Assembly (NCBI GenBank): GCA_034432375.1 | Contig: DAOUCA010000171.1 | Span: 1-64,000, forward strand | DNA from: Caldilineaceae bacterium | Lineage (GTDB): Bacteria > Chloroflexota > Anaerolineae > Caldilineales > Caldilineaceae | Length of the DNA: 64,000 nt | Direction of reading: 5' to 3' | In this document: piece after piece, positions 1-64,000 of the stretch | How positions within the stretch are numbered: the stretch's first letter is position 1 | How the letters are laid out: each line of letters opens with the position of its first letter | The notes under the pieces: model-generated | Told to the model about the DNA's origin: nothing | Database searches by the model: none | Seen by the model: only the letters and a program-made list of their open reading frames with translations | Made by a program: the position numbers and the translations under genes

Positions 1-25
1 CTTGTTTTGGCGGAAATTTCCAGAT

Positions 26-94
26 GTCATTCCTGCGCAGGCAGGAATCTACTCGTGTAACATGAAGATGGATTCCTGCCTGCGCAGGAATGAC
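26..94. repeat. REP-like palindromic hairpin pair: GTCATTCCTGCGCAGGCAGGAATC at 26-49 and its inverted copy GATTCCTGCCTGCGCAGGAATGAC at 71-94
   Basis: Each unit is an 8-bp stem (ATTCCTGC/GCAGGAAT) with a 4-nt loop. The same unit recurs at 38855-38878 and as a pair at 60501-60565. Confidence 0.7.
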
Positions 95-165
95 GGCTCT
101 AATTTCTGAAATTGGCGAAGGTATTGATGTTGTCACTGAGTTACAACAGCGTATTCGACCTACTT

Positions 166-3100
166 CTATTCTGACCCTTGCACCAGCGGCAAGAATATCT
201 GATTAGAGAGTACCGTTGGTGTCTCCGCTACGTTCGCTTCCACTTGCTCAGGTTCACTATCCACAAGTTCTGACGCAGAAGAGTCGTCATCACTGTGGTC
301 CGTCTCAGCTGCCTGGGCAGCAACGACCGTATCGCCGGCAATCAATGGCAAGTACAGCTGATGGCCGAGCGATAGAGCGTCAACAACCGAGGCTTCTGTG
401 GCAACACTCTCTACCTGTGCAGCTTGGCCGCGCCCGTTCCCCTTGCTGACAATCACCTGCACATTGCCGTTGTTGATGGGCATCTCGCTGCCATTGTCAT
501 AGATGACCGTACCACCGGCATCCTGCCACCAGATGTATTGGCTTTCGTCCTCGGTCCAGATGCGCACACGTAAGGTGTCCGTATCGCCATCGGTAGCCCA
601 GAGCCAGAAATGGTAGGGATTGCCGTTGGCGTCCATCTGGCCGTTGATCGTGCCGATGCCCTTGGCCATGGCCGTGTCGACGGGGTAGACGATGAGCCAC
701 TCATAGTCCGTAGCGATAAAGTCCATGCCGGCTGCCGGCAGACCAAAGCGGAAGTTGCCCTTGGGCTGGGTGGCGTTCTTCTGGTAGTCGACCGGCAGGT
801 TGAAGTCGGCCAGACCGCTGATGCTTTCGTCGAGCTTGTAGGCACTGGCGGGCGAATCGATCTTGCCACCGCCGGCCATCTTGCCCGCATCCGGGTCGTA
901 GACGACCACGTCGAAGGGCACAGTAAAGGCAACCAGCGAACTGCCATTCTCCGTGACATTGAGCGTTGCCGCATAGATGCCAGCGGCACTATAGACGTGG
1001 CTACCACTGATGGCACCGCTCGCCGCATCGACCGTGGCCAGCGAAGTTGTGCCGTCACCCCAGAGCCACGACGCCATATGGATTGCGGCGTCGTAGGCCG
1101 GATAGACGGTGCTCAGCTCAATCGACGTGTTCACTAACTGCAATGCCGAGTAGACGCTGACCGATGTGCCGTTTGCCTCTACCGCAGCAGCGACAACTTC
1201 GTCGCTGGCGGTGTCAATCTGCATTGCGGCAACCTGCACCGTAGCAGCTTGCGCACCGCTCGCGCCCGTTTCAAGGACGGAGATCTCTGAGACCACAGTG
1301 GTGCAATGGCCGTAAAGGTCGCAAGCGCTCATGGACGGACTCGGTTCTACAACAACCATCTCCTGCGAAGTAGTCAACTGAACGATCATTTGAGAATCAG
1401 TGATGCGCTCGGTGTACCAGGCCGCGTCTTGATAAGACACTGTGCGGTAGCTGTTGTCCACTGGGCACGCCCAACCCGTTTCGACCAGATGCTCATCGTC
1501 GGCTGTACAGCGCACCTGGGCATTGCGATAGTCGGCATTGGGCACGTACGCGAAGGTCACACGCGGGGCGACGGTATCGATGACGCCGGCCCATGCTTCC
1601 TGGACGATGCGGCTGTTGCCGAGGCCGTCGGTAACCTGAAGGTCTACTTTGTACGGTCCTTCCAGTTCATCGTCCAGCGTATAACTCCACGTCGTGAAGT
1701 TACTGCTAGTATCGGCAACGGTGGCATCGACCCAGGGAGTGACTTCGCCGTCGAGGTGGCTAAAGCGAATCTGGGTCTGAGCAATCCCGACAGCAAGCGG
1801 GTTGGCGATGTTGTAGATTTCGCTGTCGCTCAAGGCTCGGCCGTAGAGGGCAACTTCATCAATTGCACCGTGGAAGAAGTTGGCGGCTGACTTCGCTCTG
1901 CCGATCAGCACAGCACCGAGACTACTCTCCATGACTTTGTCCCTACTGATCGACAGCTTGCCATTCAGATAAAGCTTGACCGTTGTGCCATCGTAGGTGA
2001 CGGCGGCATGCTGCCACGTATTATCCGTCACATAGGCATTTTGCATGCCGGTTCCGCCGAGGAAGGTGCCCAATTGGCCATTGGGCAACACATAGAGCCA
2101 GGAGCGTCCGGGGCCGCTGCCATCCATCTGTTGCAGGATATTGCGCTGCGTTGGATGTGAAGTCACATTGAACCAGGCCATGGCGGTGAAAGGTCCGTTT
2201 GCCGGATCCAGCACATACGGCATGGTCAGGTAATCATTCGTGCCATCAAACTGCAGCGCGCTACCGAATGGCCCGCCAACACCGGCGACTGGACAGCTAT
2301 CTTGCTCTGAGCTTGTCGAAGGGTTACAGGTTGCGGTCAGCCGCTCCGCTGACGTGCTGCTGTTGCCGGCATAGATCGAGCCGTTAACGAACGCATTTGC
2401 ACCGGCGGCCTCCTCGAAGTGCAGATGGACCAGGCGACTGCTGTTCACGGGGTAGGGTACGTCGCTGACAATACCCGATAGAACCGTCCCCGTCTGTGTG
2501 ATCAGTTGGCTTGTCGTGGGAAGATCGGCGTAGGGTGCGATGCCGTCAAGTTGTACGCCTGGGAAGAGTTCATCGGTCTCATTGCCCGCGGCGTCTCTCC
2601 CCCAGACCCGTACCGTATACGCGCCATAGGGTGCACTGTCGAAGGGCTGAGTCGCTAGCCACTTTGTGCCCCCAACGGTGGCCGTAATCACAGCGCTGAC
2701 GGGCTGCTGCAATGCATCGCTCAGTTGCATGGAGACCGAATTGGCCACGATGCCACTTTGGCTGTCGCTGACCGTACCACGAATAACCAACTGTTCACTT
2801 GCTTGCGTGATTCCGCTAGTCAATGTCGAGTTCACCGTTACGAGCGGTGCTGTTCCATCGATCTTGAGCGTAAAGATTTGTGAATTAGCTACGTTACCAA
2901 CCCGATCGGTGGCACCCACTGCCAGATTCAGCGTCCCACCAGACAAGGTCGCTGGCAGGGTGATACACCAACAACCATCGAATTCAGGGTTGTAGACCAC
3001 TGAGGAGCCGGCATCATTGAAGAGGACTTGGACTTTGGCAATGCCGGAGGCTACACCGTTGACAGTTGGGTCATCAATGGCAAAGGCAATGACCTGACCA

Positions 3101-6100
3101 GGCGCAACATAGTCCAGACTGTAGTCGAGGGCGACGGTAGGCGCAACGGCATCGACCAGAATCTGGTGTTGCTCTTTGACGTCGAACCAACTGCTCTGGT
3201 AATCATAGAGGGCAGCGACTTCGGATTGACGTAAAGCACCCTTTTGAATGGTAATCTCATCCAGATTACCGCTAAAGACCTTCCCGATTTGGACCGGGGC
3301 GGTATTGTGACAGGGGGCGGTGACATTCAGCACAGAATTATCCAGCGCACCGTTGATGTAGAGCCGTGCCTGGGTGCCATCGTAGGTCATGACAACGTGG
3401 TTCCACTGGTTTTGAAGCAACGCGCCTTCGCTATCCACATATTTTAAGGCCGTGCAACCGCTGACGATACTATAGGTGACCTTTAGGGAGTTGGATTGTA
3501 GGAGGATAGCGTAATTTCGATTGATCGTCGTCGACGATTTGTCTAAAAGCACCTGACCGCCCTTACGCACTTGGGTCGGCTTGACCCAAAGCGCAATGGT
3601 GAACTCGTCGAGGTCCAGGTCATCACTATCCGCCACGTCGATGAGATCGTCGCCATCGAAGACCGCGGCCTCACGCATCTGTCCCTTGTCACCAGCGCCA
3701 GGACAGCTATCGCCAGAACAGGTGCCAGCCGCGGCATTGGGCGAATCGTTGACGTAGGTGGTCGTGCCCAGATCCTCGTCCAGGTGAAGGTTGAGCAGTG
3801 GTGCCTCGTCCATCATGGCTTGGATGCCGGCTTTGTCCATGGCAGATCGGACCACGCGCAGGTCGTCGATAAGCCCATCAAAGACTTCGCTGCGCGCTTG
3901 CGAGCCGGCAACCGTGGTTGCACCGATGAGGTAGGCGTCATCGGGATTGGGCTGAGCCGGTGCCGTGCCTGCCACTGTCTGGATAAACTGGCCGTTGACG
4001 TAGAAGTGGGCGTCGTTGTTGGCGTCGAAGCTGACAGCGACGTGACTCCATTGACCGGCGGGAATGTTGGAAGCGGTGCTGCGATAGTCTTTCACCCCAA
4101 AGGTGGTGAAGAGGAGATTGCCGTCTCTTACGCCAAAGCCGACGCCGTTGGCGCTGTTGGTGCGGCCGGCGGCTAGGATGCGGCGCACGCCATTTACGAC
4201 ATCGGGTTTGACCCACGCCATGATGGTGAAGTTGCGTTCGCTCAACCCCAAGTCCGCTTCACTCGCTGACAAAGAGAGGTAATCGGCGACGCCATCGTTG
4301 CCGTCGTCGTCGGCCACACCGCCGTCGAAGCGCAGCGCCTGGTTGGCGCGGCCAGGGATGCCGCTGTCGGGACAACTGGTGCCTGCGCAGGTTGCTTCAA
4401 GGTAGTTGCCCGCGCTGTCGATGAAGCGGGTCTGACCCGGCGCCTCATCCATCGTCATTTTCAGCGTCACCGCCCGATCTTGATAGAAGGCAAGGGCTGA
4501 CTCGGGCGACAGGGCATAGGCGTGCATGTTGAAGTCTTTGAGATCGCCGTCAAAGAAGTCGTTGGAGAGCGACCAGTAGAGTGTCCCTTTGTCAGGTACC
4601 ACAACGCCACTACTGAATCCCGTTTCGAAGATACCCAGCGGGTTTCTGTTGCCCAATGACGTTCTATAGAGATACTCATTTTCGTTGTCATTGCCATAAT
4701 CACAGTCATCCTTATTGCCGTCATCTTCATGCAGGCGGAACCAATGGCGTTTTAAATCGTCACCCTCTGTATCGTCAGCGATTCGCTTGAGCGTGAACGG
4801 GTAAATATGGGCGGTATTGCTGTCTGAAATCTGGACATTGAAGTCGTGCCAGATGCGCCCGGTGCCATCACCATCCTCGTCAAAGTTGAGACAGAGCTCA
4901 GCTTTATCCCCGGGATCACGCAAATCGGTGAAATCCGCGTCATTAAAGTAGAAATAGCCATAGGTATTGGGGCGTCCGATCTGGATTGTGTCCCATGTGC
5001 TAAAGTTCGTGGCTGGGTTTACATCGGAACAGCTATTGACTGAACCGCGGTCAACTTCGATGCCGTTGATATAGAGGACAAGGGTGCCACTTGTCGCGGT
5101 ATCTCTAGCGTAGGTGACAGTGACGAACTGGGGTGCGCCATCATAATTGATAAGATTGGGCGTCGACGTAAAGATGCAAGGAGCTGCACTGCTGCCCCAG
5201 ACCATGCGTAGCCGACCAGCATCACTGACAAACATTGAGGGGTAGATCTTGTCGCCACTTGCCTGGCCAAAGAGACCCTGCCAATCCTGTTCAGTATCGT
5301 GGGTGGCAAGGGTATATTGGTCAGTTGTCTGAGTAAAGTTGTCGACTACCGGTCGTGTATCAAACTCGTATGTCCGCGTATGTGGGGCCATCAAGATCGA
5401 GAAGCTGAACGCATCACCAGTCAGGGCGAGCGCGCTATCGGATACTTGCACATTGGTCTTTTGGTCAAAGGTCGCGCCCGTGTTTGGATCAACCGTGGGG
5501 CAGCGGGAACCGACACAAGCAACATTGTCGGTATTACTTGCGTTTGGATCGTCGGTTAGCGCCACATTGACCCTGGCCGCATTGGCCAGATCGCGGATGG
5601 TTGCAGCGTCTAGCGTTTCCGCATAAATTTTTAGATCATCGATACCACCGTAACCACCCATAGTGAGAGTGCTGCCGGTTGGTGCTGTATTCAGCGTACC
5701 AGAAGCCAGCAACAGACCACTTATATAGAGTTGCGCTGTTTTGTCGACCGCATTATACGTGAAAGCAACATGTGTCCAAGAGGAATCCCACCACGAATAT
5801 ACGCCAGAGGCAATGTTACCTGGATAGATAGGATCGACCGCGTACATGACTATCTGCGCGCCTTCCAAAATCCTGATAATTGGGCCATCGGCTACAATCT
5901 TGAAATCACCCAATTCAAAGACCAAAAGATCTGGATCTGGATAGGTACTTGGATCGACCAGTGCTGCAATCGTCAAGCTGCCAAGTGTGTTCAGTGCTGC
6001 ATCTGTACCCTGGATATAGGTGTCGTTAAACGTCAGCGATCTGCCATTCGCGGTTGGGCAGCCATTATTGACACAGACAAAATCGTCGTTGTGCGGGATG

Positions 6101-9100
6101 GTGATGTCACGGAAGCTGGTTGCCCCGGCCGCTTCGCTCATGCTCAGGTGAACCAACGCATCCGATTCTGGCACAATCACGGCCCCGGCGCGCAGCGTCA
6201 TGCTGGTGACCAGGCTGCTGTTGACGTCGACGACAAGTGAACCGTTCATCTCGACTGATTCCTGCGGTCCCAGCACGCCGCCGTCGGCAAAGACGCGCGT
6301 CTCCTGTACGACATCGACGGGGAACTCGGATTGGAGCAGACCACGAGCATAACGATTGCGCAGGTCGTTCTGAATGGTGGCGCTGTAGTCGATGGTGTCG
6401 CCCGGCTTGACGTAGGGCGCCGCAGCGCTGCTGGGCGCAATCGAGGTATCGAGCGCAAGCACCTGGAGGGATGAGGGAACCTGTGGATTGTAGCCGTAGA
6501 CAAACTCCTTGCGGTCGGAGATGCCGTCGTCATCACTGTCCGGATCGGTTGGGTCGGCGTTCACCCAGAAATGCAGGGGTTTGTCGTTGGCATCATAGTC
6601 GTAAACGACCTCCCAACCGCCAACATAACTGCCGTTGACAACGGGAATGCTCTCGACATTCGCCGGCACACAAGCGGGTGCCACGGCATTGGAGGAATCA
6701 CCATTCTCATAGGGGCTTTTGCGGTTGGGATGGAGCCGTTCGGCGCTGTCAAAGAGACCGTCGTTGTCGCTGTCGGCGCTGTAGGGATTGGTGTTGTAGA
6801 GCAGTTCCCAGTAATCGGTCAGCCCATCACAGTCACCGTCGGCCGCCTCGGCATCAAAGCCAATGCTCTTTTCAAAGTAGTCGCTCAAGCCGTCGCCATC
6901 ACTGTCGGGCTGGCTGTCGTTGGGGTCGATGCCACCGACGGCCTTGCTCAGTAAGCCGTCGTTGTCGGCGTCGGCAATCACGGGGAAGCGTTGATCCCAG
7001 GCCAGCCGATAGCTGTTGTCACTCGATTCGGCAAGCGTGTGGAAACCGGACTTTGCACCCACGGCATTGAGTGTAGCTGGGAAGACATCGAAAACGAGAG
7101 AGTTACCCAAATCGTTGTGAAAACTATCTTCATATTCCTGCAACCAGCAGACCGGAATCAGCGGCGGTGTCAAAGCCGGATTAGGGAGCAGCCAGCAGCT
7201 TTGTGCCTCCATGGCAAAGCTCTCGCTGAGATAAGCCTGCTGGGACTGATTGATCCCTGGCCCTTTAAGCGTGATAGAAGTGGATGGATTGAAAGTTTGA
7301 TAGAAGCGTTCGCCATCCGGCACACCGTCGAGACCATAGCTGCTCTTGCGCCCAGGCGTTGCATTCCAGGTGGTGCCACCGCGGTCCAACGATACATCCT
7401 TGGGCTCCGGCTGGAAGCGATAGTCAAAGGTTGTATTATCCAGGTAGCTGTCGTCAAGTTGCCAGTTGTAGATGTAGCCCATCCAGTTTGGCGTGTTGGC
7501 ATAGAGCGCCGATGTAATGACGCCACTCAGTAGCAGTTCGTTGCCGGTAACGATGCCGGCCTTGCCAGATGTAGGCGTAAAGAGCGGGGTTGCCAGCGAG
7601 ATGTCAAGACGATCTTTGTTTTCTAGATCCACTAACGGTGTAAAGTCATGAATCACATAAGTGAGTGCTACCGTAAAAGCTTGTGTCAACCCACCACAGA
7701 CCCAGGTATCGACCTCAGGGTTGATCTCTTCGCCGGAAGCCCTGGCAATGGAACAACCTAAGCCAATCAGCCCATCAATGATACCGAGCGCGCCCATGAG
7801 CACTTGCCCACCTGGAACCAGGGTAATCCCCGCCACGATACCACTGACAATAAGGCCGGCAACCTGATCCGCCAGGAGACTCTCAAAGGCTGGGGAGCCG
7901 GCTGTAAAGCTGCCAGTACCCAGTGCAACGCTAATGGTAACACCCGCCATCGCGGTGGAAGTAACCAGCCCGAATACTGCCGCGCCCTTCCAACTTCTCT
8001 TGATCTTTTGGACACCCTTGGTCGCTTTGGGCAGCGTTTTGCCAGGGCTTGCCGCAAGTTTCTCAGATACTTTAAGAAATTCGCGGTAGTTAAAGATATA
8101 CTTATACTGGAGCGCCGAGCTTACGGCCAACAGCGTACTCGTTCCGGCCAATGCAACCGTATAGCCGGCAACGCCTACTTCTTGAAGCTGTGGTCGTAAA
8201 AATCCGGTAAGACTCTTGGACATCGATTGACTCACATAGACCATCGCCACATTGTAATTAATGTCCGCTGTAGCAATGGGCAGGCTATATTGGGTGAGTT
8301 CGAGCAGCGCCTGTCCTGTCGCGGAATCTGTACTGCCTGTTGCCACCGACCCAATGGCATCGAGGGTGGCTGAGGACGATGCCCCCAGCAGTGCCCAAAT
8401 GGCATTGGCGACCGCGTCCGTCTCGTTGCTAACTGTGGTGATGGTCACATTATCCAGGCTGCTGCGCGTGTAGAAGGTCTGCGTCTCAGCCAACAGCGTG
8501 CTTACAATCGTGAGGGCCGGCTCGGTCGTCAGTTGATAGCGGGTGTTATCCAGATCGGTGACACCGAGCGCTTCGCCATCGATGACCAATTGCGCAGCTG
8601 TGCCGGAGAGCAGCGCCTGATAGTACCCTGTGAGCAAAAGGAGGGCACCGGCGCGCGCAGTCTCGACATCGATAAGCGGATCCGTGTTCAGGCTCTGCAA
8701 GCGGGCCTCGGTGTAGAATGCCTCCCAGTTGGGGGCCACCGCCTGCACATAGCTGGTTGAATCGATATCGACCCAACCCTCGCTCTGACTGTAGAGATAA
8801 GGCTTGAGTACCATGCTGCCAACAGTATCAAGCGCAACACCTGCCGCTGGATCAGCGAAGGTGATCTGCAATTGATTGTTGGTCATGGTCGCATCGCTGA
8901 AGGAGGCGCTGCGCTGGCTAGATTCACTCACCACCAGCAGATTGCCAACGGTGCTGTCGGCCGGTGACGCGCCATAAACGTCGGTGAGAATCTGATCCAT
9001 CTGTTCGCCATTGAGCGTAGCAACCACGTCCACCTCATTGGCTAAGTTCACGGCGCGCTCATCAACCACCAACGCGCCGGCGGGAATCCCCCAGTCGGTC

Positions 9101-11586
9101 AAGCTGTTTTTGATATCCGCAACCGTGAAGCGATTGCCGTCAGCCTTGCGCTCGCCTTCCATAAAGACATTGTTCAGGACGTCGGCGAGATGCAGCAGAT
9201 AGTTGTCATAGTTGGCATTGCCACCAGTCACGTTGTGTGCCTGACCGATGACTACGCTACTGGCACCATGTGCCTCATCCACGCTCAGACCGGTCAACAT
9301 AAAGTCGTCGTAGTAGCTTTCAACGACGATGGTGTTGCTGGTCCAAACATCGTCGACCAGTTCGTCGGTCTGCATGGTGACTGCCCAAAGCAACTTGATG
9401 GTGTGCGCTGCCCCCCAAGTAGCTGCGTTCTGCTGATAGGGAATACGCGCGCTCAGCGCCACTGGGGCATAACCGATGGGATCTTCAACCTGGGTGACGG
9501 GCACATAGAGCCAAATGGAACTGTCATGCTTGTCCAACGAAGCCGTGATGCCATACTCATCCAATGTCGCCGTGTCAAGCCACTCTTCTAGTGGGGTCGT
9601 GGCCGCGATGCTCTGCACATCAACACCGGTGGCGACAGGAAGGCTGCGCGCCGGGTTGGCCGCGTCGAAAGGAATGTTGATCTCCAACATGGGTGAGAGC
9701 AACATGTCGCCGTTACCCTTGTCAAATGTATCGTTGGTCATGCGTTTGATCTGCCCGGCATCATCGGTACCCGGCCAGTTGAGCACATTGTTGACATACC
9801 AAAGGTTGCGGGCGTCGGTGGGGCGAATCTGGAGGTCGACAACTGTATCCTGACCGGCAACCACATTGTCCAACGTCAAGCCAAACTGCCCGTCGGCAAC
9901 CGTTTCGACATTCTGCGGGGAGAGATCGGCGCTGTCCGGCACGCCGTCGCCGTCGTTGTCAAAGTCATAGACATCGGGTGCGCCGTCGCCGTCGGTGTCG
10001 CGGCAGTTGCCCGGCGTTACCGCGGGATCGATCACGCCATCGGTCTGCATGTCGTGCCGTTCGGGGCATTCAAGCAGGTCGATCATGCCATCGCCATTGC
10101 TGTCCGGGTTGCGCGGGTCCAGATACCAGATCTGGCCATTCACGGTAAAGGGCAATACTTCAGTGCGGTCGCTAATGCCGTCGTCATCGCTGTCGGCATC
10201 GTCGATCCAGGTGCCCAATTCATAGAGTTCGACGCTATCCAGCAGACCATCGTTGTCACAGTCGGTGCTCTCGGTGGGCGTCGGGCAGTCGGTTGTTGTC
10301 TGTGCGCTCTGTTGGCTTGCGGCGGCGCTGGTTGTAACGGTTGACAATGTTGCATTGGTGGGATGGTTGGTCAGCGCAACATTGTCGGTCGTGCGCTCTA
10401 GTTGGCTTTCATGGGGGTTGAATTCCTGCGCAGAGAGGTCCGCCAGTTCATTCGTCTCATTCGCTGGCGTCACCGATGCCTGGTCGGCGTGACGATCGTA
10501 AAAGGCGCTGGCCTGTTGCGTCTGCAGCAGCGGTGCCACGACCATCGCCAAAATCACGGCCACCACCAACGGCACGCGCACAAACTGGGCGCGCCGATGG
10601 GTGATGGTCAACAGCACAAAGGCCAACAGCAGGAAGAGCAAGCCCAACGTATAGCCCAATTGTTGCAGCGCGGCGCGGGAGAGCCCCAAGCTTTGGGTTA
10701 GAGCGGTGAATGCCTGGGTGGGCTGCTGCCAGATTGTCGCAACGGAGATGCCTGGCTGGGTCGCCCACCCGCTGAAATCGGTGGTGATCGCGGTTTCTAC
10801 CCACTCCTTGGCATAGCTGCGGGGCGGAAAGCGCAGATGAACGATTTGACGAACGGGGAATCCGTCACTGTTCACCCAGAGTTCGCCCTCGCCCGTCATC
10901 TCCACAAACTGCTGTGCTAACCCAAGTGTAATACCGGTGGGCAGATCGCCTTTGCGCCGCAACTCTTCTTCCAGGTTACGTCGCATAAATTCAGCATAGC
11001 GCGGCCCATCAATTTGAAAGGCGTAGCGGATCATCGCGGCCGAAAGCTGATCCGGCAGCAACGCGGAGGGGAAGAGCGTTTCTTCACTTCCTGTCCCAGC
11101 GTCGGGCGCGATCACGCGCACATTCTCGATGGCCGACAGGTAGCCCAATGGATCACCGCTCGGCGCAAAGAGATCGGTGACCTCATCAACGGTCTGCCAT
11201 TCGGCATCAGGCATCAGGCGTCCCTCTGCCACACCGTCGGCAATTCTGATCTCCATTGGCGCTTGGTTCGGCAGTTGCAATTGGAGGTGCATGGTTTCCT
11301 GTCGCGTATCCAACTGCCCTGATACCGCCATCTGCTGTGTGCGGGGCGCACGACCGACGGTATCGAGCCGTGCGACGGGGTTGATTGTCTGCGCGATATT
11401 GCTCTTATAAGTGTAGCGCCCTGCCGTGCCGGCCGCTTTCCAGATCTGCTGCAACGTCTGCGCCGGCGTTTGGGGGAGCGCCGCGGCGATGGTCGTGCGC
11501 ATGGTATAGGTGCCGGCGAGAGCCACGATACCCAGCACCATGAGCGCTAAATACAAGATGGTTGTCTGTTTGGTTCTCTGTTTCAT
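166..11586 (-). CDS. Giant membrane-anchored surface/adhesin protein (~3806 aa) with thrombospondin type-3 repeats, at least five LamG/ConA-like lectin domains and Ig-like domains; C-terminal tail ...QIFLPLVQGSE
   Basis: A continuous 11.5-kb ORF. I trimmed the start to the ATG at 11586 (MKQRTKQTTILYLALMVLGIVALAG, an N-terminal TM anchor), which is preceded by the RBS GAAAGAGGAA. TSP3 motifs include DxDxDGxxDxxE repeats (e.g. DCDNDGLLDSVE, DTDGDGAPDVYDFDNDGDGVPD). LamG_3 signatures are FTIMAWVKP, FTIALWVKP, FTAMAWFNV and ...VTYDGT..LYINGAL. Confidence 0.85.
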   Translation of the reverse strand: MKQRTKQTTILYLALMVLGIVALAGTYTMRTTIAAALPQTPAQTLQQIWKAAGTAGRYTYKSNIAQTINPVARLDTVGRAPRTQQMAVSGQLDTRQETMHLQLQLPNQAPMEIRIADGVAEGRLMPDAEWQTVDEVTDLFAPSGDPLGYLSAIENVRVIAPDAGTGSEETLFPSALLPDQLSAAMIRYAFQIDGPRYAEFMRRNLEEELRRKGDLPTGITLGLAQQFVEMTGEGELWVNSDGFPVRQIVHLRFPPRSYAKEWVETAITTDFSGWATQPGISVATIWQQPTQAFTALTQSLGLSRAALQQLGYTLGLLFLLLAFVLLTITHRRAQFVRVPLVVAVILAMVVAPLLQTQQASAFYDRHADQASVTPANETNELADLSAQEFNPHESQLERTTDNVALTNHPTNATLSTVTTSAAASQQSAQTTTDCPTPTESTDCDNDGLLDSVELYELGTWIDDADSDDDGISDRTEVLPFTVNGQIWYLDPRNPDSNGDGMIDLLECPERHDMQTDGVIDPAVTPGNCRDTDGDGAPDVYDFDNDGDGVPDSADLSPQNVETVADGQFGLTLDNVVAGQDTVVDLQIRPTDARNLWYVNNVLNWPGTDDAGQIKRMTNDTFDKGNGDMLLSPMLEINIPFDAANPARSLPVATGVDVQSIAATTPLEEWLDTATLDEYGITASLDKHDSSIWLYVPVTQVEDPIGYAPVALSARIPYQQNAATWGAAHTIKLLWAVTMQTDELVDDVWTSNTIVVESYYDDFMLTGLSVDEAHGASSVVIGQAHNVTGGNANYDNYLLHLADVLNNVFMEGERKADGNRFTVADIKNSLTDWGIPAGALVVDERAVNLANEVDVVATLNGEQMDQILTDVYGASPADSTVGNLLVVSESSQRSASFSDATMTNNQLQITFADPAAGVALDTVGSMVLKPYLYSQSEGWVDIDSTSYVQAVAPNWEAFYTEARLQSLNTDPLIDVETARAGALLLLTGYYQALLSGTAAQLVIDGEALGVTDLDNTRYQLTTEPALTIVSTLLAETQTFYTRSSLDNVTITTVSNETDAVANAIWALLGASSSATLDAIGSVATGSTDSATGQALLELTQYSLPIATADINYNVAMVYVSQSMSKSLTGFLRPQLQEVGVAGYTVALAGTSTLLAVSSALQYKYIFNYREFLKVSEKLAASPGKTLPKATKGVQKIKRSWKGAAVFGLVTSTAMAGVTISVALGTGSFTAGSPAFESLLADQVAGLIVSGIVAGITLVPGGQVLMGALGIIDGLIGLGCSIARASGEEINPEVDTWVCGGLTQAFTVALTYVIHDFTPLVDLENKDRLDISLATPLFTPTSGKAGIVTGNELLLSGVITSALYANTPNWMGYIYNWQLDDSYLDNTTFDYRFQPEPKDVSLDRGGTTWNATPGRKSSYGLDGVPDGERFYQTFNPSTSITLKGPGINQSQQAYLSESFAMEAQSCWLLPNPALTPPLIPVCWLQEYEDSFHNDLGNSLVFDVFPATLNAVGAKSGFHTLAESSDNSYRLAWDQRFPVIADADNDGLLSKAVGGIDPNDSQPDSDGDGLSDYFEKSIGFDAEAADGDCDGLTDYWELLYNTNPYSADSDNDGLFDSAERLHPNRKSPYENGDSSNAVAPACVPANVESIPVVNGSYVGGWEVVYDYDANDKPLHFWVNADPTDPDSDDDGISDRKEFVYGYNPQVPSSLQVLALDTSIAPSSAAAPYVKPGDTIDYSATIQNDLRNRYARGLLQSEFPVDVVQETRVFADGGVLGPQESVEMNGSLVVDVNSSLVTSMTLRAGAVIVPESDALVHLSMSEAAGATSFRDITIPHNDDFVCVNNGCPTANGRSLTFNDTYIQGTDAALNTLGSLTIAALVDPSTYPDPDLLVFELGDFKIVADGPIIRILEGAQIVMYAVDPIYPGNIASGVYSWWDSSWTHVAFTYNAVDKTAQLYISGLLLASGTLNTAPTGSTLTMGGYGGIDDLKIYAETLDAATIRDLANAARVNVALTDDPNASNTDNVACVGSRCPTVDPNTGATFDQKTNVQVSDSALALTGDAFSFSILMAPHTRTYEFDTRPVVDNFTQTTDQYTLATHDTEQDWQGLFGQASGDKIYPSMFVSDAGRLRMVWGSSAAPCIFTSTPNLINYDGAPQFVTVTYARDTATSGTLVLYINGIEVDRGSVNSCSDVNPATNFSTWDTIQIGRPNTYGYFYFNDADFTDLRDPGDKAELCLNFDEDGDGTGRIWHDFNVQISDSNTAHIYPFTLKRIADDTEGDDLKRHWFRLHEDDGNKDDCDYGNDNENEYLYRTSLGNRNPLGIFETGFSSGVVVPDKGTLYWSLSNDFFDGDLKDFNMHAYALSPESALAFYQDRAVTLKMTMDEAPGQTRFIDSAGNYLEATCAGTSCPDSGIPGRANQALRFDGGVADDDGNDGVADYLSLSASEADLGLSERNFTIMAWVKPDVVNGVRRILAAGRTNSANGVGFGVRDGNLLFTTFGVKDYRSTASNIPAGQWSHVAVSFDANNDAHFYVNGQFIQTVAGTAPAQPNPDDAYLIGATTVAGSQARSEVFDGLIDDLRVVRSAMDKAGIQAMMDEAPLLNLHLDEDLGTTTYVNDSPNAAAGTCSGDSCPGAGDKGQMREAAVFDGDDLIDVADSDDLDLDEFTIALWVKPTQVRKGGQVLLDKSSTTINRNYAILLQSNSLKVTYSIVSGCTALKYVDSEGALLQNQWNHVVMTYDGTQARLYINGALDNSVLNVTAPCHNTAPVQIGKVFSGNLDEITIQKGALRQSEVAALYDYQSSWFDVKEQHQILVDAVAPTVALDYSLDYVAPGQVIAFAIDDPTVNGVASGIAKVQVLFNDAGSSVVYNPEFDGCWCITLPATLSGGTLNLAVGATDRVGNVANSQIFTLKIDGTAPLVTVNSTLTSGITQASEQLVIRGTVSDSQSGIVANSVSMQLSDALQQPVSAVITATVGGTKWLATQPFDSAPYGAYTVRVWGRDAAGNETDELFPGVQLDGIAPYADLPTTSQLITQTGTVLSGIVSDVPYPVNSSRLVHLHFEEAAGANAFVNGSIYAGNSSTSAERLTATCNPSTSSEQDSCPVAGVGGPFGSALQFDGTNDYLTMPYVLDPANGPFTAMAWFNVTSHPTQRNILQQMDGSGPGRSWLYVLPNGQLGTFLGGTGMQNAYVTDNTWQHAAVTYDGTTVKLYLNGKLSISRDKVMESSLGAVLIGRAKSAANFFHGAIDEVALYGRALSDSEIYNIANPLAVGIAQTQIRFSHLDGEVTPWVDATVADTSSNFTTWSYTLDDELEGPYKVDLQVTDGLGNSRIVQEAWAGVIDTVAPRVTFAYVPNADYRNAQVRCTADDEHLVETGWACPVDNSYRTVSYQDAAWYTERITDSQMIVQLTTSQEMVVVEPSPSMSACDLYGHCTTVVSEISVLETGASGAQAATVQVAAMQIDTASDEVVAAAVEANGTSVSVYSALQLVNTSIELSTVYPAYDAAIHMASWLWGDGTTSLATVDAASGAISGSHVYSAAGIYAATLNVTENGSSLVAFTVPFDVVVYDPDAGKMAGGGKIDSPASAYKLDESISGLADFNLPVDYQKNATQPKGNFRFGLPAAGMDFIATDYEWLIVYPVDTAMAKGIGTINGQMDANGNPYHFWLWATDGDTDTLRVRIWTEDESQYIWWQDAGGTVIYDNGSEMPINNGNVQVIVSKGNGRGQAAQVESVATEASVVDALSLGHQLYLPLIAGDTVVAAQAAETDHSDDDSSASELVDSEPEQVEANVAETPTVLSNQIFLPLVQGSE

Positions 11587-11647
11587 TTGATTCCTCTTTC
11601 GGTTTCTGTGTAAAAATGCAACAAAATACAAGGGATCTCCTTCTGTA

Positions 11648-11860
11648 TCATTCATCGTCAGTTCGCTCCTTTTGGTAGTGAGTTTCATTTGCTAAGAAGG
11701 CAAAGAGTGCCTGCTGCGATCCAAAGCGTATGATCTCGCCTGTTTGTACCGACTGCGCCGAGGCGCGCCAGGGCCCATCAGGGGTCTCTTGCCAGAGGCG
11801 CACGAGATAGGCTGTATAAGGCAGTTGAATCTGTTTGTTGATTTCGAATGGCTTTGTCAT
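11648..11860 (-). CDS. Small hypothetical protein (70 aa from the ATG at 11860; the ORF track extends to 11908). Its N-terminus is paralogous to the N-terminus of membrane protein 19102-19803.
   Basis: MTKPFEINKQIQLPYTAYLVRLWQETPDG aligns with MIQHFAKHHNKIQFFGYEVANLVLVAQQLWLANEPG. It occupies the same position in module 1 (immediately upstream of the surface-protein gene) as the membrane protein does in module 2. The RBS is weak. Confidence 0.35.
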   Translation of the reverse strand: MTKPFEINKQIQLPYTAYLVRLWQETPDGPWRASAQSVQTGEIIRFGSQQALFAFLANETHYQKERTDDE

Positions 11861-12125
11861 TGCAGGGCTCGTCTTTGGATGCTGTTCTACGGTACTGCGC
11901 TTATACATTGTAGTATCTGCCCGTGTACAGTTCGTCGCGGGGCAAAGTCACGATCGTATCGAAGTTGGGTCGGTAGCGTATTGAGATCAGAACAATTCGT
12001 GGATTATCAAAATGAAGAAAGGAAACCCGTTTTGTTCCACACGAGATGCGGGGTATAATCATGAGGTCATCGGTTGTACGGAACCTTCGGCTCGTATATC
12101 CCCCTTTGACAGCGGCGTGGTAGCC

Positions 12126-15100
12126 ATGACTCAGTTTACACTCAGCTTTCTCGGTCCGTTTGCGGTGCAAATGGACGGAACTCCAATCACCAACTTCCAC
12201 TCGGATAAGGCGCGGGCGTTGCTCGCTTATCTGGCGATAGAAGCACAAACGCATGTGCGCACCGAACTGGCTACCCTGCTCTGGCCCGAGATCGATGACG
12301 AGTATGCGCGCACGAATTTGCGTACCACGCTCTACCGCATGCGTCAGACCCTTGCGCAAGCTGCACCTGATGCCGGTGACCAATTGCTGGCCGTCACACG
12401 CACCACGATCCAGTTTGTCGGTGAGCCGAGCGCGGTGGATGTTTTGCACTTCCAGCACTTGATCAATCAACGGAAAAGGGCGGCACCTACCCTGGAACAA
12501 TTGGAGGCAGCGACCGCGCTCTATCGGGGTGAACTGTTGCTGGGTCTACATGTGGCCGATGCCGCGCCGTTTGAAGAATGGTTACTGCTCCGCCGCGAAC
12601 TGCTGCACCAGCAGGCGGTATTGACCTTGCACGCCTTGTGTACCGCCCACGAAACGGACGGCAACTACGAGCAAGCCCACACCGTTGCCGGTCGTTTGCT
12701 CGCTTTGGATCCCTATCGCGAGGATACCCATCGGCAGATCATGCGTTTATTGGCGCGTATGGGGCAGCCTGGCGAAGCGCTCCAACAGGTAGAACGGTTG
12801 CGTCGGCTGTTACATGACGAGATGGGTGTCGCCCCATCGCCAGAGACGCTAGCCCTGGCCGCGGAAATCGTCGCCGGCCGCTATGACAAAGGGACAGGGG
12901 GGCGAGGTGACGAAGGAGCGGAGAGGCAAGGTCACGAAGCGGCGCAGGAAGCGCCGGTCACCTTGTCACCCCCTCAGCTTGTCACCCCCACACTGAAACT
13001 CGACCTGCGCGACGTACCCGACCCCGGCCGCTTCGTGGGTCGTGTACGTGAACGCCAGCAGTTAGCGCAATGGCTGGTGCATGACCGCTGTTGTGTGGTG
13101 GCGATTCTGGGCATTGGCGGCATGGGGAAGACATCGTTGGCGGCCCAATGCATCCGCGAACTTGCCGATAGCAAGGGAAACCCTGGTATCAGCCTTTCGA
13201 GCAGGATGATGAGAGAATCTGGTATCAGCCTTTCGAGCAGGATGATGAGAGAATCTGATATCAGCCTTTCGAGCAGGATGATGAGAGAATCTTTTGACGC
13301 CGTTATCTGGCACTCTCTGATCAACGCGCCACTATTACGTGAACTACTGCCTGGACTGCTTCAACTACTATCCGGCCAGCAATTGGCAACTATGTCGGAG
13401 ATCCTGGATGAACAGTTGCGGCTGCTATTGAGCTACTTGCGCGAGCGGCGGGTGCTACTAGTGCTCGACAACATGGAGAGCATTCTAGATCCGCTTCAGG
13501 CCGGTGCGTATCGGCCCGGTTATGAGCCATACGGTCAGCTCATTCAGCAGATGGCAACGCTGAAGCATCAGAGCCATCTGCTGTTGACCAGCCGGGAACG
13601 GCCGCGCGGCTTTGCGCGCCTGGAACGCGATGGTTACCCGGTGCAGTCGCTACAATTGTCCGGTCTGGATGATGAGGCGGGGCGCACCCTGTTGGCGCAA
13701 CGCGGGATTGCGGCGAAAGGGGATGCCGAGTCCCATTTAATCAAACGTTATTCGGGGAACCCGTTGGCACTGAAGCTGGTCGCAGACACGGTGGATGCGA
13801 TCTTTGGCGGAGACATTGTCGAGTTTCTGGCTGAGGAGTCAATGGTTTTTGACGACGTGCGCGATGTTCTCGATCAACATTTCGGGCGACTTTCGGCGTT
13901 TGAACAAGAGATCCTCTTCTGGCTGGCCGTCGAACGTGAGGCGACACCGCTCGCCGTTCTGCGCGATAACCTCTTACATCCGCCGCCGCAACGGGTGTTT
14001 GTGGAAGCATTACGTGATCTACAGCGCCGCTCGCTGATCGAACGCCAGAGCAGCGGTTTTTTTCTGCAGAACGTGATCAATGAGTATCTAATCGACCGCA
14101 TAGTGGCTGCGGCCATTGCCGAACTTGAACAAGGTGAGCTGGATCTGCTGCATCGCCAGGCGTTGCTGAAGGCCCAGGCCAAAGAGTATGTGCGCCAAAG
14201 TCAGGCACGGCTCATCCTCCAGCCCATTGCCGATCAGCTGGCGGCTCACCTGGGGTTGACGGGGATCAAGGCTACCCTCAAACGCTTGCTGGATCAATTG
14301 CGCCAAGATGCATCCGGCCGACATACGTATGCCGGTGGCAATATCTTTAATCTGCTCATGCAACTGCCGGTTGACATCGCCGAGGTTGATTTTTCGCGGC
14401 TGAGTATCTGGCAGGCTCAACTTCAGGGCAGACTGCTCTCCGGGGTCAATTTTGCAGAAGCCGATCTGACCCATTCTACCTTTACCCATGCGTTTGGCAT
14501 GATTGAGGGCATCGCCATTAGTCCAGATGGGCAACTGCTTGCCTCCGGGGGTGATGGCGGCGATATTACCCTGTGGCAACTGAGCAACTTTCAACCGGTA
14601 ACGATCTTAAGGGGTCATTCAAATACAGTTACAGCGTTAGCCTTTAGCCCGGTAGGGGGAAAGTTGGCCAGCGTCAGTGAAGACGCCACGTTACGCATGT
14701 GGGACATCCATTCCGGGCAGGCAATTTGGACAGCCAAGCAAGGTCAACGCTTATATAGTGTGGCTTTCAGTCCCAATGGTCGCTTGATCGCCACTGGCGG
14801 CCAAGATCCCGTTATCTACTTGTGCGATAGTGGCAGCGCAGATCTACTCTATACTTGTGAACTTGGCGCCCAACTCCTGGAAGGCATCAGAGCCGTGGCC
14901 TTTCATCCTACGGGAAACCTGTTGGCAGGCGCCACAGATCGCGGTACGATTTCCTTGTGGGATGTGTCGAACCTGGATCAATCAACCGCGCTTGTGGTTG
15001 ATGCGCGCACACAGGCCGTTCAGCACATAATTTCTGCGCTAGATGAGGAGGGCATCTTTACCCTGGCATTCAGCCCGGATGGTGCGCACCTGGCCAGTGG

Positions 15101-16430
15101 GAGTAAACGTGGGTTGGTCAAACTACGCGCGGCAGAGACGCTTGAACCGATGCAGACCCTGCAGGGCCACCACGATAGCGTGCGCATCGTCATCTGGAGT
15201 CCGGATAGCACTACCCTGTTTAGCGGTAGTTACGATCAAACTGTACGCCTGTGGGACATCAATCGCGGGCAGTGTGACGCCATCTTGTCGCACCCCGGTA
15301 TTGTTTGGTCCGCAGCCCTGGCTCCTGATGGCGCGACATTAGCAGTCTGTGGTGGCGATAGCGCGATACGGATTTGGGAGGTCAAACCAAATCGACTTGT
15401 GGAGATGGTGAAAATTTTGCAGGGGCATCGGTCGATTATACCCGCCGCAGCCTTTAGCCCGTCGGGACACTTGTTGGCGATTGGCGACTCGCTTGGCTCA
15501 ATTCGCCTATGGCAGATGGCCGAGGACGCACCCCAATCTGTTCATTCGATCCAGAGCCACGACTGGATCGAGGCCCTTGCTTTTAGTCCGGACGGTCGCT
15601 ATCTAGCCGGCACGGGCGCCACCAATGACCATGCAATCCGCCTGTGGAATGTAGCCACGGGAGAATGTGTTGCCGTTTTGGCGGGCCATACCCAGCGGGT
15701 GCGATCACTTGCGTTTGCGCCCGATGGCGCCATCTTAGCCAGCACCGGCCGCGATTTCACGATTCGTCTCTGGGATGTCCGAAATCCAAGAGACTGTAGA
15801 ACGCTTCAAGTGTTACACGGCCATGCAAATATGGTGTACAGCCTCGCCTTCAACCACGATGGCACCCAGTTGGTTAGCTCTAGCCAGGATCAGACCATCC
15901 GTTTTTGGGATATGCGGACCGGCCGGCAGATCCAGCAGGTGACCGGATTTAAGCTTAACCTGTTTGTTCAATTCAGCCCCCATGCGCACATTCTGGCCTG
16001 CAGTGCAGATTCTACTGGCACGATTCGGCTCCTAGAGACCTCGAATCTGCCGGAGGTGAAGCAGCTAAAAACCCTGTCGCACAATGCAGTTGGTGCCAAT
16101 AGTATCGCCTTTGCCCCCGATGGCCGGCAGTTGGTTAGTGGCAATACGGATCAATCCGTAACGCTGTGGGACATAAACGTAGAAACCCCAATATATCATC
16201 TTCAAGCCCACACAGCCTATATAAAATTCGTAATCTTCAGCCCTGATGGACGCCATTTTTTGAGTAGCAGCCTAGACGGTACGGCGCGGTTGTGGGATGT
16301 AAAAACGGGTGACTGTGTTCACATCTTTCACGCGGCTGTCCCCTATGAGGGCATGAATATCACCGGCGTCACCGGCATTAGCGAGGCGCAGCGGGCCGCA
16401 CTCAAGGCGTTGGGCGCGGTGGAGATGTAG
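12126..16430 (+). CDS. SARP/AfsR-family (BTAD + winged-helix) transcriptional regulator fused to an NB-ARC STAND NTPase and WD40 repeats
   Basis: I trimmed the start to the ATG at 12126 (MTQFTLSFLGPFAVQ..., the typical SARP N-terminus). The P-loop is GIGGMGKTSLA; there is an hhhhDN Walker B and at least 12 WD40 units. The C-terminal tail is MNITGVTGISEAQRAALKALGAVEM. It is a paralogue of 20063-24556. Confidence 0.85.
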   Translation: MTQFTLSFLGPFAVQMDGTPITNFHSDKARALLAYLAIEAQTHVRTELATLLWPEIDDEYARTNLRTTLYRMRQTLAQAAPDAGDQLLAVTRTTIQFVGEPSAVDVLHFQHLINQRKRAAPTLEQLEAATALYRGELLLGLHVADAAPFEEWLLLRRELLHQQAVLTLHALCTAHETDGNYEQAHTVAGRLLALDPYREDTHRQIMRLLARMGQPGEALQQVERLRRLLHDEMGVAPSPETLALAAEIVAGRYDKGTGGRGDEGAERQGHEAAQEAPVTLSPPQLVTPTLKLDLRDVPDPGRFVGRVRERQQLAQWLVHDRCCVVAILGIGGMGKTSLAAQCIRELADSKGNPGISLSSRMMRESGISLSSRMMRESDISLSSRMMRESFDAVIWHSLINAPLLRELLPGLLQLLSGQQLATMSEILDEQLRLLLSYLRERRVLLVLDNMESILDPLQAGAYRPGYEPYGQLIQQMATLKHQSHLLLTSRERPRGFARLERDGYPVQSLQLSGLDDEAGRTLLAQRGIAAKGDAESHLIKRYSGNPLALKLVADTVDAIFGGDIVEFLAEESMVFDDVRDVLDQHFGRLSAFEQEILFWLAVEREATPLAVLRDNLLHPPPQRVFVEALRDLQRRSLIERQSSGFFLQNVINEYLIDRIVAAAIAELEQGELDLLHRQALLKAQAKEYVRQSQARLILQPIADQLAAHLGLTGIKATLKRLLDQLRQDASGRHTYAGGNIFNLLMQLPVDIAEVDFSRLSIWQAQLQGRLLSGVNFAEADLTHSTFTHAFGMIEGIAISPDGQLLASGGDGGDITLWQLSNFQPVTILRGHSNTVTALAFSPVGGKLASVSEDATLRMWDIHSGQAIWTAKQGQRLYSVAFSPNGRLIATGGQDPVIYLCDSGSADLLYTCELGAQLLEGIRAVAFHPTGNLLAGATDRGTISLWDVSNLDQSTALVVDARTQAVQHIISALDEEGIFTLAFSPDGAHLASGSKRGLVKLRAAETLEPMQTLQGHHDSVRIVIWSPDSTTLFSGSYDQTVRLWDINRGQCDAILSHPGIVWSAALAPDGATLAVCGGDSAIRIWEVKPNRLVEMVKILQGHRSIIPAAAFSPSGHLLAIGDSLGSIRLWQMAEDAPQSVHSIQSHDWIEALAFSPDGRYLAGTGATNDHAIRLWNVATGECVAVLAGHTQRVRSLAFAPDGAILASTGRDFTIRLWDVRNPRDCRTLQVLHGHANMVYSLAFNHDGTQLVSSSQDQTIRFWDMRTGRQIQQVTGFKLNLFVQFSPHAHILACSADSTGTIRLLETSNLPEVKQLKTLSHNAVGANSIAFAPDGRQLVSGNTDQSVTLWDINVETPIYHLQAHTAYIKFVIFSPDGRHFLSSSLDGTARLWDVKTGDCVHIFHAAVPYEGMNITGVTGISEAQRAALKALGAVEM
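13185..13292 (+). repeat. 3 x 36-bp near-perfect tandem repeat (GGTATCAGCCTTTCGAGCAGGATGATGAGAGAATCT) inside the NB-ARC coding region; it encodes 3 x GISLSSRMMRES
   Basis: Read directly: units 1 and 2 are identical and unit 3 differs at 1 nt. The paralogue at 20063-24556 has no equivalent insertion. Confidence 0.9.
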
Positions 16431-16464
16431 CATGCGCGTACGGAGCGGCGGAAGTGAGTACGTC

Positions 16465-16503
16465 AGTGGGTCAGTAAGTCAGTGACTGTCTTACTGACCC
16501 ACT
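16465..16503. terminator. Hairpin between convergent genes (14-bp stem AGTGGGTCAGTAAG/CTTACTGACCCACT, 11-nt loop), a probable bidirectional terminator
   Basis: It lies between the stop of the plus-strand gene (16430) and the stop of the minus-strand gene (16533). A weak T-rich tract follows. Confidence 0.4.
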
Positions 16504-16532
16504 ACTCTTCTGTTGGTTCAAACTGCCGACTA

Positions 16533-19043
16533 CTAGTCGGTGTTGCTTACCAGCGGCAGGAAGAGCTGCTGAATGCGCTGTTCAATCGCATTTTCGCCGT
16601 TGGCACCATCATTGCTGCGACGGACCGTTTCCTCGTCAATATCAGTCGCGTCAGCCGTCGCATCGGCCGCGGAAGCGCCCTCGCACTCTGCGATGGTATC
16701 GCTGCCAAAGCCACCCAGACAGAAGTCAGCTGCGGGACCACCAAAGAGTTGATCATTGCCCAAGTTGCCGTAGAGGCTGTCGTCGTCCTCACCACCGTAG
16801 AGCGCATCATCGTCGACACCGCCGAGCAGAACATCCTTGCCCCCCTCGCCGTGGAGCGTGTCGTTGCCGGCGTTGCCGAAGAGATCATCCGCCCCTTCAC
16901 CGCCGTAGATCGTGTCGTTATCCAGCCCGCCGACGATCCAGTCAGGTTGATCGTCGCCGTAGATCGTGTCGTTACCTTTGCCGCCGAGGATGATATCGAC
17001 ACCGGCACCGCCACAGATCACGTCATCGCCGTTGTTGCCCCAAATGTCGTCACCGCCTTGCAGACCAAGCATCAGATCGGGACCGTCGGTGCCGATCAGC
17101 CAGTCGTAGCCGTCACTACCAACGATCAGGCTGCCGGCAAAGCTGGGTGCGGCGTAGACGCCAGGGGCGGTCTCAAAGACATCGTAGCCGCCACAAGTGG
17201 CAAAGGGCGCAGTGGTGGCCTCGATGACGATGAAGATCTCAATTACGTCGGAGTCGGCCAACCCATCATTGACTTTGAAGGTGAATGAATCAAAGCCGCT
17301 GAAGCCTGGATTCGGTGTATAGACCAGCGCCGGCGCAATGCCGCTGAGGGTTCCATTGCTGGGCTGGCTTTCGACGCTATAGGTCAGCGCATCGCCGTCG
17401 GGATCAAACCCACGCAGCCGGAAGGCGATGGCTGTATCTTGCGTGGTGATGACAGGTATCTCTACCGCGATTGGGGCGCGGTTGCCTTGTTCAACCGTAA
17501 TGGTGACGGTGGCAATATTACCGTCGCCGGCGCCGTCATTGGCTTTGTAGGTAAAGGAATCGTCACCCACAAAACCGCTGTTGGGGGTGTAGGTGAAAGA
17601 ACCATCCGGGTTCAACGTCAAGGCGCCATTGTTTGGCCCGCTATCCAAAACCGCGGTCAGCGCATCGCCATCGGCATCGCTATCGTTGCCCAGCACGCCG
17701 GGGGCAGCAATCGTCAGGGGTGTATCTGCCTCGGTGCTGTAACTCTCATCAGATGCCACAGGTGCCGCATTGGCGCAGGCAGGATCGTTGCAGTGGATTA
17801 CCCTCAGATCTTCATTGCTAGCGGCCCAGTAGCTAATGACGGGATAGCCGTCGCTATCCAGCGCCAGCGAGGTAAATTCACCGGGGCCGCCGCGGGTGTC
17901 CGGGCTTGTGATGCTTTCGGTCCCGTTGACGTTGGGGTCGCAGTTGGGGTCGTTGCAATGCAGCACCTTCAGGTCTGCATTGTCCCCGTCATAGTAACTG
18001 ATCACGGGATAGCCGTTGCTGTCCAGCACCAGCGAGCTGTACTTGCCGACACCCTCATCGCTATCGGGTGAGGTGATGCTTTCGGCCCCGTTGACATTGG
18101 GATCACAGTTGGGGTCATTGCAGTGCAGCACCTTCGGGTTGCGATTGATGATGTTGTTGTCATAGTAGCTGACGACCGGATAGCCGTTGCCATCCAGGAT
18201 CAACGAGGTATCCTGGCCGGCGTCAGCGGTGGCGTCCGGGCTGGTGATGCTCTCCGCGCCGTTGACGTTGGGGTCGCAGTTGGCGTCGTTACAGTGCAGC
18301 ACCTTCAGGTTGCGATTGGTGCGGTCATAGTAGCTGATGACGGGGTAGCCGTTGCCGTCCAGCACCAGCGAGGTGTACTCGCCGACGTTACCATCGGCGT
18401 CGGGGCTGGTGATGCTCTCCGCCCCGTTGCCATTGGGATCGCAATTGGCGTCGTTGCAGTGCAGCACCTTCAGGTTGTCATTGGTGATGTCCCAGTAGCT
18501 GACCACCGGATAGCCATTACCATCTAGCACCAATGAGATGTACCAGCCGACGTCACCGGCAGTGTCGGGGCTGGTGATGCTTTCGGCCCCATTGACGTTC
18601 GGGTCACAGTTGGCGTCGTTGCAGCGCATCACTTTCAGGTCCAAATTGGTGAAGTCAGCGTAGCTGACCACGGGGTAGCCGTTGCTGTCCAGCGCCAGCG
18701 AAGTGTATCCGCCGACCTCACCGACAGTGTCGGGGCTGGTGATGCTTTCGGCCCCGTTGACATTGGAGTCGCAGTTGGCGTCGTTGCAGTGCATCACCTT
18801 CAGGTCGAAGTTGGTTTCGTCCGCGTAGCTAACGACGGGGTAGCCATTGCCGTCCAGTGCCAGTGAGGTGGCTGAGCCAACAAAGCCGACACTATCGGGG
18901 ATGGTGATGCTGTCGCCGCCTTGGGCGTGGGCGGGCAATGTGAGCGCTAGCGCGGTGATCAGCGCCAGCAGCAGCCCAAGCAAACGGGGTGGGGCGTGTA
19001 AGAGCGAGAGTCTTGGGGGTTGGTTACAAGGTTGGTTGAACAT
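16533..19043 (-). CDS. Secreted 837-aa protein with a signal peptide, seven ~50-aa beta-propeller-like repeats (...GNGYPVVSY..LKVLHCNDANCDPNVNGAESITSPD...), two cadherin/Ig-like domains and RTX GGxGxD calcium-binding repeats; C-terminal tail ...QQLFLPLVSNTD
   Basis: I trimmed the start to the ATG at 19043 (MFNQPC...LLGLLLALITALALTLPAHAQ, a signal peptide), preceded by the RBS AGGAGA. The RTX nonapeptides are GGAGVDIILGGKGNDTIYGDD... The ORF track extends upstream to 19181. Confidence 0.8.
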   Translation of the reverse strand: MFNQPCNQPPRLSLLHAPPRLLGLLLALITALALTLPAHAQGGDSITIPDSVGFVGSATSLALDGNGYPVVSYADETNFDLKVMHCNDANCDSNVNGAESITSPDTVGEVGGYTSLALDSNGYPVVSYADFTNLDLKVMRCNDANCDPNVNGAESITSPDTAGDVGWYISLVLDGNGYPVVSYWDITNDNLKVLHCNDANCDPNGNGAESITSPDADGNVGEYTSLVLDGNGYPVISYYDRTNRNLKVLHCNDANCDPNVNGAESITSPDATADAGQDTSLILDGNGYPVVSYYDNNIINRNPKVLHCNDPNCDPNVNGAESITSPDSDEGVGKYSSLVLDSNGYPVISYYDGDNADLKVLHCNDPNCDPNVNGTESITSPDTRGGPGEFTSLALDSDGYPVISYWAASNEDLRVIHCNDPACANAAPVASDESYSTEADTPLTIAAPGVLGNDSDADGDALTAVLDSGPNNGALTLNPDGSFTYTPNSGFVGDDSFTYKANDGAGDGNIATVTITVEQGNRAPIAVEIPVITTQDTAIAFRLRGFDPDGDALTYSVESQPSNGTLSGIAPALVYTPNPGFSGFDSFTFKVNDGLADSDVIEIFIVIEATTAPFATCGGYDVFETAPGVYAAPSFAGSLIVGSDGYDWLIGTDGPDLMLGLQGGDDIWGNNGDDVICGGAGVDIILGGKGNDTIYGDDQPDWIVGGLDNDTIYGGEGADDLFGNAGNDTLHGEGGKDVLLGGVDDDALYGGEDDDSLYGNLGNDQLFGGPAADFCLGGFGSDTIAECEGASAADATADATDIDEETVRRSNDGANGENAIEQRIQQLFLPLVSNTD
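17860..18920 (-). repeat. Seven tandem ~150-bp coding repeats (the propeller-like units of the 837-aa protein)
   Basis: A recurrent DNA block GTTGCAGTGCAGCACCTTCAGGT appears every ~150 bp. The boundaries are approximate. Confidence 0.55.
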
Positions 19044-19101
19044 TTTTATCTCCTGATTTGTCAAAAGTAGTGCTTGATTTCGTCTAGTCTTACATATCTG
19101 C

Positions 19102-19803
19102 CTATGGCTGTTCGGTCGCCATGTCGAGCAGAGGATAATCAGCATTGCTCGGTTGGGCATAGGCTTGCAGGCCGGCATCATTAAAGGCCAGCGCCAGATC
19201 GCCCAGGAGCAGCCAGGAAAGACCGACCGCTACCCCAATCCAGTCGCCGAGAAGCAGTTTCTTGCCAACGAATTCAAGGCGTAGCGGCGCTTTGATCAGC
19301 GTACCGGTGATAAAGGGGCGCTCATTGATGAAGCGCCCCAAGTCGGGCGAGCAGCCGACCACGAAATCAACCAATCGGCAATACCCATGTAGGCTCCAAC
19401 GCGCCACACGCCAATGGATCGAGATGGTCATAGGCAGCGGCAACATGTTCCACTGCTGTTCGGCAACCCAGCCATTGAGCACGCCCAGCCCGCCGCGCGC
19501 CGTTTCCAGCGATGCCAATACGACCGATAATCCGGTCCATAAATAGCCGGCTGCCGAGAGGAATGCGCCGCCGACCGCCAATGCCAGCCCTCCATAGAAA
19601 AGCAGGTGGGGCCGCACCTTGGGGTCAAAGCGCCAGATCAGCGCCGAACCAAGCAGCAGGGAGAGCGCCGCCAGCGTTTCCGCATTGAGGCCGTAGCCCG
19701 GTTCGTTGGCAAGCCAAAGCTGCTGGGCGACCAATACCAGATTGGCGACCTCGTAACCGAAAAACTGAATCTTGTTATGATGTTTGGCAAAGTGCTGAAT
19801 CAT
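19102..19803 (-). CDS. Polytopic membrane protein (234 aa, ~5 TM segments) of unknown function, co-directional with and immediately upstream of the 837-aa secreted protein
   Basis: I trimmed the start to the ATG at 19803 (MIQHFAKHHNKIQFFGY...), preceded by the RBS GGAAGGAGC. Hydrophobic segments include LAALSLLLGSALIW, LLFYGGLALAVGGAFLSAAGYLW and LLLGDWIGVAVGLSWLLLGDLALAF. Confidence 0.7.
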   Translation of the reverse strand: MIQHFAKHHNKIQFFGYEVANLVLVAQQLWLANEPGYGLNAETLAALSLLLGSALIWRFDPKVRPHLLFYGGLALAVGGAFLSAAGYLWTGLSVVLASLETARGGLGVLNGWVAEQQWNMLPLPMTISIHWRVARWSLHGYCRLVDFVVGCSPDLGRFINERPFITGTLIKAPLRLEFVGKKLLLGDWIGVAVGLSWLLLGDLALAFNDAGLQAYAQPSNADYPLLDMATEQP

Positions 19804-20062
19804 TGTGAATGCTCCTTCCGGGTTCATCTTGTGATCGCTCGATGTCTTTATGATAGCGACCAATCGCATCCGGATCGTCGCGGGTAGGGGTGGCTATCGT
19901 ATCGAATTCCGGTTGAAAACGTATCGAGATGGGGTAAATCTGTGCGTTGTATTGATAGCGAAAGGCAATACGCTTTGCGGCGCATTGGAAGCACGATATA
20001 ATCAAGGGTAACGGCATTTCAGTCTACGTTTGATGCGCTGTCCGTTTGGGTATATATCACAT

Positions 20063-23000
20063 ATGAATAGATTCACACTCGCATTTCTCGGCCACTTTCA
20101 GGTCACTGTTGATGGCGTATCGGTCACCGATTTCCATTCGGATAAGGCGCGCGCCCTGCTCGCCTACCTGGCATTGGAACCACACGAACATGATCGCACG
20201 CTGTTGGCCACATTGCTCTGGCCGGAGATCGGTGACCAATATGCGCGCACGAACCTGCGCAACACGCTTTATCGTCTGCGGCAAACGCTGACGAACGCTC
20301 TACCGGAGGCCGGTGATCGCTTGCTGACCGTTACGCGTCAGACGGTACACTTTAACCCCACCGAGAGCGTAGTGGATGTTCTGCGCTTCCAGGAGTTGCT
20401 GAGTCGGCAATTGACGGCAACTGCTCCTGAACTTACCCAATGGGAAGAAATCATTGCGCTCTATCAGGGTGAATTGCTCATGGGCTTCAACGTTGCCGAT
20501 GCCGCGCCCTTTGAAGAGTGGCTGCTGCTGCGCCGCGAACTCCTGCACCAACAAGCATTGTTGCTCTTTCACAAGGTGGCAACGGCCCATGAAACCGCCG
20601 GTCGCTACGAGCAGGCATACACCGTCGTCGGTCGTCTGCTCCTGCTCGATCCCTACCGTGAGGAGACCTACCAGCAGGCGATGCGTCTGCTGGCGCGGAT
20701 GGGGCAACCGCACCTGGCGCTACAACAAGTAGAGCAGTTACGCAAAGTCCTGCATGAGGCGATGGGGGTGGCACCGGCGGAGGAGACCCTGGCTCTCGCG
20801 CGGCAGATTGCAAACGGCGAGTTTGACAACGTTGCAGCGTTGCAAGTAAACATGGCGCGTTCGCAATCGCCGCCGCTTGTCACTCCCTCAGTTCCTCCCC
20901 AGGTCACCCCGTCGCCGGCGCTTGACCTGGACGATGTGCCCGATCTCGGCCCCTTCTTTGGCAGAACTAATGAGTACCAGCAGCTTACCCAATGGCTGCT
21001 GCATGACCGCTGCAAAGTGGTGGCCATTCTGGGCATTGGCGGCTTGGGTAAAACCACATTGGCTGCGCAAGCGGTCCGCCGGATGGTCATGCATGAGAAG
21101 GGTGCGTCGTTTGACGCCGTTTTTTGGCGCTCGCTGGTGAATGCACCAGCGGTCACCGAGCTGCTCTCTCCGCTACTCCAATCCCTCTCCGCGCAACAAC
21201 TGACACAGATGCCGGAGAGCGTCGATGAGCAGCTACGCCTGCTCTTCCGCTATCTGCGCGATCGGCGCGTGTTGCTGATCCTCGACAACGTCGAGAGCAT
21301 TTTGGCACCGGGCGACGCCGGCGCTTACCGCCCCGGCTTCGAGCACTATGGTCAGCTCATCCTTCAAATGGCAACGTTGGAGCACCAGAGCCACCTCTTG
21401 TTGACCAGCCGCGAGCGACCACGCGAATATGAGCGGTTGGAGCGTGATCGGTATTCGGTCCAAACGTTGCAACTTGGCGGGTTGGATGACCAGACGGGGC
21501 GTCAACTGCTACTGCAGCGGGGGCTCCTTGGGGAGAGTGGGCAAGAGAGCCGGCTTATCCAGCGCTATTCGGGCAATCCGCTGGCGCTCAAATTAGTCGC
21601 TGATACCGTCGCTGATCTCTTTGAAGGCGATATTGATGAGTTTCTACAAGAAGATACGGTCGTCTTTGACGACATCCGCACCATCCTCGACCAGCAGTTT
21701 GCGCGTCTCTCAGCGCTGGAGCAGGATCTCCTTTTCTGGCTGGCGGTGGAGCGCGTGCCAACGGCGCTTGCCCAGTTGCGCCAAAACCTTCTGCCAGGAT
21801 CTGCCCAGCGCTTGGTGGTAGAGGCGTTGCGTGGGCTGCAACGCCGCAGCCTGATTGAACATTCCGCGGCCGGATTTGGGCTACAGAATGTGATTGTGGA
21901 ATATCTGAGCGAGCGCTTGATTGAGATCATCAGCAACGAACTCGAAAGGGGTGAGCTTGTGCTGTGCCATCGGGTTGCGCTGCTCAAAGCCCACGCCAAA
22001 ACGTATGTGCGTCAGAGTCAGGCCCGTATGCTGCTAGTGCCCTTGGGCAACCGTCTACTGAACAGCTTGGGTGGCGGCTTCAACGCCCATATCCAGCAGC
22101 GCTTGGCCGATCTACGCCGAGCAGAGTCAGGGACACCGAGCTATGCCGCCGGCACCATCCTCAATCTGTTGTTACAGCTAGGCATTGATGTCACCGGCTT
22201 TGATTTTTCCCGCCTCTCGCTCCGGCAACTCTTCTTACAGGGTCTGCGCTTGCCCACCGTTGACCTAACCGCAGCCGATCTCACCGGCGCCCGTTTTTCC
22301 GACATCTTTGACAACGTTTGCACGGTTTCCTATAGCCCGAATGGTGAATTCATTGCGATTGGCACACTCAGCGGCGAAATCCGCGTCTGGGCAACCACCG
22401 ATCAGACGCTGGTTGCCCTTTGGCAAGGTCATGAGGATGCCATTTGGTCCGTGGCCTTTAGCCCCGACAGCGAAATGCTGGCCAGCGGCAGTGGCGACCA
22501 AAGCGTGCGCCTTTGGGCCGTGCGCACCGGCCAACTGCGCCACACCCTGCGCGACCATACCAAAGGCGTGGGCGCGGTGGCCTTTAGCCCCGATGGGAAG
22601 GTGGTCGCCAGTGGCAGTACCGATCGCACCATCTGCTTGTGGGATGTGCAGCAGGGCAGCTTGTGGCACCGCTTGGACCGAACCGGCTGGGTGACCACGC
22701 TGGCATTCAGCCCGGAAAGCTGGAACGGTCGCTATCTGCTGGCCAGTGCCGGCGAAGATCGAGTTGTGCAGTTGTGGGCGCTCGCTACCGCCGCCGCGAG
22801 CAATGGCGTCCCTGATACAACGCCAGGGACAAGCACAGCGCAACTCGCCGACAAAGCCGATCTCATTCGCACGTTAGAGGGGCATGCCGGCTGGATCCGG
22901 TCGGTCGCCTTTAGCTCGGATGGCACCATGCTGGCCAGTGGCAGCTACGATCAAACGGTGCGCGTGTGGGAGGTGGCGACAGGGGAACAGCGCCAGCTTT

Positions 23001-24556
23001 TAGCCGGCCATACAAATGCTGTCTTAACTGTGGCCTTTGCCCCGGATGGCCAGTTGGTCGCCGGCGCCGGTCGCGATCAGACTGTCCGGCTGTGGCAGGT
23101 ACAGACCGGCCAACTCTTTCGGACATTCCTTGGACACACGGACTGGGTGCGCGGGGTGGCATTTCATCCGGACGGTTCAACGCTGACCAGTGGCGCCTTT
23201 GACCAGAAGCTCTGTTTTTGGTCCATCACTACAGGACAACTCGAACAGACGACGCAGGGCTATAGCAATCCGATCATGTCTATCGACTACAGCCCGGATG
23301 GCAATACCCTGGTCAACAGCGGCGCAGAGCATGTACACCTGTGGCATGGCGCAACCGGCCGGCTCCAACAAACACTCCGTGGACATACCAACCGGATCCG
23401 CTGTGTCGTCTTTGGGCCACCGCGCGCCGATGGCGGTCAGCTACTGGCCAGCGGCGGCTATGACAACACGATTCGCTTGTGGGCGTTGCCGACAGATGTA
23501 CCTGGTGCGCCGATTGGCAACTCGGCGACCGCTGCAGCGCCATGCCGCGTCTTGACTGGTCACACCGATGCCGTCCACTCCCTTGCGTTTAGTCCCGACG
23601 GTCAACTCTTAGCCAGCGGCAGTGACGACGGCACCGTCTGGCTCTGGGAGCTGTCGGCCAGCCTTGGCGTCGGTAGCGCCGGTACCGTACTCCATCGTGG
23701 ACGACAGGAGCGTGCCGCCCCGGTTTCGTCAGTGGCGTTTGCGCCCGGTGTACCAGGGCACGCATTGGTGTTGGCCAGCGCCAGCACCGATCAATCAATT
23801 TATCTGTGGGAGGTGACGCCGCCGCAGAGTAAGACTGAGACTACGTCTGCACCCGCAACCGGAGGCGGGACTACCATACACCATGCCTCCGCCGTTGCAC
23901 ACAAGCACACTGGGCGCTTGCTTGCGATTCTCCATGAACTGGTGGCCGGTAATCGCGTGATTGCCTTTCGGCCCTACCAAGAAGGTGTCATGCCCCTGCT
24001 TGCCAGCGGCGGGTACGATGGCGCGATCCGCTTGTGGGATCTCACGCCACTTTTCAGTGCAAAGCAAACGTCCGCAGGTACCCCCGATCAGCCTGGCCAC
24101 GCTGGCGCAGCGCCAAGTGAACTAACGGACCAGATTCAAGTGTGGCAAACGCTCCAGATCGGTAGCGGACGGGTCCGTTGTTTGGCCTTTAGCCCCGACG
24201 GACGGACGTTAGTCAGCGGCTCCACCGATCGCAACCTCTACGTGTGGGATGTTGCCGGCGGCGAGGTGCGTCAAACATTGGTTGGCCACAGGGATTGGGT
24301 CTTTTCGGTAGTCTTCCAGCCGGCTTCAGAGCCGGCCGGCCGGCTTCTCGCCAGCAGCAGTGCGGACGAAACGATCAAGATTTGGGATCTTCAGAGCGGC
24401 GTCTGTCTTAAAACGTTACGTCCGCCTGGCCCTTATGCCGGGATGAATATCACCGGCGTCACTGGGATTAGCGAGGCGCAGCGGGCTGCGCTCAAGGCGT
24501 TGGGCGCGGTGGAAGGAGCAGAAGAGACAGGGGCAGCGGAAGCTGGTTTGCACTGA
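20063..24556 (+). CDS. SARP/AfsR-family regulator - NB-ARC - WD40 STAND protein (paralogue of 12126-16430)
   Basis: I trimmed the start to the ATG at 20063 (MNRFTLAFLGHFQVTVDG). The P-loop is GIGGLGKTTLA, followed by many WD40 units. The C-terminal tail YAGMNITGVTGISEAQRAALKALGAVE is identical to the paralogue's. Confidence 0.85.
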   Translation: MNRFTLAFLGHFQVTVDGVSVTDFHSDKARALLAYLALEPHEHDRTLLATLLWPEIGDQYARTNLRNTLYRLRQTLTNALPEAGDRLLTVTRQTVHFNPTESVVDVLRFQELLSRQLTATAPELTQWEEIIALYQGELLMGFNVADAAPFEEWLLLRRELLHQQALLLFHKVATAHETAGRYEQAYTVVGRLLLLDPYREETYQQAMRLLARMGQPHLALQQVEQLRKVLHEAMGVAPAEETLALARQIANGEFDNVAALQVNMARSQSPPLVTPSVPPQVTPSPALDLDDVPDLGPFFGRTNEYQQLTQWLLHDRCKVVAILGIGGLGKTTLAAQAVRRMVMHEKGASFDAVFWRSLVNAPAVTELLSPLLQSLSAQQLTQMPESVDEQLRLLFRYLRDRRVLLILDNVESILAPGDAGAYRPGFEHYGQLILQMATLEHQSHLLLTSRERPREYERLERDRYSVQTLQLGGLDDQTGRQLLLQRGLLGESGQESRLIQRYSGNPLALKLVADTVADLFEGDIDEFLQEDTVVFDDIRTILDQQFARLSALEQDLLFWLAVERVPTALAQLRQNLLPGSAQRLVVEALRGLQRRSLIEHSAAGFGLQNVIVEYLSERLIEIISNELERGELVLCHRVALLKAHAKTYVRQSQARMLLVPLGNRLLNSLGGGFNAHIQQRLADLRRAESGTPSYAAGTILNLLLQLGIDVTGFDFSRLSLRQLFLQGLRLPTVDLTAADLTGARFSDIFDNVCTVSYSPNGEFIAIGTLSGEIRVWATTDQTLVALWQGHEDAIWSVAFSPDSEMLASGSGDQSVRLWAVRTGQLRHTLRDHTKGVGAVAFSPDGKVVASGSTDRTICLWDVQQGSLWHRLDRTGWVTTLAFSPESWNGRYLLASAGEDRVVQLWALATAAASNGVPDTTPGTSTAQLADKADLIRTLEGHAGWIRSVAFSSDGTMLASGSYDQTVRVWEVATGEQRQLLAGHTNAVLTVAFAPDGQLVAGAGRDQTVRLWQVQTGQLFRTFLGHTDWVRGVAFHPDGSTLTSGAFDQKLCFWSITTGQLEQTTQGYSNPIMSIDYSPDGNTLVNSGAEHVHLWHGATGRLQQTLRGHTNRIRCVVFGPPRADGGQLLASGGYDNTIRLWALPTDVPGAPIGNSATAAAPCRVLTGHTDAVHSLAFSPDGQLLASGSDDGTVWLWELSASLGVGSAGTVLHRGRQERAAPVSSVAFAPGVPGHALVLASASTDQSIYLWEVTPPQSKTETTSAPATGGGTTIHHASAVAHKHTGRLLAILHELVAGNRVIAFRPYQEGVMPLLASGGYDGAIRLWDLTPLFSAKQTSAGTPDQPGHAGAAPSELTDQIQVWQTLQIGSGRVRCLAFSPDGRTLVSGSTDRNLYVWDVAGGEVRQTLVGHRDWVFSVVFQPASEPAGRLLASSSADETIKIWDLQSGVCLKTLRPPGPYAGMNITGVTGISEAQRAALKALGAVEGAEETGAAEAGLH

Positions 24557-25028
24557 GCAAGTTTCATTGTGATGGATATCGAAGAATTAGATACAACCTA
24601 ATGGATTCGTGATACGAAACGACATTGTCCGCTCACTCGACAAATTGTACCCAAGACAAAACCTCACACTGAGAGCATCCCCACAATTGGGGGTGAATTC
24701 GGCTACTCCGTACCTGCTGGAAACCGTTGCCCCCACGATGGCACAGGTACGCCAGATGGCCATGTGATGATCTTGCCACTGCTTCGACACCACTTCGACA
24801 CCACTTCTTAATGTAACTGCGTTGCTGTCGGCAGCGTGGTGGGAAGGTGAACCCTGGTGAAGCAAGGAGACATCTGACAAGGCAGCAACACACGCAACTA
24901 CGCGATCTGTCCCATAAATGTCAGGAAGCTGCCCATCCTTGGTGCTATGCTAAACTCCATGCCGCGCAGTCAAGCAGAGACCACTCGGAGGCGTCTGCCG
25001 TAATCCCTGTCGGCAAAAGGTAATAGCG

Positions 25029-27014
25029 ATGATTGGTTCTATAATCCTTCAAATTTTGTTATTAATTGGGGCGCTCTGTCTCCTGGGGCTGCTCTTCCTG
25101 TGGGTGCGCTATATCCCCAACACACGAGTGGGCATTGTCGAGAAACGCTATAGCAGCAAAGGCTCGATCAAAAGCGGCTTTATTGCGCTCAATGGGGAGG
25201 CGGGCTTTCAGCCCAATCTGCTGCGTGGCGGCGTTCATTTTCTGACGCCCTTTCAATATGCCGTGCACATGGCACCACTGGTGACTATCCCGCAAGGGCG
25301 CATTGGCTATATCTTTGCGCGCGATGGCCAACCGTTGAGCCCCACCCAGGTGCTCGCTTCCAATGAAACGGCACACGATTTTCAGGATGTGGTCAGCTTT
25401 ATGCAGGCCGGTGGCCAGCGCGGCCCCCAACGGATGATCCTGCGTGAAGGCACCTACGCCATCAATCTAGCGCAGTTTGTCGTCATCACCGCCGAGAAGG
25501 TCTATACATTGGCCCTAAACCGTGACGACGATGCCGTGATTCACCAGATGGCGGATTTGATTACGCAGCGCAATGGCTTTACGCCAGTCGTGCTCAAGGA
25601 TGCCGATGACTCGGTCGGCGTGGTGACGGTGCACGATGGGCCGTCGCTGCCCCAAGGCGAGATTATTGCGCCGCCGGTGGGCGATGATCCAGCCGTTGAG
25701 AGCACCTATCACAACAAATTCCAGGATCCCGACCGCTTCTTGAAGGCGAATGGCATGCGCGGCCGACAGCTGCAGATGTTGGTCGAAGGCACCTATTACA
25801 TCAACCGTCTCTTTGCCACCATCGAGATGATCCCGAAAACGGTAATCGATGTCGGCATGGTCGGGGTTGTCGTCTCGTACACCGGCAACATTGGTGCCGA
25901 TCTGTCGGGCATCGACTACAAACATGGCGAGTTGGTCAACCGTGGCAACCGCGGTGTCTGGAACGAGCCGCTGCTGCCGGGCAAATATGCCTTTAATACC
26001 TATGCCGGCCAGGTGGTGCTGGTGCCGACGACCAATATCATTCTGAAGTGGAATCGGCGCGAGATTGGCTCCCATCGCTTTGATGAGAATCTGGCCGAAG
26101 TGTCGCTGATCACCAAAGATGCCTTTGAGCCGCTGTTGCCGCTCTCGGTGGTGGTGCACATTGATTACCGCAAAGCACCGTTGGTAATTCAGCGTTTTGG
26201 CGATGTCAAGCGGCTGGTTGAGCAGACCCTGGACCCGCTGGTGGCCGCCTATTTCAAGAACATCGGCCAAACCCGCACGTTGATCCAGTTGATCCACGAA
26301 CGTAGCGAGATCCAGGATCTCTCCAGCCGCGATATGCATGAGAAATTTGCACGCTACAATCTGGAGTTGGAAGAGGTGCTAATTGGTACGCCGACCTCTT
26401 CGCAAGGTGATACGCACATCGAAAATATTCTGACGCAATTACGTTCGCGCCAGATTGCGATGGAGCAGATCGAGACCTATGCGCGCCAGCAGGATGCCGC
26501 GGTCAAGGAGCGCGAGTTGCGCGAAGCCCAATCGCGTGCGCTGCAACAGACCAAGATCACCGAGTCCGAATTGAGCATTACGGTGCAGGGCAACGAGGGC
26601 AAGGCAGAGTACCAACGGGCGCTACAGCAGGCCGCACAGATCCGGGCGCTGGCCGAAGCCGAAGCCGAGAAAGCCGCCCGCATCGGTATCGGTCAGGCGA
26701 TTGCCGTCGAGGAACAGGTCCGTGCCTATGGTGGCCCGCAATACCAAGTGACCCAGCAGGTGATGAACCGCTTTGCCGAAGCGATCCAACAGGCCAAGGT
26801 CGATGTGGTGCCACGTGTGGTCATCGGTGGCAATGGCAGCGGCGATGGTGGGCAGTACAATTTGATGGAGGGGCTGATGGCGATTCTGCTCTCCGAACGG
26901 ATGGGGGTTGCCGTCAATGATAGTACCGGCAGTGCGCCGGCCAAACCCGAGGTGGTAGCGCTGCGGGAACAGATCTACCAAGGATTAAGCGCAAAAGCGA
27001 AAGAACAGGAATAG
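25029..27014 (+). CDS. SPFH/band-7 domain protein, flotillin-like (YqiK/FloT type), with an N-terminal TM anchor and a C-terminal Ala/Glu-rich coiled coil
   Basis: It has an N-terminal hydrophobic helix, an SPFH core and an EAEA-type coiled coil (ALAEAEAEKAARIGIGQAIAVEE). The RBS is AAAGGTAA. Confidence 0.8.
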   Translation: MIGSIILQILLLIGALCLLGLLFLWVRYIPNTRVGIVEKRYSSKGSIKSGFIALNGEAGFQPNLLRGGVHFLTPFQYAVHMAPLVTIPQGRIGYIFARDGQPLSPTQVLASNETAHDFQDVVSFMQAGGQRGPQRMILREGTYAINLAQFVVITAEKVYTLALNRDDDAVIHQMADLITQRNGFTPVVLKDADDSVGVVTVHDGPSLPQGEIIAPPVGDDPAVESTYHNKFQDPDRFLKANGMRGRQLQMLVEGTYYINRLFATIEMIPKTVIDVGMVGVVVSYTGNIGADLSGIDYKHGELVNRGNRGVWNEPLLPGKYAFNTYAGQVVLVPTTNIILKWNRREIGSHRFDENLAEVSLITKDAFEPLLPLSVVVHIDYRKAPLVIQRFGDVKRLVEQTLDPLVAAYFKNIGQTRTLIQLIHERSEIQDLSSRDMHEKFARYNLELEEVLIGTPTSSQGDTHIENILTQLRSRQIAMEQIETYARQQDAAVKERELREAQSRALQQTKITESELSITVQGNEGKAEYQRALQQAAQIRALAEAEAEKAARIGIGQAIAVEEQVRAYGGPQYQVTQQVMNRFAEAIQQAKVDVVPRVVIGGNGSGDGGQYNLMEGLMAILLSERMGVAVNDSTGSAPAKPEVVALREQIYQGLSAKAKEQE

Positions 27015-27089
27015 CCGCTGCTGGTGCCAACGCTCCGGCGTAGGCACCTCTCTCTGGCGCTCCAGCGGATTAACAAAATACCGAAGTAC

Positions 27090-27144
27090 GGAGGCTGAGC
27101 TTGTCGAAGCCGTAGCGGCTACGGCTTCGACAAGCTCAGCCTCC
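27090..27144 (+). other. 55-bp essentially perfect palindrome (27-bp arms GGAGGCTGAGCTTGTCGAAGCCGTAGC with a 1-nt centre) 76 nt downstream of the flotillin stop
   Basis: Read directly. There is no U-tract after it. It may be a terminator or processing hairpin, or a protein-binding site. Confidence 0.6.
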
Positions 27145-27535
27145 GCTCATTGTCCTGTTTAATGCTTAACTTGTTCCAGCATCTAGTCGCCGTGGGCAGG
27201 GTGGGCTGTGCTCGGTACTGCAAATTTCTTGATGTTAGGGCCAATTGGCCTACAAGCGCCCCGTGTGTATATAATACGACCGTTTTCTTAATGGTCAGTG
27301 CCCTGCCGCCAGTTGTGGACTGGCTAGTGACAAATAGAGTTGTTGCTAATTAAATGCTGAGGCTGAAGTGACTGTCACCTAGATCCGTTAAAAAGCAACA
27401 ACTCTATTGATTGCACGCTAGACCGCGGTTGTGACGAGAAGATGCGTTTTTCGACCATTTACCAGACAAGCAAAACGCATCTTCTCGTACAGAGCTTAGT
27501 TTAGACGGGCCAGGGCTTTGCGACAAAGGGCAACT

Positions 27536-29137
27536 ATGCTAGGACAATTTGGTTCACGCATTAATCGCGTTACTTGTTACCGCTCAGCGCTGCTCTGGAC
27601 AGCGCTCGGCTTCATGCTGATTAACTCGGTAGTGGGCGCTGCATCGACCAGAGCAACGGCAGCGCCATTGCAGCCTTCTCGGCAATGGTACCTAGGCAAC
27701 GCGCTTGTGCAGCCAGCAGGCACAGCCGGTGCGCAAGCCTTTATCGAAGTCACCCCTTACGGCAACATCAACGCCAGCACCTACAATGACAATGCCTTTC
27801 GCATTACCAACAACGCCACCGCCGGCCAGAGCATCACCTCCCTCACCGTCGACCTGCGCACCACGATCTTGCCCGACATTGTCTTCGACCCCGATGGCAA
27901 AGCCGGTGATCTCGTCGCCAAAGCTTTTACCCCCAACGACGGCAGCGCGGCAACCGGCTACGTCAGCCACCAGTTAAGTGACTTCCACAATGGCATTGAC
28001 GACAGCGAAGGCTTTGACCGGCTACAGGTGAGCTTCAATGATTTTAACCCCGGCGAGAATTTTGGTTTTTCGATTGATATCGACCCGACGACGATCAAGG
28101 GGACAAATTCGCCTGGCCCTGGCGAATCTGGCAGCGTCTCCGGCTTGGAATTGATCGGTGCCACCATCACCGTCAGCTTTAGCGATGGCAACACCATCAG
28201 CGCGCACTTGTTCCATCGCGAAAACAGTGACAGCGGCTCCGAAGCAATAGTGCACGCCAGCGCGCCGGCAGCACCAACCATTGCGATCCCTGGCGTCACC
28301 ACACCGACGACCCTCTTTAGCGCCGCGCAAAACATCCAGGTCAACGCCCCTGCCGGCAGCACCGTGCGGCTCTTGCGCGTGGAAGGGGCGCTCTTTGAAC
28401 AGACGGGCGGTGGCTATGATGTGGATCCCTTTGAGGCCAACAGCGCGGTAACCTGGCAGGAGCAGAGCGCCACCGTTGATAACAGCGGGCTGGTCACCGT
28501 TCCCGTCACGTTGACCAAGAGCAATACCGACGGTGGACTCAATTATCTGGTGGCCGTGGTCGAAGCGAGTGACGACACAACCGGCGCGACCTCCAACCTG
28601 CTTGTGATCGACTATGCGCCCGAAGGCAACGCCGCACCGACGATTGCGCCAATTGCCAACCAAAGCAGCACCGAAGGGGCAACGGTCGCCGTAACGGTGA
28701 CGGCAACCGATCCAGACAACCGACCGCAGCCCCTTACCTTTAGCGCCACCAACCTACCTCCAGGGCTGACCATCAACGCCACGACCGGACAGATTGGTGG
28801 CACCATTGCTGCCGGCTGCGCTGCCGGCAGTCCCTATGCCGTCAGCATTAATGTCAGCGACGGTGCGGATAGCGCCGACACAACCTTTCAATGGAGCGTA
28901 AGCCCACCGCCAACCGGCACCCCACCCACCAGGACACCGACCCCCATTGTAACCCCTTCGGCAACAGCCACAGCAACCAGTCCGGCCTCATCCACGGCGA
29001 CGGCTACTGCGACCGCAACGGCCACCCCCACGGCGACACTAGAACGCACCGCCACCCCCACTCCCACGCCGACCGCCACCATTGATCCCCAAACGGGAGG
29101 GGAACAGAGGATTTTGCTGCCACTGATCCGTCGGTAG
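27536..29137 (+). CDS. Secreted protein with a signal peptide and a dystroglycan-type cadherin-like (Cadg/He_PIG) domain, a Pro/Thr/Ala-rich linker, and C-terminal tail ...GGEQRILLPLIRR
   Basis: I trimmed the start to the ATG at 27536 (MLGQFGSRINRVTCYRSALLWTALGFMLINSVVGAAS); the ORF track begins at a TTG at 27518. The RBS is AAAGGG. The Cadg-like block is APTIAPIANQSSTEGATVAVTVTATDPDN...LTFSATNLPPGLTINATTGQIGG. Confidence 0.75.
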   Translation: MLGQFGSRINRVTCYRSALLWTALGFMLINSVVGAASTRATAAPLQPSRQWYLGNALVQPAGTAGAQAFIEVTPYGNINASTYNDNAFRITNNATAGQSITSLTVDLRTTILPDIVFDPDGKAGDLVAKAFTPNDGSAATGYVSHQLSDFHNGIDDSEGFDRLQVSFNDFNPGENFGFSIDIDPTTIKGTNSPGPGESGSVSGLELIGATITVSFSDGNTISAHLFHRENSDSGSEAIVHASAPAAPTIAIPGVTTPTTLFSAAQNIQVNAPAGSTVRLLRVEGALFEQTGGGYDVDPFEANSAVTWQEQSATVDNSGLVTVPVTLTKSNTDGGLNYLVAVVEASDDTTGATSNLLVIDYAPEGNAAPTIAPIANQSSTEGATVAVTVTATDPDNRPQPLTFSATNLPPGLTINATTGQIGGTIAAGCAAGSPYAVSINVSDGADSADTTFQWSVSPPPTGTPPTRTPTPIVTPSATATATSPASSTATATATATATPTATLERTATPTPTPTATIDPQTGGEQRILLPLIRR

Positions 29138-29308
29138 AAGGGGGAGATTGAAGGGGAAGAAGTGACTGGCTGTACGTGCCATGTGCCTATCCTCCTGCGT
29201 GACGTTCTAACCAATCATCAAACCGTTTGGATCAGATCGTATAGGTCCATCATGATCATTAACAGAGAGATGCCCTCGTCCCGTAGGGACGCTTGATCTT
29301 AGGGAATT

Positions 29309-29674
29309 TTACACCTCCAGCCGTGCGCAGTTGGCTACGTGGTTCACTTGTCCATTGCCCTGCCGATCTGCTTGACGGTAAGTAAGAAACGCCCGGAACA
29401 AGGCAAAGAAGCGAGCTAAAGCAGCGGCCTCATCATCGGTCTGCGCCAAAATCAACCGAGACCAGCTTTCCGTTGTCTGGATCTTCAATTGCTGCTGCAG
29501 CCACGGCTGAAAAGCCCGAAATTCCTGCTCTTGTGCGGATAGGGGTAGCTCCATCTGGCGGCGGGCAAATTGGTAACCGTTAAGGAACATGTAGAGGTTG
29601 CTCAGCGAAGGCGCGCCAATATAAAGACCGGGCTTAGCTTGGATCTGGTGGAGCAGGTCGTATAGGTCGATCAT
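29309..29674 (-). CDS. Hypothetical 121-aa protein, a candidate immunity partner of the upstream 110-aa toxin-like protein
   Basis: Start at the ATG at 29674 with the RBS GAGGGAA; the ORF track instead uses a TTG at 29695 that overlaps the upstream stop (TTGA). The protein begins MIDLYDLLHQIQAKPGLYIGAPSLSNLYMFLNGYQFA. Confidence 0.5.
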   Translation of the reverse strand: MIDLYDLLHQIQAKPGLYIGAPSLSNLYMFLNGYQFARRQMELPLSAQEQEFRAFQPWLQQQLKIQTTESWSRLILAQTDDEAAALARFFALFRAFLTYRQADRQGNGQVNHVANCARLEV

Positions 29675-29691
29675 CGTATATTCCCTCGCAA

Positions 29692-30024
29692 TCAAAATGG
29701 CCTCTCAGCCACATCAAAGCCATCCATACTTTCAAAATCATCAAGCCATGCCGCTTTGGTAATACCAGTCTGCGGAAGGTTATCAAATACTTGGCCGTCT
29801 ACTTCAACGCCGTGGTGACATCCGTTTTGGGTGATACTCCTATGGCCACCCACCCTTGCGCTAATCATAAAATCACTACCCCGCGTCCGCAGTAGCAAAC
29901 GTGATCCACGAATACCCTGGCGCTTTAACCAACGCTCCATCTCGTCTGCACAAGCTTCACACTGAAAAACATCATACTTTGCTGCAATTGCAACCAGCGT
30001 ACTATAGATATCATTAACGGTCAT
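29692..30024 (-). CDS. Hypothetical 110-aa protein with a candidate papain-fold (Cys/His/Asp) toxin-like signature (FQCEAC ... GCHHGVEVDGQVFDNLPQTG)
   Basis: ATG at 30024 with the RBS AGGTAAAAG. A minus-strand TATAAT lies ~60 nt upstream. The family assignment is inference. Confidence 0.5.
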   Translation of the reverse strand: MTVNDIYSTLVAIAAKYDVFQCEACADEMERWLKRQGIRGSRLLLRTRGSDFMISARVGGHRSITQNGCHHGVEVDGQVFDNLPQTGITKAAWLDDFESMDGFDVAERPF

Positions 30025-30314
30025 GGAGAGCTTTTACCTGGGGTTAGGTTGTCGGTTTACTTATTGATATTATAGCACAACAGCGATCGTTCAGCACACC
30101 GTCAAAAGGTCGATGGTCGATGTATAAGGATCGTAAACTCGTTTGGCATCAATCGATTGGGCATCTAATCATAATACGCCACCACCACAGCCACGCCATC
30201 CGTTCAATCTGCTCCCCAAATCCGTAGACAGCCCCCATACCACTGGCAGGCTTTACGCCTGCCCATCAGAGTCAGAGTACCAGAGTGCAGTCTTCAGAGT
30301 AACAGAGCGCCGAG

Positions 30315-32078
30315 CTAAAGAACAGGGACGGAAAAAAGACCAACCACCACCCGAATCCCACCGTTGGCGTAACGAGAAGGATACCAATTGAAGCGGCGGA
30401 GCGCGGACGCATTGTACGAATCGAGGCTCCACGAACCGCCCCGCACGACGCGGCGGGCGTCCCCCTCCTCTTGGATCTTATCGGGGCTGTCGTACTCATT
30501 CAGACGCCACTCACACACGTTGCCGCTCAGATCTTCGATGCCAAAGGGCGAGAGATTGAACGGGTACATACCCACGGCACCTGTCTTTTGTAGGTAATGC
30601 GGACCTTCTGTTTGCCATGTTTCATCAATGTTGGCATATCCTGATGTATAGTCCGCGCCCCACGGATAGCGCCGCCCGGTTCCTGAGCCTGTCGAAGGAC
30701 CACGCTCCGCCTTTTCCCACTGCCATTCGGTCGGCAGGGTGATCCGCCAATCGGTGCGCCCTTGTAATTCCGACGGCAGCAACGATGGAGTTGCTTGTGC
30801 CTTGGCCGTTAACCAGCGACAGAAAGCAACTGCATCGTACCAACTGACCCGCTCGCGCGGATGGTTATAGAATTTAAACGCCTGATCACCTGGTCTGGCT
30901 TTGTCTGCTTCCGGTGCCGCCAATCCCTTCCACCACGCCGAATTGCGAAAGCCATCCCCATCATCGAGAAAGGGCTGAAACTGCCCATAGGTCACCGGAT
31001 AGCGAGCCATCCAGAAGGTTGGCTCGGTGCGGCGTTCGTCTTCTTGATAGATGAATTCGCGGCGGCCCTGTTCGTCAGTTTCAGAGATCGGCACCCAATC
31101 AATATCCGGCAGACCACTAGGACGGCAGCCAACGCCCTTACGGGTATCGTGCTCCAGGCGGCGGCCCAACAATTCACCGGCCAGGTTGCGCTCTGCCGGC
31201 GTAAAGTGGGTATCATCGGTCAGAACACGATGGGTGACGTTGATGAGTTCGTCATAGGCGTACCGGATGGAACGATTGCGGCGGTCGAAACGGTCCAGCG
31301 CAAAGAGATCGTGGCGCTGCGCCATCGTCAACGCCACCAACACCGCGGCCGTGTGCGCATCTTCTTCCATATAGGGGCGGCAGAGTTCGTCGAGCAGCGC
31401 CCACACCTCACCAGCTTCGCCCTGGCGGATTAACTCGTCCGATGCAAGCAGTGCCACATTGCGCCAGAGCGCCGGCTGTTCGAGCACACGATGGAGCAAG
31501 CCGTCGGGGAATTGGCGATCCGCGGCAACCGGCGGGATGCGCTTGGGGTCGCGACAGGTCAGTTCACAGGCGGCCAGGTGCTCTTGAAAGGAGCGGTGGC
31601 TGAAGTAGAAGTGGCCGCGTTGGGGCGAGATGAATAAGCCGGCACGGCGCTCCAGGTATTCGGCCACATCCTGTGCATTCAACTGCAGATTGGCATCCTC
31701 GATCTCATCCAACAGTCGGCTGGTGCGAAAGCGGGTCGTGTCTTCGCCTGGTTGGCGCTGTTCATGGACTGTACAGGCCAGCCGCTCCAAAATCGGGCGT
31801 AAGTGCGCCGGCGGGATCTGTAATTTTTCCGCCACAGAGAGATCCGGAGCCCGTTTGCGTGTCCACTTGTCAAGCAACAGATTGACGGCGCGGCGGTAGA
31901 GGTCGGCTTGGGTGGCGGGGAGTTGGAAGCGAGATGCGCCTTCCCGGAAGAGGGCGACGTGCTCTTCGCCTACGAGTGTGCTTGTGCCCTCTTCCTGGAA
32001 GGGCGGTTCCCCAAAGCAGGGCGCTGGGGGACTTGGTCTTCCAAGAAGGGGCGTTGACTTTTTTGGGATGAGAAACAT
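30315..32078 (-). CDS. FGE-sulfatase (SUMF1-like) domain protein whose N-terminal half resembles only the C-terminal (winged-helix) part of a NACHT NTPase (FSHRSFQEHLAA). It lacks a P-loop and is probably a 5'-truncated NACHT-FGE gene.
   Basis: FGE motifs are RVSWYDAVAFCRWL, YPWG, GNVCEW and RVVRGGSW. Start at the ATG at 32078 with the RBS GGAAGGGG. The ORF track reads a further 33 codons upstream, overlapping the next gene. Confidence 0.65.
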   Translation of the reverse strand: MFLIPKKSTPLLGRPSPPAPCFGEPPFQEEGTSTLVGEEHVALFREGASRFQLPATQADLYRRAVNLLLDKWTRKRAPDLSVAEKLQIPPAHLRPILERLACTVHEQRQPGEDTTRFRTSRLLDEIEDANLQLNAQDVAEYLERRAGLFISPQRGHFYFSHRSFQEHLAACELTCRDPKRIPPVAADRQFPDGLLHRVLEQPALWRNVALLASDELIRQGEAGEVWALLDELCRPYMEEDAHTAAVLVALTMAQRHDLFALDRFDRRNRSIRYAYDELINVTHRVLTDDTHFTPAERNLAGELLGRRLEHDTRKGVGCRPSGLPDIDWVPISETDEQGRREFIYQEDERRTEPTFWMARYPVTYGQFQPFLDDGDGFRNSAWWKGLAAPEADKARPGDQAFKFYNHPRERVSWYDAVAFCRWLTAKAQATPSLLPSELQGRTDWRITLPTEWQWEKAERGPSTGSGTGRRYPWGADYTSGYANIDETWQTEGPHYLQKTGAVGMYPFNLSPFGIEDLSGNVCEWRLNEYDSPDKIQEEGDARRVVRGGSWSLDSYNASALRRFNWYPSRYANGGIRVVVGLFSVPVL

Positions 32079-32112
32079 CGGTTGCCCCTTCCGGGAAGGG
32101 TGGTAGCTGGCC

Positions 32113-33210
32113 TCACGCGGCGTATTTGCGCACGGCATCATGGTTGAGTCGCACACCCAGGCCAGGCTTGTCGGCAAGGAGAATATCCCCTTGTTCCAGG
32201 CGGATCGGTTCGTCGAGCAGATCGTCGATCCAGTCGACGTCGCCCAGTTGATATTCGAGGATCATGAAATTAGCAGTCGCCGCGCAGACATGGGCCGAGG
32301 CGATGGTGCAGACAGGGCCGACCATGTTGTGCGGTGCGATCGGCACGCGATAGGTCTCGGCCGCGGCGGCGATGCGCTTCAATTCCATGATACCACCGGT
32401 GCGCGCCAGGTCGGGCATGATGATATCGGCGGCCTGGCTTTCGAGCAGTTCGCGGAAGGCAAAGCGGGTTTCGAGCAGCTCGCCGGTGCAGATCGGCGTG
32501 GCCGATTCAAGGGCGACACGCGCCATTGTTTTGAGATTGTTCATGTTGACCGGGTCTTCGATCCAAAGCAGATCGTAGTCGCGCAAGACCTGATCGAGCC
32601 GGATCGCCGAAGGCAGGTCAAAGGCCCCATGCCCATCGATGCAGAGATCGACATCGACGCCAACCGCCTCACGCACCGAGCGCACCATCGCTTCGGTCAG
32701 CCGCAGATCGGCACTCGTCAGCACGCCGTTGATCGAGTGGCCGGAGGCGATCGGCTCATCGACATCCATCTTGAGCGCGGTCAGGCCGGACGCAACCGCT
32801 TCGACCGCTTTGGCCGCATACTCTTCCTCGACGTAATCGGCACCGCGGAAGAAGCCATCGGCATAGACGCGTACCCGTTCGTGGCAGAGGCCGCCGAGCA
32901 ATTGGTAGATGGGGGTGCCCAGGCTTTGACCGAGGATGTCCCAAAGCGCACTTTCGATGCCGCTAATCGCGGCCATGTTGACCCCTTTGCGCACGAGATC
33001 CTGCCAGATCGCCTCGATGCGCCGTGGGTCACTGCCAATGAGCGTTGCGCCCGCCTCGGCAATCGATTGGGCGACGCCACTCGACTTGTAGCCGAGCGCC
33101 TCGCCCAAGCCGGTGAGTCCTTCATCGGTCTCGACTTCGACAAAGAACATGGGGAAGCGCGGCCAGTGGCGGCCTTTGACGGGGTAGACGTTGACAGCGG
33201 TGATCTTCAT
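32113..33210 (-). CDS. Enolase-superfamily enzyme (mandelate racemase/muconate lactonizing family, likely a sugar-acid dehydratase)
   Basis: I trimmed the start to the ATG at 33210 (MKITAVNVYPVKG...), preceded by the RBS GAAAGGA. MR/MLE motifs: KMDVDEP..., metal ligands D...E...D (LCIDGHGA, LWIEDP). Confidence 0.8.
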   Translation of the reverse strand: MKITAVNVYPVKGRHWPRFPMFFVEVETDEGLTGLGEALGYKSSGVAQSIAEAGATLIGSDPRRIEAIWQDLVRKGVNMAAISGIESALWDILGQSLGTPIYQLLGGLCHERVRVYADGFFRGADYVEEEYAAKAVEAVASGLTALKMDVDEPIASGHSINGVLTSADLRLTEAMVRSVREAVGVDVDLCIDGHGAFDLPSAIRLDQVLRDYDLLWIEDPVNMNNLKTMARVALESATPICTGELLETRFAFRELLESQAADIIMPDLARTGGIMELKRIAAAAETYRVPIAPHNMVGPVCTIASAHVCAATANFMILEYQLGDVDWIDDLLDEPIRLEQGDILLADKPGLGVRLNHDAVRKYAA

Positions 33211-33261
33211 AGGAAGAGTCCTTTCTGAGTGGTGATTGGTGAATGATGGATTAAATTTCTG

Positions 33262-33449
33262 CCACAGAGGACACAGAGGACACAGAGAGCACAGAGATTT
33301 TTCTAAACCACTGTTGCGGGTTGCGTAAATTGTTCTGGGAAGGGAGAGAGAGAGATTTTCCTTGTACCGTTCTCGCAGCTGACACAATTCGCGCAGAGCA
33401 CCGCATCGCCGGAAAACGCTTTTCTCTGTGTCCTCTGTGCTCTCTGTGG
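33262..33449. repeat. Inverted pair of (CACAGAGR)n microrepeat blocks (33262-33296 and 33424-33449) that can form a ~25-bp stem around a ~125-nt loop, in the 5' leader of the dehydratase gene
   Basis: CCACAGAGGACACAGAGGACACAGAGAGCACAGAG versus CTCTGTGTCCTCTGTGCTCTCTGTGG. An (AG)n tract lies between them (AGGGAGAGAGAGAG). Confidence 0.6.
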
Positions 33450-33500
33450 TTTTGATTGCAGTGATTGTTTCACCCAAAAGCGCAACTCCTGCCACGAACC

Positions 33501-34529
33501 TTAACCGAGCATTTGCCGCAACGCCGCGATCAACCCAGGCTGTGGCGGATCGGCCAGGGAATAGCTGCGATGGTTGAGCGCGCTCATATAGGTTTTGAGG
33601 ACAATATTGAAGTCCTGCAATGCGGCGTCGAGATTGAGCGGATGGACCGCGGCCTCATCTTCGAGCCAATCAAACATGGCCTCGGTCATCGCGGCTTGGC
33701 CCAAGATATCTTCGGCAACGTAGTCATGATCACCCCGTTCCACCACACCATCTATGTTGGTCTCCCAGCCCCACATGCTCCACGCCACATGGCCACGGCT
33801 GCCATAGACGGCAACGCGCTTGTGGACATGGCTCCGTTCATCGCCGGGCAGGACAAAGGGTGCATTGGGGCCGCAGCGGAGCAGTGCACTCGCACCGTTG
33901 TCAAAGGTGATGGTGGTAAGCGTGGCATCGGGGGCAAAGTGCTGTTTGGGCGTTACAGCCAAGCCAGCCGCGCCGGCCACCTGCCCCAGGATCTGCATTG
34001 GCTTGGCGTGGGGCATAAAAGCGGCAATGGCTTGCAGGGTGTGCGTGCCCTGATAGGCCATATTCATGCGGGCGCTGGCATCGATGAAACGGATTTCGCC
34101 AATCGCACCCGCTTGCACCAGTCGTTGCAACTGGGCGCGCCGGGGCTGAAAGTGCAGTTGGTGATTAATCGCGATTTTGATTTTGGCGGTGCGGGCAAAG
34201 TCGCGGATCGCTAGATAATCCTCAGCCTCAATCGCCAGTGGCTTTTCGACAATCAGCGCAGGGATACCCGCTTCCTCGGCAGCCTGAAAAATCTCCAGCC
34301 GCACATTGGGTGGCGTATTAACGTGGACGAGATCGAGCTTTTCGCGGGCAAAGAGTTCGCGATAATCGGTGTAGCGGGTGACGACGCCAAATTGATTGCC
34401 AAAGGTGTCGAGCTTCTCCTGTTGCCGGGCAGCAATGGCAACTAACGCACCACGTTGCATCTGTTGATAGGCTTCGGCGTGGCCGCGTGCCCGTCCGCCG
34501 CTCACGCCGATAATGGCACAACGAATCAT
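33501..34529 (-). CDS. Gfo/Idh/MocA-family NAD(P)-dependent oxidoreductase
   Basis: The N-terminal Rossmann motif is IGVSGGRARGHAE, with EKPLA downstream. The RBS is TAGGAGC. Confidence 0.85.
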   Translation of the reverse strand: MIRCAIIGVSGGRARGHAEAYQQMQRGALVAIAARQQEKLDTFGNQFGVVTRYTDYRELFAREKLDLVHVNTPPNVRLEIFQAAEEAGIPALIVEKPLAIEAEDYLAIRDFARTAKIKIAINHQLHFQPRRAQLQRLVQAGAIGEIRFIDASARMNMAYQGTHTLQAIAAFMPHAKPMQILGQVAGAAGLAVTPKQHFAPDATLTTITFDNGASALLRCGPNAPFVLPGDERSHVHKRVAVYGSRGHVAWSMWGWETNIDGVVERGDHDYVAEDILGQAAMTEAMFDWLEDEAAVHPLNLDAALQDFNIVLKTYMSALNHRSYSLADPPQPGLIAALRQMLG

Positions 34530-34627
34530 GGGATTTTGCTCCTAGGTTGCATTTGGATGGGATGCTTGGCATTATAGCACAGAGGCAGGATGGGGTGTAG
34601 TTGAAAAATCATCAACCAAATTCACAC

Positions 34628-34656
34628 TTGACAACTCCTTGCAACCATGATATCTT
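34628..34656 (+). promoter_or_regulatory. Sigma70-like promoter: -35 TTGACA, 17-bp spacer, -10 TATCTT, at the head of the AT-rich aro leader
   Basis: Read directly. A second candidate, TGATATATA (an extended -10), lies ~60 nt downstream. Confidence 0.4.
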
Positions 34657-34790
34657 TTGCACGTTGCAATTAATAGTTTTTCCAATCACACTATTTTTTG
34701 ATATATACAACTTTACTGATGAACACAAACAGTCAACAGCAATTGCAATCTCATCTGCGTTTATCAACCGCCCGTTCTCAGGCTGGTTCA

Positions 34791-34910
34791 ATGCTGTTTG
34801 TGCAAAGCCCACGCGATCCACTGCGTGGGTTTTTCTATGCGAGCTACTTTTATTTTTATTTTACGAACTCCATGCCATTCCAAGCGGCGGGGTCGGTGAT
34901 GCCTGGGTAG
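34791..34910 (+). CDS. Candidate Phe/Tyr-rich leader peptide (39 aa: MLFVQSPRDPLRGFFYASYFYFYFTNSMPFQAAGSVMPG) of an attenuator controlling the aroH-pheA-DAHPS-tyrA operon
   Basis: Nine of eleven consecutive codons (34830-34862) are Phe/Tyr (TTT TTC TAT .. TAC TTT TAT TTT TAT TTT). A small hairpin CCCACGC/GCGTGGG plus UUUUU sits just 5' of them. An intrinsic terminator lies 27 nt after the stop. Confidence 0.5.
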   Translation: MLFVQSPRDPLRGFFYASYFYFYFTNSMPFQAAGSVMPG

Positions 34911-34936
34911 CTCCAGAATGCAGACTGAAACCACAA

Positions 34937-34971
34937 GAGCGGGGATGGCGCAAGCCCCCCGCTCTTTTTTT
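34937..34971 (+). terminator. Rho-independent terminator: 9-bp GC-rich stem AGAGCGGGG/CCCCGCTCT, ~12-nt loop, T7 tract
   Basis: Read directly. It is ~75 nt upstream of the aroH RBS. The segment AGCGGCGGGG (34883-34892) could alternatively pair with the 3' arm. Confidence 0.8.
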
Positions 34972-35060
34972 GTGCCAAATTTTGGGCGAGAGCTAACTGT
35001 CGGCGCAGCTTGTCAAAGCCGCAATTGGCCCTTGTCAACAACTGCTGGAGGGAGCAACTG

Positions 35061-35492
35061 ATGACGATATGCCGAGGAGTACGGGGCGCAACTACAGTGG
35101 AGCGGGATGACCGTGAACTGGTTTTGCGGGCAACGCGTGAATTGCTGGGATTTATGATTCGCCTGAATGGAATTCGGACAGAGGATGTGGCAAGCGCTAT
35201 CTTTACGACGACGCCCGATATCGTCTCCGTCTTTCCCGCAACCGCGGCACGGCAGTTGGGCTGGCTCGATGTGCCATTGATGTGTGCACACGAGATGCAA
35301 GTCCCCGGCAGTCTGGGCTGCTGTGTCCGTATTTTGTTGCATTGGAATACCGACAAACCGCAACACGAAATTCAGCATGTCTACTTGCATGATGCCCGCG
35401 CGTTGCGCCCGGATAAGACGATTGTGCTGTCGGAGCAAGATATGCAGGAGTTGGCGGCATGGATCGAGGAGCAGTTGGAGAAGCATAATTAG
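35061..35492 (+). CDS. aroH: Monofunctional chorismate mutase, AroH class
   Basis: I trimmed the start to the ATG at 35061 ([16 protein letters not shown], matching B. subtilis AroH MMIRGIRGATTVE), preceded by the RBS GGAGGGAG. The ORF track starts at a TTG at 35010. Confidence 0.85.
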
Positions 35493-35526
35493 GACAAGAT
35501 GACAGGGTGAGCAGAAGGAGAATTCT

Positions 35527-36387
35527 ATGACGATAGTCGCGTTCCAAGGCGAACATGGTGCCTATTCAGAGGAAGCAGTGCGGCAGCATTTCGGTGCCAA
35601 TGTCGAGACGATGCCCTGCCATGCGTTTGAAAATATCTTTGATGCCGTGGAGCATGGCGAGGCCGATTTTGGGGCAGTCCCAGTTGAAAATTCAACGGCG
35701 GGCAGCATCAATAAAGCCTTTGATCTGCTGCTAGAACATGATCTGCGAGTCCATGGCGAAATTCTGCTGCGCGTGCGCCACTGCTTGTTAACCACCGCGG
35801 GCAACATAGGTAACATCAAAGAGGTGCGTAGCCATCCCCAAGCATTGGCGCAATGTGAGAGTTACATGAACCGCAACGGCTACACCGCTGTGCCCTGGTA
35901 TGACACGGCTGGCAGTGCTAAGGATTTGGCAGCCAAACCCGAGGAAGGAATTGCGGTGATTGCCAGCCGCCTTTCGGCAGAGACGTATGGCCTGGAGATT
36001 GTCGAAGCGGGCATCGAAGATATGCAGCAAAATTACACCCGCTTTTTTGTAGTAGGCAAGGGGGAGGCCGAAAAAGCTTCCCGATGCAAAACATCACTAG
36101 TCTTTGCGGTACCCAACACACCAGGTTCGCTCTATGGTGCGTTGGAAGAGTTTGCACGTCGGCGCATCAATCTCACCAAGATCGAGAGCCGCCCTCGGCG
36201 CAACCGGCCGTGGCAATATGTCTTCTATGTCGATTTTGATGGCCATTGGCAGGACAAAGAAGCCGGCGATGCGCTTGTCTATCTGCTCAACCGAGCTGCC
36301 TTTGTCAAGCTACTCGGCAGCTACCCGGCTGCGCCGCCAATGGAAAATGGCACGGCACAAGCGCAGGGTACGTTGTTGCAAATTTGA
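35527..36387 (+). CDS. pheA: Prephenate dehydratase with a C-terminal ACT domain
   Basis: PDT domain plus the ESRP motif ([10 protein letters not shown]). The RBS is AAGGAG. Confidence 0.9.
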
Positions 36388-36593
36388 TGCGGTCCGTGAC
36401 GTAGTGCGTTTTTCGTGTACTGTCACTGCGCCAGAAACAGATAACCGAATGCTTTTGTAGGAGTAGCGCACATAGAACTTGATCCATAAAAAGGCGCGGA
36501 TTTGGCCACAGTTCACGCAACACGCATCACGCATCAAATGTTTCATTTATCAAAACAGATTACTCACTATCATACTATATCAAGGAGAAACTC

Positions 36594-37664
36594 ATGATCG
36601 TCGTAATGAAGCCGGGAACAACCCGTTTGGAAGTGGAAGCGGTGATGAAACGGGCGGAGCAGATGGGGGTCTCAACCCATCCGATCTATGGTGAAAGCCG
36701 CACAGTGGTGGCGCTGGTGGGCGACTTGACCCGTGTCTCGCGCGAAGTTTTTGACGAGATGAAGGGGGTGGCCCACACCATGCGCATTCAAGAGCCGAAC
36801 AAGTTGACCAACCGCACCACCCAACCAGAAGATTTGGTCATCGAGATTGCTGATGGCGTGCGTATTGGTGGCAATGAAGTGATTGTCATGGCCGGCCCTT
36901 GTAGTGTAGAAGATCGGGATAGCATTGTCGAGGTGGCGATTGCGGTCAAGCAAGCCGGCGCCAAAGTGTTACGGGGCGGGGCCTTCAAGCCGCGCACCAG
37001 CCCCTACGACTTCCAGGGGTTGGGCGAAGAAGGGTTGAAATACCTCGCCGAGGCGCGCGAGATCACCGGCCTGCCGATTATCACCGAAGTGATGACCGTC
37101 GAAACTGTGCCGCTGGTAGCCGAGTACTCAGACATTCTGCAGATTGGGGCACGCAACATGCAGAACTACGGTCTGCTCAATGCCGTCGGCAAGGTTGACA
37201 AGCCGGTTATGCTCAAGCGCGGCATCAGTGGCCTGATCAAGGAGTTGATCATGTGCGCCGAGTACATTGCCAGCAACGGCAACCATAAGATTATGCTCTG
37301 TGAGCGGGGCATTCGCACCTATGAGACGACGACCCGCAACACCTTCGACCTTAACGCGATTCCCGTGCTCAAGCAGTCGAGCAATCTACCAGTGGTCGCC
37401 GATCCCTCCCACGGCACGGGCTACCGTGAATTCGTCCCTGCCATGGCCAAGGCTGCCGTTGCCGCGGGGGCGGATGCACTGATTCTCGAAGTCCACCCCG
37501 ATCCGGAGAATGCACTCAGCGATGGTCGGCAGACGATCTCCACCGAAACCTTCGCTAAGTTGATGATGGATCTGCGGCGGATTGCCGAAGCAGTCGACCG
37601 CTTCATTGATGAGCCAGATGTACAAGATCTCGCCGATTTCGCCGAGTTGGAAGCAGTGGCGTAG
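36594..37664 (+). CDS. aroF: 3-deoxy-7-phosphoheptulonate (DAHP) synthase, class I-beta, with an N-terminal ferredoxin-like regulatory domain
   Basis: The KDSA/AroG core has GPCSVE and KPRTSPY motifs. The N-terminal ~70-aa regulatory domain starts MIVVMKPG. The RBS is AAGGAGA. Confidence 0.9.
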
Positions 37665-37758
37665 GGGAGAAGTAGACAGGTAAATAGGTAGACACGTACT
37701 TGTTTCCCTGTTTCCCTATCTACCCGCCTACCAATGTTATTACACAAGGAGCAACCGA

Positions 37759-38775
37759 ATGATTATTGTCATGAAACAAGGGGCTGTACAGTCCCAAATT
37801 GAAGATGTCGTGAACCGTGTCGAAGAGTTGGGCAAAAAGGTTCACCTGAGCCGCGGAGAGGCGCGCACGATCATCGGCGTGATCGGGGCGGATGAGCATA
37901 TGATTAGCGATGCCAACTTTGAGGTGATGGATGGGGTGGAGCGCACGATGCGCGTGATGCAGCCCTATAAGCTGGCCAGCCGCGACTTCAGCCACGAAAA
38001 TACGGTGATTGATGTCAACGGCGTCAAAATTGCCGGTCAAAAAGTGGTCGTCATTGCCGGCCCATGTAGCGTCGAGAGCCGGGAGATGATCATTGAAACG
38101 GCACATATGGTGAAAGCAGGCGGCGCAGATATTCTACGCGGCGGGGCCTTCAAACCGCGCAGCAGCCCCTATAGCTTCCAGGGCTTGGGCGAAGAAGGAC
38201 TGAAATACCTGGCCGAAGCGCGCGAAGCGACCGGTTTGCCGATCATCACCGAAATTATGAGCGTCGATGAGATTGAACTGGTCGGGGAGTACACCGACAT
38301 CTTCCAGGTTGGCGCGCGCAACAATCAGAACTACTCGTTGCTCAAAGCACTGGGCAAGACGAACAAACCAGTCTTCCTCAAGCGGGGAACCAGCGGCACG
38401 ATTCAAGAATTGCTCATGGGTGCGGAGTACATCATGAGCGGCGGCAACATGCAGGTGATCGTCTGCGAGCGCGGGATTCGCACCTACGAGACGGCGACGC
38501 GCAACACCTTTGATATCAATGCGCTGCCGCTGCTCAAGGAACTGACCCACCTGCCCGTCTGCGCCGATCCAGCGCACGGCACGGGGATGGCCAATCTCGT
38601 CCCCGCCATTGCCAAAGCATCGGTCGCGGCTGGGGCCGATATGCTGATGCTCGAAGTCCACCCCGATCCTAAGCGCGCTTGGAGCGACGGTGCGCAGAGT
38701 TTGAACCCGGATGGGTTTGCGAAATTGGTGAAAGACCTGAAGCCCTTGGCCGCAGCAGTGGGCAGGGAGATTTGA
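37759..38775 (+). CDS. aroF: Second DAHP synthase paralogue (class I-beta with an N-terminal regulatory domain)
   Basis: Same architecture (MIIVMKQG..., GPCSVES, KPRSSPY). The RBS is AAGGAG. Confidence 0.9.
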
Positions 38776-38803
38776 CAAGATGAAGGGATGACCGGATGAC
38801 AAG

Positions 38804-38928
38804 ATGATACTGTTGGCCTTGCTTACGGAACACCTTACGCCCCACTGGGATACTGTCATTCCTGCGCAGGCAGGAATCCATTGTACAGGAGTGACATAGC
38901 CAGATTGTAAGGCAGTGCAACAGTATCA
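38804..38928. mobile_element. Degenerate MITE copy (left TIR TGATACTGTTGGCCTTGCTTAC, right end GTAAGGCAGTGCAACAGTATCA) enclosing a REP hairpin
   Basis: Its termini resemble those of the intact copies at 39036, 48608 and 55941. It is flanked by CAAGA/CCAGA. Confidence 0.45.
38855..38878. repeat. REP-like hairpin GTCATTCCTGCGCAGGCAGGAATC (single copy)
   Basis: Identical to the units at 26-49 and 60501-60524. Confidence 0.7.
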
Positions 38929-39035
38929 CCAGATGACTGGATGATCGGTTTATCGATGCTCTCGGTGACACCCGATACTTATAATCGTTTTAGGCGACCA
39001 AGTATTGGCAATCACGCGGTCACCCCTTCATCTTG

Positions 39036-39182
39036 TGACACTGTTGGCCTACCTTACGGAGTGGGATTAAAATCCCCTCCTAATACTGAGAAGTCGCCTC
39101 AGCGACTAGACTAGCGCCTGCAGGTGCTTCTCGTTGTTAGGGCAGGGTTTCAATCCTGTCTTAAGGTAGGCCAACTGTATCA
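39036..39182. mobile_element. MITE copy (147 bp) with 22-bp terminal inverted repeats TGACACTGTTGGCCTACCTTAC / TTAAGGTAGGCCAACTGTATCA and a 5-bp TSD TCTTG
   Basis: TIRs and flanking direct repeat read directly. It is inserted into a GACAAGATGA decamer satellite. Confidence 0.65.
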
Positions 39183-39263
39183 TCTTGTCATCTTGTCCTT
39201 CAGTCATCGTGTCATCTTATCCTCCCTTCATTCTCTTAAACTCAGCACGAAACGAAAACGAGT

Positions 39264-40139
39264 ATGACCAAACGTCTACGGGATTGCAGCGTTACCGTGA
39301 TTGGCCTCGGCCTCATGGGGGCAAGCCTTTGCCTTGATTTAAAAAAGGGAGCGCTCTGTCGCGAGGTGCGAGGGGTAGCACGGCGTACGGCGACTGTGCT
39401 GGAAGCGTTCTTTGCCGAGGCCGTTGATCTCGCCACCAACGATCCACACACCGGTGTTCTGGGCGCGGATATGGTGATTCTGGCGACGCCCGTGCGCACG
39501 ATTGTCAGTATGCTTGAGGAGATCGCACCCTATTTGCAACCCGGTACCGTTGTGATGGATATGGGCAGCACCAAGGCTGAAATTTGCGCGGCGATGGAGC
39601 ACCTGCCACCCGGCATCCAGCCGATTGGGGGCCACCCGATGTGTGGCAAAGAGACCGCCGGTTTTGAATCCGCCGAGACGGGGCTCTACCAGCGGGCGCC
39701 GTGGGTCTTGACGCCGCTGCCGCGCACCGGTGGGAGTGCCATTGCATTGGCAACTGAGTTAGCCGAAGCGGTCGGTGCACGGCCTTATGTCTTGGAAGCG
39801 GCGCGCCACGACCGGTTGGTGGCCAGCATTAGTCATTTACCTTTTCTACTCGCCAGTGCCCTTGTCCACGCCGTTGCTACAGTGGGCCAAGAGGATGAAG
39901 TCGTTTGGCAATTGGCGGCTGGCGGCTTTCGCGATACAAGTCGGGTCGCGGCCAGTGACACGCGTATGTTTATGGATATTCTCATGACCAATCGCAGCGC
40001 GGTGCTGGAACAGTTGGAGAGCTTTGCCGGGCAGGTTGATGAGTTGCGCAAGCTATTATACAACGGCGATGAGGAACAGCTGCGGGCAAAGTTGATGGTT
40101 TCGCAGGAGCAGCGGGCACGATGGAAGCAGCATAAATAA
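39264..40139 (+). CDS. tyrA: Prephenate/arogenate dehydrogenase
   Basis: N-terminal NAD-binding motif [13 protein letters not shown]; PDH domain. Confidence 0.85.
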
Positions 40140-40170
40140 TCAATAATCAATTGCTAATAATCAATTTTTA
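40134..40170. repeat. AT-rich CAATTG-centred palindromic motif (AATAATC..AATAATCAATTG) at the upstream edge of the four-helix-bundle gene; its inverted partner is at 40584-40602
   Basis: The revcomp of CAATTGATTATTGATTATT (40584-40602) is AATAATCAATAATCAATTG. The core ATAATCAATTGATTAT is a perfect palindrome. Confidence 0.6.
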
Positions 40171-40194
40171 ATGAATGCACAGGAGGCCCCCCGA

Positions 40195-40569
40195 ATGGCT
40201 AAAGGTGATGACATTTTAGAACGATTGATCGATTTTGCTGTGCGGATTATCAATGTTTGCAATCATTTACTAGCATCACCGGGAGGTAAACATATTGCAA
40301 ACCAATGGATGCGTAGCGGAACATCACCGGCACCTAATTATGCGGAAGCACGCAGTGCGGAGAGCAAGCGCGATTTTGTTCATAAACTCAAAATCTGTCT
40401 CAAGGCACTTAACGAAGCTGAAGTATGGCTACAGATCACCCAACGTAGCAATTTACTTGATAAAACGCAACTTACCGCAATTGTTGATGAGTGTAATCAA
40501 CTCTGCCGCATCATCAACGCCAGCATTAAAACTTCGCTGGCTACACCAAGTGCCGGTGAACACGGTTAA
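40195..40569 (+). CDS. Four-helix-bundle protein (TIGR02436 / 23S rRNA intervening-sequence protein family)
   Basis: I trimmed the start to the ATG at 40195, which has a perfect AGGAGG RBS. The family signature is ...NYAEARSAESKRDFVHKLKICLKALNEAEVWL.... It is bracketed by inverted AT-rich repeats. Confidence 0.75.
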   Translation: MAKGDDILERLIDFAVRIINVCNHLLASPGGKHIANQWMRSGTSPAPNYAEARSAESKRDFVHKLKICLKALNEAEVWLQITQRSNLLDKTQLTAIVDECNQLCRIINASIKTSLATPSAGEHG

Positions 40570-40618
40570 CAATTAAATATTAACAATTGATTATTGATTA
40601 TTCCAAAGGCTCTGATCC

Positions 40619-41929
40619 ATGACAACAATTAACCTAACTAGTGGCTCCCCCCTCACCGGCCAGTGTTCCGTCCCCGGTGACAAATCGATCAGCCACCGCG
40701 CGGTGATCTTTGGCAGCATTGCCGAGGGACAGACGACGGTGCGCAATTTTCTCGATGGCCACGACTGTCGGGCGACCGTTGCCGTCATGCGCGCGCTGGG
40801 CGTGGAGATCGAGGTGCCCACGCCCACGGAACTGGTGGTCCATGGACGGGGCATTGATGGACTACAAGAGCCCGCCGATGTCCTCAACTGCGCCAATTCT
40901 GGGACGACGATTCGCCTGCTGACCGGTCTGCTGGCCGGGCAACAGTTTCCTAGCTTCCTCAGTGGCACGGCGCAGCTGCGCCGTCGCCCGATGAATCGCG
41001 TTATCAATCCCCTGCGCGGCATGGGGGCCGATATCATGGGTCGTCAGAATGGCAACTATGCGCCACTTGGGATTCGCCCGGCGCGGCTGCGCAGTGTTGA
41101 ATATGAGATGCCAATGGCCAGTGCGCAGGTCAAGAGCTGTGTTCTGCTGGCCGGCATGTATGCCAAGGGCTTAACGATTATTCGTGAGCCGGGACCAACG
41201 CGTGACCATACCGAACGTCTGTTGCGAGCGATGGGCGCGCCGATTGACGTAATCGGTCACACCGTACACACCGAGCGTCCGACTAGCCCACTGCGGGGGA
41301 TCGAGGTCACCGTGCCCGGTGATATTTCATCGGCTGCCTTTTTGCTGGTTGCCGGCGCGATTGTGCCCGATAGCCGGATCACGATTGCCGGCGTCGGTGT
41401 TAACCCGACACGCACCGGGATTGTCGATGCCTTGCTGCAGATGGGGGCACAGATTACCTTTCACAATCAGCGCGAGCAGGCGGGCGAACCAGTGGCCGAT
41501 CTGGAAGTACGTTACAGCGAACTACGGGCGGCAACCTTTGGCGGCCCTGGCATTGTGACAATGATCGACGAGTTAATGGTGTTGGCCGTGGCCGCAACCC
41601 AAGCCAAAGGGCGAACTATTGTGAGAGATGCCGCCGAGTTACGCGTCAAGGAGACCGACCGCATTGCGTCGACGGTGGGCGAACTGCGCAAGATGGGGGC
41701 TAAGATCGAGCCGACGAGCGATGGCTTTATCATTGATGGACCGACCGAACTCAAGGGCGCGCCGGTCGAGAGTCAGGGCGATCATCGGCTGGCGATGGCG
41801 CTGGCCGTGGCGGGGTTGGTGGGCCAAGGCGAAACGACGATTTACGCCAGCGAAGTCACAGCGGACAGCTTCCCTGGGTTTGAAGTCACGTTACAGGCGT
41901 TGGGCGCAACGCTAAAGGTAGAGGAATAA
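40619..41929 (+). CDS. aroA: 3-phosphoshikimate 1-carboxyvinyltransferase (EPSP synthase)
   Basis: SVPGDKSISHRAVIFG..., LxxGxxGTxxR. Confidence 0.9.
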   Translation: MTTINLTSGSPLTGQCSVPGDKSISHRAVIFGSIAEGQTTVRNFLDGHDCRATVAVMRALGVEIEVPTPTELVVHGRGIDGLQEPADVLNCANSGTTIRLLTGLLAGQQFPSFLSGTAQLRRRPMNRVINPLRGMGADIMGRQNGNYAPLGIRPARLRSVEYEMPMASAQVKSCVLLAGMYAKGLTIIREPGPTRDHTERLLRAMGAPIDVIGHTVHTERPTSPLRGIEVTVPGDISSAAFLLVAGAIVPDSRITIAGVGVNPTRTGIVDALLQMGAQITFHNQREQAGEPVADLEVRYSELRAATFGGPGIVTMIDELMVLAVAATQAKGRTIVRDAAELRVKETDRIASTVGELRKMGAKIEPTSDGFIIDGPTELKGAPVESQGDHRLAMALAVAGLVGQGETTIYASEVTADSFPGFEVTLQALGATLKVEE

Positions 41930-41932
41930 CCG

Positions 41933-42808
41933 ATGGAGCTTACAGGAAAAACACAAATTGTTGGGGTGATTGGCTGGCCGGTGAGCCACAGCATCAGCCC
42001 GCCGATGCATAACGCAGCATTTCAAAAAATGGGGTTGGACTGGTGTTATATTCCCCTGCCCGTCTCGGCCACGAAACCAGAAACCGTCGGTGACGCCGTG
42101 TGCGGTCTGCCCGCGTTGGGCTTACGCGGGGCCAATGTCACCGTACCTCACAAGCAAACGGTGATTGAGCATTTGGATTGGTTAACCCCGGCCGCCCAAG
42201 CGATCGGCGCAGTCAACACGATTCGCGTCGAAGCCGATGGCACGCTCTCCGGCGACAACACGGATGCCCGTGGCTTTATCGCCGATCTGCGCGAACATGA
42301 GGTTGTATTGGCAGGAACGCGGGTTGTCGTCTTGGGGGCGGGCGGTTCAGCACGGGCGATTGTCTTTGGGCTGGCCGAGGCGGGGTGTGCATCGGTGGCG
42401 ATCCTCAATCGTACCGTGCAAAAGGCGCATGATCTGGCAATGGACATACGCGCCTTCTTTCCCTTCTGCCGCATCTCCGGCCACGCGCCCAAGGATCTAG
42501 CGTTCATGGCGAGCGAGGCAACCTTGATCGTCAACTGTACTTCGTTGGGGATGACGCCCCATGTGGAGACGACGCCGTGGGAGGAAGCGGTGGCGTTTCG
42601 TCCGGAACAGGTGGTCTATGATCTGGTCTACAATCCGCCACAGACGCGGCTGTTGCAAAAGGCGGCAGCGGATGGCGCGACGGCGATCAACGGGCTGGGC
42701 ATGTTGATCTGGCAGGGCGCGATTGCCTTTGAGCGCTGGACGGGACAGTTGCCGCCCGTTGATATAATGCGCACTGCGGTGGAAGCGATCTTTGCGCAGA
42801 GAAAGTAG
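41933..42808 (+). CDS. aroE: Shikimate dehydrogenase
   Basis: IGWPVSHSISPPMHN, and NVTVPHK. Confidence 0.9.
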   Translation: MELTGKTQIVGVIGWPVSHSISPPMHNAAFQKMGLDWCYIPLPVSATKPETVGDAVCGLPALGLRGANVTVPHKQTVIEHLDWLTPAAQAIGAVNTIRVEADGTLSGDNTDARGFIADLREHEVVLAGTRVVVLGAGGSARAIVFGLAEAGCASVAILNRTVQKAHDLAMDIRAFFPFCRISGHAPKDLAFMASEATLIVNCTSLGMTPHVETTPWEEAVAFRPEQVVYDLVYNPPQTRLLQKAAADGATAINGLGMLIWQGAIAFERWTGQLPPVDIMRTAVEAIFAQRK

Positions 42809-42826
42809 CGTATAGGGAGGTAACGC

Positions 42827-43303
42827 ATGGCAAAGGTACGTGAAGCAACAGTTGCTGATGCGGCGCTCATCTCAATGTTGAATGCCGATGTGCAAAAGCG
42901 CCACGCTGATGCATTGCCACATATTTTTAAACAGCCGTCGGCTGATACATTTCCACCAGCGACCATTGTCGAGCTGATAGCAGATCCCCGCCATCGCTTC
43001 TTCCTGGCCATGATTGATGAGGAAGCAGTCGGCTATGTTTGGGCCGAAATCCGTCATCGACCAGAAGATGGTGCGCTATTTGCGCGCAACACCATCATGG
43101 TTCACCATATTTCCGTTAAACCGATGCATCAGCACAATGGGCATGGTGAACGATTGTTGGCGGCGGTGAAAGGATTGGCACAAGAAGCGGGGATTGCGAC
43201 GATTCAGCTTGATACTTGGTCTTTCAACGCCGAAGCACAGCGATTTTTTAAACGCCAGGGATTTTCAATTTTCAACTATCGTCTATGGACGGAGGTGGCA
43301 TGA
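42827..43303 (+). CDS. GNAT-family N-acetyltransferase
   Basis: Acetyl-CoA motif ...HQHNGHGERLLAAV...; ~158 aa. Confidence 0.75.
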   Translation: MAKVREATVADAALISMLNADVQKRHADALPHIFKQPSADTFPPATIVELIADPRHRFFLAMIDEEAVGYVWAEIRHRPEDGALFARNTIMVHHISVKPMHQHNGHGERLLAAVKGLAQEAGIATIQLDTWSFNAEAQRFFKRQGFSIFNYRLWTEVA

Positions 43304-43529
43304 TCTACCAGCAGGAATGCAATCCCAGATCCTTTGCCTGTGGTATCATACACTTGCCACCAAATATGGCGAACCCAACCGTCTCCGTGCCTATGCCGTA
43401 ATCGCCAGCGGCTTTGACCGGCTCCTTTGGCGGGAGGCATTGGTGAGTTGAACATTTATCGCTCTGCGGGCTTCACCCAGAGGGTATCCGCTTTGCGAGA
43501 ACTACCCTTAACCAAACTGAGGACTTTTC

Positions 43530-44780
43530 ATGACTGAACCCACAACCAAACCCAAAACCAACTACAACGCCATGCCCGATGAGAGCGGCCACTTTGGCCC
43601 CTATGGCGGCAAATTTGTGCCAGAAACTTTGATGCCAGCGCTCGATGAACTGGAAGAAGCCTATCTCCAAGCGCGCAATGACAAATCATTTATGGAGGAG
43701 CTCGCTTACCTCCAACGCACCTTTATCGGTCGTCCCACACCGGTGACCTATGCGAAACGGCTCAGCGAACATCTGGGCGGCGCGCAGATCTATCTCAAGC
43801 GCGAGGATCTCGCCCACACCGGTGCGCACAAGATCAACAATGCACTCGGCCAGGCGCTGCTGATGAAGCGCAAGATGGGCAAAACGCGCATTGTTGCCGA
43901 GACGGGGGCCGGCCAACATGGCGTGGCGACGGCAACGGTCGCGGCGTGGCTGGGCATGGAGTGTGTCGTTTACATGGGCACCGTGGACATGGCGCGCCAA
44001 CAGCCAAATGTCTTCCGTATGCGCCTGCTCGGCACCGAAGTGCGCGGCGTTGAGAGTGGCAGCAAGACGCTCAAAGACGCCATCAACGAGGCGATTCGCG
44101 ATTGGGTCACCAACGTGCACGACACCCACTATCTACTTGGCAGTGTCCTCGGCCCACACCCCTACCCGGCGATGGTACGCGATTTCCAGAGCATCATCGG
44201 CTGCGAAGCGGTCTACCAGATGCGTGATCACGAAGATGGCCCCGGTCGGCTACCGGATGCGATCGTTGCCTGTGTCGGCGGTGGCAGCAATGCGATTGGC
44301 ATCTTTCACTCCTTCCTCGAATTTGAGCAGGTACGCCTAATCGGCGTTGAGGCCGGTGGCCACGGCATCGAAGGGGGCGAACATGCGGCCCGTTTCGCCG
44401 ATCCCAAGATAGGGCGAATTGGCGTCTTGCAGGGCACCAAGAGTTATGTGCTGCAAGATGAAGATGGCCAAATTGCCCTCACCCACAGCATCAGCGCCGG
44501 TCTCGATTATGCCAGCGTCGGTCCCGAACATGCCTGGCTACGCGACCTGGAGCGAACCGAATATACCTACGCCACCGATGACGAGGCGATGGCAGGCTTT
44601 CAGTTGCTCTGTCGATTAGAGGGGATCATCCCGGCGTTGGAGAGCTCGCACGCGATTGCCCATGCCATGAAGCTGGCACCAACGATGGGGAAGGATCAGA
44701 TTTTGCTGGTCAATTTGAGCGGGCGCGGCGATAAGGATCTGAATACGGTGATGGATGTGCTTGGGAATAATCAATTGTAA
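43530..44780 (+). CDS. trpB: Tryptophan synthase beta chain
   Basis: [13 protein letters not shown] (PLP-lysine), GGGSNAIG. Confidence 0.9.
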
Positions 44781-44862
44781 ATTGACAATGGTTAATGCCT
44801 GCCATTCCCAATGCACAAAGCGCGGTTGAAACTTGAAAATTAGCAATTGATTATTGATTATT
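44767..44862. repeat. Inverted AT-rich repeats AATAATCAATTG (44767-44778, overlapping the last trpB codons) and CAATTGATTATTGATTATT (44844-44862) enclosing a 65-bp spacer between trpB and trpA
   Basis: Same motif as the one flanking the four-helix-bundle gene. Confidence 0.6.
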
Positions 44863-44872
44863 GGAGCTGACA

Positions 44873-45676
44873 ATGACCGGACTGGAGCGCATCAGCGCCG
44901 TCTTTACGAAAGCAAAACAGGAAAAACGGGCCGCCTTTATGCCCTATCATGCGATGGGCTATCCCAACCGCGCCATGACATTGGAGATGATCAAGGCCTT
45001 AGCCGACTCAGGCGCGGATCTCTTTGAGATCGGTCTGCCGCACAGCGATCCACTGGCGGATGGGCCGACGGTCCAAACGGCAACCTATACGGCCATCACC
45101 AATGGCACCACGGTCAAGGATTGCCTCGCCATGATGCGGGAGTTGCGCGCTGCTGGTGTGGATACCCCCTTCTGCGCCATGACCTATTACAACCCGCTCT
45201 TTGCCTATGGGATTACAAAGTTTGTTGAAGATGCGGTGATTGCGGGGGTTGATGGATTGATCGTGCCCGATCTGCCGCCGGAAGAGGCCGAGGAGATCCT
45301 TGCGACCTGCCAAGAGGCCGGATTGGCGACCATTTTCATGTTGGCACCAACCAGCACAGAAGAACGAATCAAGTTGATCGCCCGGCACGCCACTGGCTTT
45401 ATCTACCTTGTTAGCGTCACAGGCGTGACGGGTGCTCGTACCGAATTACCATCTGATCTAAAGCACTTCGTCCAACGCGTGCGCAAGCAGACCAATCTGC
45501 CGCTGGCGATTGGCTTTGGTATCGGCACCGCTGCACAGGCCGCCGAAGTGAGCGAAATTGCCGATGGAGTGATTGTCGGGTCGGCGTTGGTGAAGGCGGC
45601 AGGGAGCGCCGAGGGCGTGGCCGCTGTGCGGGCGTTGGGGGCCGAGTTAGCGGCAGGGGCGCATCGGGCGAGTTAG
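44873..45676 (+). CDS. trpA: Tryptophan synthase alpha chain
   Basis: I trimmed the start to the ATG at 44873 ([11 protein letters not shown]...); the ORF track starts at a TTG at 44861. TrpA motifs are present ([14 protein letters not shown]). Confidence 0.9.
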
Positions 45677-45748
45677 GACAAGATGAGGGGATGGCAAGAT
45701 GACAAAATATAATACACTCATCTTGTCTTCCTGTCATCCTGTCGAGCC

Positions 45749-47398
45749 CTACCCAGCGCGCACCACCGGACGCAGCTTCAGCGCAAATTGCAACGAAAAG
45801 CGCGCATCGGGATCGTCGAGATCCAACTGCGTGATCGTCGAGATCTGCTCTAGCCGGTAGGTAAGGGTGTTGCGGTGGATGTGAAGTTTGCTGGCGGTTT
45901 GGCTCAAGTTGCCGTGGCATTCAAAGAAGGCTTCGAGCGTCTGCACCAACTCGGCATTTTTGCTGTCATCATAGTTGAGGAGCCGGCCAAGCGTCTTGCG
46001 ATAGAAGCGCGCAGCCTCGTTGCTGTTGCCCAGCGTCGTCAGCAGTTGATAGAGGCCTAGATCGCCAAAATAGGTGACGGGTGCGCCCTTCCATTCCTTG
46101 CCCAGTCGCCAGCTTTCGCGTGCCTGTTGCTGGCTTTGCAGCCAGGTATTGGGCGAGACCCCCGGACGTCCAATGCCGATGATCACTTGCGCTTTTGGAT
46201 ATTGCGCCTGAATCTTGTCGGCGAGTGTGTTGGCAAGCCCTTTGAGATCACGTCCACTTTTGGGGTTATCGGTCGGCCAGAAGAGCAAAATGCCTTCGTC
46301 GCGTCGGCTCATGGGGACATTGACGGCTTGCTCCTTGACAAATCGAGTCAAAACCGCCGGCCATTCGGAAACATTTTTCGCTTCCACCATCCACGCCACG
46401 TGGGGTTTGGTCAGATCATAGCTGAGCGATGCCCCACGCTGAATCCAGGCCTGTTCATCGGCAATTTCTGAGGCCAACAACTCATCCACAAAGGCCGCCC
46501 GCATCCGCTCTTCAGCCATGCCAACGGCATTTAACTTAGCCCATTCCAAGGCCGCCGATGCAGCTCCCTGGCTAACGGCGATCTCTTCAACAGCGCTAAC
46601 TCCCTGGTTGACCGCGGCTTGTGGCCGTAGCAGCAAGCAGTAGCCGCGGATCGACTCCATGGCCATAATGGGTGTCACCACCGCTTGTGCAAAGCCTGCT
46701 GGGGCGCTGCCCCCATTGAGCAAAAGCGTCCCCACCATTTTGTTGAGCATTGTAACCGGCTGTGATGCCGCCCAACTACGCAACGTGGTCACATTGGGGA
46801 GACCATTAAGCAAGGCTTGGCGACGACTTTCCGGCAACTGTTCCAGCCCACTGTGGGTCGCAATTTGGCCATCTTCGCGCAAGAGAATCAACGGCTGCTG
46901 CACAAAATCGGCAATGTGTTCCGCAATCCGAAAAATACCACCCCCATCGAGCGCAATCTGGTTGAGTTCATGCTGTAGTTCCGCCGAACGTTGCGTAATG
47001 TAGCCGGCGCGATCGACAATCAGCCGAATGATCGCGCGCTCAGTCTGGACAAGCGGCGATGCGCTTGTTAGTTGAAAGAGGGCAATACGACTAGATTGGG
47101 CAACCTTAATGGTTTCATCTTCTACCTGACCCAAGACAGCAATTGCCGCAATACGGGCACTTTCCAAGCTGCGCACGACACGCGACAACGGCATTTTGGG
47201 ATCCAGCCGTCGTAACTCATCCATATCAATCAGGGCGATCTCGTTGCCATCTAATTTGGGGAAGGCGGGTGGGCTAGGGCGCAGACTACAAGCCCAACTA
47301 ACAGTGCGGTCAAGCAAATTCTCACCAACCAGCAATTTACTATCAGCCGGCAACGCTAAACGGTATATATCATCAAGTGTAACAGAGCTTTTGTACAT
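45749..47398 (-). CDS. PucR/CdaR-family transcriptional regulator (C-terminal PucR HTH)
   Basis: The C-terminal HTH is ASKLHIHRNTLTYRLEQI. I propose the ATG at 47398; the ORF track begins at a TTG at 47437. Confidence 0.7.
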   Translation of the reverse strand: MYKSSVTLDDIYRLALPADSKLLVGENLLDRTVSWACSLRPSPPAFPKLDGNEIALIDMDELRRLDPKMPLSRVVRSLESARIAAIAVLGQVEDETIKVAQSSRIALFQLTSASPLVQTERAIIRLIVDRAGYITQRSAELQHELNQIALDGGGIFRIAEHIADFVQQPLILLREDGQIATHSGLEQLPESRRQALLNGLPNVTTLRSWAASQPVTMLNKMVGTLLLNGGSAPAGFAQAVVTPIMAMESIRGYCLLLRPQAAVNQGVSAVEEIAVSQGAASAALEWAKLNAVGMAEERMRAAFVDELLASEIADEQAWIQRGASLSYDLTKPHVAWMVEAKNVSEWPAVLTRFVKEQAVNVPMSRRDEGILLFWPTDNPKSGRDLKGLANTLADKIQAQYPKAQVIIGIGRPGVSPNTWLQSQQQARESWRLGKEWKGAPVTYFGDLGLYQLLTTLGNSNEAARFYRKTLGRLLNYDDSKNAELVQTLEAFFECHGNLSQTASKLHIHRNTLTYRLEQISTITQLDLDDPDARFSLQFALKLRPVVRAG

Positions 47399-47718
47399 AT
47401 TGCCTAACTTACTAAACTTATTGTACAAATGTGTCAAAAGGGATTACGAATTTGCAGCAAGATGACACAGTGTAATCGCCAATTTGTGAATGTTCGTTAA
47501 TTCTGCCACCGCGAATCGTCTGAAAGCTGTATAAATAGGAGAAACAATGTACAGTCGATCCAACTATCAAGTCAATAGTATACACAATCTTTCCAAACTT
47601 GCGCAATTTCTCACAAGCGTGTTGTGCAACTTACACAAAAAGAGCAGTCCGCACCTTGGTTGAAATTATCTGCAGAGGTTTCGGAAAAGATAGATCAGCG
47701 GGCCATCCGCGCCCAATT

Positions 47719-47751
47719 AAAAAAGCGCGTGAGTTGACTCACGCGCTTTTC
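47719..47751. terminator. Bidirectional intrinsic terminator (AAAAA-AGCGCGTGAG-TTGA-CTCACGCGCT-TTTT)
   Basis: A 10-bp stem with A-tract and T-tract flanks. It lies downstream of membrane-protein gene 47858-48340. Confidence 0.75.
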
Positions 47752-47857
47752 TAAGAGACGGTAACCGTCATATCATGGCATATGGTGTTGCTACGACGGA
47801 TAATAGAAGTGGTTACAGCCTAATTAAACATGGGCAATTTCAAGGAAGAACAGTCGC

Positions 47858-48340
47858 TCAGTACTTTGCCCACGAGGTCATAATCGCAGCACAAGCACCC
47901 GCCCAAACCGCAAACAAGAGAATAAACCCAGCGGTAAACCAACTCGGATCCTGTCCCATGGTTGATGCCATTGCAAAAAAGACGGCGAAGCCAATAATCA
48001 GCGCAATGATGTTGCCAAGGAAGAGCTTGCCAATCGATTGGCTGCGGGTCAGTGCACCGACGAGTACCGGCCACAAGATGATGCCAATCACAGGGATCGC
48101 CCCAATAATCCCGCCGATCATACCGCCGATGCTACCGCCAATGCGCCCCGTGGCAAAGGCATAGCCCAACACTGGGCCGGCACCCGTCAAGAGCAGGGCC
48201 ACAACAAAGGGCACCAACTGATCCGATTGGAGGAAGAAACTTGCCGCATAGGCGATCACCGCGGTTAAGATGCCTGCATACACCGACGCTAGCCAAGGGT
48301 TACCCGACCGCGTTGCACTCATGGTTGTCAAGGGAATCAT
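47858..48340 (-). CDS. Small Gly-rich polytopic membrane protein (160 aa)
   Basis: ATG at 48340 with the RBS AGGAGAG. Four hydrophobic helices with GxxxG-rich segments. Confidence 0.7.
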   Translation of the reverse strand: MIPLTTMSATRSGNPWLASVYAGILTAVIAYAASFFLQSDQLVPFVVALLLTGAGPVLGYAFATGRIGGSIGGMIGGIIGAIPVIGIILWPVLVGALTRSQSIGKLFLGNIIALIIGFAVFFAMASTMGQDPSWFTAGFILLFAVWAGACAAIMTSWAKY

Positions 48341-48607
48341 TATTCTCTCCTATTGCGCTAATTTGTGTCCCCGATTACTGTGAAATCAATCGACCGTAAC
48401 CGCTTTAGACTCTTCAATAAAACGGCAGCTAGACAGTAACAGGCTCATTGATACACACAGTTGGCAGATGGGGTTAAATCACATGAAGGTTTCTAAATAA
48501 GATATACCATAAGAAGATAGAAACTGCAACCGAGGAATTGGGAGATAGGGAGATAGGGTGACTAGGTGACTAGGTGATAGACACGAACTTGTCTCCCTTT
48601 CACCCTG

Positions 48608-48914
48608 TGATGCTGTTGGCCTACCTTACAACAGGGTTAAAACCCTGCTCTATACTCAAATCAGAATGAAACCCCTAGTTTCGGCCAGCGTGCGTCGCAC
48701 TGACGGAAGCATCTAGCGGACTGGAAGCCGTTGGCGGTCAGTGCCACGCACGCGATCCCGTTGGTCCGCAAAACTCCGGTTCTCATTCTGAACGCAGTAT
48801 AACAACGACAAGCGCGCCCAAAGGGCACCCGCGGCGCTTCCCAGCCGCTGAGGCGGCTTCTCGCTGTCAGGAGGGGATTTAAATCCCACTCCGTAAGGTA
48901 GGCCAACAGTATCA
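48608..48914. mobile_element. Full-length MITE copy (307 bp) with 22-bp TIRs TGATGCTGTTGGCCTACCTTAC / GTAAGGTAGGCCAACAGTATCA and a 5-bp TSD CCCTG
   Basis: It has internal sub-terminal palindromes (CAGGGTTAAAACCCTG; GGGGATTTAAATCCC). The 55941 copy is an internal-deletion derivative. Confidence 0.7.
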
Positions 48915-48923
48915 CCCTGTCAC

Positions 48924-49361
48924 CTACCCACCCGGCAACTCGTCCCACTCGGCAAAGCTCCAGCCTTCGATCATCAGGTACATTTGTGGTTGGTGCTGTC
49001 GACTGAGCACAAAGACAAGCGCATCTTCTTCATCGACCGCAACTTCATCGAGCCACAGCTCTTGTTTAACGAGTTTGGTCAGCTGCTGTTGGATTGTCTG
49101 AAATCCGACCAACGGCTCTTGCGTTGGATCGGAAAAGCAGAGTACGCCATAAAGCTCAAAGTAAATGCCCCCATCTAAATAGAGATCCATGTCGACAGCA
49201 CTCTGTGTTGTCGGGTCGGTGGGAGTGCCTTCAAGGGTGTCCTGCAACACCTCTTCCCATATCTCCAGATGAACAATTTTCTGCCCCGCTAAATCGGCGA
49301 GTTCATCATACATTTCATCATCGACGATAGTGAAAAAATCAAAATCCTGATCGCGCGTCAT
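48924..49361 (-). CDS. Hypothetical acidic protein (145 aa)
   Basis: ORF only; no family recognised. Confidence 0.5.
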   Translation of the reverse strand: MTRDQDFDFFTIVDDEMYDELADLAGQKIVHLEIWEEVLQDTLEGTPTDPTTQSAVDMDLYLDGGIYFELYGVLCFSDPTQEPLVGFQTIQQQLTKLVKQELWLDEVAVDEEDALVFVLSRQHQPQMYLMIEGWSFAEWDELPGG

Positions 49362-49362
49362 C

Positions 49363-50466
49363 TTACTCCGATTCCTCTATTCGTTCTGGTTTCGCTTCGG
49401 GTGGCCCCATCACAATCATGCGCGTGGGGATAGTTGTCGGGAGCTCAAAGAATTGGCCACCGGCGTGAAAATGGCTGAACTTTACCGGCAACCCCTGATC
49501 AATAAAGGGATTTGGCCCTTCCATTAGATGGAAGTGGAGATGGGGCCCTGGCGAATTGCCACTGTTGCCCACCCGCCCAATCAGGGTACCGCGCCGGATC
49601 ATCTCGCCTTCGTTGACGGCAATACTCAGCTGTTGCAGCGTGCCATAGTAGCTGAATTCCCCATTGGCATGGCTAATGGCAACGGCATTGCCCAAGAGAC
49701 GCCGCGGATCCTCACGAAACATGCGCTCATCCGGTGGGATCCCTGGCTGAATATCCGGCATATCATAGGTAACGTAGGCGACTTTACCGCCAGCCGTCGC
49801 ATAAACGGGTTGATCCCAACTATAGTGATCCTCGACGGTCAACCCACCGTTGTGAAAAAATTGATTATCCGGCCCCAGCTTGACGAAATCCATGGCATAG
49901 GTCTGGCTAAAGACCTCCTGCTTGTGTAGGTCACTCCAATCCGAACCATTAATCGCCCACCAGGACCCGCGCAGAGGGAAGTACAGATCCGTTTTATTAT
50001 CATAGACCGTTACCGGCATCTGCAAAACGGTCTGGGTGGTCTGCCCGCGCTCGTCGTCGGCACTTTCCCCCCTACCAACGACCGTCACTTCAACCATCGT
50101 CAAGGGTTCATAGCCGTGGATTATAAAGTGTAGCGCGCGTACCGCTAGCCCTGTCCCCACGGGAATCCGCAGATCGGCCTCGCCCGTCCGTTGGCGAATA
50201 ATGCGGGCGGGCCAACGCTGCTCAAAGAGCAACTGATGCTCATTGTAGCCTTTGACGACCAGGCCAGAAAGCTCCACGGGCCCATTCATCGCTGTGATCC
50301 CCACGTCAAAGACAACTTCTTGGATTGGCCCCAGATTGGGGAAAGGCAATCGGCTGTAGCGGGCCGCGATCAGACGCTGTGGTCGGCTTTCCGCGCGCAG
50401 ATAGGGTTGGGTTGTTTGCGAGGTAGACTCTTCATTGGTCGGTTCTTCATTGGTGGCTACAGTCAC
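49363..50466 (-). CDS. M23-family metallopeptidase (LytM-like)
   Basis: HxxxD and HxH motifs ([12 protein letters not shown]). Confidence 0.8.
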
Positions 50467-50489
50467 TGCTTCATCCTGTCTAATGTATG

Positions 50490-51650
50490 CTATCGTCCTT
50501 GGCGAATTTGGTGGCTCAAGGGGAGACGATCCGCCATAAAGTCCAAAAAAATCTGCCGCTCGGCAGTACGTTCGTGCCGGCGATTGGGATGTTCACCACC
50601 AGTGAGGCCGTGCATCAGCGTTAGCAAAGCGAACGCCTCCGCTGGTGCCACTCGGTAATAACTCTCTTCCGTCTCCAGGCTATCGAGCCGCTCCCAGCGA
50701 TCAACCCAGTTGTTGAGATAGAGCGAGTAACAGTTACGGCAGCGCCAGATGCTAAAGGTCTGTTTATCGTCTTCAACGGTAGCAACGGTCAATGCCCCAA
50801 GATTGGCAATCCGCCCCTGGCAGGCAAAGCAGCTCTCCGTGCCAGCCCCCATGCCGCTGCGCTCGACCAAAAGCGCTGCCCAGTCAATCATCGCATGTGC
50901 ACTTTGTGTCTCGCCACCCTTGCGGTCACGGCGCACTTGCTGCCGCCGCAGAAAACGCCGCCAGAGCCGCCGCGCAAGCGAAAATCTGATCTCCGCCTCT
51001 TCGGCGGCGCGACGCATCGGTGCTGCCGCTAGTGCTGTCGTTACACTCGTCTTTGCCGACGAGTTCACCGCCCTTGTCGGCACTTGCCAATGGCGACATG
51101 GAAGCGCCAACTGGGATTGGCTCGACAGTAAAGGTGGCAGTTCTTCTGTGTCAGGCGCCTCTATGCCAGGATTCGCCGCACGCCACCCGCAGCGCCCTGT
51201 CGATAATTGATCGGGATTGATCCCACCCAGCGGTTGCCAGAAGTGACAACTCCCACAAGCGCGGAGCCGATAGTCTTTTTCCTGCAACTGAGTCTGTAGT
51301 TGCCGTTGAAAGATCGCTGGTTCTGGATCAACGGCCAGATCAAAGAGTGGCTCCGTCGTCGCTAGCTCATCACCGCTACTCAATAAATAGCCTACACAGC
51401 GGTGGGAACCTTCTGGCCACAACAGCTGTATCCACGTCCGTAGGGCCCCAATTTCGGCGGATCTGTCAACCAGTGATTGCACTTGAATCCGTTGGAAGAT
51501 TTGCGTGCGCGTTCCGGGAAAGATCCCCGACATCGTCGCCAGATTAAAGGGCTGTCGTGCCTCTTGCGCTTTCGGTTCCCCGCGTTTCGGTTCACTGCTT
51601 TTCGGTTCACCGCGTTGTGGCGTCGTTCGCTTATTGGCCATTCGCCTCAT
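50490..51650 (-). CDS. Hypothetical Cys-rich protein (386 aa) with zinc-ribbon-like CxxC pairs
   Basis: CFACQG...CRNC and CGSC motifs; no family recognised. Confidence 0.5.
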
Positions 51651-52998
51651 TGAGCAGGATTGTTGTCTCTGTCACCGCCTGCGCTGGATTCTCGTCGGCA
51701 TCAAGCACTTTGATCAACAGGTCGCCGGCATAGCCCCACACCGTGTCCATTTGGGGCAAAGTGGGGAAAGATTGGGCGTTGCTCCCTTGTGCTACAAAGC
51801 CTTGCAACAGTGGATTGGTCAGCGTTACCGTGCGATTGGCCGGCAAGCGGTTGGCATATTGTGCTAGTGCCATGCCACTCTCGGCACTGGTAAAATGACG
51901 AGCCAACAGCAGCGCCAGCCACTGTTGTTCTGGCTCGAGATTGGGATTTAAAAAGATGCCATCGGCACTAAGCCACGGTTGCGCATTGGCCACGGGGCCA
52001 GCCGGCAGTTGCGTTACGGCCAGATCATCGCCGAGCGCGCCTTGCAACTCGCCAATGCTCCACGGACCATCGACCAGAAAGGCAAATTCACCCTTTTTAA
52101 AGCGGTCGAGCAACATGCCATAGTCGCTGTCAACATAGGTGCCATCGACTTGATTTAAGGCCGCCAGCCAGCTTAAATAGTCGGCGGCCCCACTGCCCTG
52201 ATCGAGAATGGCACGACCGTTGGCGTCTAATAATTGTGCGCCATAGGCCGGGAAGCCCCAATAGAGATGATAAAGCGTCGTGTAGAGTCCAATGCCAGTT
52301 TGGCGATTGGCTTGGGCAAGGCGCAGCAGATCGGCAGTCGTCGCCGGCAGTGCGGTCTCGCCAATCAACGATCGGTTGTAGAAAAGCGCAACCAGCTCGA
52401 AATTGGTTGGCAGCCCGTACAATTTGCCGTTCCAGCGCAAATTATCGAGCGTAGCCGGCCAAAAGTCATCCAACAGCGCTGGATCCAACAGACCATTCGC
52501 GATCAGTTCATCAAAAGATTGGACCACACCGGCATCCACCATCTCGCCCAGCCACCAGTTCGGTGCCAGAATCAGATCCGGCCCGGCGTTACTCTGAACG
52601 GCATCGGCATAACTTTGTGGCAGATCGTTATAGGCAACATAAAGCGTATCGACCTTGAGTTGCGGATATTGCTCGGCAAAGGTTAGCAAAATGGTGGCTA
52701 GCGCGTCACCATCGCCTTCGGCCCAACTGTGCCAGAGCGTGAGCGTGCCAACCGGGTCGGGCGTTGGCGTGGCCGTGGGAGCCGCCGGTTGGTTGGCGGC
52801 TGGTTGGTTAGCCGCAGACTCGCCTACCGGAGCGGCGTTGGCCACCGCAGGGGCAGGAACGACAGTCGCCGTGGGCGTTGGCGTATCGCGATTGCAGCCG
52901 GCCACCAACAAGAGAGAACTTAGCCCCAGCAGAAGGAAGACGCATCTAAGCAGAGAGACTTGCTCTCGACAAATGGGTGATTGCAGCATTGATTTCAT
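51631..52998 (-). CDS. ABC-transporter extracellular solute-binding lipoprotein (family 1, carbohydrate type)
   Basis: Lipobox LLLVAGC and a Pro/Thr linker precede the SBP_bac_1-like body. Confidence 0.8.
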   Translation of the reverse strand: MKSMLQSPICREQVSLLRCVFLLLGLSSLLLVAGCNRDTPTPTATVVPAPAVANAAPVGESAANQPAANQPAAPTATPTPDPVGTLTLWHSWAEGDGDALATILLTFAEQYPQLKVDTLYVAYNDLPQSYADAVQSNAGPDLILAPNWWLGEMVDAGVVQSFDELIANGLLDPALLDDFWPATLDNLRWNGKLYGLPTNFELVALFYNRSLIGETALPATTADLLRLAQANRQTGIGLYTTLYHLYWGFPAYGAQLLDANGRAILDQGSGAADYLSWLAALNQVDGTYVDSDYGMLLDRFKKGEFAFLVDGPWSIGELQGALGDDLAVTQLPAGPVANAQPWLSADGIFLNPNLEPEQQWLALLLARHFTSAESGMALAQYANRLPANRTVTLTNPLLQGFVAQGSNAQSFPTLPQMDTVWGYAGDLLIKVLDADENPAQAVTETTILLNEANGQ

Positions 52999-53010
52999 AG
53001 CAGGTCCTAA

Positions 53011-53442
53011 TTACTCGGCAAGGCGGTCGAGCAGCGCTTGCAGCCCCAATAGATAGCTGCGCCAGCCAAAGCCACAGATCTGCCCCACACAGACGGGGGC
53101 CAATACCGAAGTGTGGCGGAATTCCTCGCGCTGGTGGATATTACTCAGGTGCACTTCGACCGTCGGCAGCTTGACAGCGCTGATCGCATCACGAATCGCG
53201 TATGAATAGTGGGTGTAGGCACCGGGGTTGATCAGAATGCCATCCGCCCAATCGCGCGCTTCGTGCATAAAATCGATCAGCGCGCCTTCATAGTTGCTCT
53301 GTAAGAAACGCAACTCATGGTCGCCGGCCGCGGCCAACAACGCTTCCTCGATTTTGGCCAAGGTCATGCTGCCGTAAATATGGGTTTCACGAGTGCCCAA
53401 TAGGTTGAGATTGGGTCCGTGGAGAACTGCGATTACACTCAC
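53011..53442 (-). CDS. aroQ: 3-dehydroquinate dehydratase, type II
   Basis: I trimmed the start to the GTG at 53442, which is 5 nt after a perfect GGAGGAA RBS. The product begins (M)[15 protein letters not shown] and contains INPGAYTH; the ORF track runs to 53613. Confidence 0.85.
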
Positions 53443-53723
53443 AAAAGTTCCTCCGTCATAGTAAAAATGCCTGCGTCTCGCCATAGGTGAGAGCGTTGCC
53501 TTCCAGCGTGTTAGAATGATAGTTCCAGTCAAGTCGGAACTTCTGCAGAATCCGCAACTCCTGCTCGCGGTCAATGGGGCGGAGGGCACTGATGGCGACT
53601 TTTGGGTTGTCAATGCACTGTAGAATTGCTACAATATCCACAGTTTACTTTCCAGCGAACGTACAAGCCGATGTCAATAGGAAGACAAGAGCTGCGCCAA
53701 CGTGCAATGGATGAATTCGCATC

Positions 53724-55355
53724 TTACACCAATATTTTTCCCAACGCCGCCTCGACATAGCCCCACCCTGGATTATCGATGATCACGACGTCGCCCACCG
53801 CTTGCGGGACAATAAAACGAATCGTCTTGCCGACGCGCTTCTTGTCATGGCCCATCGCCGCGATGATCGCCTCAGCATCGTAGCCGGTCAATTGTACCGG
53901 CAGACCGACCCGTTCCAGCACATTGCGCACTCGCCCGATCAACGCCGGATCACACTGTTCGAGCGCCGCCGCCATCTCGGTTGCGGCAACCATGCCCAGC
54001 GCGACCCCTTCGCCGTGGCGCACGGCAAAGTTGCTCACCAACTCGATGGCGTGGCCAAAGGTGTGGCCCAAATTGAGGGTGGCGCGACGTCCCTCTTCAA
54101 AGGGATCTTCTTCGACTACCTCCACTTTAACACGCACCGCCTCAGCGACCAGGTGGACCAGATTAGTCGGCCCCTCTTCTTCAAATTGGCGGAAAAGCTC
54201 GGGCGCGCCGATGATGCCATGTTTGATCACCTCGGCTAGACCGGAGCGAAATTCGGCGGCGGGCAGCGTACTGAGTACGGCCGTATCAATAATCACCAGA
54301 CTCGGCTGCTTGAAAGCCCCCACTAAATTCTTACCTTGCGGCAGATCGACGCCCGTCTTGCCCCCCACCGAGGCGTCGACCATGGAGAGCAACGTTGTGG
54401 GGATCTGCACAAAGGGTACACCGCGTAGATAGGACGCAGCGGCAAAGCCAGCCATGTCGCCAATCACGCCACCACCCAGCGAAATGACGGGGCTTTTGCG
54501 GTCGAGCCCGGCGGCCAGGAATTGATCATAAAGGCTGGCGATGCTGGCAAGTGTCTTGTGTTGCTCCCCTTCCGGTACGGTGCAGACCGTCGGCGTAAAA
54601 CCGGCAGCCCGTAGACTGGTGGCGAGCATCTCGGCATGGTCAGGAGGGATCTGTGGATTGGTGACAATCACCGCCGGCCCTTGACGTAGCCCGCGATTGG
54701 CCAGCAAGCGCCCCGCCTCTTGCAGCAACCCTTCGCCGATGCAAATGTGATAGCTGCCCTCCGGCCCGCGTACGGGAATGCGCGTCATGTTGGCAACTTC
54801 AGCATCGCCGGCCAATGTCTCCAAAATGCGTTCAACGACCTCTTCCGTCAAGAGGCCGGTGGTGTCGATCTGGTGGGCAATAGCCCCATAGGCTGGCCGG
54901 CGTTCGCGCAACAAGGTGCGCACCCGTTGCTCCTGTTCAGTCTTCGCGGTGTTGAGCAAGGGTCGTTCGCCGGTATCGGCCACGCGCCGCAGGATCTCAT
55001 CGGGCGTAGCGGTCAGGCAGAGAATCGCCCCCGTCTTGGCAAAGGTTCCGCGGTTCTGCGCGCTGACAAGCGCGCCACCGCCCGTGCTGATGACACAGCC
55101 TTGGCGTTCCGCCAGTTGGGCACAAAGGGCAGCTTCCGTCGTGCGGAAGATCGCTTCGCCCTCTTGGGTGAAGACCTCACGGATCGGTTTGCCAAAATGC
55201 GCGACCAACTCGTCATCCATATCGATAAAGGGGCGGTTGAGTCGTTCAGCCAACAGACGGCCCGTACTCGTCTTGCCGGTCGCCATGAAGCCGGTGAGGA
55301 TAATATTTTTTTCGGCGGGGATTGCTAAGGAACTATTGGTCTGGCATGCTTGCAT
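53724..55355 (-). CDS. aroKB: Bifunctional shikimate kinase / 3-dehydroquinate synthase fusion
   Basis: N-terminal P-loop GFMATGKTSTG (shikimate kinase); C-terminal DHQS domain (GGGVIGDMAGFAA). Confidence 0.9.
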   Translation of the reverse strand: MQACQTNSSLAIPAEKNIILTGFMATGKTSTGRLLAERLNRPFIDMDDELVAHFGKPIREVFTQEGEAIFRTTEAALCAQLAERQGCVISTGGGALVSAQNRGTFAKTGAILCLTATPDEILRRVADTGERPLLNTAKTEQEQRVRTLLRERRPAYGAIAHQIDTTGLLTEEVVERILETLAGDAEVANMTRIPVRGPEGSYHICIGEGLLQEAGRLLANRGLRQGPAVIVTNPQIPPDHAEMLATSLRAAGFTPTVCTVPEGEQHKTLASIASLYDQFLAAGLDRKSPVISLGGGVIGDMAGFAAASYLRGVPFVQIPTTLLSMVDASVGGKTGVDLPQGKNLVGAFKQPSLVIIDTAVLSTLPAAEFRSGLAEVIKHGIIGAPELFRQFEEEGPTNLVHLVAEAVRVKVEVVEEDPFEEGRRATLNLGHTFGHAIELVSNFAVRHGEGVALGMVAATEMAAALEQCDPALIGRVRNVLERVGLPVQLTGYDAEAIIAAMGHDKKRVGKTIRFIVPQAVGDVVIIDNPGWGYVEAALGKILV

Positions 55356-55372
55356 AAAATCTTCTACTCACT

Positions 55373-55903
55373 TTAAACATTTGATAATTTACGCTGTACA
55401 ATTTGTACGAGGAGTTCCAATGGCTCTTCAGTATTCACCAGCAGATGCTGTTCCGGCTCAATTGGGTAACGCCAACACCCATTATACTTGTTCAAGTGTG
55501 CCTGCATTGCATCCCACCCACGAATTTTGTGGGTCGATTCTGCAGGTGAGCGCTCTTCCAGCCGTTGCCGCCAAATCGTTTCAGCGAGTTGCGTTTCCAC
55601 CACCAACAACCGTGCGCCATGTTCGGCAACCAACGCCTGTGCTTTGGCGTACAGCGTCGGGTAGGCAAAAGGGGAATCGACCATCACGCTAACACCCAGC
55701 CGCAATTGGGTCGCCACCATCTGCCACAAAATCGCATAGGCGAGATCATTCTCATGGGGCAGACCAAGTGTATGATCTTTTATATCATCTTTGTCCAGCA
55801 AAGGCCACTTTAGCGACCGCGCAAGGGCGGTTGCCAGCGTGCTCTTGCCTGTGGCAGGGTGACCTTTCATGGCGATGAGGTAGGTGGATGTTGGGTCGGA
55901 CAT
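55373..55903 (-). CDS. P-loop kinase / AAA-family ATP-binding protein (176 aa)
   Basis: Walker A motif GHPATGKST. It sits between aroC and aroKB. Confidence 0.7.
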   Translation of the reverse strand: MSDPTSTYLIAMKGHPATGKSTLATALARSLKWPLLDKDDIKDHTLGLPHENDLAYAILWQMVATQLRLGVSVMVDSPFAYPTLYAKAQALVAEHGARLLVVETQLAETIWRQRLEERSPAESTHKIRGWDAMQAHLNKYNGCWRYPIEPEQHLLVNTEEPLELLVQIVQRKLSNV

Positions 55904-55940
55904 GCAATCTTCTCAAGGTGTAAAGGACAAGATGACAAGA

Positions 55941-56098
55941 TGATGCTGTTGGCCTACCTTACAACAGGGTTAAAACCCTGCTCTAACAACGACAAGCGCG
56001 CCCAAAGGGCACCCGAGGCGCTTCCCAGCCGCTGAGGCGGCTTCTCGCTGTCAGGAGGGGATTTAAATCCCACTCCGTAAGGTAGGCCAACAGTATCA
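55941..56098. mobile_element. Short MITE copy (158 bp, internal deletion) with the same 22-bp TIRs and a 5-bp TSD CAAGA
   Basis: TIRs read directly. It is inserted in a GACAAGATGA satellite between the P-loop gene and aroC. Confidence 0.7.
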
Positions 56099-56202
56099 CA
56101 AGATGACAAGATGACACTGTTGGCGAAATCAAGGAGGCGGCGGCTGCGCTCCCTTGTCGAAGTAACTAACAGGATCATCTTGTCACCTTGCCATCATGCC
56201 AT

Positions 56203-57462
56203 CTATTCCCCGCCAAACAGCCGAAACTGTGCGCCATCAACCCGTCCCGCCTGGTGCATCAGCACGGCATTCATCAATTCAATGGCAAGGCGTGATTCCA
56301 ATGTCACACCGGCGCGCACACCGACACAAGGATCGTGCCGCCCTTTCTCGAGCATAAACTCGATCTCTTCTAAATTTTTGCGCACCGACTGCTGTGGTCG
56401 TACAATCGTCGAAGTCGGCTTAAAGCCGACGCGACAGACGAGAGGCATGCCCGTGGTGATACCGCCGAGCAGGCCACCGTGGCTGTTGCTGAGATAGCCG
56501 GAGCTGCGGATCGGATCATTATTTTCGCTGCCACGCCGCGTAACCACCGCATAGCCGGCCCCCACTTCGCACGATTGCACCGCATTGAGGCCGCCCAGAC
56601 TGCCCATCAAGCGCGCCTTCAAACTCTGGTAGAGTGGCTCTCCAGCCAACGCCGGCACATTGACCGCTACCACTTCGACCATTGCGCCCAAGGAGTCGCC
56701 TTGGATGCGTGTCTGCTTGATCAAGTCGGCCGCTTCCTCGGCAAATTCAGCATCAAGGGAGTGGATCTCAGCTTCGGCCAGTTTGGCTTCGACAATGGCA
56801 ACTTCCTCTGCGGTGACGCGCAGCGTGTCACGTTCGGTCACCAAATGGTTAAAATGTTCGGCCAGGCTGTGGGTTGTCTTCAGCGGCCCCACCTGGCAGA
56901 TCGAGGAGAGGATGACGGTGCCAAAGCGCTCGGCAAGAAAGAGGCGGGCAACTGAACCACCAATGACATCCGAAATGGTTGAACGGTAACTTGAACGCCC
57001 ACCGCCTCGTATATCTACAAAGCCTTGTGATTTGTGATACTTGACGAGATCGGTGTGACCGGGGCGCACTTCGCCGGTGAGGCCGCTAAATTGCTGATAA
57101 TCACCCGACTTCTGCGCAGTGGAGAGCACGATCGCTGCAATCGGTTCCCCGGTGGTAAAGCCAACTTCGTAGCTGTACGATTCAGAGAGAACGCCATCTA
57201 CGGTCGTTTGCAAGGCCGGGCCAGCGGTCAGATGAGCATGATCTTCACTGTAGAGACCGGCAACCAATAGCACTTTGTCTTTTTCATTGCGGGGGGTGCC
57301 ATGTTTGTTACTGCCCGGTCGTCGCTGATCCAAATAGTGCTGAATTTCACTACGCGCAAGTTTTAGACCCGGTGGGCAGCCAAAGACAATCGTTGAAATT
57401 CCTGGCCCGTGCGATTCACCAGCCCCAGCCACGGCAAAGAGTGGTCCACCTAATAGTTCCAT
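56203..57462 (-). CDS. aroC: Chorismate synthase
   Basis: Diagnostic GESHGPG motif and length. Confidence 0.9.
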   Translation of the reverse strand: MELLGGPLFAVAGAGESHGPGISTIVFGCPPGLKLARSEIQHYLDQRRPGSNKHGTPRNEKDKVLLVAGLYSEDHAHLTAGPALQTTVDGVLSESYSYEVGFTTGEPIAAIVLSTAQKSGDYQQFSGLTGEVRPGHTDLVKYHKSQGFVDIRGGGRSSYRSTISDVIGGSVARLFLAERFGTVILSSICQVGPLKTTHSLAEHFNHLVTERDTLRVTAEEVAIVEAKLAEAEIHSLDAEFAEEAADLIKQTRIQGDSLGAMVEVVAVNVPALAGEPLYQSLKARLMGSLGGLNAVQSCEVGAGYAVVTRRGSENNDPIRSSGYLSNSHGGLLGGITTGMPLVCRVGFKPTSTIVRPQQSVRKNLEEIEFMLEKGRHDPCVGVRAGVTLESRLAIELMNAVLMHQAGRVDGAQFRLFGGE

Positions 57463-57934
57463 TGATCTTCATCGCTATCTTGTGTATATCATTGAGCGCC
57501 AGAAAGAACACTTTTTACAGGAGTCATGAGTTACTATCTGCGCTGCTCGTGAGTGTAACTTTGTTAGGAATTACGCAGAGCATCGGTTGCGTAGCAGGCT
57601 TTTCTGCGTATCGAACCCAGAGAGCCACATAAATCCTATTTGTGTTGAAAGCTATTGCCAAAGCCGCTTGTGGCCCAGCAGGCACAGAACAGTTTCGGAT
57701 AAATATGCTACCAGTATAAACGAGGTTGGAATGGATAGAAAAACGGTTTGAATAAGACTCACATAATTTACCGGTTACGCCAGTTGCGTTCTACCGAACG
57801 ATGCCAGAGGGGTAGATAATCCAAGGGAAGTGCGGTCTCCTATCAGGTTGCCAGATTGCCTGTCAATTCAGAATAACGTAAACTTAGCCACGGAACACAT
57901 TGTGTAAACGTATCGAACAAAAGGAAATTTCACC

Positions 57935-60250
57935 ATGATTGATCAAGCACCAATTGGTATCGAACCCCGTGGGCGCACTCCCATCCCACGCAAAAGAGTG
58001 GGGCTACTGCTCTTTTGTGCGACAACGCTGCTGGCATTGCTTGTTCTCGTAATGGCTGGCTGGTCCGCTGTCGCGGCGCATAATCAACAGCAAGGGGTGC
58101 CAACCCAGCCCCCGTTGAGCATTCTGCCCAACGGGGTAGCGGCGGGTGATGTCGACCAGGATTCGGCCGTGCTTTGGGCCCGTGCGATTCTGCCTGGAGT
58201 CATCACCTTTACCTATCAGCTTACCCCAGGTGGCACGTCGTTAGCAGTGACACAGATTATCAGTAATGCTATGGTACCGGCGAAAGCCCTTATTACCGGG
58301 CTGGTTGCCAATACGCAGTATGTTTATACTGCCACCACCGACAGCGGTCAAGTGGGCAGCGGCACCTTCCGAACGCCAGCCGACGTTGGCACGAGCACTG
58401 GATTGCGCGTTGGCGTCAGCGGTGATTGGCGTGGTGAATTACGCCCTTACCCGGCGATTGCCAATGTGTCAGGCAAGGAGCTGGATCTCTTTATCAAGCT
58501 TGGCGACACGATCTACGCTGACTACGCCTCACCGGCAGTCCCTCTTACCCAAACGACGACGATCACCGATTTTCGTAAAAAACACAACGAGGTCTATGGG
58601 TTGCGTTACGCACGCAACATCTGGGCAGAGGTGCAGGCAAAGAGCAGCGTCCTGGCGATGCTCGATGACCATGAAGTGACCAATAACTTTGCCGGCGGTG
58701 CCACGGCCGACACCGATTCCCGCTTTCCCGAAACGACCGGCCTGATCAACGATACAGCGCTCTTTGCGCATGGCATCCAGGCTTTCGGCGAATACAATCC
58801 AATCAACACGACAGTTTACAGCAGCACTGGCGACGCCCGTACCGATGGTGAGGTCGAATTTTATCGCTATCGCACCTATGGCAGCGATGCCGCCTTCTTT
58901 GTGATCGACGCGCGTTCGTTCCGTGATGCACCTATCGCGCCCTTGAATACAGATCCCAACCAAGTGGTCATTGATAGCCTACGCTTTCTCAACGAAAGTT
59001 TCCAGGCTGGGCGCACGCTGCTGGGCACACGACAACTGGCAGCCCTCAAGGCCGATCTGCTGAAGGCCCAGGCCCAGGCCATTACGTGGAAGTTTATTGC
59101 CCTTCCCGAGCCGATCCAGAATCTGGGCCCGGCCGGCGGCGAAGATCGCTTTGAGGGCTATGCAGCCGAGCGCACCGAGCTACTCAAATTTATTGATGAA
59201 AACAAGATTACCAATGTTGTCTTTATCACAGCCGATGTGCATGGCACGATTGTCAACAATTTGACCTATCAGAATGGCGCGTTCCAGGCGCAAAATCCTA
59301 CGAGTGCTTTTGAGATTAGTACCGGTTCTGTGGCCTTTGATGCTCCCTTTGGACCCACAACCGCCGGGCTTGCCGCCACCTTAGGCTTGATCACCCCGAT
59401 CTCCTATACCCAATATCTCTCCTTGCCCGTGAGCAGCGATCTCGACAGCGTCCCCAATGATCGGGATGATTTTATCAAAGCCGTGCTCAATCAGCAGTTG
59501 ACCAATAGTGCGCTCAACTATGACCCCGTCGGCCTCGATGGTTCGCCGATCAACGCCACATTGCTCCAAGGCGACTATTTGGCGGTCCACACCTATGGTT
59601 GGACCGAATTTGATATTGCGCCAGAGACGCAGGTGTTGACGGTTACCACCTATGGCATCCCTTCCTATACGGCGGTCGATATGACCACGATGCCCAGCAA
59701 ATTGCTAACCCAAACACAACAGATCGTCAGCCAATTTCGTGTGATACCCCAAAGTGGCACCCCGCAGACGACGACCTACGAGATCTTCCTGCCGATCATT
59801 GAAAACCCACCAGCAGCTAGCAGTGCCGAGACAACCTATGGGGCCTTGGTGAGCAATGGCAATTTCAGCACTTTGGTCAAGGCGCTGGATCAAGCTGGGC
59901 TGACCAGTCTGCTAAACGCACCGAATACTCTTACGCTCTTTGCGCCCACCGATGCTGCCTTTGATGCATTGCGTAATAACTTTAATTTAACGGAAGAACA
60001 GTTACTGGGCTTGCCTGAGTTGCCAGATGTCTTACGTTATCACATTTTGGATAAAGTTCTCCGCTCCAGCACAATTGTCAATAACTTGACGGAAGTGACA
60101 TTGCAAGGCAAAGCGGTGCGCTTTGAAGTGGCTGGTAGCAGCGTGAAGATTAATGGTGCCAACCTCATCGCGACGGATGTTGAAACCACTAGTGGGTTGA
60201 TCCACGTGATCGATGCGGTGATGATTCCGCCGGCTGGGTTAACAACGTAA
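57935..60250 (+). CDS. PhoD-like alkaline phosphatase/phosphodiesterase fused to a C-terminal fasciclin (FAS1) domain; N-terminal TM/signal
   Basis: PhoD core (GDTIYADY, LDDHEVTNN). C-terminal FAS1 (TLFAPTDAAFDAL ... HVIDAVMIP). Confidence 0.8.
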   Translation: MIDQAPIGIEPRGRTPIPRKRVGLLLFCATTLLALLVLVMAGWSAVAAHNQQQGVPTQPPLSILPNGVAAGDVDQDSAVLWARAILPGVITFTYQLTPGGTSLAVTQIISNAMVPAKALITGLVANTQYVYTATTDSGQVGSGTFRTPADVGTSTGLRVGVSGDWRGELRPYPAIANVSGKELDLFIKLGDTIYADYASPAVPLTQTTTITDFRKKHNEVYGLRYARNIWAEVQAKSSVLAMLDDHEVTNNFAGGATADTDSRFPETTGLINDTALFAHGIQAFGEYNPINTTVYSSTGDARTDGEVEFYRYRTYGSDAAFFVIDARSFRDAPIAPLNTDPNQVVIDSLRFLNESFQAGRTLLGTRQLAALKADLLKAQAQAITWKFIALPEPIQNLGPAGGEDRFEGYAAERTELLKFIDENKITNVVFITADVHGTIVNNLTYQNGAFQAQNPTSAFEISTGSVAFDAPFGPTTAGLAATLGLITPISYTQYLSLPVSSDLDSVPNDRDDFIKAVLNQQLTNSALNYDPVGLDGSPINATLLQGDYLAVHTYGWTEFDIAPETQVLTVTTYGIPSYTAVDMTTMPSKLLTQTQQIVSQFRVIPQSGTPQTTTYEIFLPIIENPPAASSAETTYGALVSNGNFSTLVKALDQAGLTSLLNAPNTLTLFAPTDAAFDALRNNFNLTEEQLLGLPELPDVLRYHILDKVLRSSTIVNNLTEVTLQGKAVRFEVAGSSVKINGANLIATDVETTSGLIHVIDAVMIPPAGLTT

Positions 60251-60433
60251 TAAACACTCGGGTAGGAGTAACGAAGTTCTGCTAGATTAGCATATCCCTC
60301 CCAGCCTCCTCCAGTTTGGGGGAGGAGCCGTTGATGTCGCTGATGGCGTCACAGTTTCCTCCCCCGGCTGGAGAGACAACCTATCATTACTTGTGTGACA
60401 CTGTACTATACGCAAGTCAACTTCAAAACCGGC

Positions 60434-60487
60434 GTTTCTGACAGGAGTGTCTGACAGGCGTTTCTGACAGGAGTGTCTGACAGGAGT
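60434..60487. repeat. 4 x 13-bp tandem repeat (GTCTGACAGGAGT-like)
   Basis: Read directly. Confidence 0.7.
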
Positions 60488-60500
60488 GAAGGTGTACCCT

Positions 60501-60565
60501 GTCATTCCTGCGTAGGCAGGAATCCCAGCTGACAACCGATGGATTCCTGCCTACGCAGGAATGAC
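60501..60565. repeat. REP-like hairpin pair in inverted orientation (same unit as at 26-94)
   Basis: GTCATTCCTGCGTAGGCAGGAATC ... GGATTCCTGCCTACGCAGGAATGAC. Confidence 0.7.
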
Positions 60566-60849
60566 CGTCGGCGCTTACGCTGTGATCCTGCAAAAATCAG
60601 GGCTCCGCTAAAACTCCGCTTCTCATTCTGCTTTGAGTATAGCAGTAAGATCCGCTGTAATCCGCTAAATAAATTCACGGCTGATAAGCAAAAACGTGTT
60701 TCGGAAGCCCTTTGGGCGCGTTTGGCATCTCAGGTGCTGAATGAATTCAGCACATTTTTGTAAGATGCGCTCCCTGGCGATTCACGCTATAATAGATGGT
60801 ACCCAACCTGCGTTCCCCACTTCCATTCGCCAACCCAAAGGAGCATTCC

Positions 60850-61533
60850 ATGACATTTGCGATTGCGCGTGTTGAAAAAGCCTTTCTCAGCCCCGGCCCC
60901 CAGCCAAATGGGTTACAAGCGACGGCCGATGGCCTCTGGTGCATCGATCAGGTCGACAACAAGGTCTATTGCCAAGATTACGCCACGGGTGCCGTCACCT
61001 TTACTGCCGACACCGACACCGTCCACTCCAGTGGTATCACCTTTGGGGGCGGCTACCTCTGGATCGCCTCCACCTATGAATGTAAGATCGCCAAGCTCGA
61101 CCCCCAAACCGGCAAGACAGTCGCCAAGTATGATTCACCCGGGTCCGGCGTGGTTGCCTGGCGTCATGGCGCGGCCGATGCGCAGACAACGGGTGCCCAT
61201 GGCCTTGAGTGGAAAGATGGCAAACTCTATGTAGCCTCTCCCCCATCGCAATTTATCCACGTTATGGATCCCGACAGTTGGACCGAAACGCATCGCTTCC
61301 GCACACCGGGGCTGCGTGTCCACGGTCTCGCTTGGGGCAAGAATGGCTGGCTTTGGGTGGCGGATACCTCCAATGGCACCGTCAGCCTCTGCGATCCTAG
61401 CGACGGACGCATCTTCGAGGTAATCCGTGTCGAAGCACCAGATGAAGTCCATGGTCTCACCATCCATGATGGCGTGCTCTGGTATTGCGATGCCCACTCG
61501 TGTCAGATCGGGCGTTTACTGGTTGATGGTTAA
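60850..61533 (+). CDS. Beta-propeller protein (SMP-30/Vgb-lyase-like fold), 228 aa
   Basis: I trimmed the start to the ATG at 60850 with the RBS AAAGGAG. Repeated blade-like segments (LW.AD...G.V..). Confidence 0.55.
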   Translation: MTFAIARVEKAFLSPGPQPNGLQATADGLWCIDQVDNKVYCQDYATGAVTFTADTDTVHSSGITFGGGYLWIASTYECKIAKLDPQTGKTVAKYDSPGSGVVAWRHGAADAQTTGAHGLEWKDGKLYVASPPSQFIHVMDPDSWTETHRFRTPGLRVHGLAWGKNGWLWVADTSNGTVSLCDPSDGRIFEVIRVEAPDEVHGLTIHDGVLWYCDAHSCQIGRLLVDG

Positions 61534-61658
61534 CCTATGCGCCAGGTGCTTTGATCCTAAAGCGGGCCGGCTTGTGTTGCCCTTGCCAAGGCTGCCGGCC
61601 CGCAATATAATGAATACTCCGACCCGATCGATACGATGCTTATTTTTGAATCGCCTTT

Positions 61659-62768
61659 ATGAAGCTAATGACCGTTCGTATCTCGCCCCTGCTACACAAT
61701 CTACTCCTAATGGCCAGCGTCATTGTGATCGTTGCCGGTATGCGCGCGGCATCACCGCTATTGAGCCCACTGTTATTGGCGCTCTTTCTAGCCTTGCTGC
61801 TCTATCCTGCCTACCAATGGTTGCTCAATCGGGGCATCCCCACCTGGCTGACAGTTTCGCTGATGGTGGGGGGCATCCTTTTGGCGGGGGTCTGCATTCT
61901 CGGGTTGCTTTGGCTCTCGATTGAACAGCTGCGCACCAATATCTTTCTCTACGCTAGCCGCCTTACCGTGCAATCGATGCGCTTACAGATATGGCTAGAG
62001 ACGCTGGGCGTCGATGTACCACGGATTCTTACCCAAGAGTTGCTCAACCGTCAGTTATTAATCGGCACTACAGCTAGTTTGTTGACAACGGTAGGCTCCT
62101 TACTCTCAACCAGCTTTTTTGTCCTGGTCGCCACAATCTTTCTCCTGCTACAAGGTACCCATCTCTCGGCACGCTTTGCCGACGAGGTGGGGCCGAACAA
62201 CGTGCTCTCTGCACAAGCCTTTCAAGTGGCGCAGCGGGTAGCCCATTTTTTTTCGATTCGCGTGCGGGTCAATTTGATTGTGGCAACCGGCATTACGCTT
62301 TGGCTGCTGATCTTGGGTGTCGACCTCGCCATTCTATGGGGGATCTTGGCCTTTTTTCTTGGCTTTGTCATGTATGTCGGGCTGGCAATTGCTGCACTCT
62401 TTCCCGCCTTTTTAGCACTGGCAGAGTCAGGACCGGTTTGGGCATTGCTCGTGATCGTTGGCTTCTTTGTGATCAACGTTGGCGTCGAAAATGTGCTGGC
62501 ACCCGCAATGATGGCCCAAGGGCTGAATCTTGCTCCGGTGGTTGCGCTGGCGTCTCTCCTCTTTTGGGTTTGGGTCTTGGGCCCACTGGGCTTTGTGCTG
62601 GCAATCCCCCTCACGGTCATCGTCGTGATGATCCTGGCCAGCTATCACGAAACCGAATGGTTGTTGCCCTTATTGACCATGGAACGACCGCCAGGCGTTA
62701 CACCGCTACCAATACCCGAACCAATATCCGAACCAACCCTGGCCACCGCTGGCCCTGAACTGGAGTAA
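61659..62768 (+). CDS. AI-2E family transporter (PerM/UPF0118) membrane protein
   Basis: 8-TM topology typical of PF01594. Confidence 0.75.
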   Translation: MKLMTVRISPLLHNLLLMASVIVIVAGMRAASPLLSPLLLALFLALLLYPAYQWLLNRGIPTWLTVSLMVGGILLAGVCILGLLWLSIEQLRTNIFLYASRLTVQSMRLQIWLETLGVDVPRILTQELLNRQLLIGTTASLLTTVGSLLSTSFFVLVATIFLLLQGTHLSARFADEVGPNNVLSAQAFQVAQRVAHFFSIRVRVNLIVATGITLWLLILGVDLAILWGILAFFLGFVMYVGLAIAALFPAFLALAESGPVWALLVIVGFFVINVGVENVLAPAMMAQGLNLAPVVALASLLFWVWVLGPLGFVLAIPLTVIVVMILASYHETEWLLPLLTMERPPGVTPLPIPEPISEPTLATAGPELE

Positions 62769-62776
62769 CAGATCCA

Positions 62777-63799
62777 ATGAAAAAAGTAATCATTACCGGC
62801 CCCCAGCAAAGCGCGCTCGTCGATGTGGTGGATCCCACACCAATCGCCAATTGGGTGGTTGTCAAGGTTGAGATTGCCCCCATGTGTACCGAGTACAAGG
62901 CCTATGTCGCCGGCAACCCGGTTGACCAACTGGGCCACGAAGCCGCGGGGGAAGTGGTTGCGGTGGCGCAGCCAGGGCGCGTCAGCGTTGGGGACCGCGT
63001 CGTTGTCATGCCGACCAACGCCTGTGGCCAATGTGCGCTCTGTTTGGCTGGTGAGTATATCCACTGCGAACAGAACCTCAACTTTGCGGCGATCCACGGC
63101 ACGCGTGATGGCAGCGCCACCTATGCGCAATACCTGCTTAAACCTGACCATCTACTCGTGCCCATTCCCAATGGGATGAGCTTTGCGCACGCGGCCATGG
63201 CCTGCTGTGGTCTCGGCCCCACCTTTGGTGCGATGCAGACAATGGCTGTCAATGCCTTTGATACACTCTTGATCAGTGGTTTGGGTCCTGTCGGCCTCGG
63301 CGGCGTGATCAACGGCGTCTACCGGGGCGCGCGGGTGATCGGTGTGGAGAGCAACCCTTATCGAGCACAACTAGCACTTGCATTGGGGGCAACGACGATC
63401 ATTGATCCCACAAAGCCCGATGCCCTCGCGCAAATCCGCGATTTGACGGCCGGACGTGGCGTCGACAAAGCGATCGACTGCTCCGGCACCGTCGCCGCCC
63501 ATCGACTTTGCATTGACGCCGCCCGACGCAAAGGGAAAGTGGCCTTTGTCGGCGAGTGCAGCGACGCCACACCGCTGTATATCAGCCCGGATATGATCCG
63601 CAAAGGGCTAACCTTGATTGGCTCCTGGCATTACCGAATGCAGGAGACGCCAACCCTTATGACGCTAATTGACCACGTTGGGGCACAGATCGATCAGCTG
63701 ATCAGCCACCGGTTTTCCCTGGCCGCCGTGCAAGACGCGTGGCAGTTGCAGTTGACCGGGCAGACAGCCAAGGTGCTGTTGCAGCCGTGGCAGCTGTAG
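62777..63799 (+). CDS. Zinc-dependent alcohol dehydrogenase family (MDR superfamily) oxidoreductase
   Basis: GHEAAGEV catalytic-zinc motif, Cys-rich structural-zinc loop (CGQCALCLAGEYIHC), GLGPVG Rossmann motif. Confidence 0.85.
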   Translation: MKKVIITGPQQSALVDVVDPTPIANWVVVKVEIAPMCTEYKAYVAGNPVDQLGHEAAGEVVAVAQPGRVSVGDRVVVMPTNACGQCALCLAGEYIHCEQNLNFAAIHGTRDGSATYAQYLLKPDHLLVPIPNGMSFAHAAMACCGLGPTFGAMQTMAVNAFDTLLISGLGPVGLGGVINGVYRGARVIGVESNPYRAQLALALGATTIIDPTKPDALAQIRDLTAGRGVDKAIDCSGTVAAHRLCIDAARRKGKVAFVGECSDATPLYISPDMIRKGLTLIGSWHYRMQETPTLMTLIDHVGAQIDQLISHRFSLAAVQDAWQLQLTGQTAKVLLQPWQL

Positions 63800-64000
63800 T
63801 CCGCGCTGTGAGATTTTTCTCATTCAGACAGTTTTGACGCCCATTTACAACAATTCTCCAAAAATTTGAGGACCACCGTACTATCGACAGAGCCGCCGCT
63901 TCGGATTACCCTAAATACATGTACACAAATGATTACATACATTGGCCAAATGTTTACGTATGTGTGCATGTATGCGGAGCCGCAGCAGACCCCTTCCCAC

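Follow-up and report, generated by a model that had tools for sequence, protein, structure and literature searches.

How surface proteins are placed in the unusual, multilayered envelope of Chloroflexota, which in Caldilineae comprises several extracytoplasmic layers (PMC13319060), is the question raised by three proteins encoded in a 64,000 nt stretch of DNA from a Caldilineae-type member of this phylum (the whole stretch is called the window below). All three proteins have signal peptides, and they have the C-terminal ends IFLPLVQGSE, LFLPLVSNTD and ILLPLIRR. The original prediction, made from the sequence of the window, took these ends for a common sorting or secretion tag; all three shared tails were found where it had placed them.

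Three exported proteins with a common tail

The first protein is a giant surface protein encoded on the reverse strand (166-11688; an ORF of 3840 aa with a likely start at 11586). It carries five Laminin_G_3 domains along with Big_13, PKD and TSP3 domains, and has an N-terminal signal or anchor segment (11488-11562) as well as internal hydrophobic clusters; at least one carrier of the tail may also be membrane-embedded. The protein ends in ...SNQIFLPLVQGSE, where the six-residue box IFLPLV (181-198, reverse strand) is followed by QGSE (169-180); the whole terminal element (169-198) is supported by NCBIfam scores and by conservation in orthologues. An acidic, poorly conserved spacer (199-339, reverse strand) separates this box from a second one.

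The second protein (P0099) is an RTX/cadherin-like surface protein of 836 aa, encoded on the reverse strand at 16533-19043, with two Big_9/Cadherin domains, six HemolysinCabind repeats and a Sec signal peptide (18924-19043, reverse strand). Its end, ...RIQQLFLPLVSNTD, contains an acidic linker (16566-16676, reverse strand) leading to the box LFLPLV (16548-16565, reverse strand), which with the trailing SNTD occupies 16536-16565. The third is a He_PIG (cadherin-like Ig) protein of 533 aa (P0001; 27536-29137, forward strand) whose signal peptide spans approximately 27536-27646. It ends in ...GGEQRILLPLIRR; the box ILLPLI (29111-29128, forward strand) and the trailing RR, which extends the element to 29134, come after a Pro/Thr/Ala-rich tether (28916-29110, forward strand) predicted to be disordered (AF2 pLDDT 24-33). 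Tether and tail together, residues 461-533, are predicted as coil with pLDDT in the same range of 24-33.

Two anatomical statements of the original prediction hold for each of the three proteins: an acidic or Pro/Thr-rich stretch precedes the box, and no TM helix follows it, as only 2-4 polar residues trail the box. The box is seen at the tip of a variable tether, acidic or Pro/Thr-rich and apparently disordered.

Statistical significance and conservation

A strict version of the motif pattern occurred 17 times in 553,605 control residues, in no case at a protein end. The frequency at C-termini was well above random expectation, with three terminal boxes versus 0.0099 (∼0.01) terminal matches expected in 46 genes; the probability of three or more is 1.6 × 10^−7, and a composition-based estimate for chance occurrence in all three proteins is 2.4 × 10^−12. 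Among 212 retrieved proteins, 17 of the 22 motif matches were situated six or fewer residues from the C-terminus, where 0.6% would be expected (P = 3 × 10^−34); this statistic includes non-independent orthologues, the number of independent families being about seven. As a negative control and an unbiased sample of relatives we used 80 metagenome loci around the shikimate kinase-DHQ synthase gene, which yielded no new carriers; there was no carrier in 66 kb of unbiased DNA of close relatives.

Orthologues of each of the three proteins keep the tail but differ in the linkers that precede it. For the giant protein, whose homologues were searched with the C-terminal 1300 residues as a query, the final 100 residues of three orthologues have F-L-P-L as their sole invariant run. 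Orthologues of the He_PIG protein (P0002-P0009) keep the box as LLLPLI, LYLPLI, IYLPVV, FLLPIM and FLLPIF, and an orthologue of the RTX protein (P0115) has a near-identical tail. At two loci (L012 and L014) the genes for the giant and RTX orthologues adjoin each other, making a conserved cluster. The consensus can be written as polar-[LIVF]-[FLY]-L-P-[LIVM]-[VIMF]-x(1-5)-end; L-P is invariant, being shared by all 18 tails, and each of the six positions admits a restricted set of residues.

Codons of the box vary synonymously between orthologues. Conservation is at the peptide level, and what selection maintains is the peptide and not the DNA. A DNA-level repeat or terminator behind the shared tail was rejected because the codons differ both between genes and between orthologues.

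Relation to the NCBIfam YLP box

The tag had been put forward as undescribed, and in this respect the original prediction has to be corrected. The tails match two NCBIfam models, NF053834 (‘ultrashort_CTERM’) and NF050076 (‘sort_motif_YLP’), both of which are curated under the name ‘YLP-box putative sorting motif’; therefore, the motif is already catalogued, with the word ‘putative’ being NCBIfam's own. With a limit of E ≤ 10, no NCBIfam models other than those of the YLP box matched the tails. The giant tail scores 14.2 bits with NF053834, above the cutoff of 10, and 11.9 bits with NF050076, below the cutoff of 15. The RTX tail has 12.1 bits with NF050076 (below 15), and its orthologue P0115 has 12.9 bits with NF053834 (above 10). 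For the He_PIG tail no NCBIfam match was reported; its orthologue P0005 has 14.1 bits with NF053834 (above 10). Two of the three window tails, RTX and He_PIG, are thus below the NCBIfam cutoffs or not reported, and HMMER filters drop many short matches of such tails. Overall, boxes of the window score 11.9-12.9 bits with NF050076, and tails of relatives reach 15.2 bits with this model (cutoff 15) and 12.9-14.1 bits with NF053834.

Both models describe a motif of 10-11 positions at the extreme C-terminus, centred on [YFL]-L-P-[LIV]-[IV], and tails from the window and from relatives align to model positions 1-11. The window tails depart from the models in having F or L in place of Y ahead of L-P, and their scores lie at the threshold or under it. 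Literature searches for a bacterial YLP box, for the accessions NF050076 and NF053834 and for Chloroflexota sorting signals gave no paper, and the supplementary material published with the Litorilinea envelope paper (PMC13319060) contains nothing on the motif. The motif itself is not new, then; it has been noticed by database curators and not studied.

Tandem and internal boxes

Two more copies of the box, overlooked in the original prediction, are present in the window. The giant protein has a second, internal box, LYLPLI (340-357, reverse strand; 12.9 bits with NF050076), situated 57 residues before the stop; double boxes are found as well in the giant orthologue at locus L012, in P0042 and in P0055. 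The other copy is a YLP-like box, IFLPII (59783-59800, forward strand), at the junction of the PhoD and Fasciclin domains of a PhoD phosphatase encoded at 57935-60250. A Caldilineaceae orthologue of this PhoD-Fasciclin protein has IHLPLI at the same position but a different C-terminal extension. Box copies are found also 25-150 residues from the protein end, and downstream extensions of that length are tolerated.

Proteins that carry the box

A hydropathy heuristic detected a signal-peptide-like N-terminus in all three window proteins and in each carrier that looks complete at this end (n = 17). Since N-terminal signal peptides are present, the carriers are exported through Sec; the association is biased, however, because homology to secreted proteins was the way in which the carriers were retrieved. 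The carriers are large and adhesin-like, and the box recurs as a module on domain architectures that are unrelated. The idea of a C-terminal tag shared by exported proteins, whatever their domain content, was borne out.

All carriers with a named source are from Chloroflexota, mostly from Caldilineaceae. Among source-named proteins not marked as partial, the box is present in 6 of 7 from Chloroflexota versus 0 of 11 from other phyla (Fisher P = 3.8 × 10^−4, computed by hand). In Rhodothermales, homologues of the N-terminal domain of the He_PIG protein (L004 and L005) have a T9SS-type C-terminal domain in place of the box; where the box is located, homologues from other phyla bear sorting tails of their own. 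Pfam annotation of the neighbour loci revealed no recurring gene near the carrier genes that would be a receptor or enzyme candidate. BTAD-type regulators adjoin several carrier genes.

Proposed mechanism and alternatives

We consider it fairly probable that the tails, as instances of the YLP box, serve for sorting or retention as a very short C-terminal motif confined to the Caldilineae-type lineage of Chloroflexota, with docking as the favoured mode of action. Carriers leave through Sec by means of their N-terminal signal peptides; after export, a putative envelope component would recognise the box as a linear hydrophobic peptide, and this recognition would hold the carrier by its C-terminus within the layers of the Caldilineae envelope. 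Docking is favoured because boxes occur in tandem, one is internal and precedes a folded domain, and the free C-terminus is at no fixed distance; from this anatomy we infer that obligatory cleavage would not be needed. It is possible, and we suggest it tentatively, that the box represents a new mechanistic class, a TM-less and cleavage-free linear docking motif (terminal, tandem or internal) through which a putative outer-layer receptor would pin the far end of giant proteins.

Arguably, the box could be a processing signal of the sortase kind, with an extracytoplasmic peptidase or transpeptidase that cuts in or after the box, drops the downstream part and links the protein covalently to the wall or outer layer. 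The strong C-terminal bias would be expected in this case, the 1-5 variable polar residues that trail the box resemble a dispensable leaving group, the invariant L-P recalls LPXTG, and the tolerance to extensions of 25-150 residues after the box is compatible with their removal. We nevertheless regard such processing as rather unlikely: there is no TM helix that would keep the substrate in the membrane, genes for a sortase, exosortase, rhomboid or CPBP protein were found neither among the scanned window ORFs nor in the neighbour loci as annotated with Pfam, and with obligatory cleavage a conserved second box and a Fasciclin domain located after the box would be wasted.

It is improbable that the box acts without a dedicated partner, its six hydrophobic residues serving as an interfacial anchor or a self-association strand. 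A short hydrophobic core between polar residues would suit this role, tandem copies would increase avidity, and the search for a partner found none; still, the invariance of L-P in all 18 tails, with restricted residues at six positions, points to specific recognition and not to general hydrophobicity.

The original prediction named a membrane protein encoded at 19102-19803 as the cognate factor that could process or anchor the tail. Its gene has the same orientation as the RTX gene, from which it is separated by 55 nt on the upstream side, and the structural model is confident (pLDDT 90.5) and all-helical, with hydrophobic segments that fit a membrane protein. The assignment does not survive further comparison, and we think it very improbable. 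The family has just 51 representatives in 1.84 billion proteins, yet carriers exist in several Chloroflexota assemblies; some of its members occur as fusions with a cytoplasmic FHA signalling domain; and the fold is a plain helical bundle, unlike that of a protease or transpeptidase and lacking a catalytic signature of either. A check of co-occurrence with carriers found no homologue near the RTX orthologues (L012, L014 and L015) or anywhere else in the 1.0 Mb of fetched loci.

The likelihood that the RTX tail is a type I secretion signal, as had been proposed for it, and resembles the other two tails by coincidence is close to nil: six HemolysinCabind repeats are indeed located shortly before the C-terminus, as in type I secretion substrates, but cleavable Sec signal peptides of a typical kind are present on this protein and on its orthologues (e.g. 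...LTLPAHA before QGG; the window protein has MFNQ...LLGLLLALITALALTLPAHA before QGG, kept in orthologues), no ABC, HlyD or TolC gene is among the scanned window ORFs, and the same box ends proteins without RTX repeats. Pfam annotation of L012, L014 and L015 likewise contains no genes for an ABC transporter, membrane fusion protein or TolC. The placement of Chloroflexota in Bacillati by NCBI taxonomy, and published papers in which the phylum is increasingly regarded as monoderm, count against type I secretion as well.

Comparison with known sorting systems

The YLP box has partial likeness to several known systems. With LPXTG and sortase it shares an L-P core in a C-terminal tag on Sec-exported, adhesin-like surface proteins, LPXTG being carried by many proteins per genome; in contrast, the YLP box has neither T-G nor a subsequent hydrophobic helix or basic tail, it can be tandem or internal, and no sortase gene is among the scanned window ORFs. 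The pairs PEP-CTERM/exosortase, GlyGly-CTERM/rhombosortase and MYXO-CTERM/myxosortase provide further lineage-specific C-terminal tags placed on unrelated passenger domains after low-complexity linkers. Those tags are tripartite (motif, TM helix and basic Arg/Lys cluster) and are cut by intramembrane enzymes, while the YLP box has no TM segment.

The C-terminal domain of T9SS substrates (Por sorting domain) has the equivalent position in the Rhodothermales homologues and is a functional analogue, but it is folded, extends over tens of residues and belongs to organisms with an outer membrane, whereas the YLP box is a linear tail of roughly 10 residues. The type I/RTX system is similar in that one of the three window proteins has RTX repeats near the C-terminus.

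PTS1 (-SKL), KDEL, PDZ ligands and the YxF tails of outer membrane proteins require a free carboxylate at a fixed distance. Like these, the YLP box may be a very short, TM-less terminal peptide read by a receptor; unlike them, it is trailed by 1-5 variable residues and has internal copies. The search for such a reader could make use of the tandem and internal boxes, the cluster of giant and RTX genes and the replacement of the box by T9SS-type tails in homologues from other phyla. A tag of ten residues without a membrane helix fits no characterised system, be it sortase, exosortase, rhombosortase, T9SS or type I secretion, and the identification of its reader would thus establish a new route of sorting.

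The shared C-terminal tail

The three large ORFs of the window carry the C-terminal tails of the original prediction: the giant protein (166-11688, minus strand, 3840 aa) ends in SNQIFLPLVQGSE, the RTX/cadherin protein (16533-19043, minus strand) in RIQQLFLPLVSNTD and the He_PIG protein (27536-29137, plus strand) in GGEQRILLPLIRR. Each box is followed by 2-4 polar residues and, as also predicted, by no hydrophobic helix. A six-frame scan of the window revealed two further copies of the box in real genes, among them a second box of the giant protein (LYLPLI, 340-357), 57 residues before the stop.

Unrelated metagenome loci served as controls: their 553,605 residues contain the strict pattern 17 times, never at an ORF end; the number of terminal strict matches expected from these controls in 46 genes is 0.0099, with a probability of 1.6e-7 for three or more. 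A looser pattern showed no terminal enrichment in the controls (13 observed vs 12.2 expected). The shared tail is a real, non-random and selected feature.

Position, consensus and conservation

Among 212 proteins retrieved blind to their tails, 17 of the 22 strict-pattern matches lie at most six residues from the C-terminus vs 0.6% expected (binomial P = 3e-34), the matches being phylogenetically non-independent and representing by count about seven independent families. The consensus of 18 tails is [LIVF]-[FLY]-L-P-[LIVM]-[VIMF] followed by 1-5 mainly polar residues. The tail is also found on other architectures: Tandem-95 proteins end in VYLPLVHP or VYLPLVKQ, the retrieved proteins P0150 and P0183 in IYLPIIQNN and LFLPVVVR, and variants include LYMPLIVR.

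He_PIG orthologues with identity down to 57% keep the tail (ILLPLIRR, LLLPLIQK, LYLPLIHKQ, IYLPVVQK, FLLPIMHS, FLLPIFN/K), and the Pro/Thr linkers that precede it diverge. RTX orthologues end in RIQQ[LV]FLPLV... or LYLPMITSSGQ and giant orthologues in QLFLPLVASSD and TLFLPLISTQ; F-L-P-L is the sole invariant run in the last 100 residues of the latter. Between orthologues the L-P-L codons differ synonymously (CTG/TTG; CCG/CCC/CCT/CCA; CTG/CTA/TTA/CTC), thus selection acts on the peptide and not on a DNA element. An AlphaFold2 model, built on an alignment of nine sequences only, shows the He_PIG linker and tail as coil (pLDDT 24-33), in keeping with a linear motif carried by a flexible tether. 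The tail is modular, lies near the C-terminus, is conserved as a peptide and sits on a variable, apparently disordered tether.

The giant LamG/TSP3 gene and the RTX/cadherin gene, both with YLP tails, are neighbors in the window (166-19043) and in two further loci, one of a Caldilineaceae genome (GCA_041391085.1; L012, 1-13552) and one of a Chloroflexota MAG (GCA_039028975.1; L014, 1-13288).

The tail had been proposed as undescribed, but NCBIfam scans returned two models (and only these), each bearing the description 'YLP-box putative sorting motif-containing protein'. The giant tail scores 14.2 bits on NF053834 'ultrashort_CTERM' (cutoff 10), window tails score 11.9-12.9 on NF050076 'sort_motif_YLP', below its cutoff of 15, and the tails of relatives score up to 15.2 on NF050076 and between 12.9 and 14.1 on NF053834; the motif is therefore already catalogued. 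Both entries label the function putative and give no partner, and a literature search found no paper mentioning the YLP box or either accession. The window tails are best filed as new members of this motif.

Carrier proteins and possible reading of the box

The giant protein contains five Laminin_G_3 domains with Big_13, PKD and TSP3, the RTX/cadherin protein two Big_9/cadherin modules and six RTX repeats, and the He_PIG protein an N-terminal domain of ~300 residues and a He_PIG Ig domain. All three begin with a signal-peptide-like segment, and every carrier with a complete-looking N-terminus has a signal peptide; by these sequence features the carriers are predicted to be exported via Sec. 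The exported solute-binding protein and M23 peptidase of the window have no tail.

After Sec export, we infer, an envelope component would read the box and so fix the C-terminal end of the carrier. Seen by cryo-tomography, Litorilinea aerophila (Caldilineae) has a cytoplasmic membrane, peptidoglycan, an inner layer for each cell, an outer layer that cells share and a protein lattice (PMC13319060), therefore exported proteins have several possible destinations. Hydrophobic clusters resembling TM hairpins lie inside the giant protein (residues ~348-388 and 1240-1315), and at least one recurs in its L012 orthologue (residues 494-586 of a partial ORF). If they span the membrane, the tail would not be needed merely against escape of the protein and might instead pin its far end to an outer layer.

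We favor a docking motif that needs no cleavage, given the variable distance to the C-terminus, the double boxes and a conserved internal box. Double boxes occur in the giant protein, its L012 orthologue and the homologues P0042 and P0055, with poorly conserved spacers of 32-93 residues. The internal box, IFLPII (TYEIFLPIIEN, 59783-59800, plus strand), lies in a PhoD-like phosphatase (57935-60250) at the junction with its C-terminal Fasciclin domain; the equivalent site of the Caldilineaceae orthologue (L002, 14229-16487) reads IHLPLIAQ, and a different C-terminal extension follows. Sortase-like cleavage at the box, with a dispensable leaving group, is a serious rival to docking; no sortase, exosortase, rhomboid or CPBP gene was found among the window ORFs scanned.

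The polytopic membrane protein at 19102-19803 (minus strand, 233 aa, starting MIQHF), suggested as a partner, is not credible in that role. Its uncharacterised family of helical proteins with hydrophobic segments numbers just 51 representatives in 1.84 billion proteins, with conserved motifs HNxIQFxGYExAN, ASLETARGG and W..GD.ALALND and, in some members, a fused N-terminal FHA domain; no homologue occurs beside RTX orthologues or elsewhere in the 1.0 Mb of loci retrieved, and its confident AF2 model, a helical bundle (pLDDT 90.5), has no meaningful match among solved structures. Type I secretion, suggested for the RTX tail, is contradicted by the signal peptide, by the same box on proteins without RTX repeats and by the absence of ABC, HlyD and TolC genes among the window ORFs scanned.

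Other genes of the window

The remainder of the window is taken up by a large gene cluster for the biosynthesis of aromatic amino acids, with two tandem DAHP synthase paralogues (36594-37664 and 37759-38775, plus strand), prephenate dehydratase and dehydrogenase, EPSP synthase, shikimate dehydrogenase, TrpA/TrpB, chorismate synthase and a shikimate kinase-DHQ synthase fusion. The RTX gene is flanked by two paralogous regulators (12012-16430 and 20030-24556, plus strand) of ~1500 aa with many WD40 repeats and a near-identical C-terminal stretch, GMNITGVTGISEAQRAALKALGAVE; L014 has a BTAD/NB-ARC/WD40 regulator in the equivalent cluster, and BTAD-type regulators lie close to carriers in L002 and L096. 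Directly downstream of the He_PIG gene, a protein with a Tox-PL-2 papain-fold toxin domain (29692-30024, minus strand) overlaps a 128-aa ORF (29309-29695) without Pfam family, which may encode the cognate immunity protein; contig L001 carries the pair as well.

Lineage restriction and comparison with known sorting tails

A Caldilineaceae contig (Chloroflexota, class Caldilineae) carrying a He_PIG orthologue shares gene order with the window, and the shikimate kinase-DHQ synthases of the two are 82% identical. When proteins marked partial are set aside, the tail is present in six of the seven source-named proteins from Chloroflexota and absent from all 11 from Planctomycetota, Actinomycetota, Pseudomonadota or Archaea (Fisher P = 3.8e-4, computed by hand). 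The tail is restricted to one lineage.

Homologues from other lineages (P0018-P0033, P0191/P0196/P0205/P0207/P0209, P0118/P0189 and relatives, P0105-P0130) have other short C-terminal endings in common: R.FYQL.FEP..., a terminal ARFYRL.LLP, GAWFARRRW.R behind a TM helix, and acidic tails with WLL or WLA at the end. Two of these acidic tails belong to source-named Pirellulaceae and Planctomycetales proteins.

PDZ, PTS1 and KDEL recognition are disfavored by the variable distance of the YLP box to the free C-terminus. Rhodothermales homologues of the He_PIG N-terminal domain have instead a T9SS-type C-terminal domain (...GIYLYRV...GRMTFVK), and other RTX-protein homologues a terminal TM helix, then RRRW; the same passengers therefore bear phylum-specific sorting tails. 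In this lineage the YLP box fills the sorting-tail slot, as the positional equivalent of the sorting tails of other phyla.

What the first reader, a model, noticed from the sequence alone, without database searches (positions are those of the whole stretch)
34620..34975. Candidate ribosome-mediated Phe/Tyr attenuator in front of an aroH-pheA-DAHPS-tyrA operon
An AT-rich island sits in a 60%-GC genome and contains, in order:
- a sigma70-like promoter (TTGACA-17-TATCTT);
- a 39-codon ORF in which 9 of 11 consecutive codons are Phe/Tyr (GFFYASYFYFYF);
- a small hairpin plus a U5 tract just 5' of that codon run;
- a strong intrinsic terminator (9-bp GC stem + T7) 27 nt after the leader stop and ~75 nt before the chorismate mutase RBS.

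A segment resembling the terminator 5' arm (AGCGGCGGGG, 34883-34892) could pair with the terminator 3' arm.

Leader-peptide attenuation of aromatic operons is classical in Proteobacteria but, as far as I know, not described for this lineage. It would be a compact way to put the whole pathway under Phe/Tyr control: chorismate mutase, prephenate dehydratase, two DAHP synthases and prephenate dehydrogenase.
Basis: partly seen in the sequence, partly recalled or inferred. Interest (0 to 1): 0.85.

Follow-up and report, generated by a model that had tools for sequence, protein, structure and literature searches.

The report
Aromatic amino-acid leader-peptide attenuator in Caldilineae
The region is very probably a leader-peptide transcription attenuator that switches an aromatic amino-acid biosynthesis gene cluster on when Phe/Tyr/Trp-charged tRNAs run short; the mechanism is classical, but this family sits in a phylum (Chloroflexota) where I found no earlier description of one.

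Summary
The window comes from a Caldilineaceae genome (Chloroflexota). The same arrangement occurs in front of all 37 related aroH-pheA-DAHPS-tyrA clusters recovered:
- an aromatic-rich mini-ORF;
- a hairpin directly 5' of the codon run;
- an intrinsic terminator 19-30 nt after the leader stop codon.

It is absent from 42 solitary aroH loci, nearly all Planctomycetota.

Two details need correcting:
- **Leader start.** The leader more likely starts at ATG 34719 (63 codons) than at 34791.
- **Antiterminator.** It is a 70-82 nt hairpin (window 34874-34949). Its base (34874-81 with 34942-49) ties up the terminator 5' arm, and its apical loop holds the leader stop codon.

This base pairing co-evolves across nine clades (2 of 362,880 label permutations score as well).

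Folding with a ribosome parked on any F/Y/W codon leaves the antiterminator intact. One to three codons further on it is lost.

Rfam, a protein search and the literature gave no prior description. Verdict: real, a new member of a known kind, moderately interesting. Function is inferred, not tested.

The parts
34628..34656 (+). Sigma-70-like promoter: TTGACA, 17 nt, TATCTT, with TG before the -10. Predicted start near 34663.
   Evidence: The same TTGACA-17/18-TATCTT or TATTCT type lies 103-206 nt upstream of the codon run in clades A, D, F, H, I and part of C. Consensus match only; the start site is not mapped.
34719..34910 (+). Leader ORF, preferred reading: 63 codons plus TAG (MNTNSQQQLQSHLRLSTARSQAGSMLFVQSPRDPLRGFFYASYFYFYFTNSMPFQAAGSVMPG*).
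   Evidence: In the 20 relatives where I assigned an ATG start, the preferred in-frame ATG gives 53-77 codons, mostly 57-69. The closest relative in the set, L001, has no ATG at the position of 34791. There is no Shine-Dalgarno motif before either ATG. The start codon is inferred.
34804..34838 (+). Hairpin 1 (GC core 34808-14 with 34823-29, loop 34815-22), directly followed by UUUUUCUAU, which is also the start of the codon run. It looks like an intrinsic terminator or a pause site, and it lies inside the ORF.
   Evidence: -18.2 kcal/mol, z = -6.0. It was recovered from a sequence-only alignment of 29 loci as a 10-bp helix, 95% paired, with CG/UG and GC/AU/GU exchanges. The amino acids encoded by the 5' arm change (PR, LR, PL) while pairing is kept.
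34830..34862 (+). Regulatory codon run: TTT TTC TAT GCG AGC TAC TTT TAT TTT TAT TTT (5 Phe and 4 Tyr in 11 codons).
   Evidence: Relatives have 7-10 F/Y/W codons in 7-17 codons. Columns swap F, Y and W, and third positions vary T/C.
34874..34949 (+). Antiterminator: a 76-nt imperfect hairpin. Base helix GCCAUUCC 34874-81 with GGGAUGGC 34942-49, plus G84-C40 and C85-G39. It occupies 8 of the 13 stem nucleotides of the terminator 5' arm.
   Evidence: -31.8 kcal/mol, z = -1.9 in the window. The same 70-82 nt hairpin is the minimum-energy fold in all 36 loci, with z from -3.8 to -5.6 in the five relatives tested. Own-clade complementarity: 2 of 362,880 permutations as good.
34902..34916 (+). Apical hairpin of the antiterminator (CCUGG with CCAG/G), with the leader stop codon UAG 34908-10 in its loop.
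   Evidence: The stop codon lies within -8 to +3.5 nt of the hairpin midpoint in all 36 loci. The stem sequence differs between loci while pairing is kept, for example CCUGG/CCAG, GCUUG/CAAGC, CUGCUUG/CAAGCAG.
34935..34971 (+). Intrinsic terminator: AAGAGCGGGG-AU-GGC-GCAA-GCC-CCCCGCUCUU, with a run of T's to 34971.
   Evidence: -23.9 kcal/mol, z = -5.3. Present in all 36 loci, 19-30 nt (median 24) after the leader stop and 48-248 nt before aroH. The base helix is 97% paired, with GC/AU and UA/AU/GC exchanges.
34883..34892 (+). It lies in the 5' strand of the antiterminator. Its pairing with the terminator 3' arm is not conserved.
   Evidence: -18.8 kcal/mol in the window, but own-clade mean -9.75 against cross-clade -9.62, and 154,189 of 362,880 permutations as good.
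35061..36387 (+). First regulated genes: aroH-type chorismate mutase (35061-35492; ribosome-binding site GGAGGGAG 35047-54) and prephenate dehydratase pheA (35527-36387).
   Evidence: Pfam CM_1 at 5.7e-45; PDT at 2e-62 plus ACT. The aroH-pheA order is kept in all leader-bearing loci.
36594..40139 (+). Further cluster genes on the same strand: DAHP synthase (36594-37664), second DAHP synthase (37759-38775) and prephenate dehydrogenase tyrA (39264-40139). Co-transcription with the leader is not established.
   Evidence: Pfam; synteny; no strong terminator in the gaps. There is a 206-nt AT-rich gap before the first DAHP synthase and a repeat element in the 488-nt gap before tyrA.

Best explanation
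This is a ribosome-mediated (leader-peptide) transcription attenuator for an aromatic amino-acid biosynthesis cluster.

**Proposed sequence of events**
1. Transcription starts upstream of a roughly 63-codon leader ORF (34719-34910).
2. Hairpin 1 (34804-34833) with its U-run slows or stops RNA polymerase until a translating ribosome melts it. Ribosome and polymerase then enter the decision region together.
3. With enough Phe-, Tyr- (and Trp-) tRNA, the ribosome runs through the F/Y run (34830-34862) and on to the stop codon. The stop codon sits in the apical loop of the antiterminator hairpin (34874-34949). On the way the ribosome unwinds the whole 5' strand of that hairpin. The terminator 5' arm is therefore free, the terminator (34935-34971) forms, and transcription ends before aroH.
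4. When aromatic aminoacyl-tRNAs are scarce, the ribosome stalls inside the run. Its leading edge stops just short of 34874. The antiterminator folds as soon as its 3' strand is made and sequesters 34939-34949, so polymerase reads through into aroH-pheA and probably the DAHP synthase genes.

**Shown here:** the elements, their conservation, the co-evolution of the antiterminator base with the terminator arm, and the geometry.

**Inferred:** translation of the ORF and its start codon, the role of hairpin 1, the kinetic choice between the two folds, and the response to amino-acid supply.
For: 1. **Conservation.** All 37 related Chloroflexota loci that have aroH followed by pheA carry an aromatic-rich ORF, a terminator, and the same spacing. 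The 42 solitary aroH loci, almost all Planctomycetota, show none.
2. **Codon-level selection.** Aromatic columns swap F, Y and W, and third positions vary T/C. In clade C the changes at aromatic codons are all synonymous.
3. **Antiterminator.** A 70-82 nt hairpin joining the leader to the terminator 5' arm is the minimum-energy fold in every locus. Its energy is -27.5 to -44.5 kcal/mol, against -14.8 to -27.3 for the terminators. RNAalifold recovers it within clades B and C.
4. **Co-evolution.** The leader segment pairs best with its own clade's terminator arm: mean -20.2 against -13.9 kcal/mol cross-clade, and 2 of 362,880 permutations as good.
5. **Geometry.** The last aromatic codon lies 6-18 nt (median 12) 5' of the antiterminator base. 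The stop codon lies within 8 nt of the hairpin midpoint.
6. **Ribosome-position folding.** With the A site on any F/Y/W codon, the fraction of terminator 5'-arm nucleotides paired upstream stays on a plateau of 0.60-0.91. It falls within 1-3 codons after the run. The probability of the antiterminator base helix is at least 0.94 in all 36 loci with a stalled ribosome. In L046 and L031 even the full-length equilibrium flips, from terminator probability near 0 to near 1.
7. **Other helices.** Hairpin 1 and the terminator are 96% paired, against 31-67% in the slid controls.
8. **Promoter.** A promoter of the same type is conserved upstream in several clades.
Against: - No experiment. Transcription start, translation of the ORF and the amino-acid response are all untested.
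- Neither candidate start codon has a Shine-Dalgarno motif. Several relatives (clade C, L009, L017, L019) have no in-frame ATG at all.
- In the window and most loci, the full-length equilibrium favours the terminator wherever the ribosome sits. The switch must therefore be kinetic, which is usual for attenuators but was not modelled here.
- The window's own antiterminator is the weakest of the set (z = -1.9). Its leader-to-terminator duplex is not better than shuffles on its own (102 of 500).
- RNAalifold finds no consensus across all clades, because the helix register differs between them. The cross-clade evidence is complementarity, not column-by-column covariation.
- Naked RNA forms the antiterminator by default in most loci. 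The design therefore depends on an untested role for hairpin 1 or on tight transcription-translation coupling.
Confidence: 0.8

Rival explanations
1. One reading: a 39-codon leader starting at 34791, in which the antiterminator is the pairing of AGCGGCGGGG (34883-92) with the terminator 3' arm.
For: The pairing is strong in this window (-18.8 kcal/mol). ATG 34791 has a weak AGG 10-12 nt upstream.
Against: Across nine clades this pairing shows no own-clade preference: -9.75 against -9.62 kcal/mol, with 154,189 of 362,880 permutations as good. It would enclose the nearer and better-matched 5' arm, so it should lose the kinetic race. ATG 34791 is absent in L001, and the preferred ATG start in relatives mostly gives 57-69 codons.
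Confidence: 0.07
2. The terminator and antiterminator are real, but the switch is set by something other than ribosome stalling. Candidates are an RNA-binding protein that recognises the U/A-rich triplet run or hairpin 1, a ligand-binding RNA, or general transcription-translation coupling with no amino-acid specificity.
For: Hairpin 1 is the most conserved element, and its function is unknown. The run is U-rich and could be a protein-binding site or simply the U-tract of hairpin 1. No Shine-Dalgarno motif precedes the ORF.
Against: - The run lies 5' of the antiterminator, so a factor bound there would not touch it. Only something moving 3' through 34874-34910 can open it.
- The reading frame stays open to a stop codon at the hairpin apex in all nine clades. 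By my rough estimate the chance of that is about 0.08 per clade.
- Columns exchange F, Y and W through second-position T/A/G changes, and third positions vary synonymously. This is a codon-level pattern, not a U-richness pattern.
- No Rfam riboswitch or T-box match.
Confidence: 0.08
3. The ORF encodes a functional small hydrophobic or aromatic peptide, and the downstream hairpins are an ordinary terminator for that small gene.
For: The ORF is long for a leader (57-69 codons in most relatives). Parts of the peptide look conserved, such as R..WRGF and the C-terminal PG/PA.
Against: No protein in the 5.8-billion-sequence database shares even three 5-residue words with it. The conserved peptide stretches coincide with RNA helices, whose pairing is kept while the amino acids change. 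The N-terminal half is poorly conserved and varies in length. A plain terminator would not need a co-evolving antiterminator.
Confidence: 0.03

Closest known systems
Escherichia coli pheL-pheA attenuator (Rfam Phe_leader) and the pheM-pheST leader
   Same: A leader ORF with a run of Phe codons upstream of prephenate dehydratase. Terminator and antiterminator are mutually exclusive. A stalled ribosome gives read-through. (Established knowledge; summarised in PMC11802643 and PMC3082878.)
   Different: - The E. coli leader has 15 codons with Phe only; this one has about 63 codons with mixed F/Y(/W).
- In E. coli the regulatory codons lie in strand 1 of a 1:2 protector/pause hairpin. Here they lie 5' of the antiterminator, and the stop codon is at the antiterminator apex.
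- No conserved protector was found here.
- There is no sequence or structure match to any Rfam leader at E <= 10, apart from a chance-level Leu_leader hit on hairpin 1.
Corynebacterium glutamicum aroR leader upstream of aroF (Neshat et al. 2014, as described in PMC11802643 and PMC7356990)
   Same: A leader peptide with mixed Phe and Tyr codons controlling a DAHP synthase operon, that is, the common aromatic pathway. It is the closest functional analogue.
   Different: It is actinobacterial, with only a Phe-Tyr-Phe motif. It is reported to respond to Phe and not Tyr (PMC11802643), and one paper describes it as translational control (PMC7356990). I did not have its sequence, so homology was not tested.
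Actinobacterial trp and leuS attenuators (Seliverstov et al. 2005, PMC1262725)
   Same: They are described with a leader ORF, one antiterminator hairpin and one terminator hairpin with a poly-U tract. This is the same two-hairpin layout outside Proteobacteria.
   Different: Different amino acid, a short leader, and no hairpin plus U-tract inside the ORF ahead of the regulatory codons.
E. coli trpL attenuator
   Same: A pause hairpin that synchronises ribosome and polymerase, and a kinetic choice between a weaker antiterminator and a stronger terminator. (Established knowledge.)
   Different: In trpL the stop codon sits at the apex of the 1:2 protector and region 2 is masked by the terminating ribosome. 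Here the stop sits at the apex of the antiterminator itself, and the candidate pause hairpin precedes the regulatory codons.
pyrBI / pyrE-type coupling attenuators of enterobacteria
   Same: A terminator-like hairpin plus U-tract lying inside a leader ORF, whose formation a closely following ribosome can prevent. This is a possible analogue for hairpin 1. (Established knowledge; the resemblance is only a lead.)
   Different: There the in-ORF terminator is the only decision point and senses UTP through polymerase pausing. Here it would be a first checkpoint ahead of an amino-acid-sensing stage.
T-box leaders
   Same: They control amino-acid genes by terminator/antiterminator choice, and they occur in Chloroflexi (PMC2494555, PMC3766115).
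   Different: No T-box match in the window or in relatives. The signal here is read by a translating ribosome, not by direct binding of tRNA to the RNA.

Membership tests
Ribosome-mediated (leader-peptide) transcription attenuators | Short upstream ORF with a cluster of codons for the amino acid(s) made by the downstream genes | tested here: met
   9 F/Y in 11 codons at 34830-62. Relatives have 7-10 F/Y/W codons. The ORF is conserved in 37 related loci. The downstream genes make Phe and Tyr and feed the common pathway.
Ribosome-mediated (leader-peptide) transcription attenuators | Intrinsic terminator between the leader and the first structural gene | tested here: met
   34935-34971, -23.9 kcal/mol, z = -5.3. 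Present in all 36 loci analysed. Base helix 97% paired, with compensatory changes.
Ribosome-mediated (leader-peptide) transcription attenuators | Antiterminator structure mutually exclusive with the terminator | tested here: met
   The hairpin 34874-34949 occupies 8 of 13 stem nucleotides of the terminator 5' arm (7-12 of 10-17 in relatives). Co-evolution: 2 of 362,880 permutations as good.
Ribosome-mediated (leader-peptide) transcription attenuators | Ribosome position (stalled at the regulatory codons or at the stop) decides which structure can form | tested here: met
   By folding only. The antiterminator is intact with the A site on any F/Y/W codon and is lost 1-3 codons later. The stop codon is at the antiterminator apex in all loci.
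Ribosome-mediated (leader-peptide) transcription attenuators | Read-through responds to the supply of the cognate aminoacyl-tRNA and needs translation of the leader | not testable with these tools
   Needs reporter fusions, Term-seq or in vitro coupled transcription-translation.
Ribosome-mediated (leader-peptide) transcription attenuators | Protector (1:2) hairpin that gives termination when the leader is not translated | tested here: not met
   Naked truncated RNA still forms the antiterminator in most loci. A protector-like pairing (34841-49 with 34905-13) is predicted in the window but is not conserved. This feature belongs to the E. coli trp/phe design and is not required for the class as a whole (compare PMC1262725).
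Rfam Phe_leader and other Rfam amino-acid leaders | Match to the family covariance model | tested here: not met
   In 33500-36500 the only leader hit at E <= 10 is Leu_leader at 18.7 bits (gathering score 50), E = 1.4, aligned to hairpin 1. There are no gathering-score hits in L029, L030 or L061.
T-box riboswitch | Match to Rfam T-box (specifier loop, T-box sequence) | tested here: not met
   No hit.
C. glutamicum aroR-type aromatic attenuator | Sequence or structural homology to the aroR leader | not tested
Only the functional description was read.
pyrBI-type coupling attenuator (considered for hairpin 1 only) | Terminator hairpin plus U-tract inside a translated leader ORF | tested here: inconclusive
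   Hairpin 1 plus U5-6 has the anatomy and is conserved in clades A-E. Whether it terminates or pauses, and whether the ORF is translated, are unknown.

The most novel reading that the evidence does not exclude
The family may use a two-checkpoint design that replaces the classical protector hairpin.

- **Checkpoint 1.** An intrinsic terminator (hairpin 1 plus U-tract) sits inside the leader ORF, immediately before the regulatory codons. It stops any polymerase that is not closely followed by a ribosome.
- **Checkpoint 2.** Only coupled complexes reach the second decision. There a ribosome that is not stalled melts an antiterminator that would otherwise form by default, with the stop codon at its apex.

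This yields the same three-state logic as trp: no translation means off, translation without stalling means off, stalling means on. It achieves that with two terminators in series and no 1:2 hairpin.
Probability: 0.35. Interest if true: 0.65.

Novelty: new member of a known kind. Interest (0 to 1): 0.5.

Why it matters
- **Wider distribution.** It extends leader-peptide attenuation to Chloroflexota (Caldilineae). The literature I could search documents this mechanism in Proteobacteria, Actinobacteria and a few Firmicutes, and describes T-boxes and riboswitches for Chloroflexi.
- **A usable family definition.** The analysis yields a set of conserved parts that could seed an Rfam family and improve annotation of Caldilineae genomes from activated sludge and marine sponges:
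  - hairpin plus U-run;
  - F/Y/W run;
  - a 70-82 nt antiterminator with the stop codon at its apex;
  - a terminator 19-30 nt after the stop.
- **One sensor for several aromatic amino acids.** A single sensor appears to read two or three aromatic amino acids. It controls both branch enzymes and, probably, entry into the common pathway.
- **A possible alternative to the protector hairpin.** If the in-ORF terminator-like hairpin proves to be a coupling checkpoint, it would be a different solution to the problem of untranslated leaders.

Tried and rejected
- **Rfam.** An E-value search of 33500-36500 and gathering-threshold searches of three relatives found no real match.
- **Equilibrium folding with ribosome masks.** Pairs spanning the ribosome were allowed. 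The terminator probability was about 0.99 everywhere, and 'paired to anything upstream' did not discriminate. I replaced this with folding only the RNA 3' of the ribosome, on transcripts cut before the terminator 3' arm.
- **RNAalifold across all clades.** It worked within clades B and C. I therefore used per-locus folds plus a swap/permutation test.
- **Rung-by-rung covariation count.** I prepared a count on artificially concatenated helix ends. I dropped it because the outermost pair shifts by 1-3 nt between close relatives, so columns would not be homologous.
- **Classical 1:2 protector:** predicted in the window but not conserved.
- **Hairpin 1's 3' arm pairing with the antiterminator 5' base:** complementary in L046 by eye, but not in the window or clade C. 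Not pursued.
- **Leader peptide as a protein family:** no database hit.
- **Other amino-acid-run mini-ORFs in the 64-kb window.** Only the 34677-34910 frame has a run followed by a T-tract at a suitable distance. A second aromatic hit at 62706-62789 on the minus strand lies inside coding sequence of the plus strand and was discarded.
- **Literature.** Searches for a Chloroflexi/Caldilinea leader-peptide attenuator found nothing relevant.
Full report
**1. What is in the window**

The 531-nt gap lies between a divergent GFO/IDH/MocA oxidoreductase (33501-34529, minus strand) and an AroH-type chorismate mutase (35061-35492). It is AT-rich: GC is 0.37-0.41, against 0.55-0.65 around it.

Downstream on the same strand lie:
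- prephenate dehydratase;
- two DAHP synthases with ferredoxin-like N-terminal domains;
- prephenate dehydrogenase;
- EPSP synthase;
- shikimate dehydrogenase.

- the promoter-like site at 34628-34656;
- the ORF 34791-34910, with FFYASYFYFYF at 34830-34862;
- a hairpin (core 34808-14 with 34823-29; -18.2 kcal/mol, z = -6.0) followed by U5;
- a strong terminator (34935-34971; -23.9 kcal/mol, z = -5.3).

Small corrections:
- The U5 tract is the first two Phe codons.
- The terminator starts 25 nt after the stop codon, not 27.
- An in-frame ATG at 34719 extends the ORF to 63 codons.

**2. Where it comes from, and its relatives**

The chorismate mutase has hundreds of close homologues (72-93% identity), and those that carry a name are labelled Caldilineaceae. 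That family belongs to Chloroflexota, class Caldilineae.

A scan of one genome per species returned 80 aroH loci. Thirty-five Chloroflexota loci carry an F/Y/W-rich mini-ORF within 700 nt upstream of aroH. Two more (L030, L061) carry a shorter version, SFYYLFSY, with the same terminator.

All 37 have aroH followed by pheA. Wherever the fetched DNA reaches far enough, one or two DAHP synthase genes and tyrA follow. The remaining loci are almost all Planctomycetota. There aroH stands alone and nothing comparable lies upstream. They serve as a negative control.

By sequence, the leader regions fall into nine clades (A to I).

**3. Conserved anatomy**

In all 36 loci analysed in detail (the window plus 35 relatives):
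- A terminator with a U-tract follows the leader stop codon after 19-30 nt (median 24). It lies 48-248 nt before aroH.
- A sequence-only MAFFT alignment of 29 loci recovers two helices without any structural input: hairpin 1 (10 bp, 95% paired) and the terminator base (9 bp, 97% paired). Both show compensatory changes. Slid controls are 31-67% paired.
- Hairpin 1 keeps its pairing while the amino acids it encodes change: SPRD, NLRH, DPLH. Selection is therefore on the RNA.
- In the codon run, columns exchange F, Y and W, and third positions vary T/C. In clade C the only changes at aromatic codons are synonymous. Selection there acts on aromatic codons in that frame, not merely on U-richness.

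**4. The antiterminator**

I folded each leader from 50 nt before the stop codon to the last base before the terminator 3' arm. Every locus gave the same picture: one long imperfect hairpin of 70-82 nt, with energy from -27.5 to -44.5 kcal/mol.
- Its base pairs a segment of the ORF 6-18 nt after the last aromatic codon with the terminator 5' arm and loop.
- Its apical loop contains the leader stop codon, within -8 to +3.5 nt of the midpoint.

In the window:
- The hairpin spans 34874-34949.
- GCCAUUCC (34874-81) pairs with GGGAUGGC (34942-49).
- UAG (34908-10) sits in the loop of CCUGG/CCAG.
- Energy -31.8 kcal/mol, z = -1.9.
- The five relatives tested reach z = -3.8 to -5.6.

The paired sequences differ completely between clades, yet each matches its own partner:

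| Locus | Leader segment | Terminator 5' arm segment |
|---|---|---|
| L012 | CGUCUCCAC | GUGGAGACG |
| L046 | CCGUCCCACGC | GCGUGGGACGG |
| L017 | GCGUUCCGCGC | GCGUGGAGCGC |
| L028 | GGAUCGC | GCGAUCC |

(Sequences.)

A swap test makes this quantitative. Duplex energy between a 36-nt leader segment and the terminator 5' arm averages -20.2 kcal/mol for own-clade pairs and -13.9 for cross-clade pairs. Only 2 of 362,880 ways of assigning leaders to terminators do as well as the true assignment.

RNAalifold recovers the hairpin within clades B and C. It fails across all clades because bulges shift the register.

It shows no own-clade preference: -9.75 against -9.62 kcal/mol, with 154,189 of 362,880 permutations as good. 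This is despite the strong match in the window, -18.8 kcal/mol.

**5. How ribosome position maps onto structure**

I folded only the RNA 3' of a ribosome, with its leading edge 13 nt past the first base of the A-site codon. Transcripts ended just before the terminator 3' arm.
- The fraction of terminator 5'-arm nucleotides held by upstream RNA stays on a plateau (0.60-0.91) for every A-site position in the F/Y/W run.
- It falls within one to three codons after the last aromatic codon.
- This held in all twelve loci tested, which include the window and all nine clades.
- With a ribosome on the last or a middle aromatic codon, the antiterminator base helix has probability at least 0.94 in all 36 loci.

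For full-length RNA at equilibrium:
- The terminator wins in the window and in most loci, whatever the ribosome position. The choice must therefore be kinetic, as it is in the classical trp attenuator (established knowledge).
- In L046 and L031 the equilibrium itself flips, from terminator probability near 0 with the ribosome in the run to near 1 after it. L012, L008 and L028 show this partly.

**6. The leader ORF and its start**

- Where an in-frame ATG exists, the ATG I take as the start gives 53-77 codons in relatives, mostly 57-69 (63 in the window). It usually lies shortly after an in-frame stop.
I therefore prefer 34719.
- Neither ATG has a Shine-Dalgarno motif. Clade C, L009, L017 and L019 lack an ATG altogether, so the start remains uncertain.
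- A TTGACA-17/18-TATCTT or TATTCT promoter recurs upstream in clades A, D, F, H, I and part of C.
- In L028 and L032 the -10 element ends 7 nt before the ATG, which suggests a leaderless leader mRNA.

**7. Hairpin 1 and the untranslated state**

Naked truncated RNA forms the antiterminator by default in most loci. It does not in the window, where 34841-49 pairs with 34905-13, nor in a few others. So there is no conserved protector hairpin.

Hairpin 1 is GC-rich with 7-12 bp. It is followed directly by U4-6 and lies inside the ORF, just before the regulatory codons. It has the anatomy of an intrinsic terminator or a hairpin-dependent pause.

I infer that it holds or stops polymerase until a ribosome melts it. 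That would synchronise the two machines and deal with untranslated transcripts. This step is inference only.

**8. Comparison with known systems**

- No Rfam family matches.
- The leader peptide has no relative among 5.8 billion predicted proteins.
- Full-text searches found no leader-peptide attenuator reported for Chloroflexi or Caldilinea.
- The mechanism class is classical. The closest functional analogue is the C. glutamicum aroR leader, which contains Phe-Tyr-Phe and sits upstream of the DAHP synthase gene aroF.
- The closest in target gene is E. coli pheL-pheA.
- The two-hairpin layout resembles the actinobacterial trp and leuS attenuators.
- What differs here:
  - the long leader;
  - the mixed F/Y/W run;
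  - the stop codon at the antiterminator apex;
  - the in-ORF hairpin plus U-tract.

**9. Extent of control**

- aroH-pheA (35-nt gap) is almost certainly co-transcribed with the leader.
- The DAHP synthase genes follow after 206-nt and 94-nt gaps with no strong predicted terminator. They are syntenic in all relatives.
- In this window a ~440-nt element with 53-nt inverted ends fills the gap before tyrA. Control of tyrA, aroA and aroE is therefore open.

**10. Verdict**

The element is a new, well-conserved family of leader-peptide attenuators in Chloroflexota. It is a new member of a known kind, and its function is inferred from sequence and structure. Interest is moderate (0.5). It would be higher if the in-ORF hairpin proves to be a coupling checkpoint.

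Noticed in passing
window 38773-39214: A ~440-nt element with 53-nt imperfect terminal inverted repeats (81% complementary) fills most of the 488-nt gap between the second DAHP synthase and tyrA. Its internal 20-mer CTGTTGGCCTNNCTTACGGA occurs four times in the window (38810+, 39041+, 48890-, 56074-; 0 expected). It looks like a MITE/REP-type repeat family. Relatives have roughly 20-190 nt in this gap.
   Followed up: partly
window 36388-36593: A 206-nt AT-rich gap (GC about 0.42) between pheA and the first DAHP synthase, with no predicted terminator. It could hold an internal promoter or a further control element.
   Followed up: partly
L028 2696 and L032 2700 (leader ATG): A TTGACA-17-TATTGT/TATTCT promoter ends 7 nt before the leader ATG. 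In these genomes the leader peptide mRNA may be leaderless.
   Followed up: no
L030 2830-2960; L061 2820-2950: Two Caldilineaceae loci have a reduced aromatic run (SFYYLFSY: 5 aromatic codons in 8), with the same terminator and the same gene cluster. They were missed by the first threshold.
   Followed up: partly
L027 3495-5392: Two tandem pheA homologues (67% and 60% identical to the window's PheA) follow aroH in this sponge-clade genome.
   Followed up: no
window 34899-34910 and the equivalent positions in clades A and B: The leader often ends in Pro-Gly-stop or Pro-Ala-stop (MPG*, LPG*, MPA*, KPG*). C-terminal Pro is known to slow termination, which would prolong the ribosome's stay at the antiterminator apex. 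The same nucleotides also form the apical hairpin, so the two constraints cannot be separated here.
   Followed up: no
L033-L080 (Planctomycetota, mostly Pirellulales): AroH chorismate mutases of Pirellulales are 60-68% identical to the Caldilineae protein. They rank alongside the more distant Caldilineae homologues, but they stand alone without pheA or a leader. This may reflect lateral transfer of aroH or strong conservation.
   Followed up: no
window 34841-34849 with 34905-34913: In naked RNA, GAGCUACUU in the F/Y run pairs with GGGUAGCUC around the stop codon. Together with a local hairpin (34867-75 with 34886-93), this blocks the antiterminator, giving a protector-like fold. It is predicted in the window and a few relatives only.
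   Followed up: partly

Follow-up and report, generated by a model that had tools for sequence, protein, structure and literature searches.

Organization of the repeated elements

The window, that is the whole stretch of 64,000 nucleotides analyzed here, comes from a Caldilineaceae bacterium (Chloroflexota) and carries an aromatic amino acid gene cluster. Small repeated elements occupy three of its spacers, one separating DAHP synthase-2 from prephenate dehydrogenase, one flanked by ORFs of 145 aa and 160 aa, and one separating aroC from an AAA_33 gene. Three homologous copies and two elements related by their TIRs only were found within 17 kb:

38805..38928, + strand: 124-bp TIR-bounded element, flanks CAAGA/CCAGA
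38929..39035, no strand: 107-bp spacer between the 124-bp and 147-bp elements, inverted relative to the congener L057
39036..39182, - strand: 147-bp copy, full-length homolog of the 158-bp MITE in opposite orientation; target-site duplication (TSD) TCTTG at 39031-35 and 39183-87
48608..48914, + strand: 307-bp copy, the 158-bp MITE with a nested insertion; TSD CCCTG at 48603-07 and 48915-19
48653..48799, + strand: 147-bp element nested in the 307-bp copy and belonging to another MITE family; TIRs TACTCAAATCAGAATGA / TACTGCGTTCAGAATGA, imperfect; target TA duplicated at 48651-52 and 48800-01
55941..56098, + strand: 158-bp MITE, reference copy, end A left and end B right; TIRs TGATGCTGTTGGCCTACCTTAC / TGATACTGTTGGCCTACCTTAC; TSD CAAGA at 55936-40 and 56099-103
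56113..56180, + strand: fifth element of 68 bp, degenerate and TIR-like, TGACACTGTTGGCG...CTAACAGGATCA, centred in a hairpin module

The 22-nt terminus (pattern TGATRCTGTTGGCCTACCTTAC, up to 3 mismatches) is matched 8 times in the window against 0.00 in dinucleotide shuffles, at 38805-26(+), 38907-28(-), 39036-57(+), 39161-82(-), 48608-29(+), 48893-914(-), 55941-62(+) and 56077-98(-), with 0 to 3 mismatches over the 22 nt. These termini, which a previous sequence-only reading had positioned exactly, delimit four elements. That reading had recognized these four main copies, including the degenerate one, whose start is 38805 rather than 38804; it had counted three sizes, when there are four (307, 158, 147 and 124 bp), and the fifth element of 68 bp is added here. 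The 5-bp duplications that it had reported (CCCTG, CAAGA, TCTTG) were confirmed by direct reading of the sequence: they are perfect in all three intact copies, and the flanks of the fourth element agree at 4 of 5 positions. The flanks of the 68-bp element, CAAGA/TCTTG, are inverted and not direct, so that this element has no TSD. Every copy is intergenic, as already noted, and lies between co-directional genes; both orientations relative to these neighbours are represented.

The relationships between copies differ from those first proposed, in which the short copies derived from a longer one by internal deletion. The first 45 nt of the 158-bp MITE are 100% identical in the 307-bp copy and the remaining 115 nt are 99% identical, the interruption being the 147-bp TA-flanked insertion identified by alignment. 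The largest copy is thus the 158-bp element plus an insertion. The 147-bp copy at 39036 is 88-91% identical to the 158-bp MITE, with an 11-bp internal deletion, and the 124-bp element shares only about 25 nt per end with the family, around an unrelated interior that contains a REP-like palindrome (38855-38881). The nested element has itself a 231-bp relative at 60409-60639, likewise flanked by TA/TA.

These elements of 124 to 307 bp are devoid of a transposase gene, the sole ORF across the 307-bp copy being a mechanical 95-aa GTG ORF. Their sub-terminal and internal hairpins, also described earlier, are real, and the 158-nt element has a very stable fold (-87 kcal/mol, z = -9.4). None of 185,579 GTDB species genomes gave an exact match to the TIR, and matches in metagenomes were limited to 4 contigs. 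In an independent assembly made from short reads of this DNA (Logan SRR10063241, L001), breaks occur some 30 nt into the MITEs at both 48.9 kb and 55.9 kb, which is the usual behaviour of repeated sequence. In practice, these repeats break short-read assemblies within the aromatic amino acid gene cluster.

A probable partner insertion sequence of the IS1182 family

As the sequence-only reading had stated, the window is free of a corresponding transposase: tblastn with six IS1182-family transposases gave only matches with E > 0.3. A candidate partner is the 1815-bp IS of contigs L002 and L007, with IRL TGATACTGTTGGCCTATCTTAA and IRR TGATACTGTTGGCCTACCTTAA. The MITE TIR is identical to this IRR at 21 of 22 positions. 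The 557-aa DDE transposase of this IS scores 339.6 bits (cut-off 270) with the model NF033551 'IS1182 family transposase', and its Pfam domains are DUF772 (PF05598), DDE_Tnp_1 (PF01609) and DDE_Tnp_1_6 (PF13751). Elements with 71-74% identical transposases have the same tips of 14-15 nt. The same termini enclose a transposase gene as well as unrelated interiors, and only roughly 22-28 terminal nt of the MITEs derive from the IS. The partner IS was found solely in metagenome contigs, and the closest transposases are on contigs from other samples; a full-length copy presumably resides in the source genome as well. In the same family of bacteria, a Litorilinea aerophila MAG contains 217-bp MITEs with an IRL-type end. 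No clean 5-bp TSD was found for the elements with both flanks available in L004, L048, L016, L017 and L008, and the cause may be an assembly that is chimeric across repeats, a subsequent rearrangement, or TSDs that truly vary, as those of IS1272 do.

The partner first suspected was either IS630/Tc1-like or IS5-like. The second guess was close, as IS1182 transposases have IS5-type DDE domains, even if the family is another one. The first would make the 22-bp-TIR elements a Tc1/IS630-type MITE, and the TA/TA flanks of the nested 147-bp element and of its relative at 60409-60639 are indeed a hallmark of IS630/Tc1. These flanks, however, belong to the separate nested family. The TSDs of the 22-bp-TIR family are 5 bp long (CCCTG, CAAGA, TCTTG) and not TA, and its TGATACTGTTGGCC termini follow the IS1182-family IS at 21 of 22 positions, so that a Tc1/IS630 origin is hardly credible.

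Unfilled sites in related genomes

The comparison of filled and empty sites that had been suggested gave unfilled sites in the congeners L057, L060 and L056, and none of the three sites is filled in relatives (L054/L055, L056/L057, L060). These relatives are other species rather than strains, with 74-88% DNA identity. In L057 (about 84% DNA identity), the spacer between DAHP synthase and prephenate dehydrogenase is 198 bp long, and that of the window 488 bp. The junction in L057 reads ...CCGGATGACAAGA^TGAAGGGGTGACC, with one CAAGA, when the window has CAAGA abutting a TIR on either side; both sequences are colinear again once the two elements and one 5-mer are taken out. The single CAAGA of this empty site demonstrates a true duplication in the window. 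An exact empty site is limited to this junction, the arrays at unfilled sites being variable in their number of repeat units. The 107-bp spacer between the two elements is 93% identical to L057 on the opposite strand, and the breakpoints of this inversion are the element ends. The arms described below consist of repeats and are inverted with respect to each other, which allows two readings of how the TSDs pair at 38.8-39.2 kb. Where the window has its 307-bp copy, L060 (about 88% identity) and L056 possess the repeat module without the MITE, and 97 bp separate the stop codon from the conserved spacer, against 392 bp in the window. Finally, the spacer between aroC and the AAA_33 gene is reduced to 35 bp in L054 and 47 bp in L055 (77% and 74% DNA identity to the window, respectively) against 299 bp in the window.

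These comparisons bear on whether the elements are instead structured ncRNA genes or cis-regulatory hairpins, such as a terminator or attenuator of the aro operon, their TIRs being simply a closing stem. The stability of the fold (-87 kcal/mol, z = -9.4 for 158 nt), the location of all copies between co-directional genes, and a compensatory change in one internal hairpin between copies (AGCCGC..GCGGCT versus AGTCGC..GCGACT) would suit such a function. The sequences are nevertheless missing from the orthologous spacers of relatives, have 5-bp duplications on their flanks, face either way with respect to the neighbouring genes, and share their termini with a transposase-bearing element and with unrelated interiors. 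Rfam covariance models gave no match at gathering threshold over the whole window and, at E <= 1 over the elements, one chance-level match only (E = 0.56); no terminator-like T-tract was detected beyond chance. The ncRNA reading is thus largely refuted and highly improbable. The initial choice of a MITE rather than an ncRNA stands on the unfilled sites, the Rfam result and the unrelated interiors between common termini.

Hairpin modules of 8-bp repeats as probable targets

The 5-bp TSDs sit in phase within hairpin-forming tandem arrays of 8-bp units, a feature that the sequence-only reading had overlooked. The unit is TGA+N5, and the arrays are inverted, (TGA N5)n ... (N5 TCA)n. The following modules and arms are present in the window:

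38773..38804, + strand: purine-rich arm, target of the 124-bp element, TGACAAGA TGAAGGGA TGACCGGA TGACAAGA
39183..39235, + strand: complementary pyrimidine-rich arm, target of the 147-bp copy, TCTTG TCATCTTG TCCTTCAG TCATCGTG TCATCTTA ...
45677..45743, no strand: hairpin module free of any element, formed by inverted 8-bp repeats where trpA and a PucR-family gene converge
48540..48607, + strand: hairpin module at the 307-bp copy, GGGAGATA twice, GGTGACTA twice, loop, TGTCTCCCTTTCACCCTG
48915-48935: resumption of the arm hosting the 307-bp copy
55923..55940, + strand: 8-bp repeats left of the 158-bp copy, GACAAGAT twice
56099-56112: 8-bp repeats right of the 158-bp copy, with the complementary arm at 56181-56203

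All copies in the window are located in the arms or at the centre of such hairpin-forming inverted arrays, whose folding gives z-scores of -2.6 to -7.7. Insertion is not random: TGA or TCA occupies outward positions 6-8 in 24 of 31 genuine element ends, against about 3% by chance. The unoccupied module is kept in the congener L056. A comparable situation exists in L059, a complete 8.08-Mb contig, where a 53%-identical IS lies in the loop of a hairpin with a 9-bp stem and the 4-nt loop TGAA is duplicated.

The numbers involved raise a testable idea, since the period of the array (8) is the sum of the TSD (5) and the TIR tip (3): the transposon may generate the arrays that it targets. Each insertion would duplicate 5 bp and each excision would leave a 3-nt tip (TGA/TCA), adding one unit per cycle, and the hairpin modules would then be scars left long ago, or elements reduced by extreme deletion. 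The period is exactly 8, the TGA/TCA tip is the conserved part of each unit, and every element end keeps the phase of the array. Neighbouring units are often identical and their number varies among congeners, CCGGATGA being single in the window and doubled in L057. Compared with L054 and L055, both without any TIR, the modules are inserted sequence, and arrays of the same unit, CAAGATGA, adjoin an IS with 59% identity in another genome, which is Chloroflexota-like (L058). The same facts are, however, accounted for by replication slippage combined with a target preference, and simple scars do not predict the strict polarity of the units, in which TGA is always associated with a purine-rich N5, or their inverted two-arm layout. 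No site with the element in one genome and exactly one extra unit in another was found, and we know of no established excision footprint of the 3-nt-tip kind for bacterial DDE elements. Such self-made arrays are therefore considered unlikely. If they were real, they would constitute a self-reinforcing system of transposon and tandem repeat, seeding new hairpins downstream of genes.

Proposed origin and significance

The elements are very probably MITEs with IS1182-family ends, mobilized in trans and landing by 5-bp duplication in the arms of hairpins made of 8-bp repeats. According to this model, the MITEs would retain only the 22-bp TIRs of an IS of about 1.8 kb encoding one 557-aa DDE transposase. 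The transposase, supplied in trans by a full-length copy located elsewhere, would bind the MITE ends, and integration, presumably by a cut-and-paste chemistry, would proceed through 5-bp staggered cuts that lead to the duplication of 5 bp. The favoured target is T(G/C)A-N5-T(G/C)A, a motif enriched in the arms of hairpin modules between genes. This concentration of the motif in the arms would explain why the elements accumulate between genes and leave genes intact. Elements with common ends have since been nested, have gained unrelated interiors and have become associated with an inversion. An effect on aro gene expression can also be supposed.

This new MITE family belongs to a poorly studied phylum, and it is tied to an IS family whose hairpin-directed integration is documented mainly in staphylococci. 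The exact ends, the 5-bp TSD and the T(G/C)A-N5-T(G/C)A target provide a natural data set for mechanistic work. Several routes of diversification are illustrated as well, namely nesting, the capture of unrelated interiors by TIR pairs, and inversion bounded by element ends.

Comparison with known systems

The kind of element described here is ordinary; its landing site is unusually regular. A close parallel is provided by the ISMac2-derived MITEs of Methanosarcina acetivorans (160-169 bp, IR 25-26, DR 4 or 0; PMC3852290), which are also small, non-coding and present in multiple copies, with long TIRs from an IS1182-family IS and a short TSD. The ISMac2 elements are archaeal; those of Caldilineaceae are bacterial, have a TSD of 5 bp, are concentrated in 8-bp repeat arrays and owe only roughly 22-28 terminal nt to the IS. 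Stem-loops are the targets of IS1272 and TnSha1, staphylococcal members of the IS1182 family (PMC5678879, PMC4923244), whose integration is typically just downstream of genes and for which a tandem duplication of end sequence has been reported, another likeness. The arm targeting proposed here would extend this habit of the family for hairpins and palindromes. IS1272 replaces the stem-loop and produces no TSD, whereas the Caldilineaceae MITEs leave the arms in place and generate a 5-bp TSD. ISPse1 of Paracoccus seriniphilus, an IS1182-family element of 1653 bp with IR 16/16 and a TSD of 4 bp, was trapped experimentally (PMC3281130) and shows that such elements can make short fixed TSDs, as does the L059 IS, also with 4 bp. 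It differs by 4 versus 5 bp, and no MITE or array association is reported for it. Beside the reported values of 0 (IS1272) and 4 bp (ISPse1, ISMac2 MITEs), the 5-bp TSD is a new value for the family and not a contradiction.

An analogy also exists with the IS that target REP/BIME sequences (IS1397, ISKpn1, and IS110/IS1111-family elements in REPs), which specialize on intergenic repeated palindromes and spare genes. Their transposases belong to other families, and the Caldilineaceae target is a degenerate 8-bp periodic array rather than a defined REP.

Element copies in the aromatic amino acid gene cluster

Eight matches to the 22-nt terminus are present in the window and 0 in shuffled sequence. 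They form four inverted pairs. These pairs of terminal inverted repeats (TIRs) fall where the sequence-only reading had placed four copies of a miniature element (MITE) with 5-bp target-site duplications (TSDs). The flanks of the four copies, read directly from the sequence, are listed below, followed by a degenerate fifth pair.

Element copies in the window and their left / right flanks
48608-48914: element, 307 bp, CCCTG / CCCTG
55941-56098: element, 158 bp, CAAGA / CAAGA
39036-39182: element, 147 bp, TCTTG / TCTTG
38805-38928: element, 124 bp, CAAGA / CCAGA
56113-56180: degenerate TIR-like pair, 68-bp segment, CAAGA / TCTTG (inverted, not direct)

As that reading had also proposed, all elements are intergenic, between genes of the aromatic amino acid cluster (two DAHP synthases, prephenate dehydrogenase, an aroK-aroB fusion, aroQ and aroC). 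The names attached to the closest AroKB homologs indicate that the organism belongs to the Caldilineaceae (Chloroflexota). The elements display the behaviour expected of a repeat, since an independent short-read Logan assembly of the same DNA (L001, SRR10063241) breaks off within the MITEs at 48.9 and 55.9 kb, in both cases about 30 nt in. The DAHP synthase genes are tandem paralogs (36594-37664 and 37759-38775, about 73-75% DNA identity, repeats D3/D12), both of which are present in the congener L057. Other repeats of the window are a large diverged duplication including WD40-repeat genes (12187-16423 versus 20124-24513, about 8 kb apart, 73-79% identity; D4, D6, D11) and a 165-bp tandem repeat array within a coding region (17897-18870).

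A nested second family

The short copies had been regarded as internal-deletion derivatives of the long one, a view that alignment and BLAST contradict. The first 45 nt of the 307-bp copy are 100% identical to the 158-bp element and the last 115 nt 99% identical; the 149 extra bases in between amount to a 147-bp segment plus a duplicated TA. This segment (48653-48799) has imperfect inverted ends of its own, TACTCAAATCAGAATGA and TACTGCGTTCAGAATGA. A 231-bp relative at 60409-60639, likewise with TA on both sides, has a 13-bp tandem repeat at 60437-60488, together with a palindrome pair. Because the 158-bp element is interrupted by a TIR-bounded, TA-flanked segment, the 307-bp copy is the product of a nested insertion by a second, TA-duplicating MITE-like family. 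The TACTCAAATCAGAATGA-type TIRs and TA/TA flanks of the latter suggest an IS630/Tc1-type partner; the IS630/Tc1-like affiliation put forward earlier holds for this nested family only and fails for the 22-nt-TIR family.

The copy at 39036-39182 is a full-length homolog in the opposite orientation, with 88-91% identity and a single 11-bp deletion. The internal hairpins at 56027-56043 and 39091-39107 differ by a compensatory pair (AGCCGC...GCGGCT versus AGTCGC...GCGACT), in one case. The 124-bp element has about 25 nt per end in common with the family and an unrelated interior, in which a REP-like palindrome is found that recurs at 25-94 and 60501-60565. This repeat, GTCATTCCTGCGCAGGCAGGAATCC, occurs singly or as inverted pairs (25-49/68-94, 38855-38881 and 60501-60525/60541-60565).

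Orthologous spacers and empty sites

Orthologous loci were recovered via the neighbouring proteins in L060 (about 88% DNA identity to the window), in a single 24-kb NCBI contig of GCA_041736995.1 designated L056/L057 (about 84%), in L054 (77%) and in L055 (74%). The comparison of filled and empty sites, suggested earlier for related strains, was obtained with other species, from which all the empty sites come. The spacer between DAHP synthase and prephenate dehydrogenase, 198 bp long in L057 versus 488 bp in the window, is an exact empty site: the L057 sequence (...CCGGATGACAAGA^TGAAGGGGTGACCGCG...) contains CAAGA once only, and at this junction in the window CAAGA directly abuts a TIR on either side. 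The 5-bp repeat is therefore a true duplication.

The spacer between aroC and AAA_33 measures 35 bp in L054 and 47 bp in L055, versus 299 bp in the window. At the 48.6-kb site, the spacer in L054 and L055 is devoid of both MITE and repeats; in L060 and L056 the repeat module is present and the MITE absent. L060 reads TAG-GTGACAGGG-AGACAAGG... and the window TAG-GTGACAGGG-[MITE]-CAGGG-TGAAAGGG-AGACAAG..., which, once the MITE and one CAGGG are removed, has the same unit number as L060. At the 55.9-kb site, the L056 contig runs out after 126 bp (L056 1-126) of an element that shares a 14-nt tip and an identical junction (...AGCCAACAGTATCA|TCTTGTCATCTTGTCC) with the 158-bp MITE of the window and has an unrelated, AT-rich interior. 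An inward-reading ORF (MSIPVANTMADSHDDSLLAPFAQV...) begins in this interior. Clean TSDs were not found around the elements of other assemblies, which could reflect chimeric assembly, a risk in contigs that cross repeats, or later rearrangement; the evidence is accordingly weak.

Compared with L057 (3490-3595, 93% identity on the opposite strand), the 107-bp spacer at 38929-39035, between two window elements, is inverted, and the breakpoints are exactly the MITE ends. TIR-TIR recombination and a transposase-mediated event are the candidate causes. A B-to-A end polarity (A and B being the left and right ends of the 158-bp element) is common to both copies at 38.8-39.2 kb, and their TSDs can be paired in two equally good ways.

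An IS1182-family element with the same ends

The window does not encode an IS1182-family transposase, in agreement with the earlier statement that no transposase is present there. The exact-type TIR had 0 matches among 185,579 GTDB species genomes, and a relaxed pattern (17.5-nt equivalent) gave 35 loci, about the number estimated by chance, of which only three Litorilinea aerophila MAG contigs are real. A metagenome scan returned the exact-type TIR in only 4 contigs, none of whose TIR loci contains the 158-bp interior. In one of them, L002, the TIR lies directly 3' of a 557-aa ORF that matches NCBIfam NF033551 'IS1182 family transposase' with 339.6 bits (cut-off 270) and comprises the Pfam domains DUF772, DDE_Tnp_1 and DDE_Tnp_1_6. 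Both ends of the 1815-bp IS were obtained from contigs encoding the identical 557-aa protein. Its left end is IRL TGATACTGTTGGCCTATCTTAA; its right end, IRR TGATACTGTTGGCCTACCTTAA, equals the MITE terminus at 21/22 positions, and the likeness extends a few bases beyond the 22 nt (CAAC). The same 14-15-nt tip bounds the 71-74% identical transposases P0002 and P0003. Similar ends also enclose other interiors, in a 372-bp element of locus L004 (same ends) and in 217-bp MITEs of a Litorilinea aerophila (Caldilineaceae) MAG, with an IRL-type end and another interior again.

In L002 (2064-2933), the IS has no recognisable left TIR and adjoins a second, different transposase-like ORF (MRPCKYLSADGLFSHIREG...); it has probably either entered another IS or been cut short by one. 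In locus L005 (600-712), a solo B-type TIR adjoins the 3' end of an inositol-monophosphatase-like gene, provides its stop codon (CCG TAA GGT) and is directly followed by a perfect inverted 8-bp-repeat hairpin.

The sequence-only reading had named structured non-coding RNA as the alternative to mobile elements. It is essentially excluded: Rfam returned nothing, the element sequences are missing from the orthologous spacers, TSDs are present, the copies occur in both orientations and the same ends enclose a transposase gene.

Target sites and 8-bp arrays

Every copy in the window sits within tandem 8-bp repeats of unit N5+TGA, or N5+TCA on the other strand (for example TGACAAGA, TGAAGGGA and TGACCGGA). 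The arrays occur in inverted pairs, with a loop separating the purine-rich arm from the complementary one, and as single-stranded DNA these modules fold into hairpins (z-scores -2.6 to -7.7). Some are free of MITEs:

45677-45743: inverted 8-bp repeats, between convergent genes, kept in the congener L056
12900-12997: inverted 8-bp repeats
16458-16510: inverted 8-bp repeats

Ordinary, unrelated hairpins take the place of the 45.7-kb module in L054 and L055.

The TGA...TCA tips of the elements invariably keep the phase of the arrays. TGA or TCA occupies outward positions 6-8 at 24 of the 31 genuine ends (window and all loci), versus about 3% expected, and is also seen at ends with non-repetitive flanks. 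By this excess, T(G/C)A-N5-T(G/C)A is the preferred target, with N5 duplicated. An 8-bp TSD, counting TGA in the duplication, was rejected: TGA also stands beside non-array flanks, and at the right-hand tip TCA is found in place of TGA. A more distant, 53%-identical IS (L059, complete 8.08-Mb contig) lies in a hairpin with a 9-bp stem, within the 4-nt loop, which is duplicated (GCGAGGAAA-TGAA-[IS]-TGAA-TTTCCTCGC).

The 22-nt-TIR elements are very probably MITEs of an IS1182-family IS, whose transposase would move them in trans and integrate them through 5-bp staggered cuts at T(G/C)A-N5-T(G/C)A sites, which are plentiful in the hairpin modules. A master copy may reside in the source genome; among the closest transposases retrieved by cluster and contig look-ups, none belongs to the source sample, SRR10063241. 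A regulatory consequence is conceivable, and a promoter/terminator scan of the 56-kb spacer gave nothing above chance.

That the 8-bp arrays are instead products of the element is unlikely. The 5-bp TSD and 3-nt tip do add up to the array period of 8, in phase, the number of units differs among congeners, loci that lack TIRs also lack modules, and the same CAAGATGA units adjoin a 59%-identical IS of L058, a different Chloroflexota-like genome. Slippage combined with target preference also accounts for these array data, and scars do not predict the strict strand polarity of the arrays. A cyanobacterial origin of L058, guessed from one GCGATCGC, was discarded, the nearest named homologs of the neighbour gene being from Herpetosiphonaceae and Oscillochloridaceae.

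Comparison with known IS1182 elements

Precedents exist for MITEs, for IS1182-derived MITEs and for hairpin-directed integration by IS1182 elements; the present family is a new member from a new host lineage, marked by its 5-bp TSD and by a periodic target of remarkable regularity. ISPse1 has a 4-bp TSD (PMC3281130), and ISMac2-derived MITEs with 4-bp DR exist (PMC3852290). Integration at stem-loops has been described for IS1272 and TnSha1, and palindromic targets for some IS1182 members by Siguier et al. 2015, as cited in the same papers (PMC5678879, PMC4923244). The targeting of stem-loops and palindromes by the Caldilineaceae elements agrees with this published behaviour of the IS1182 family.
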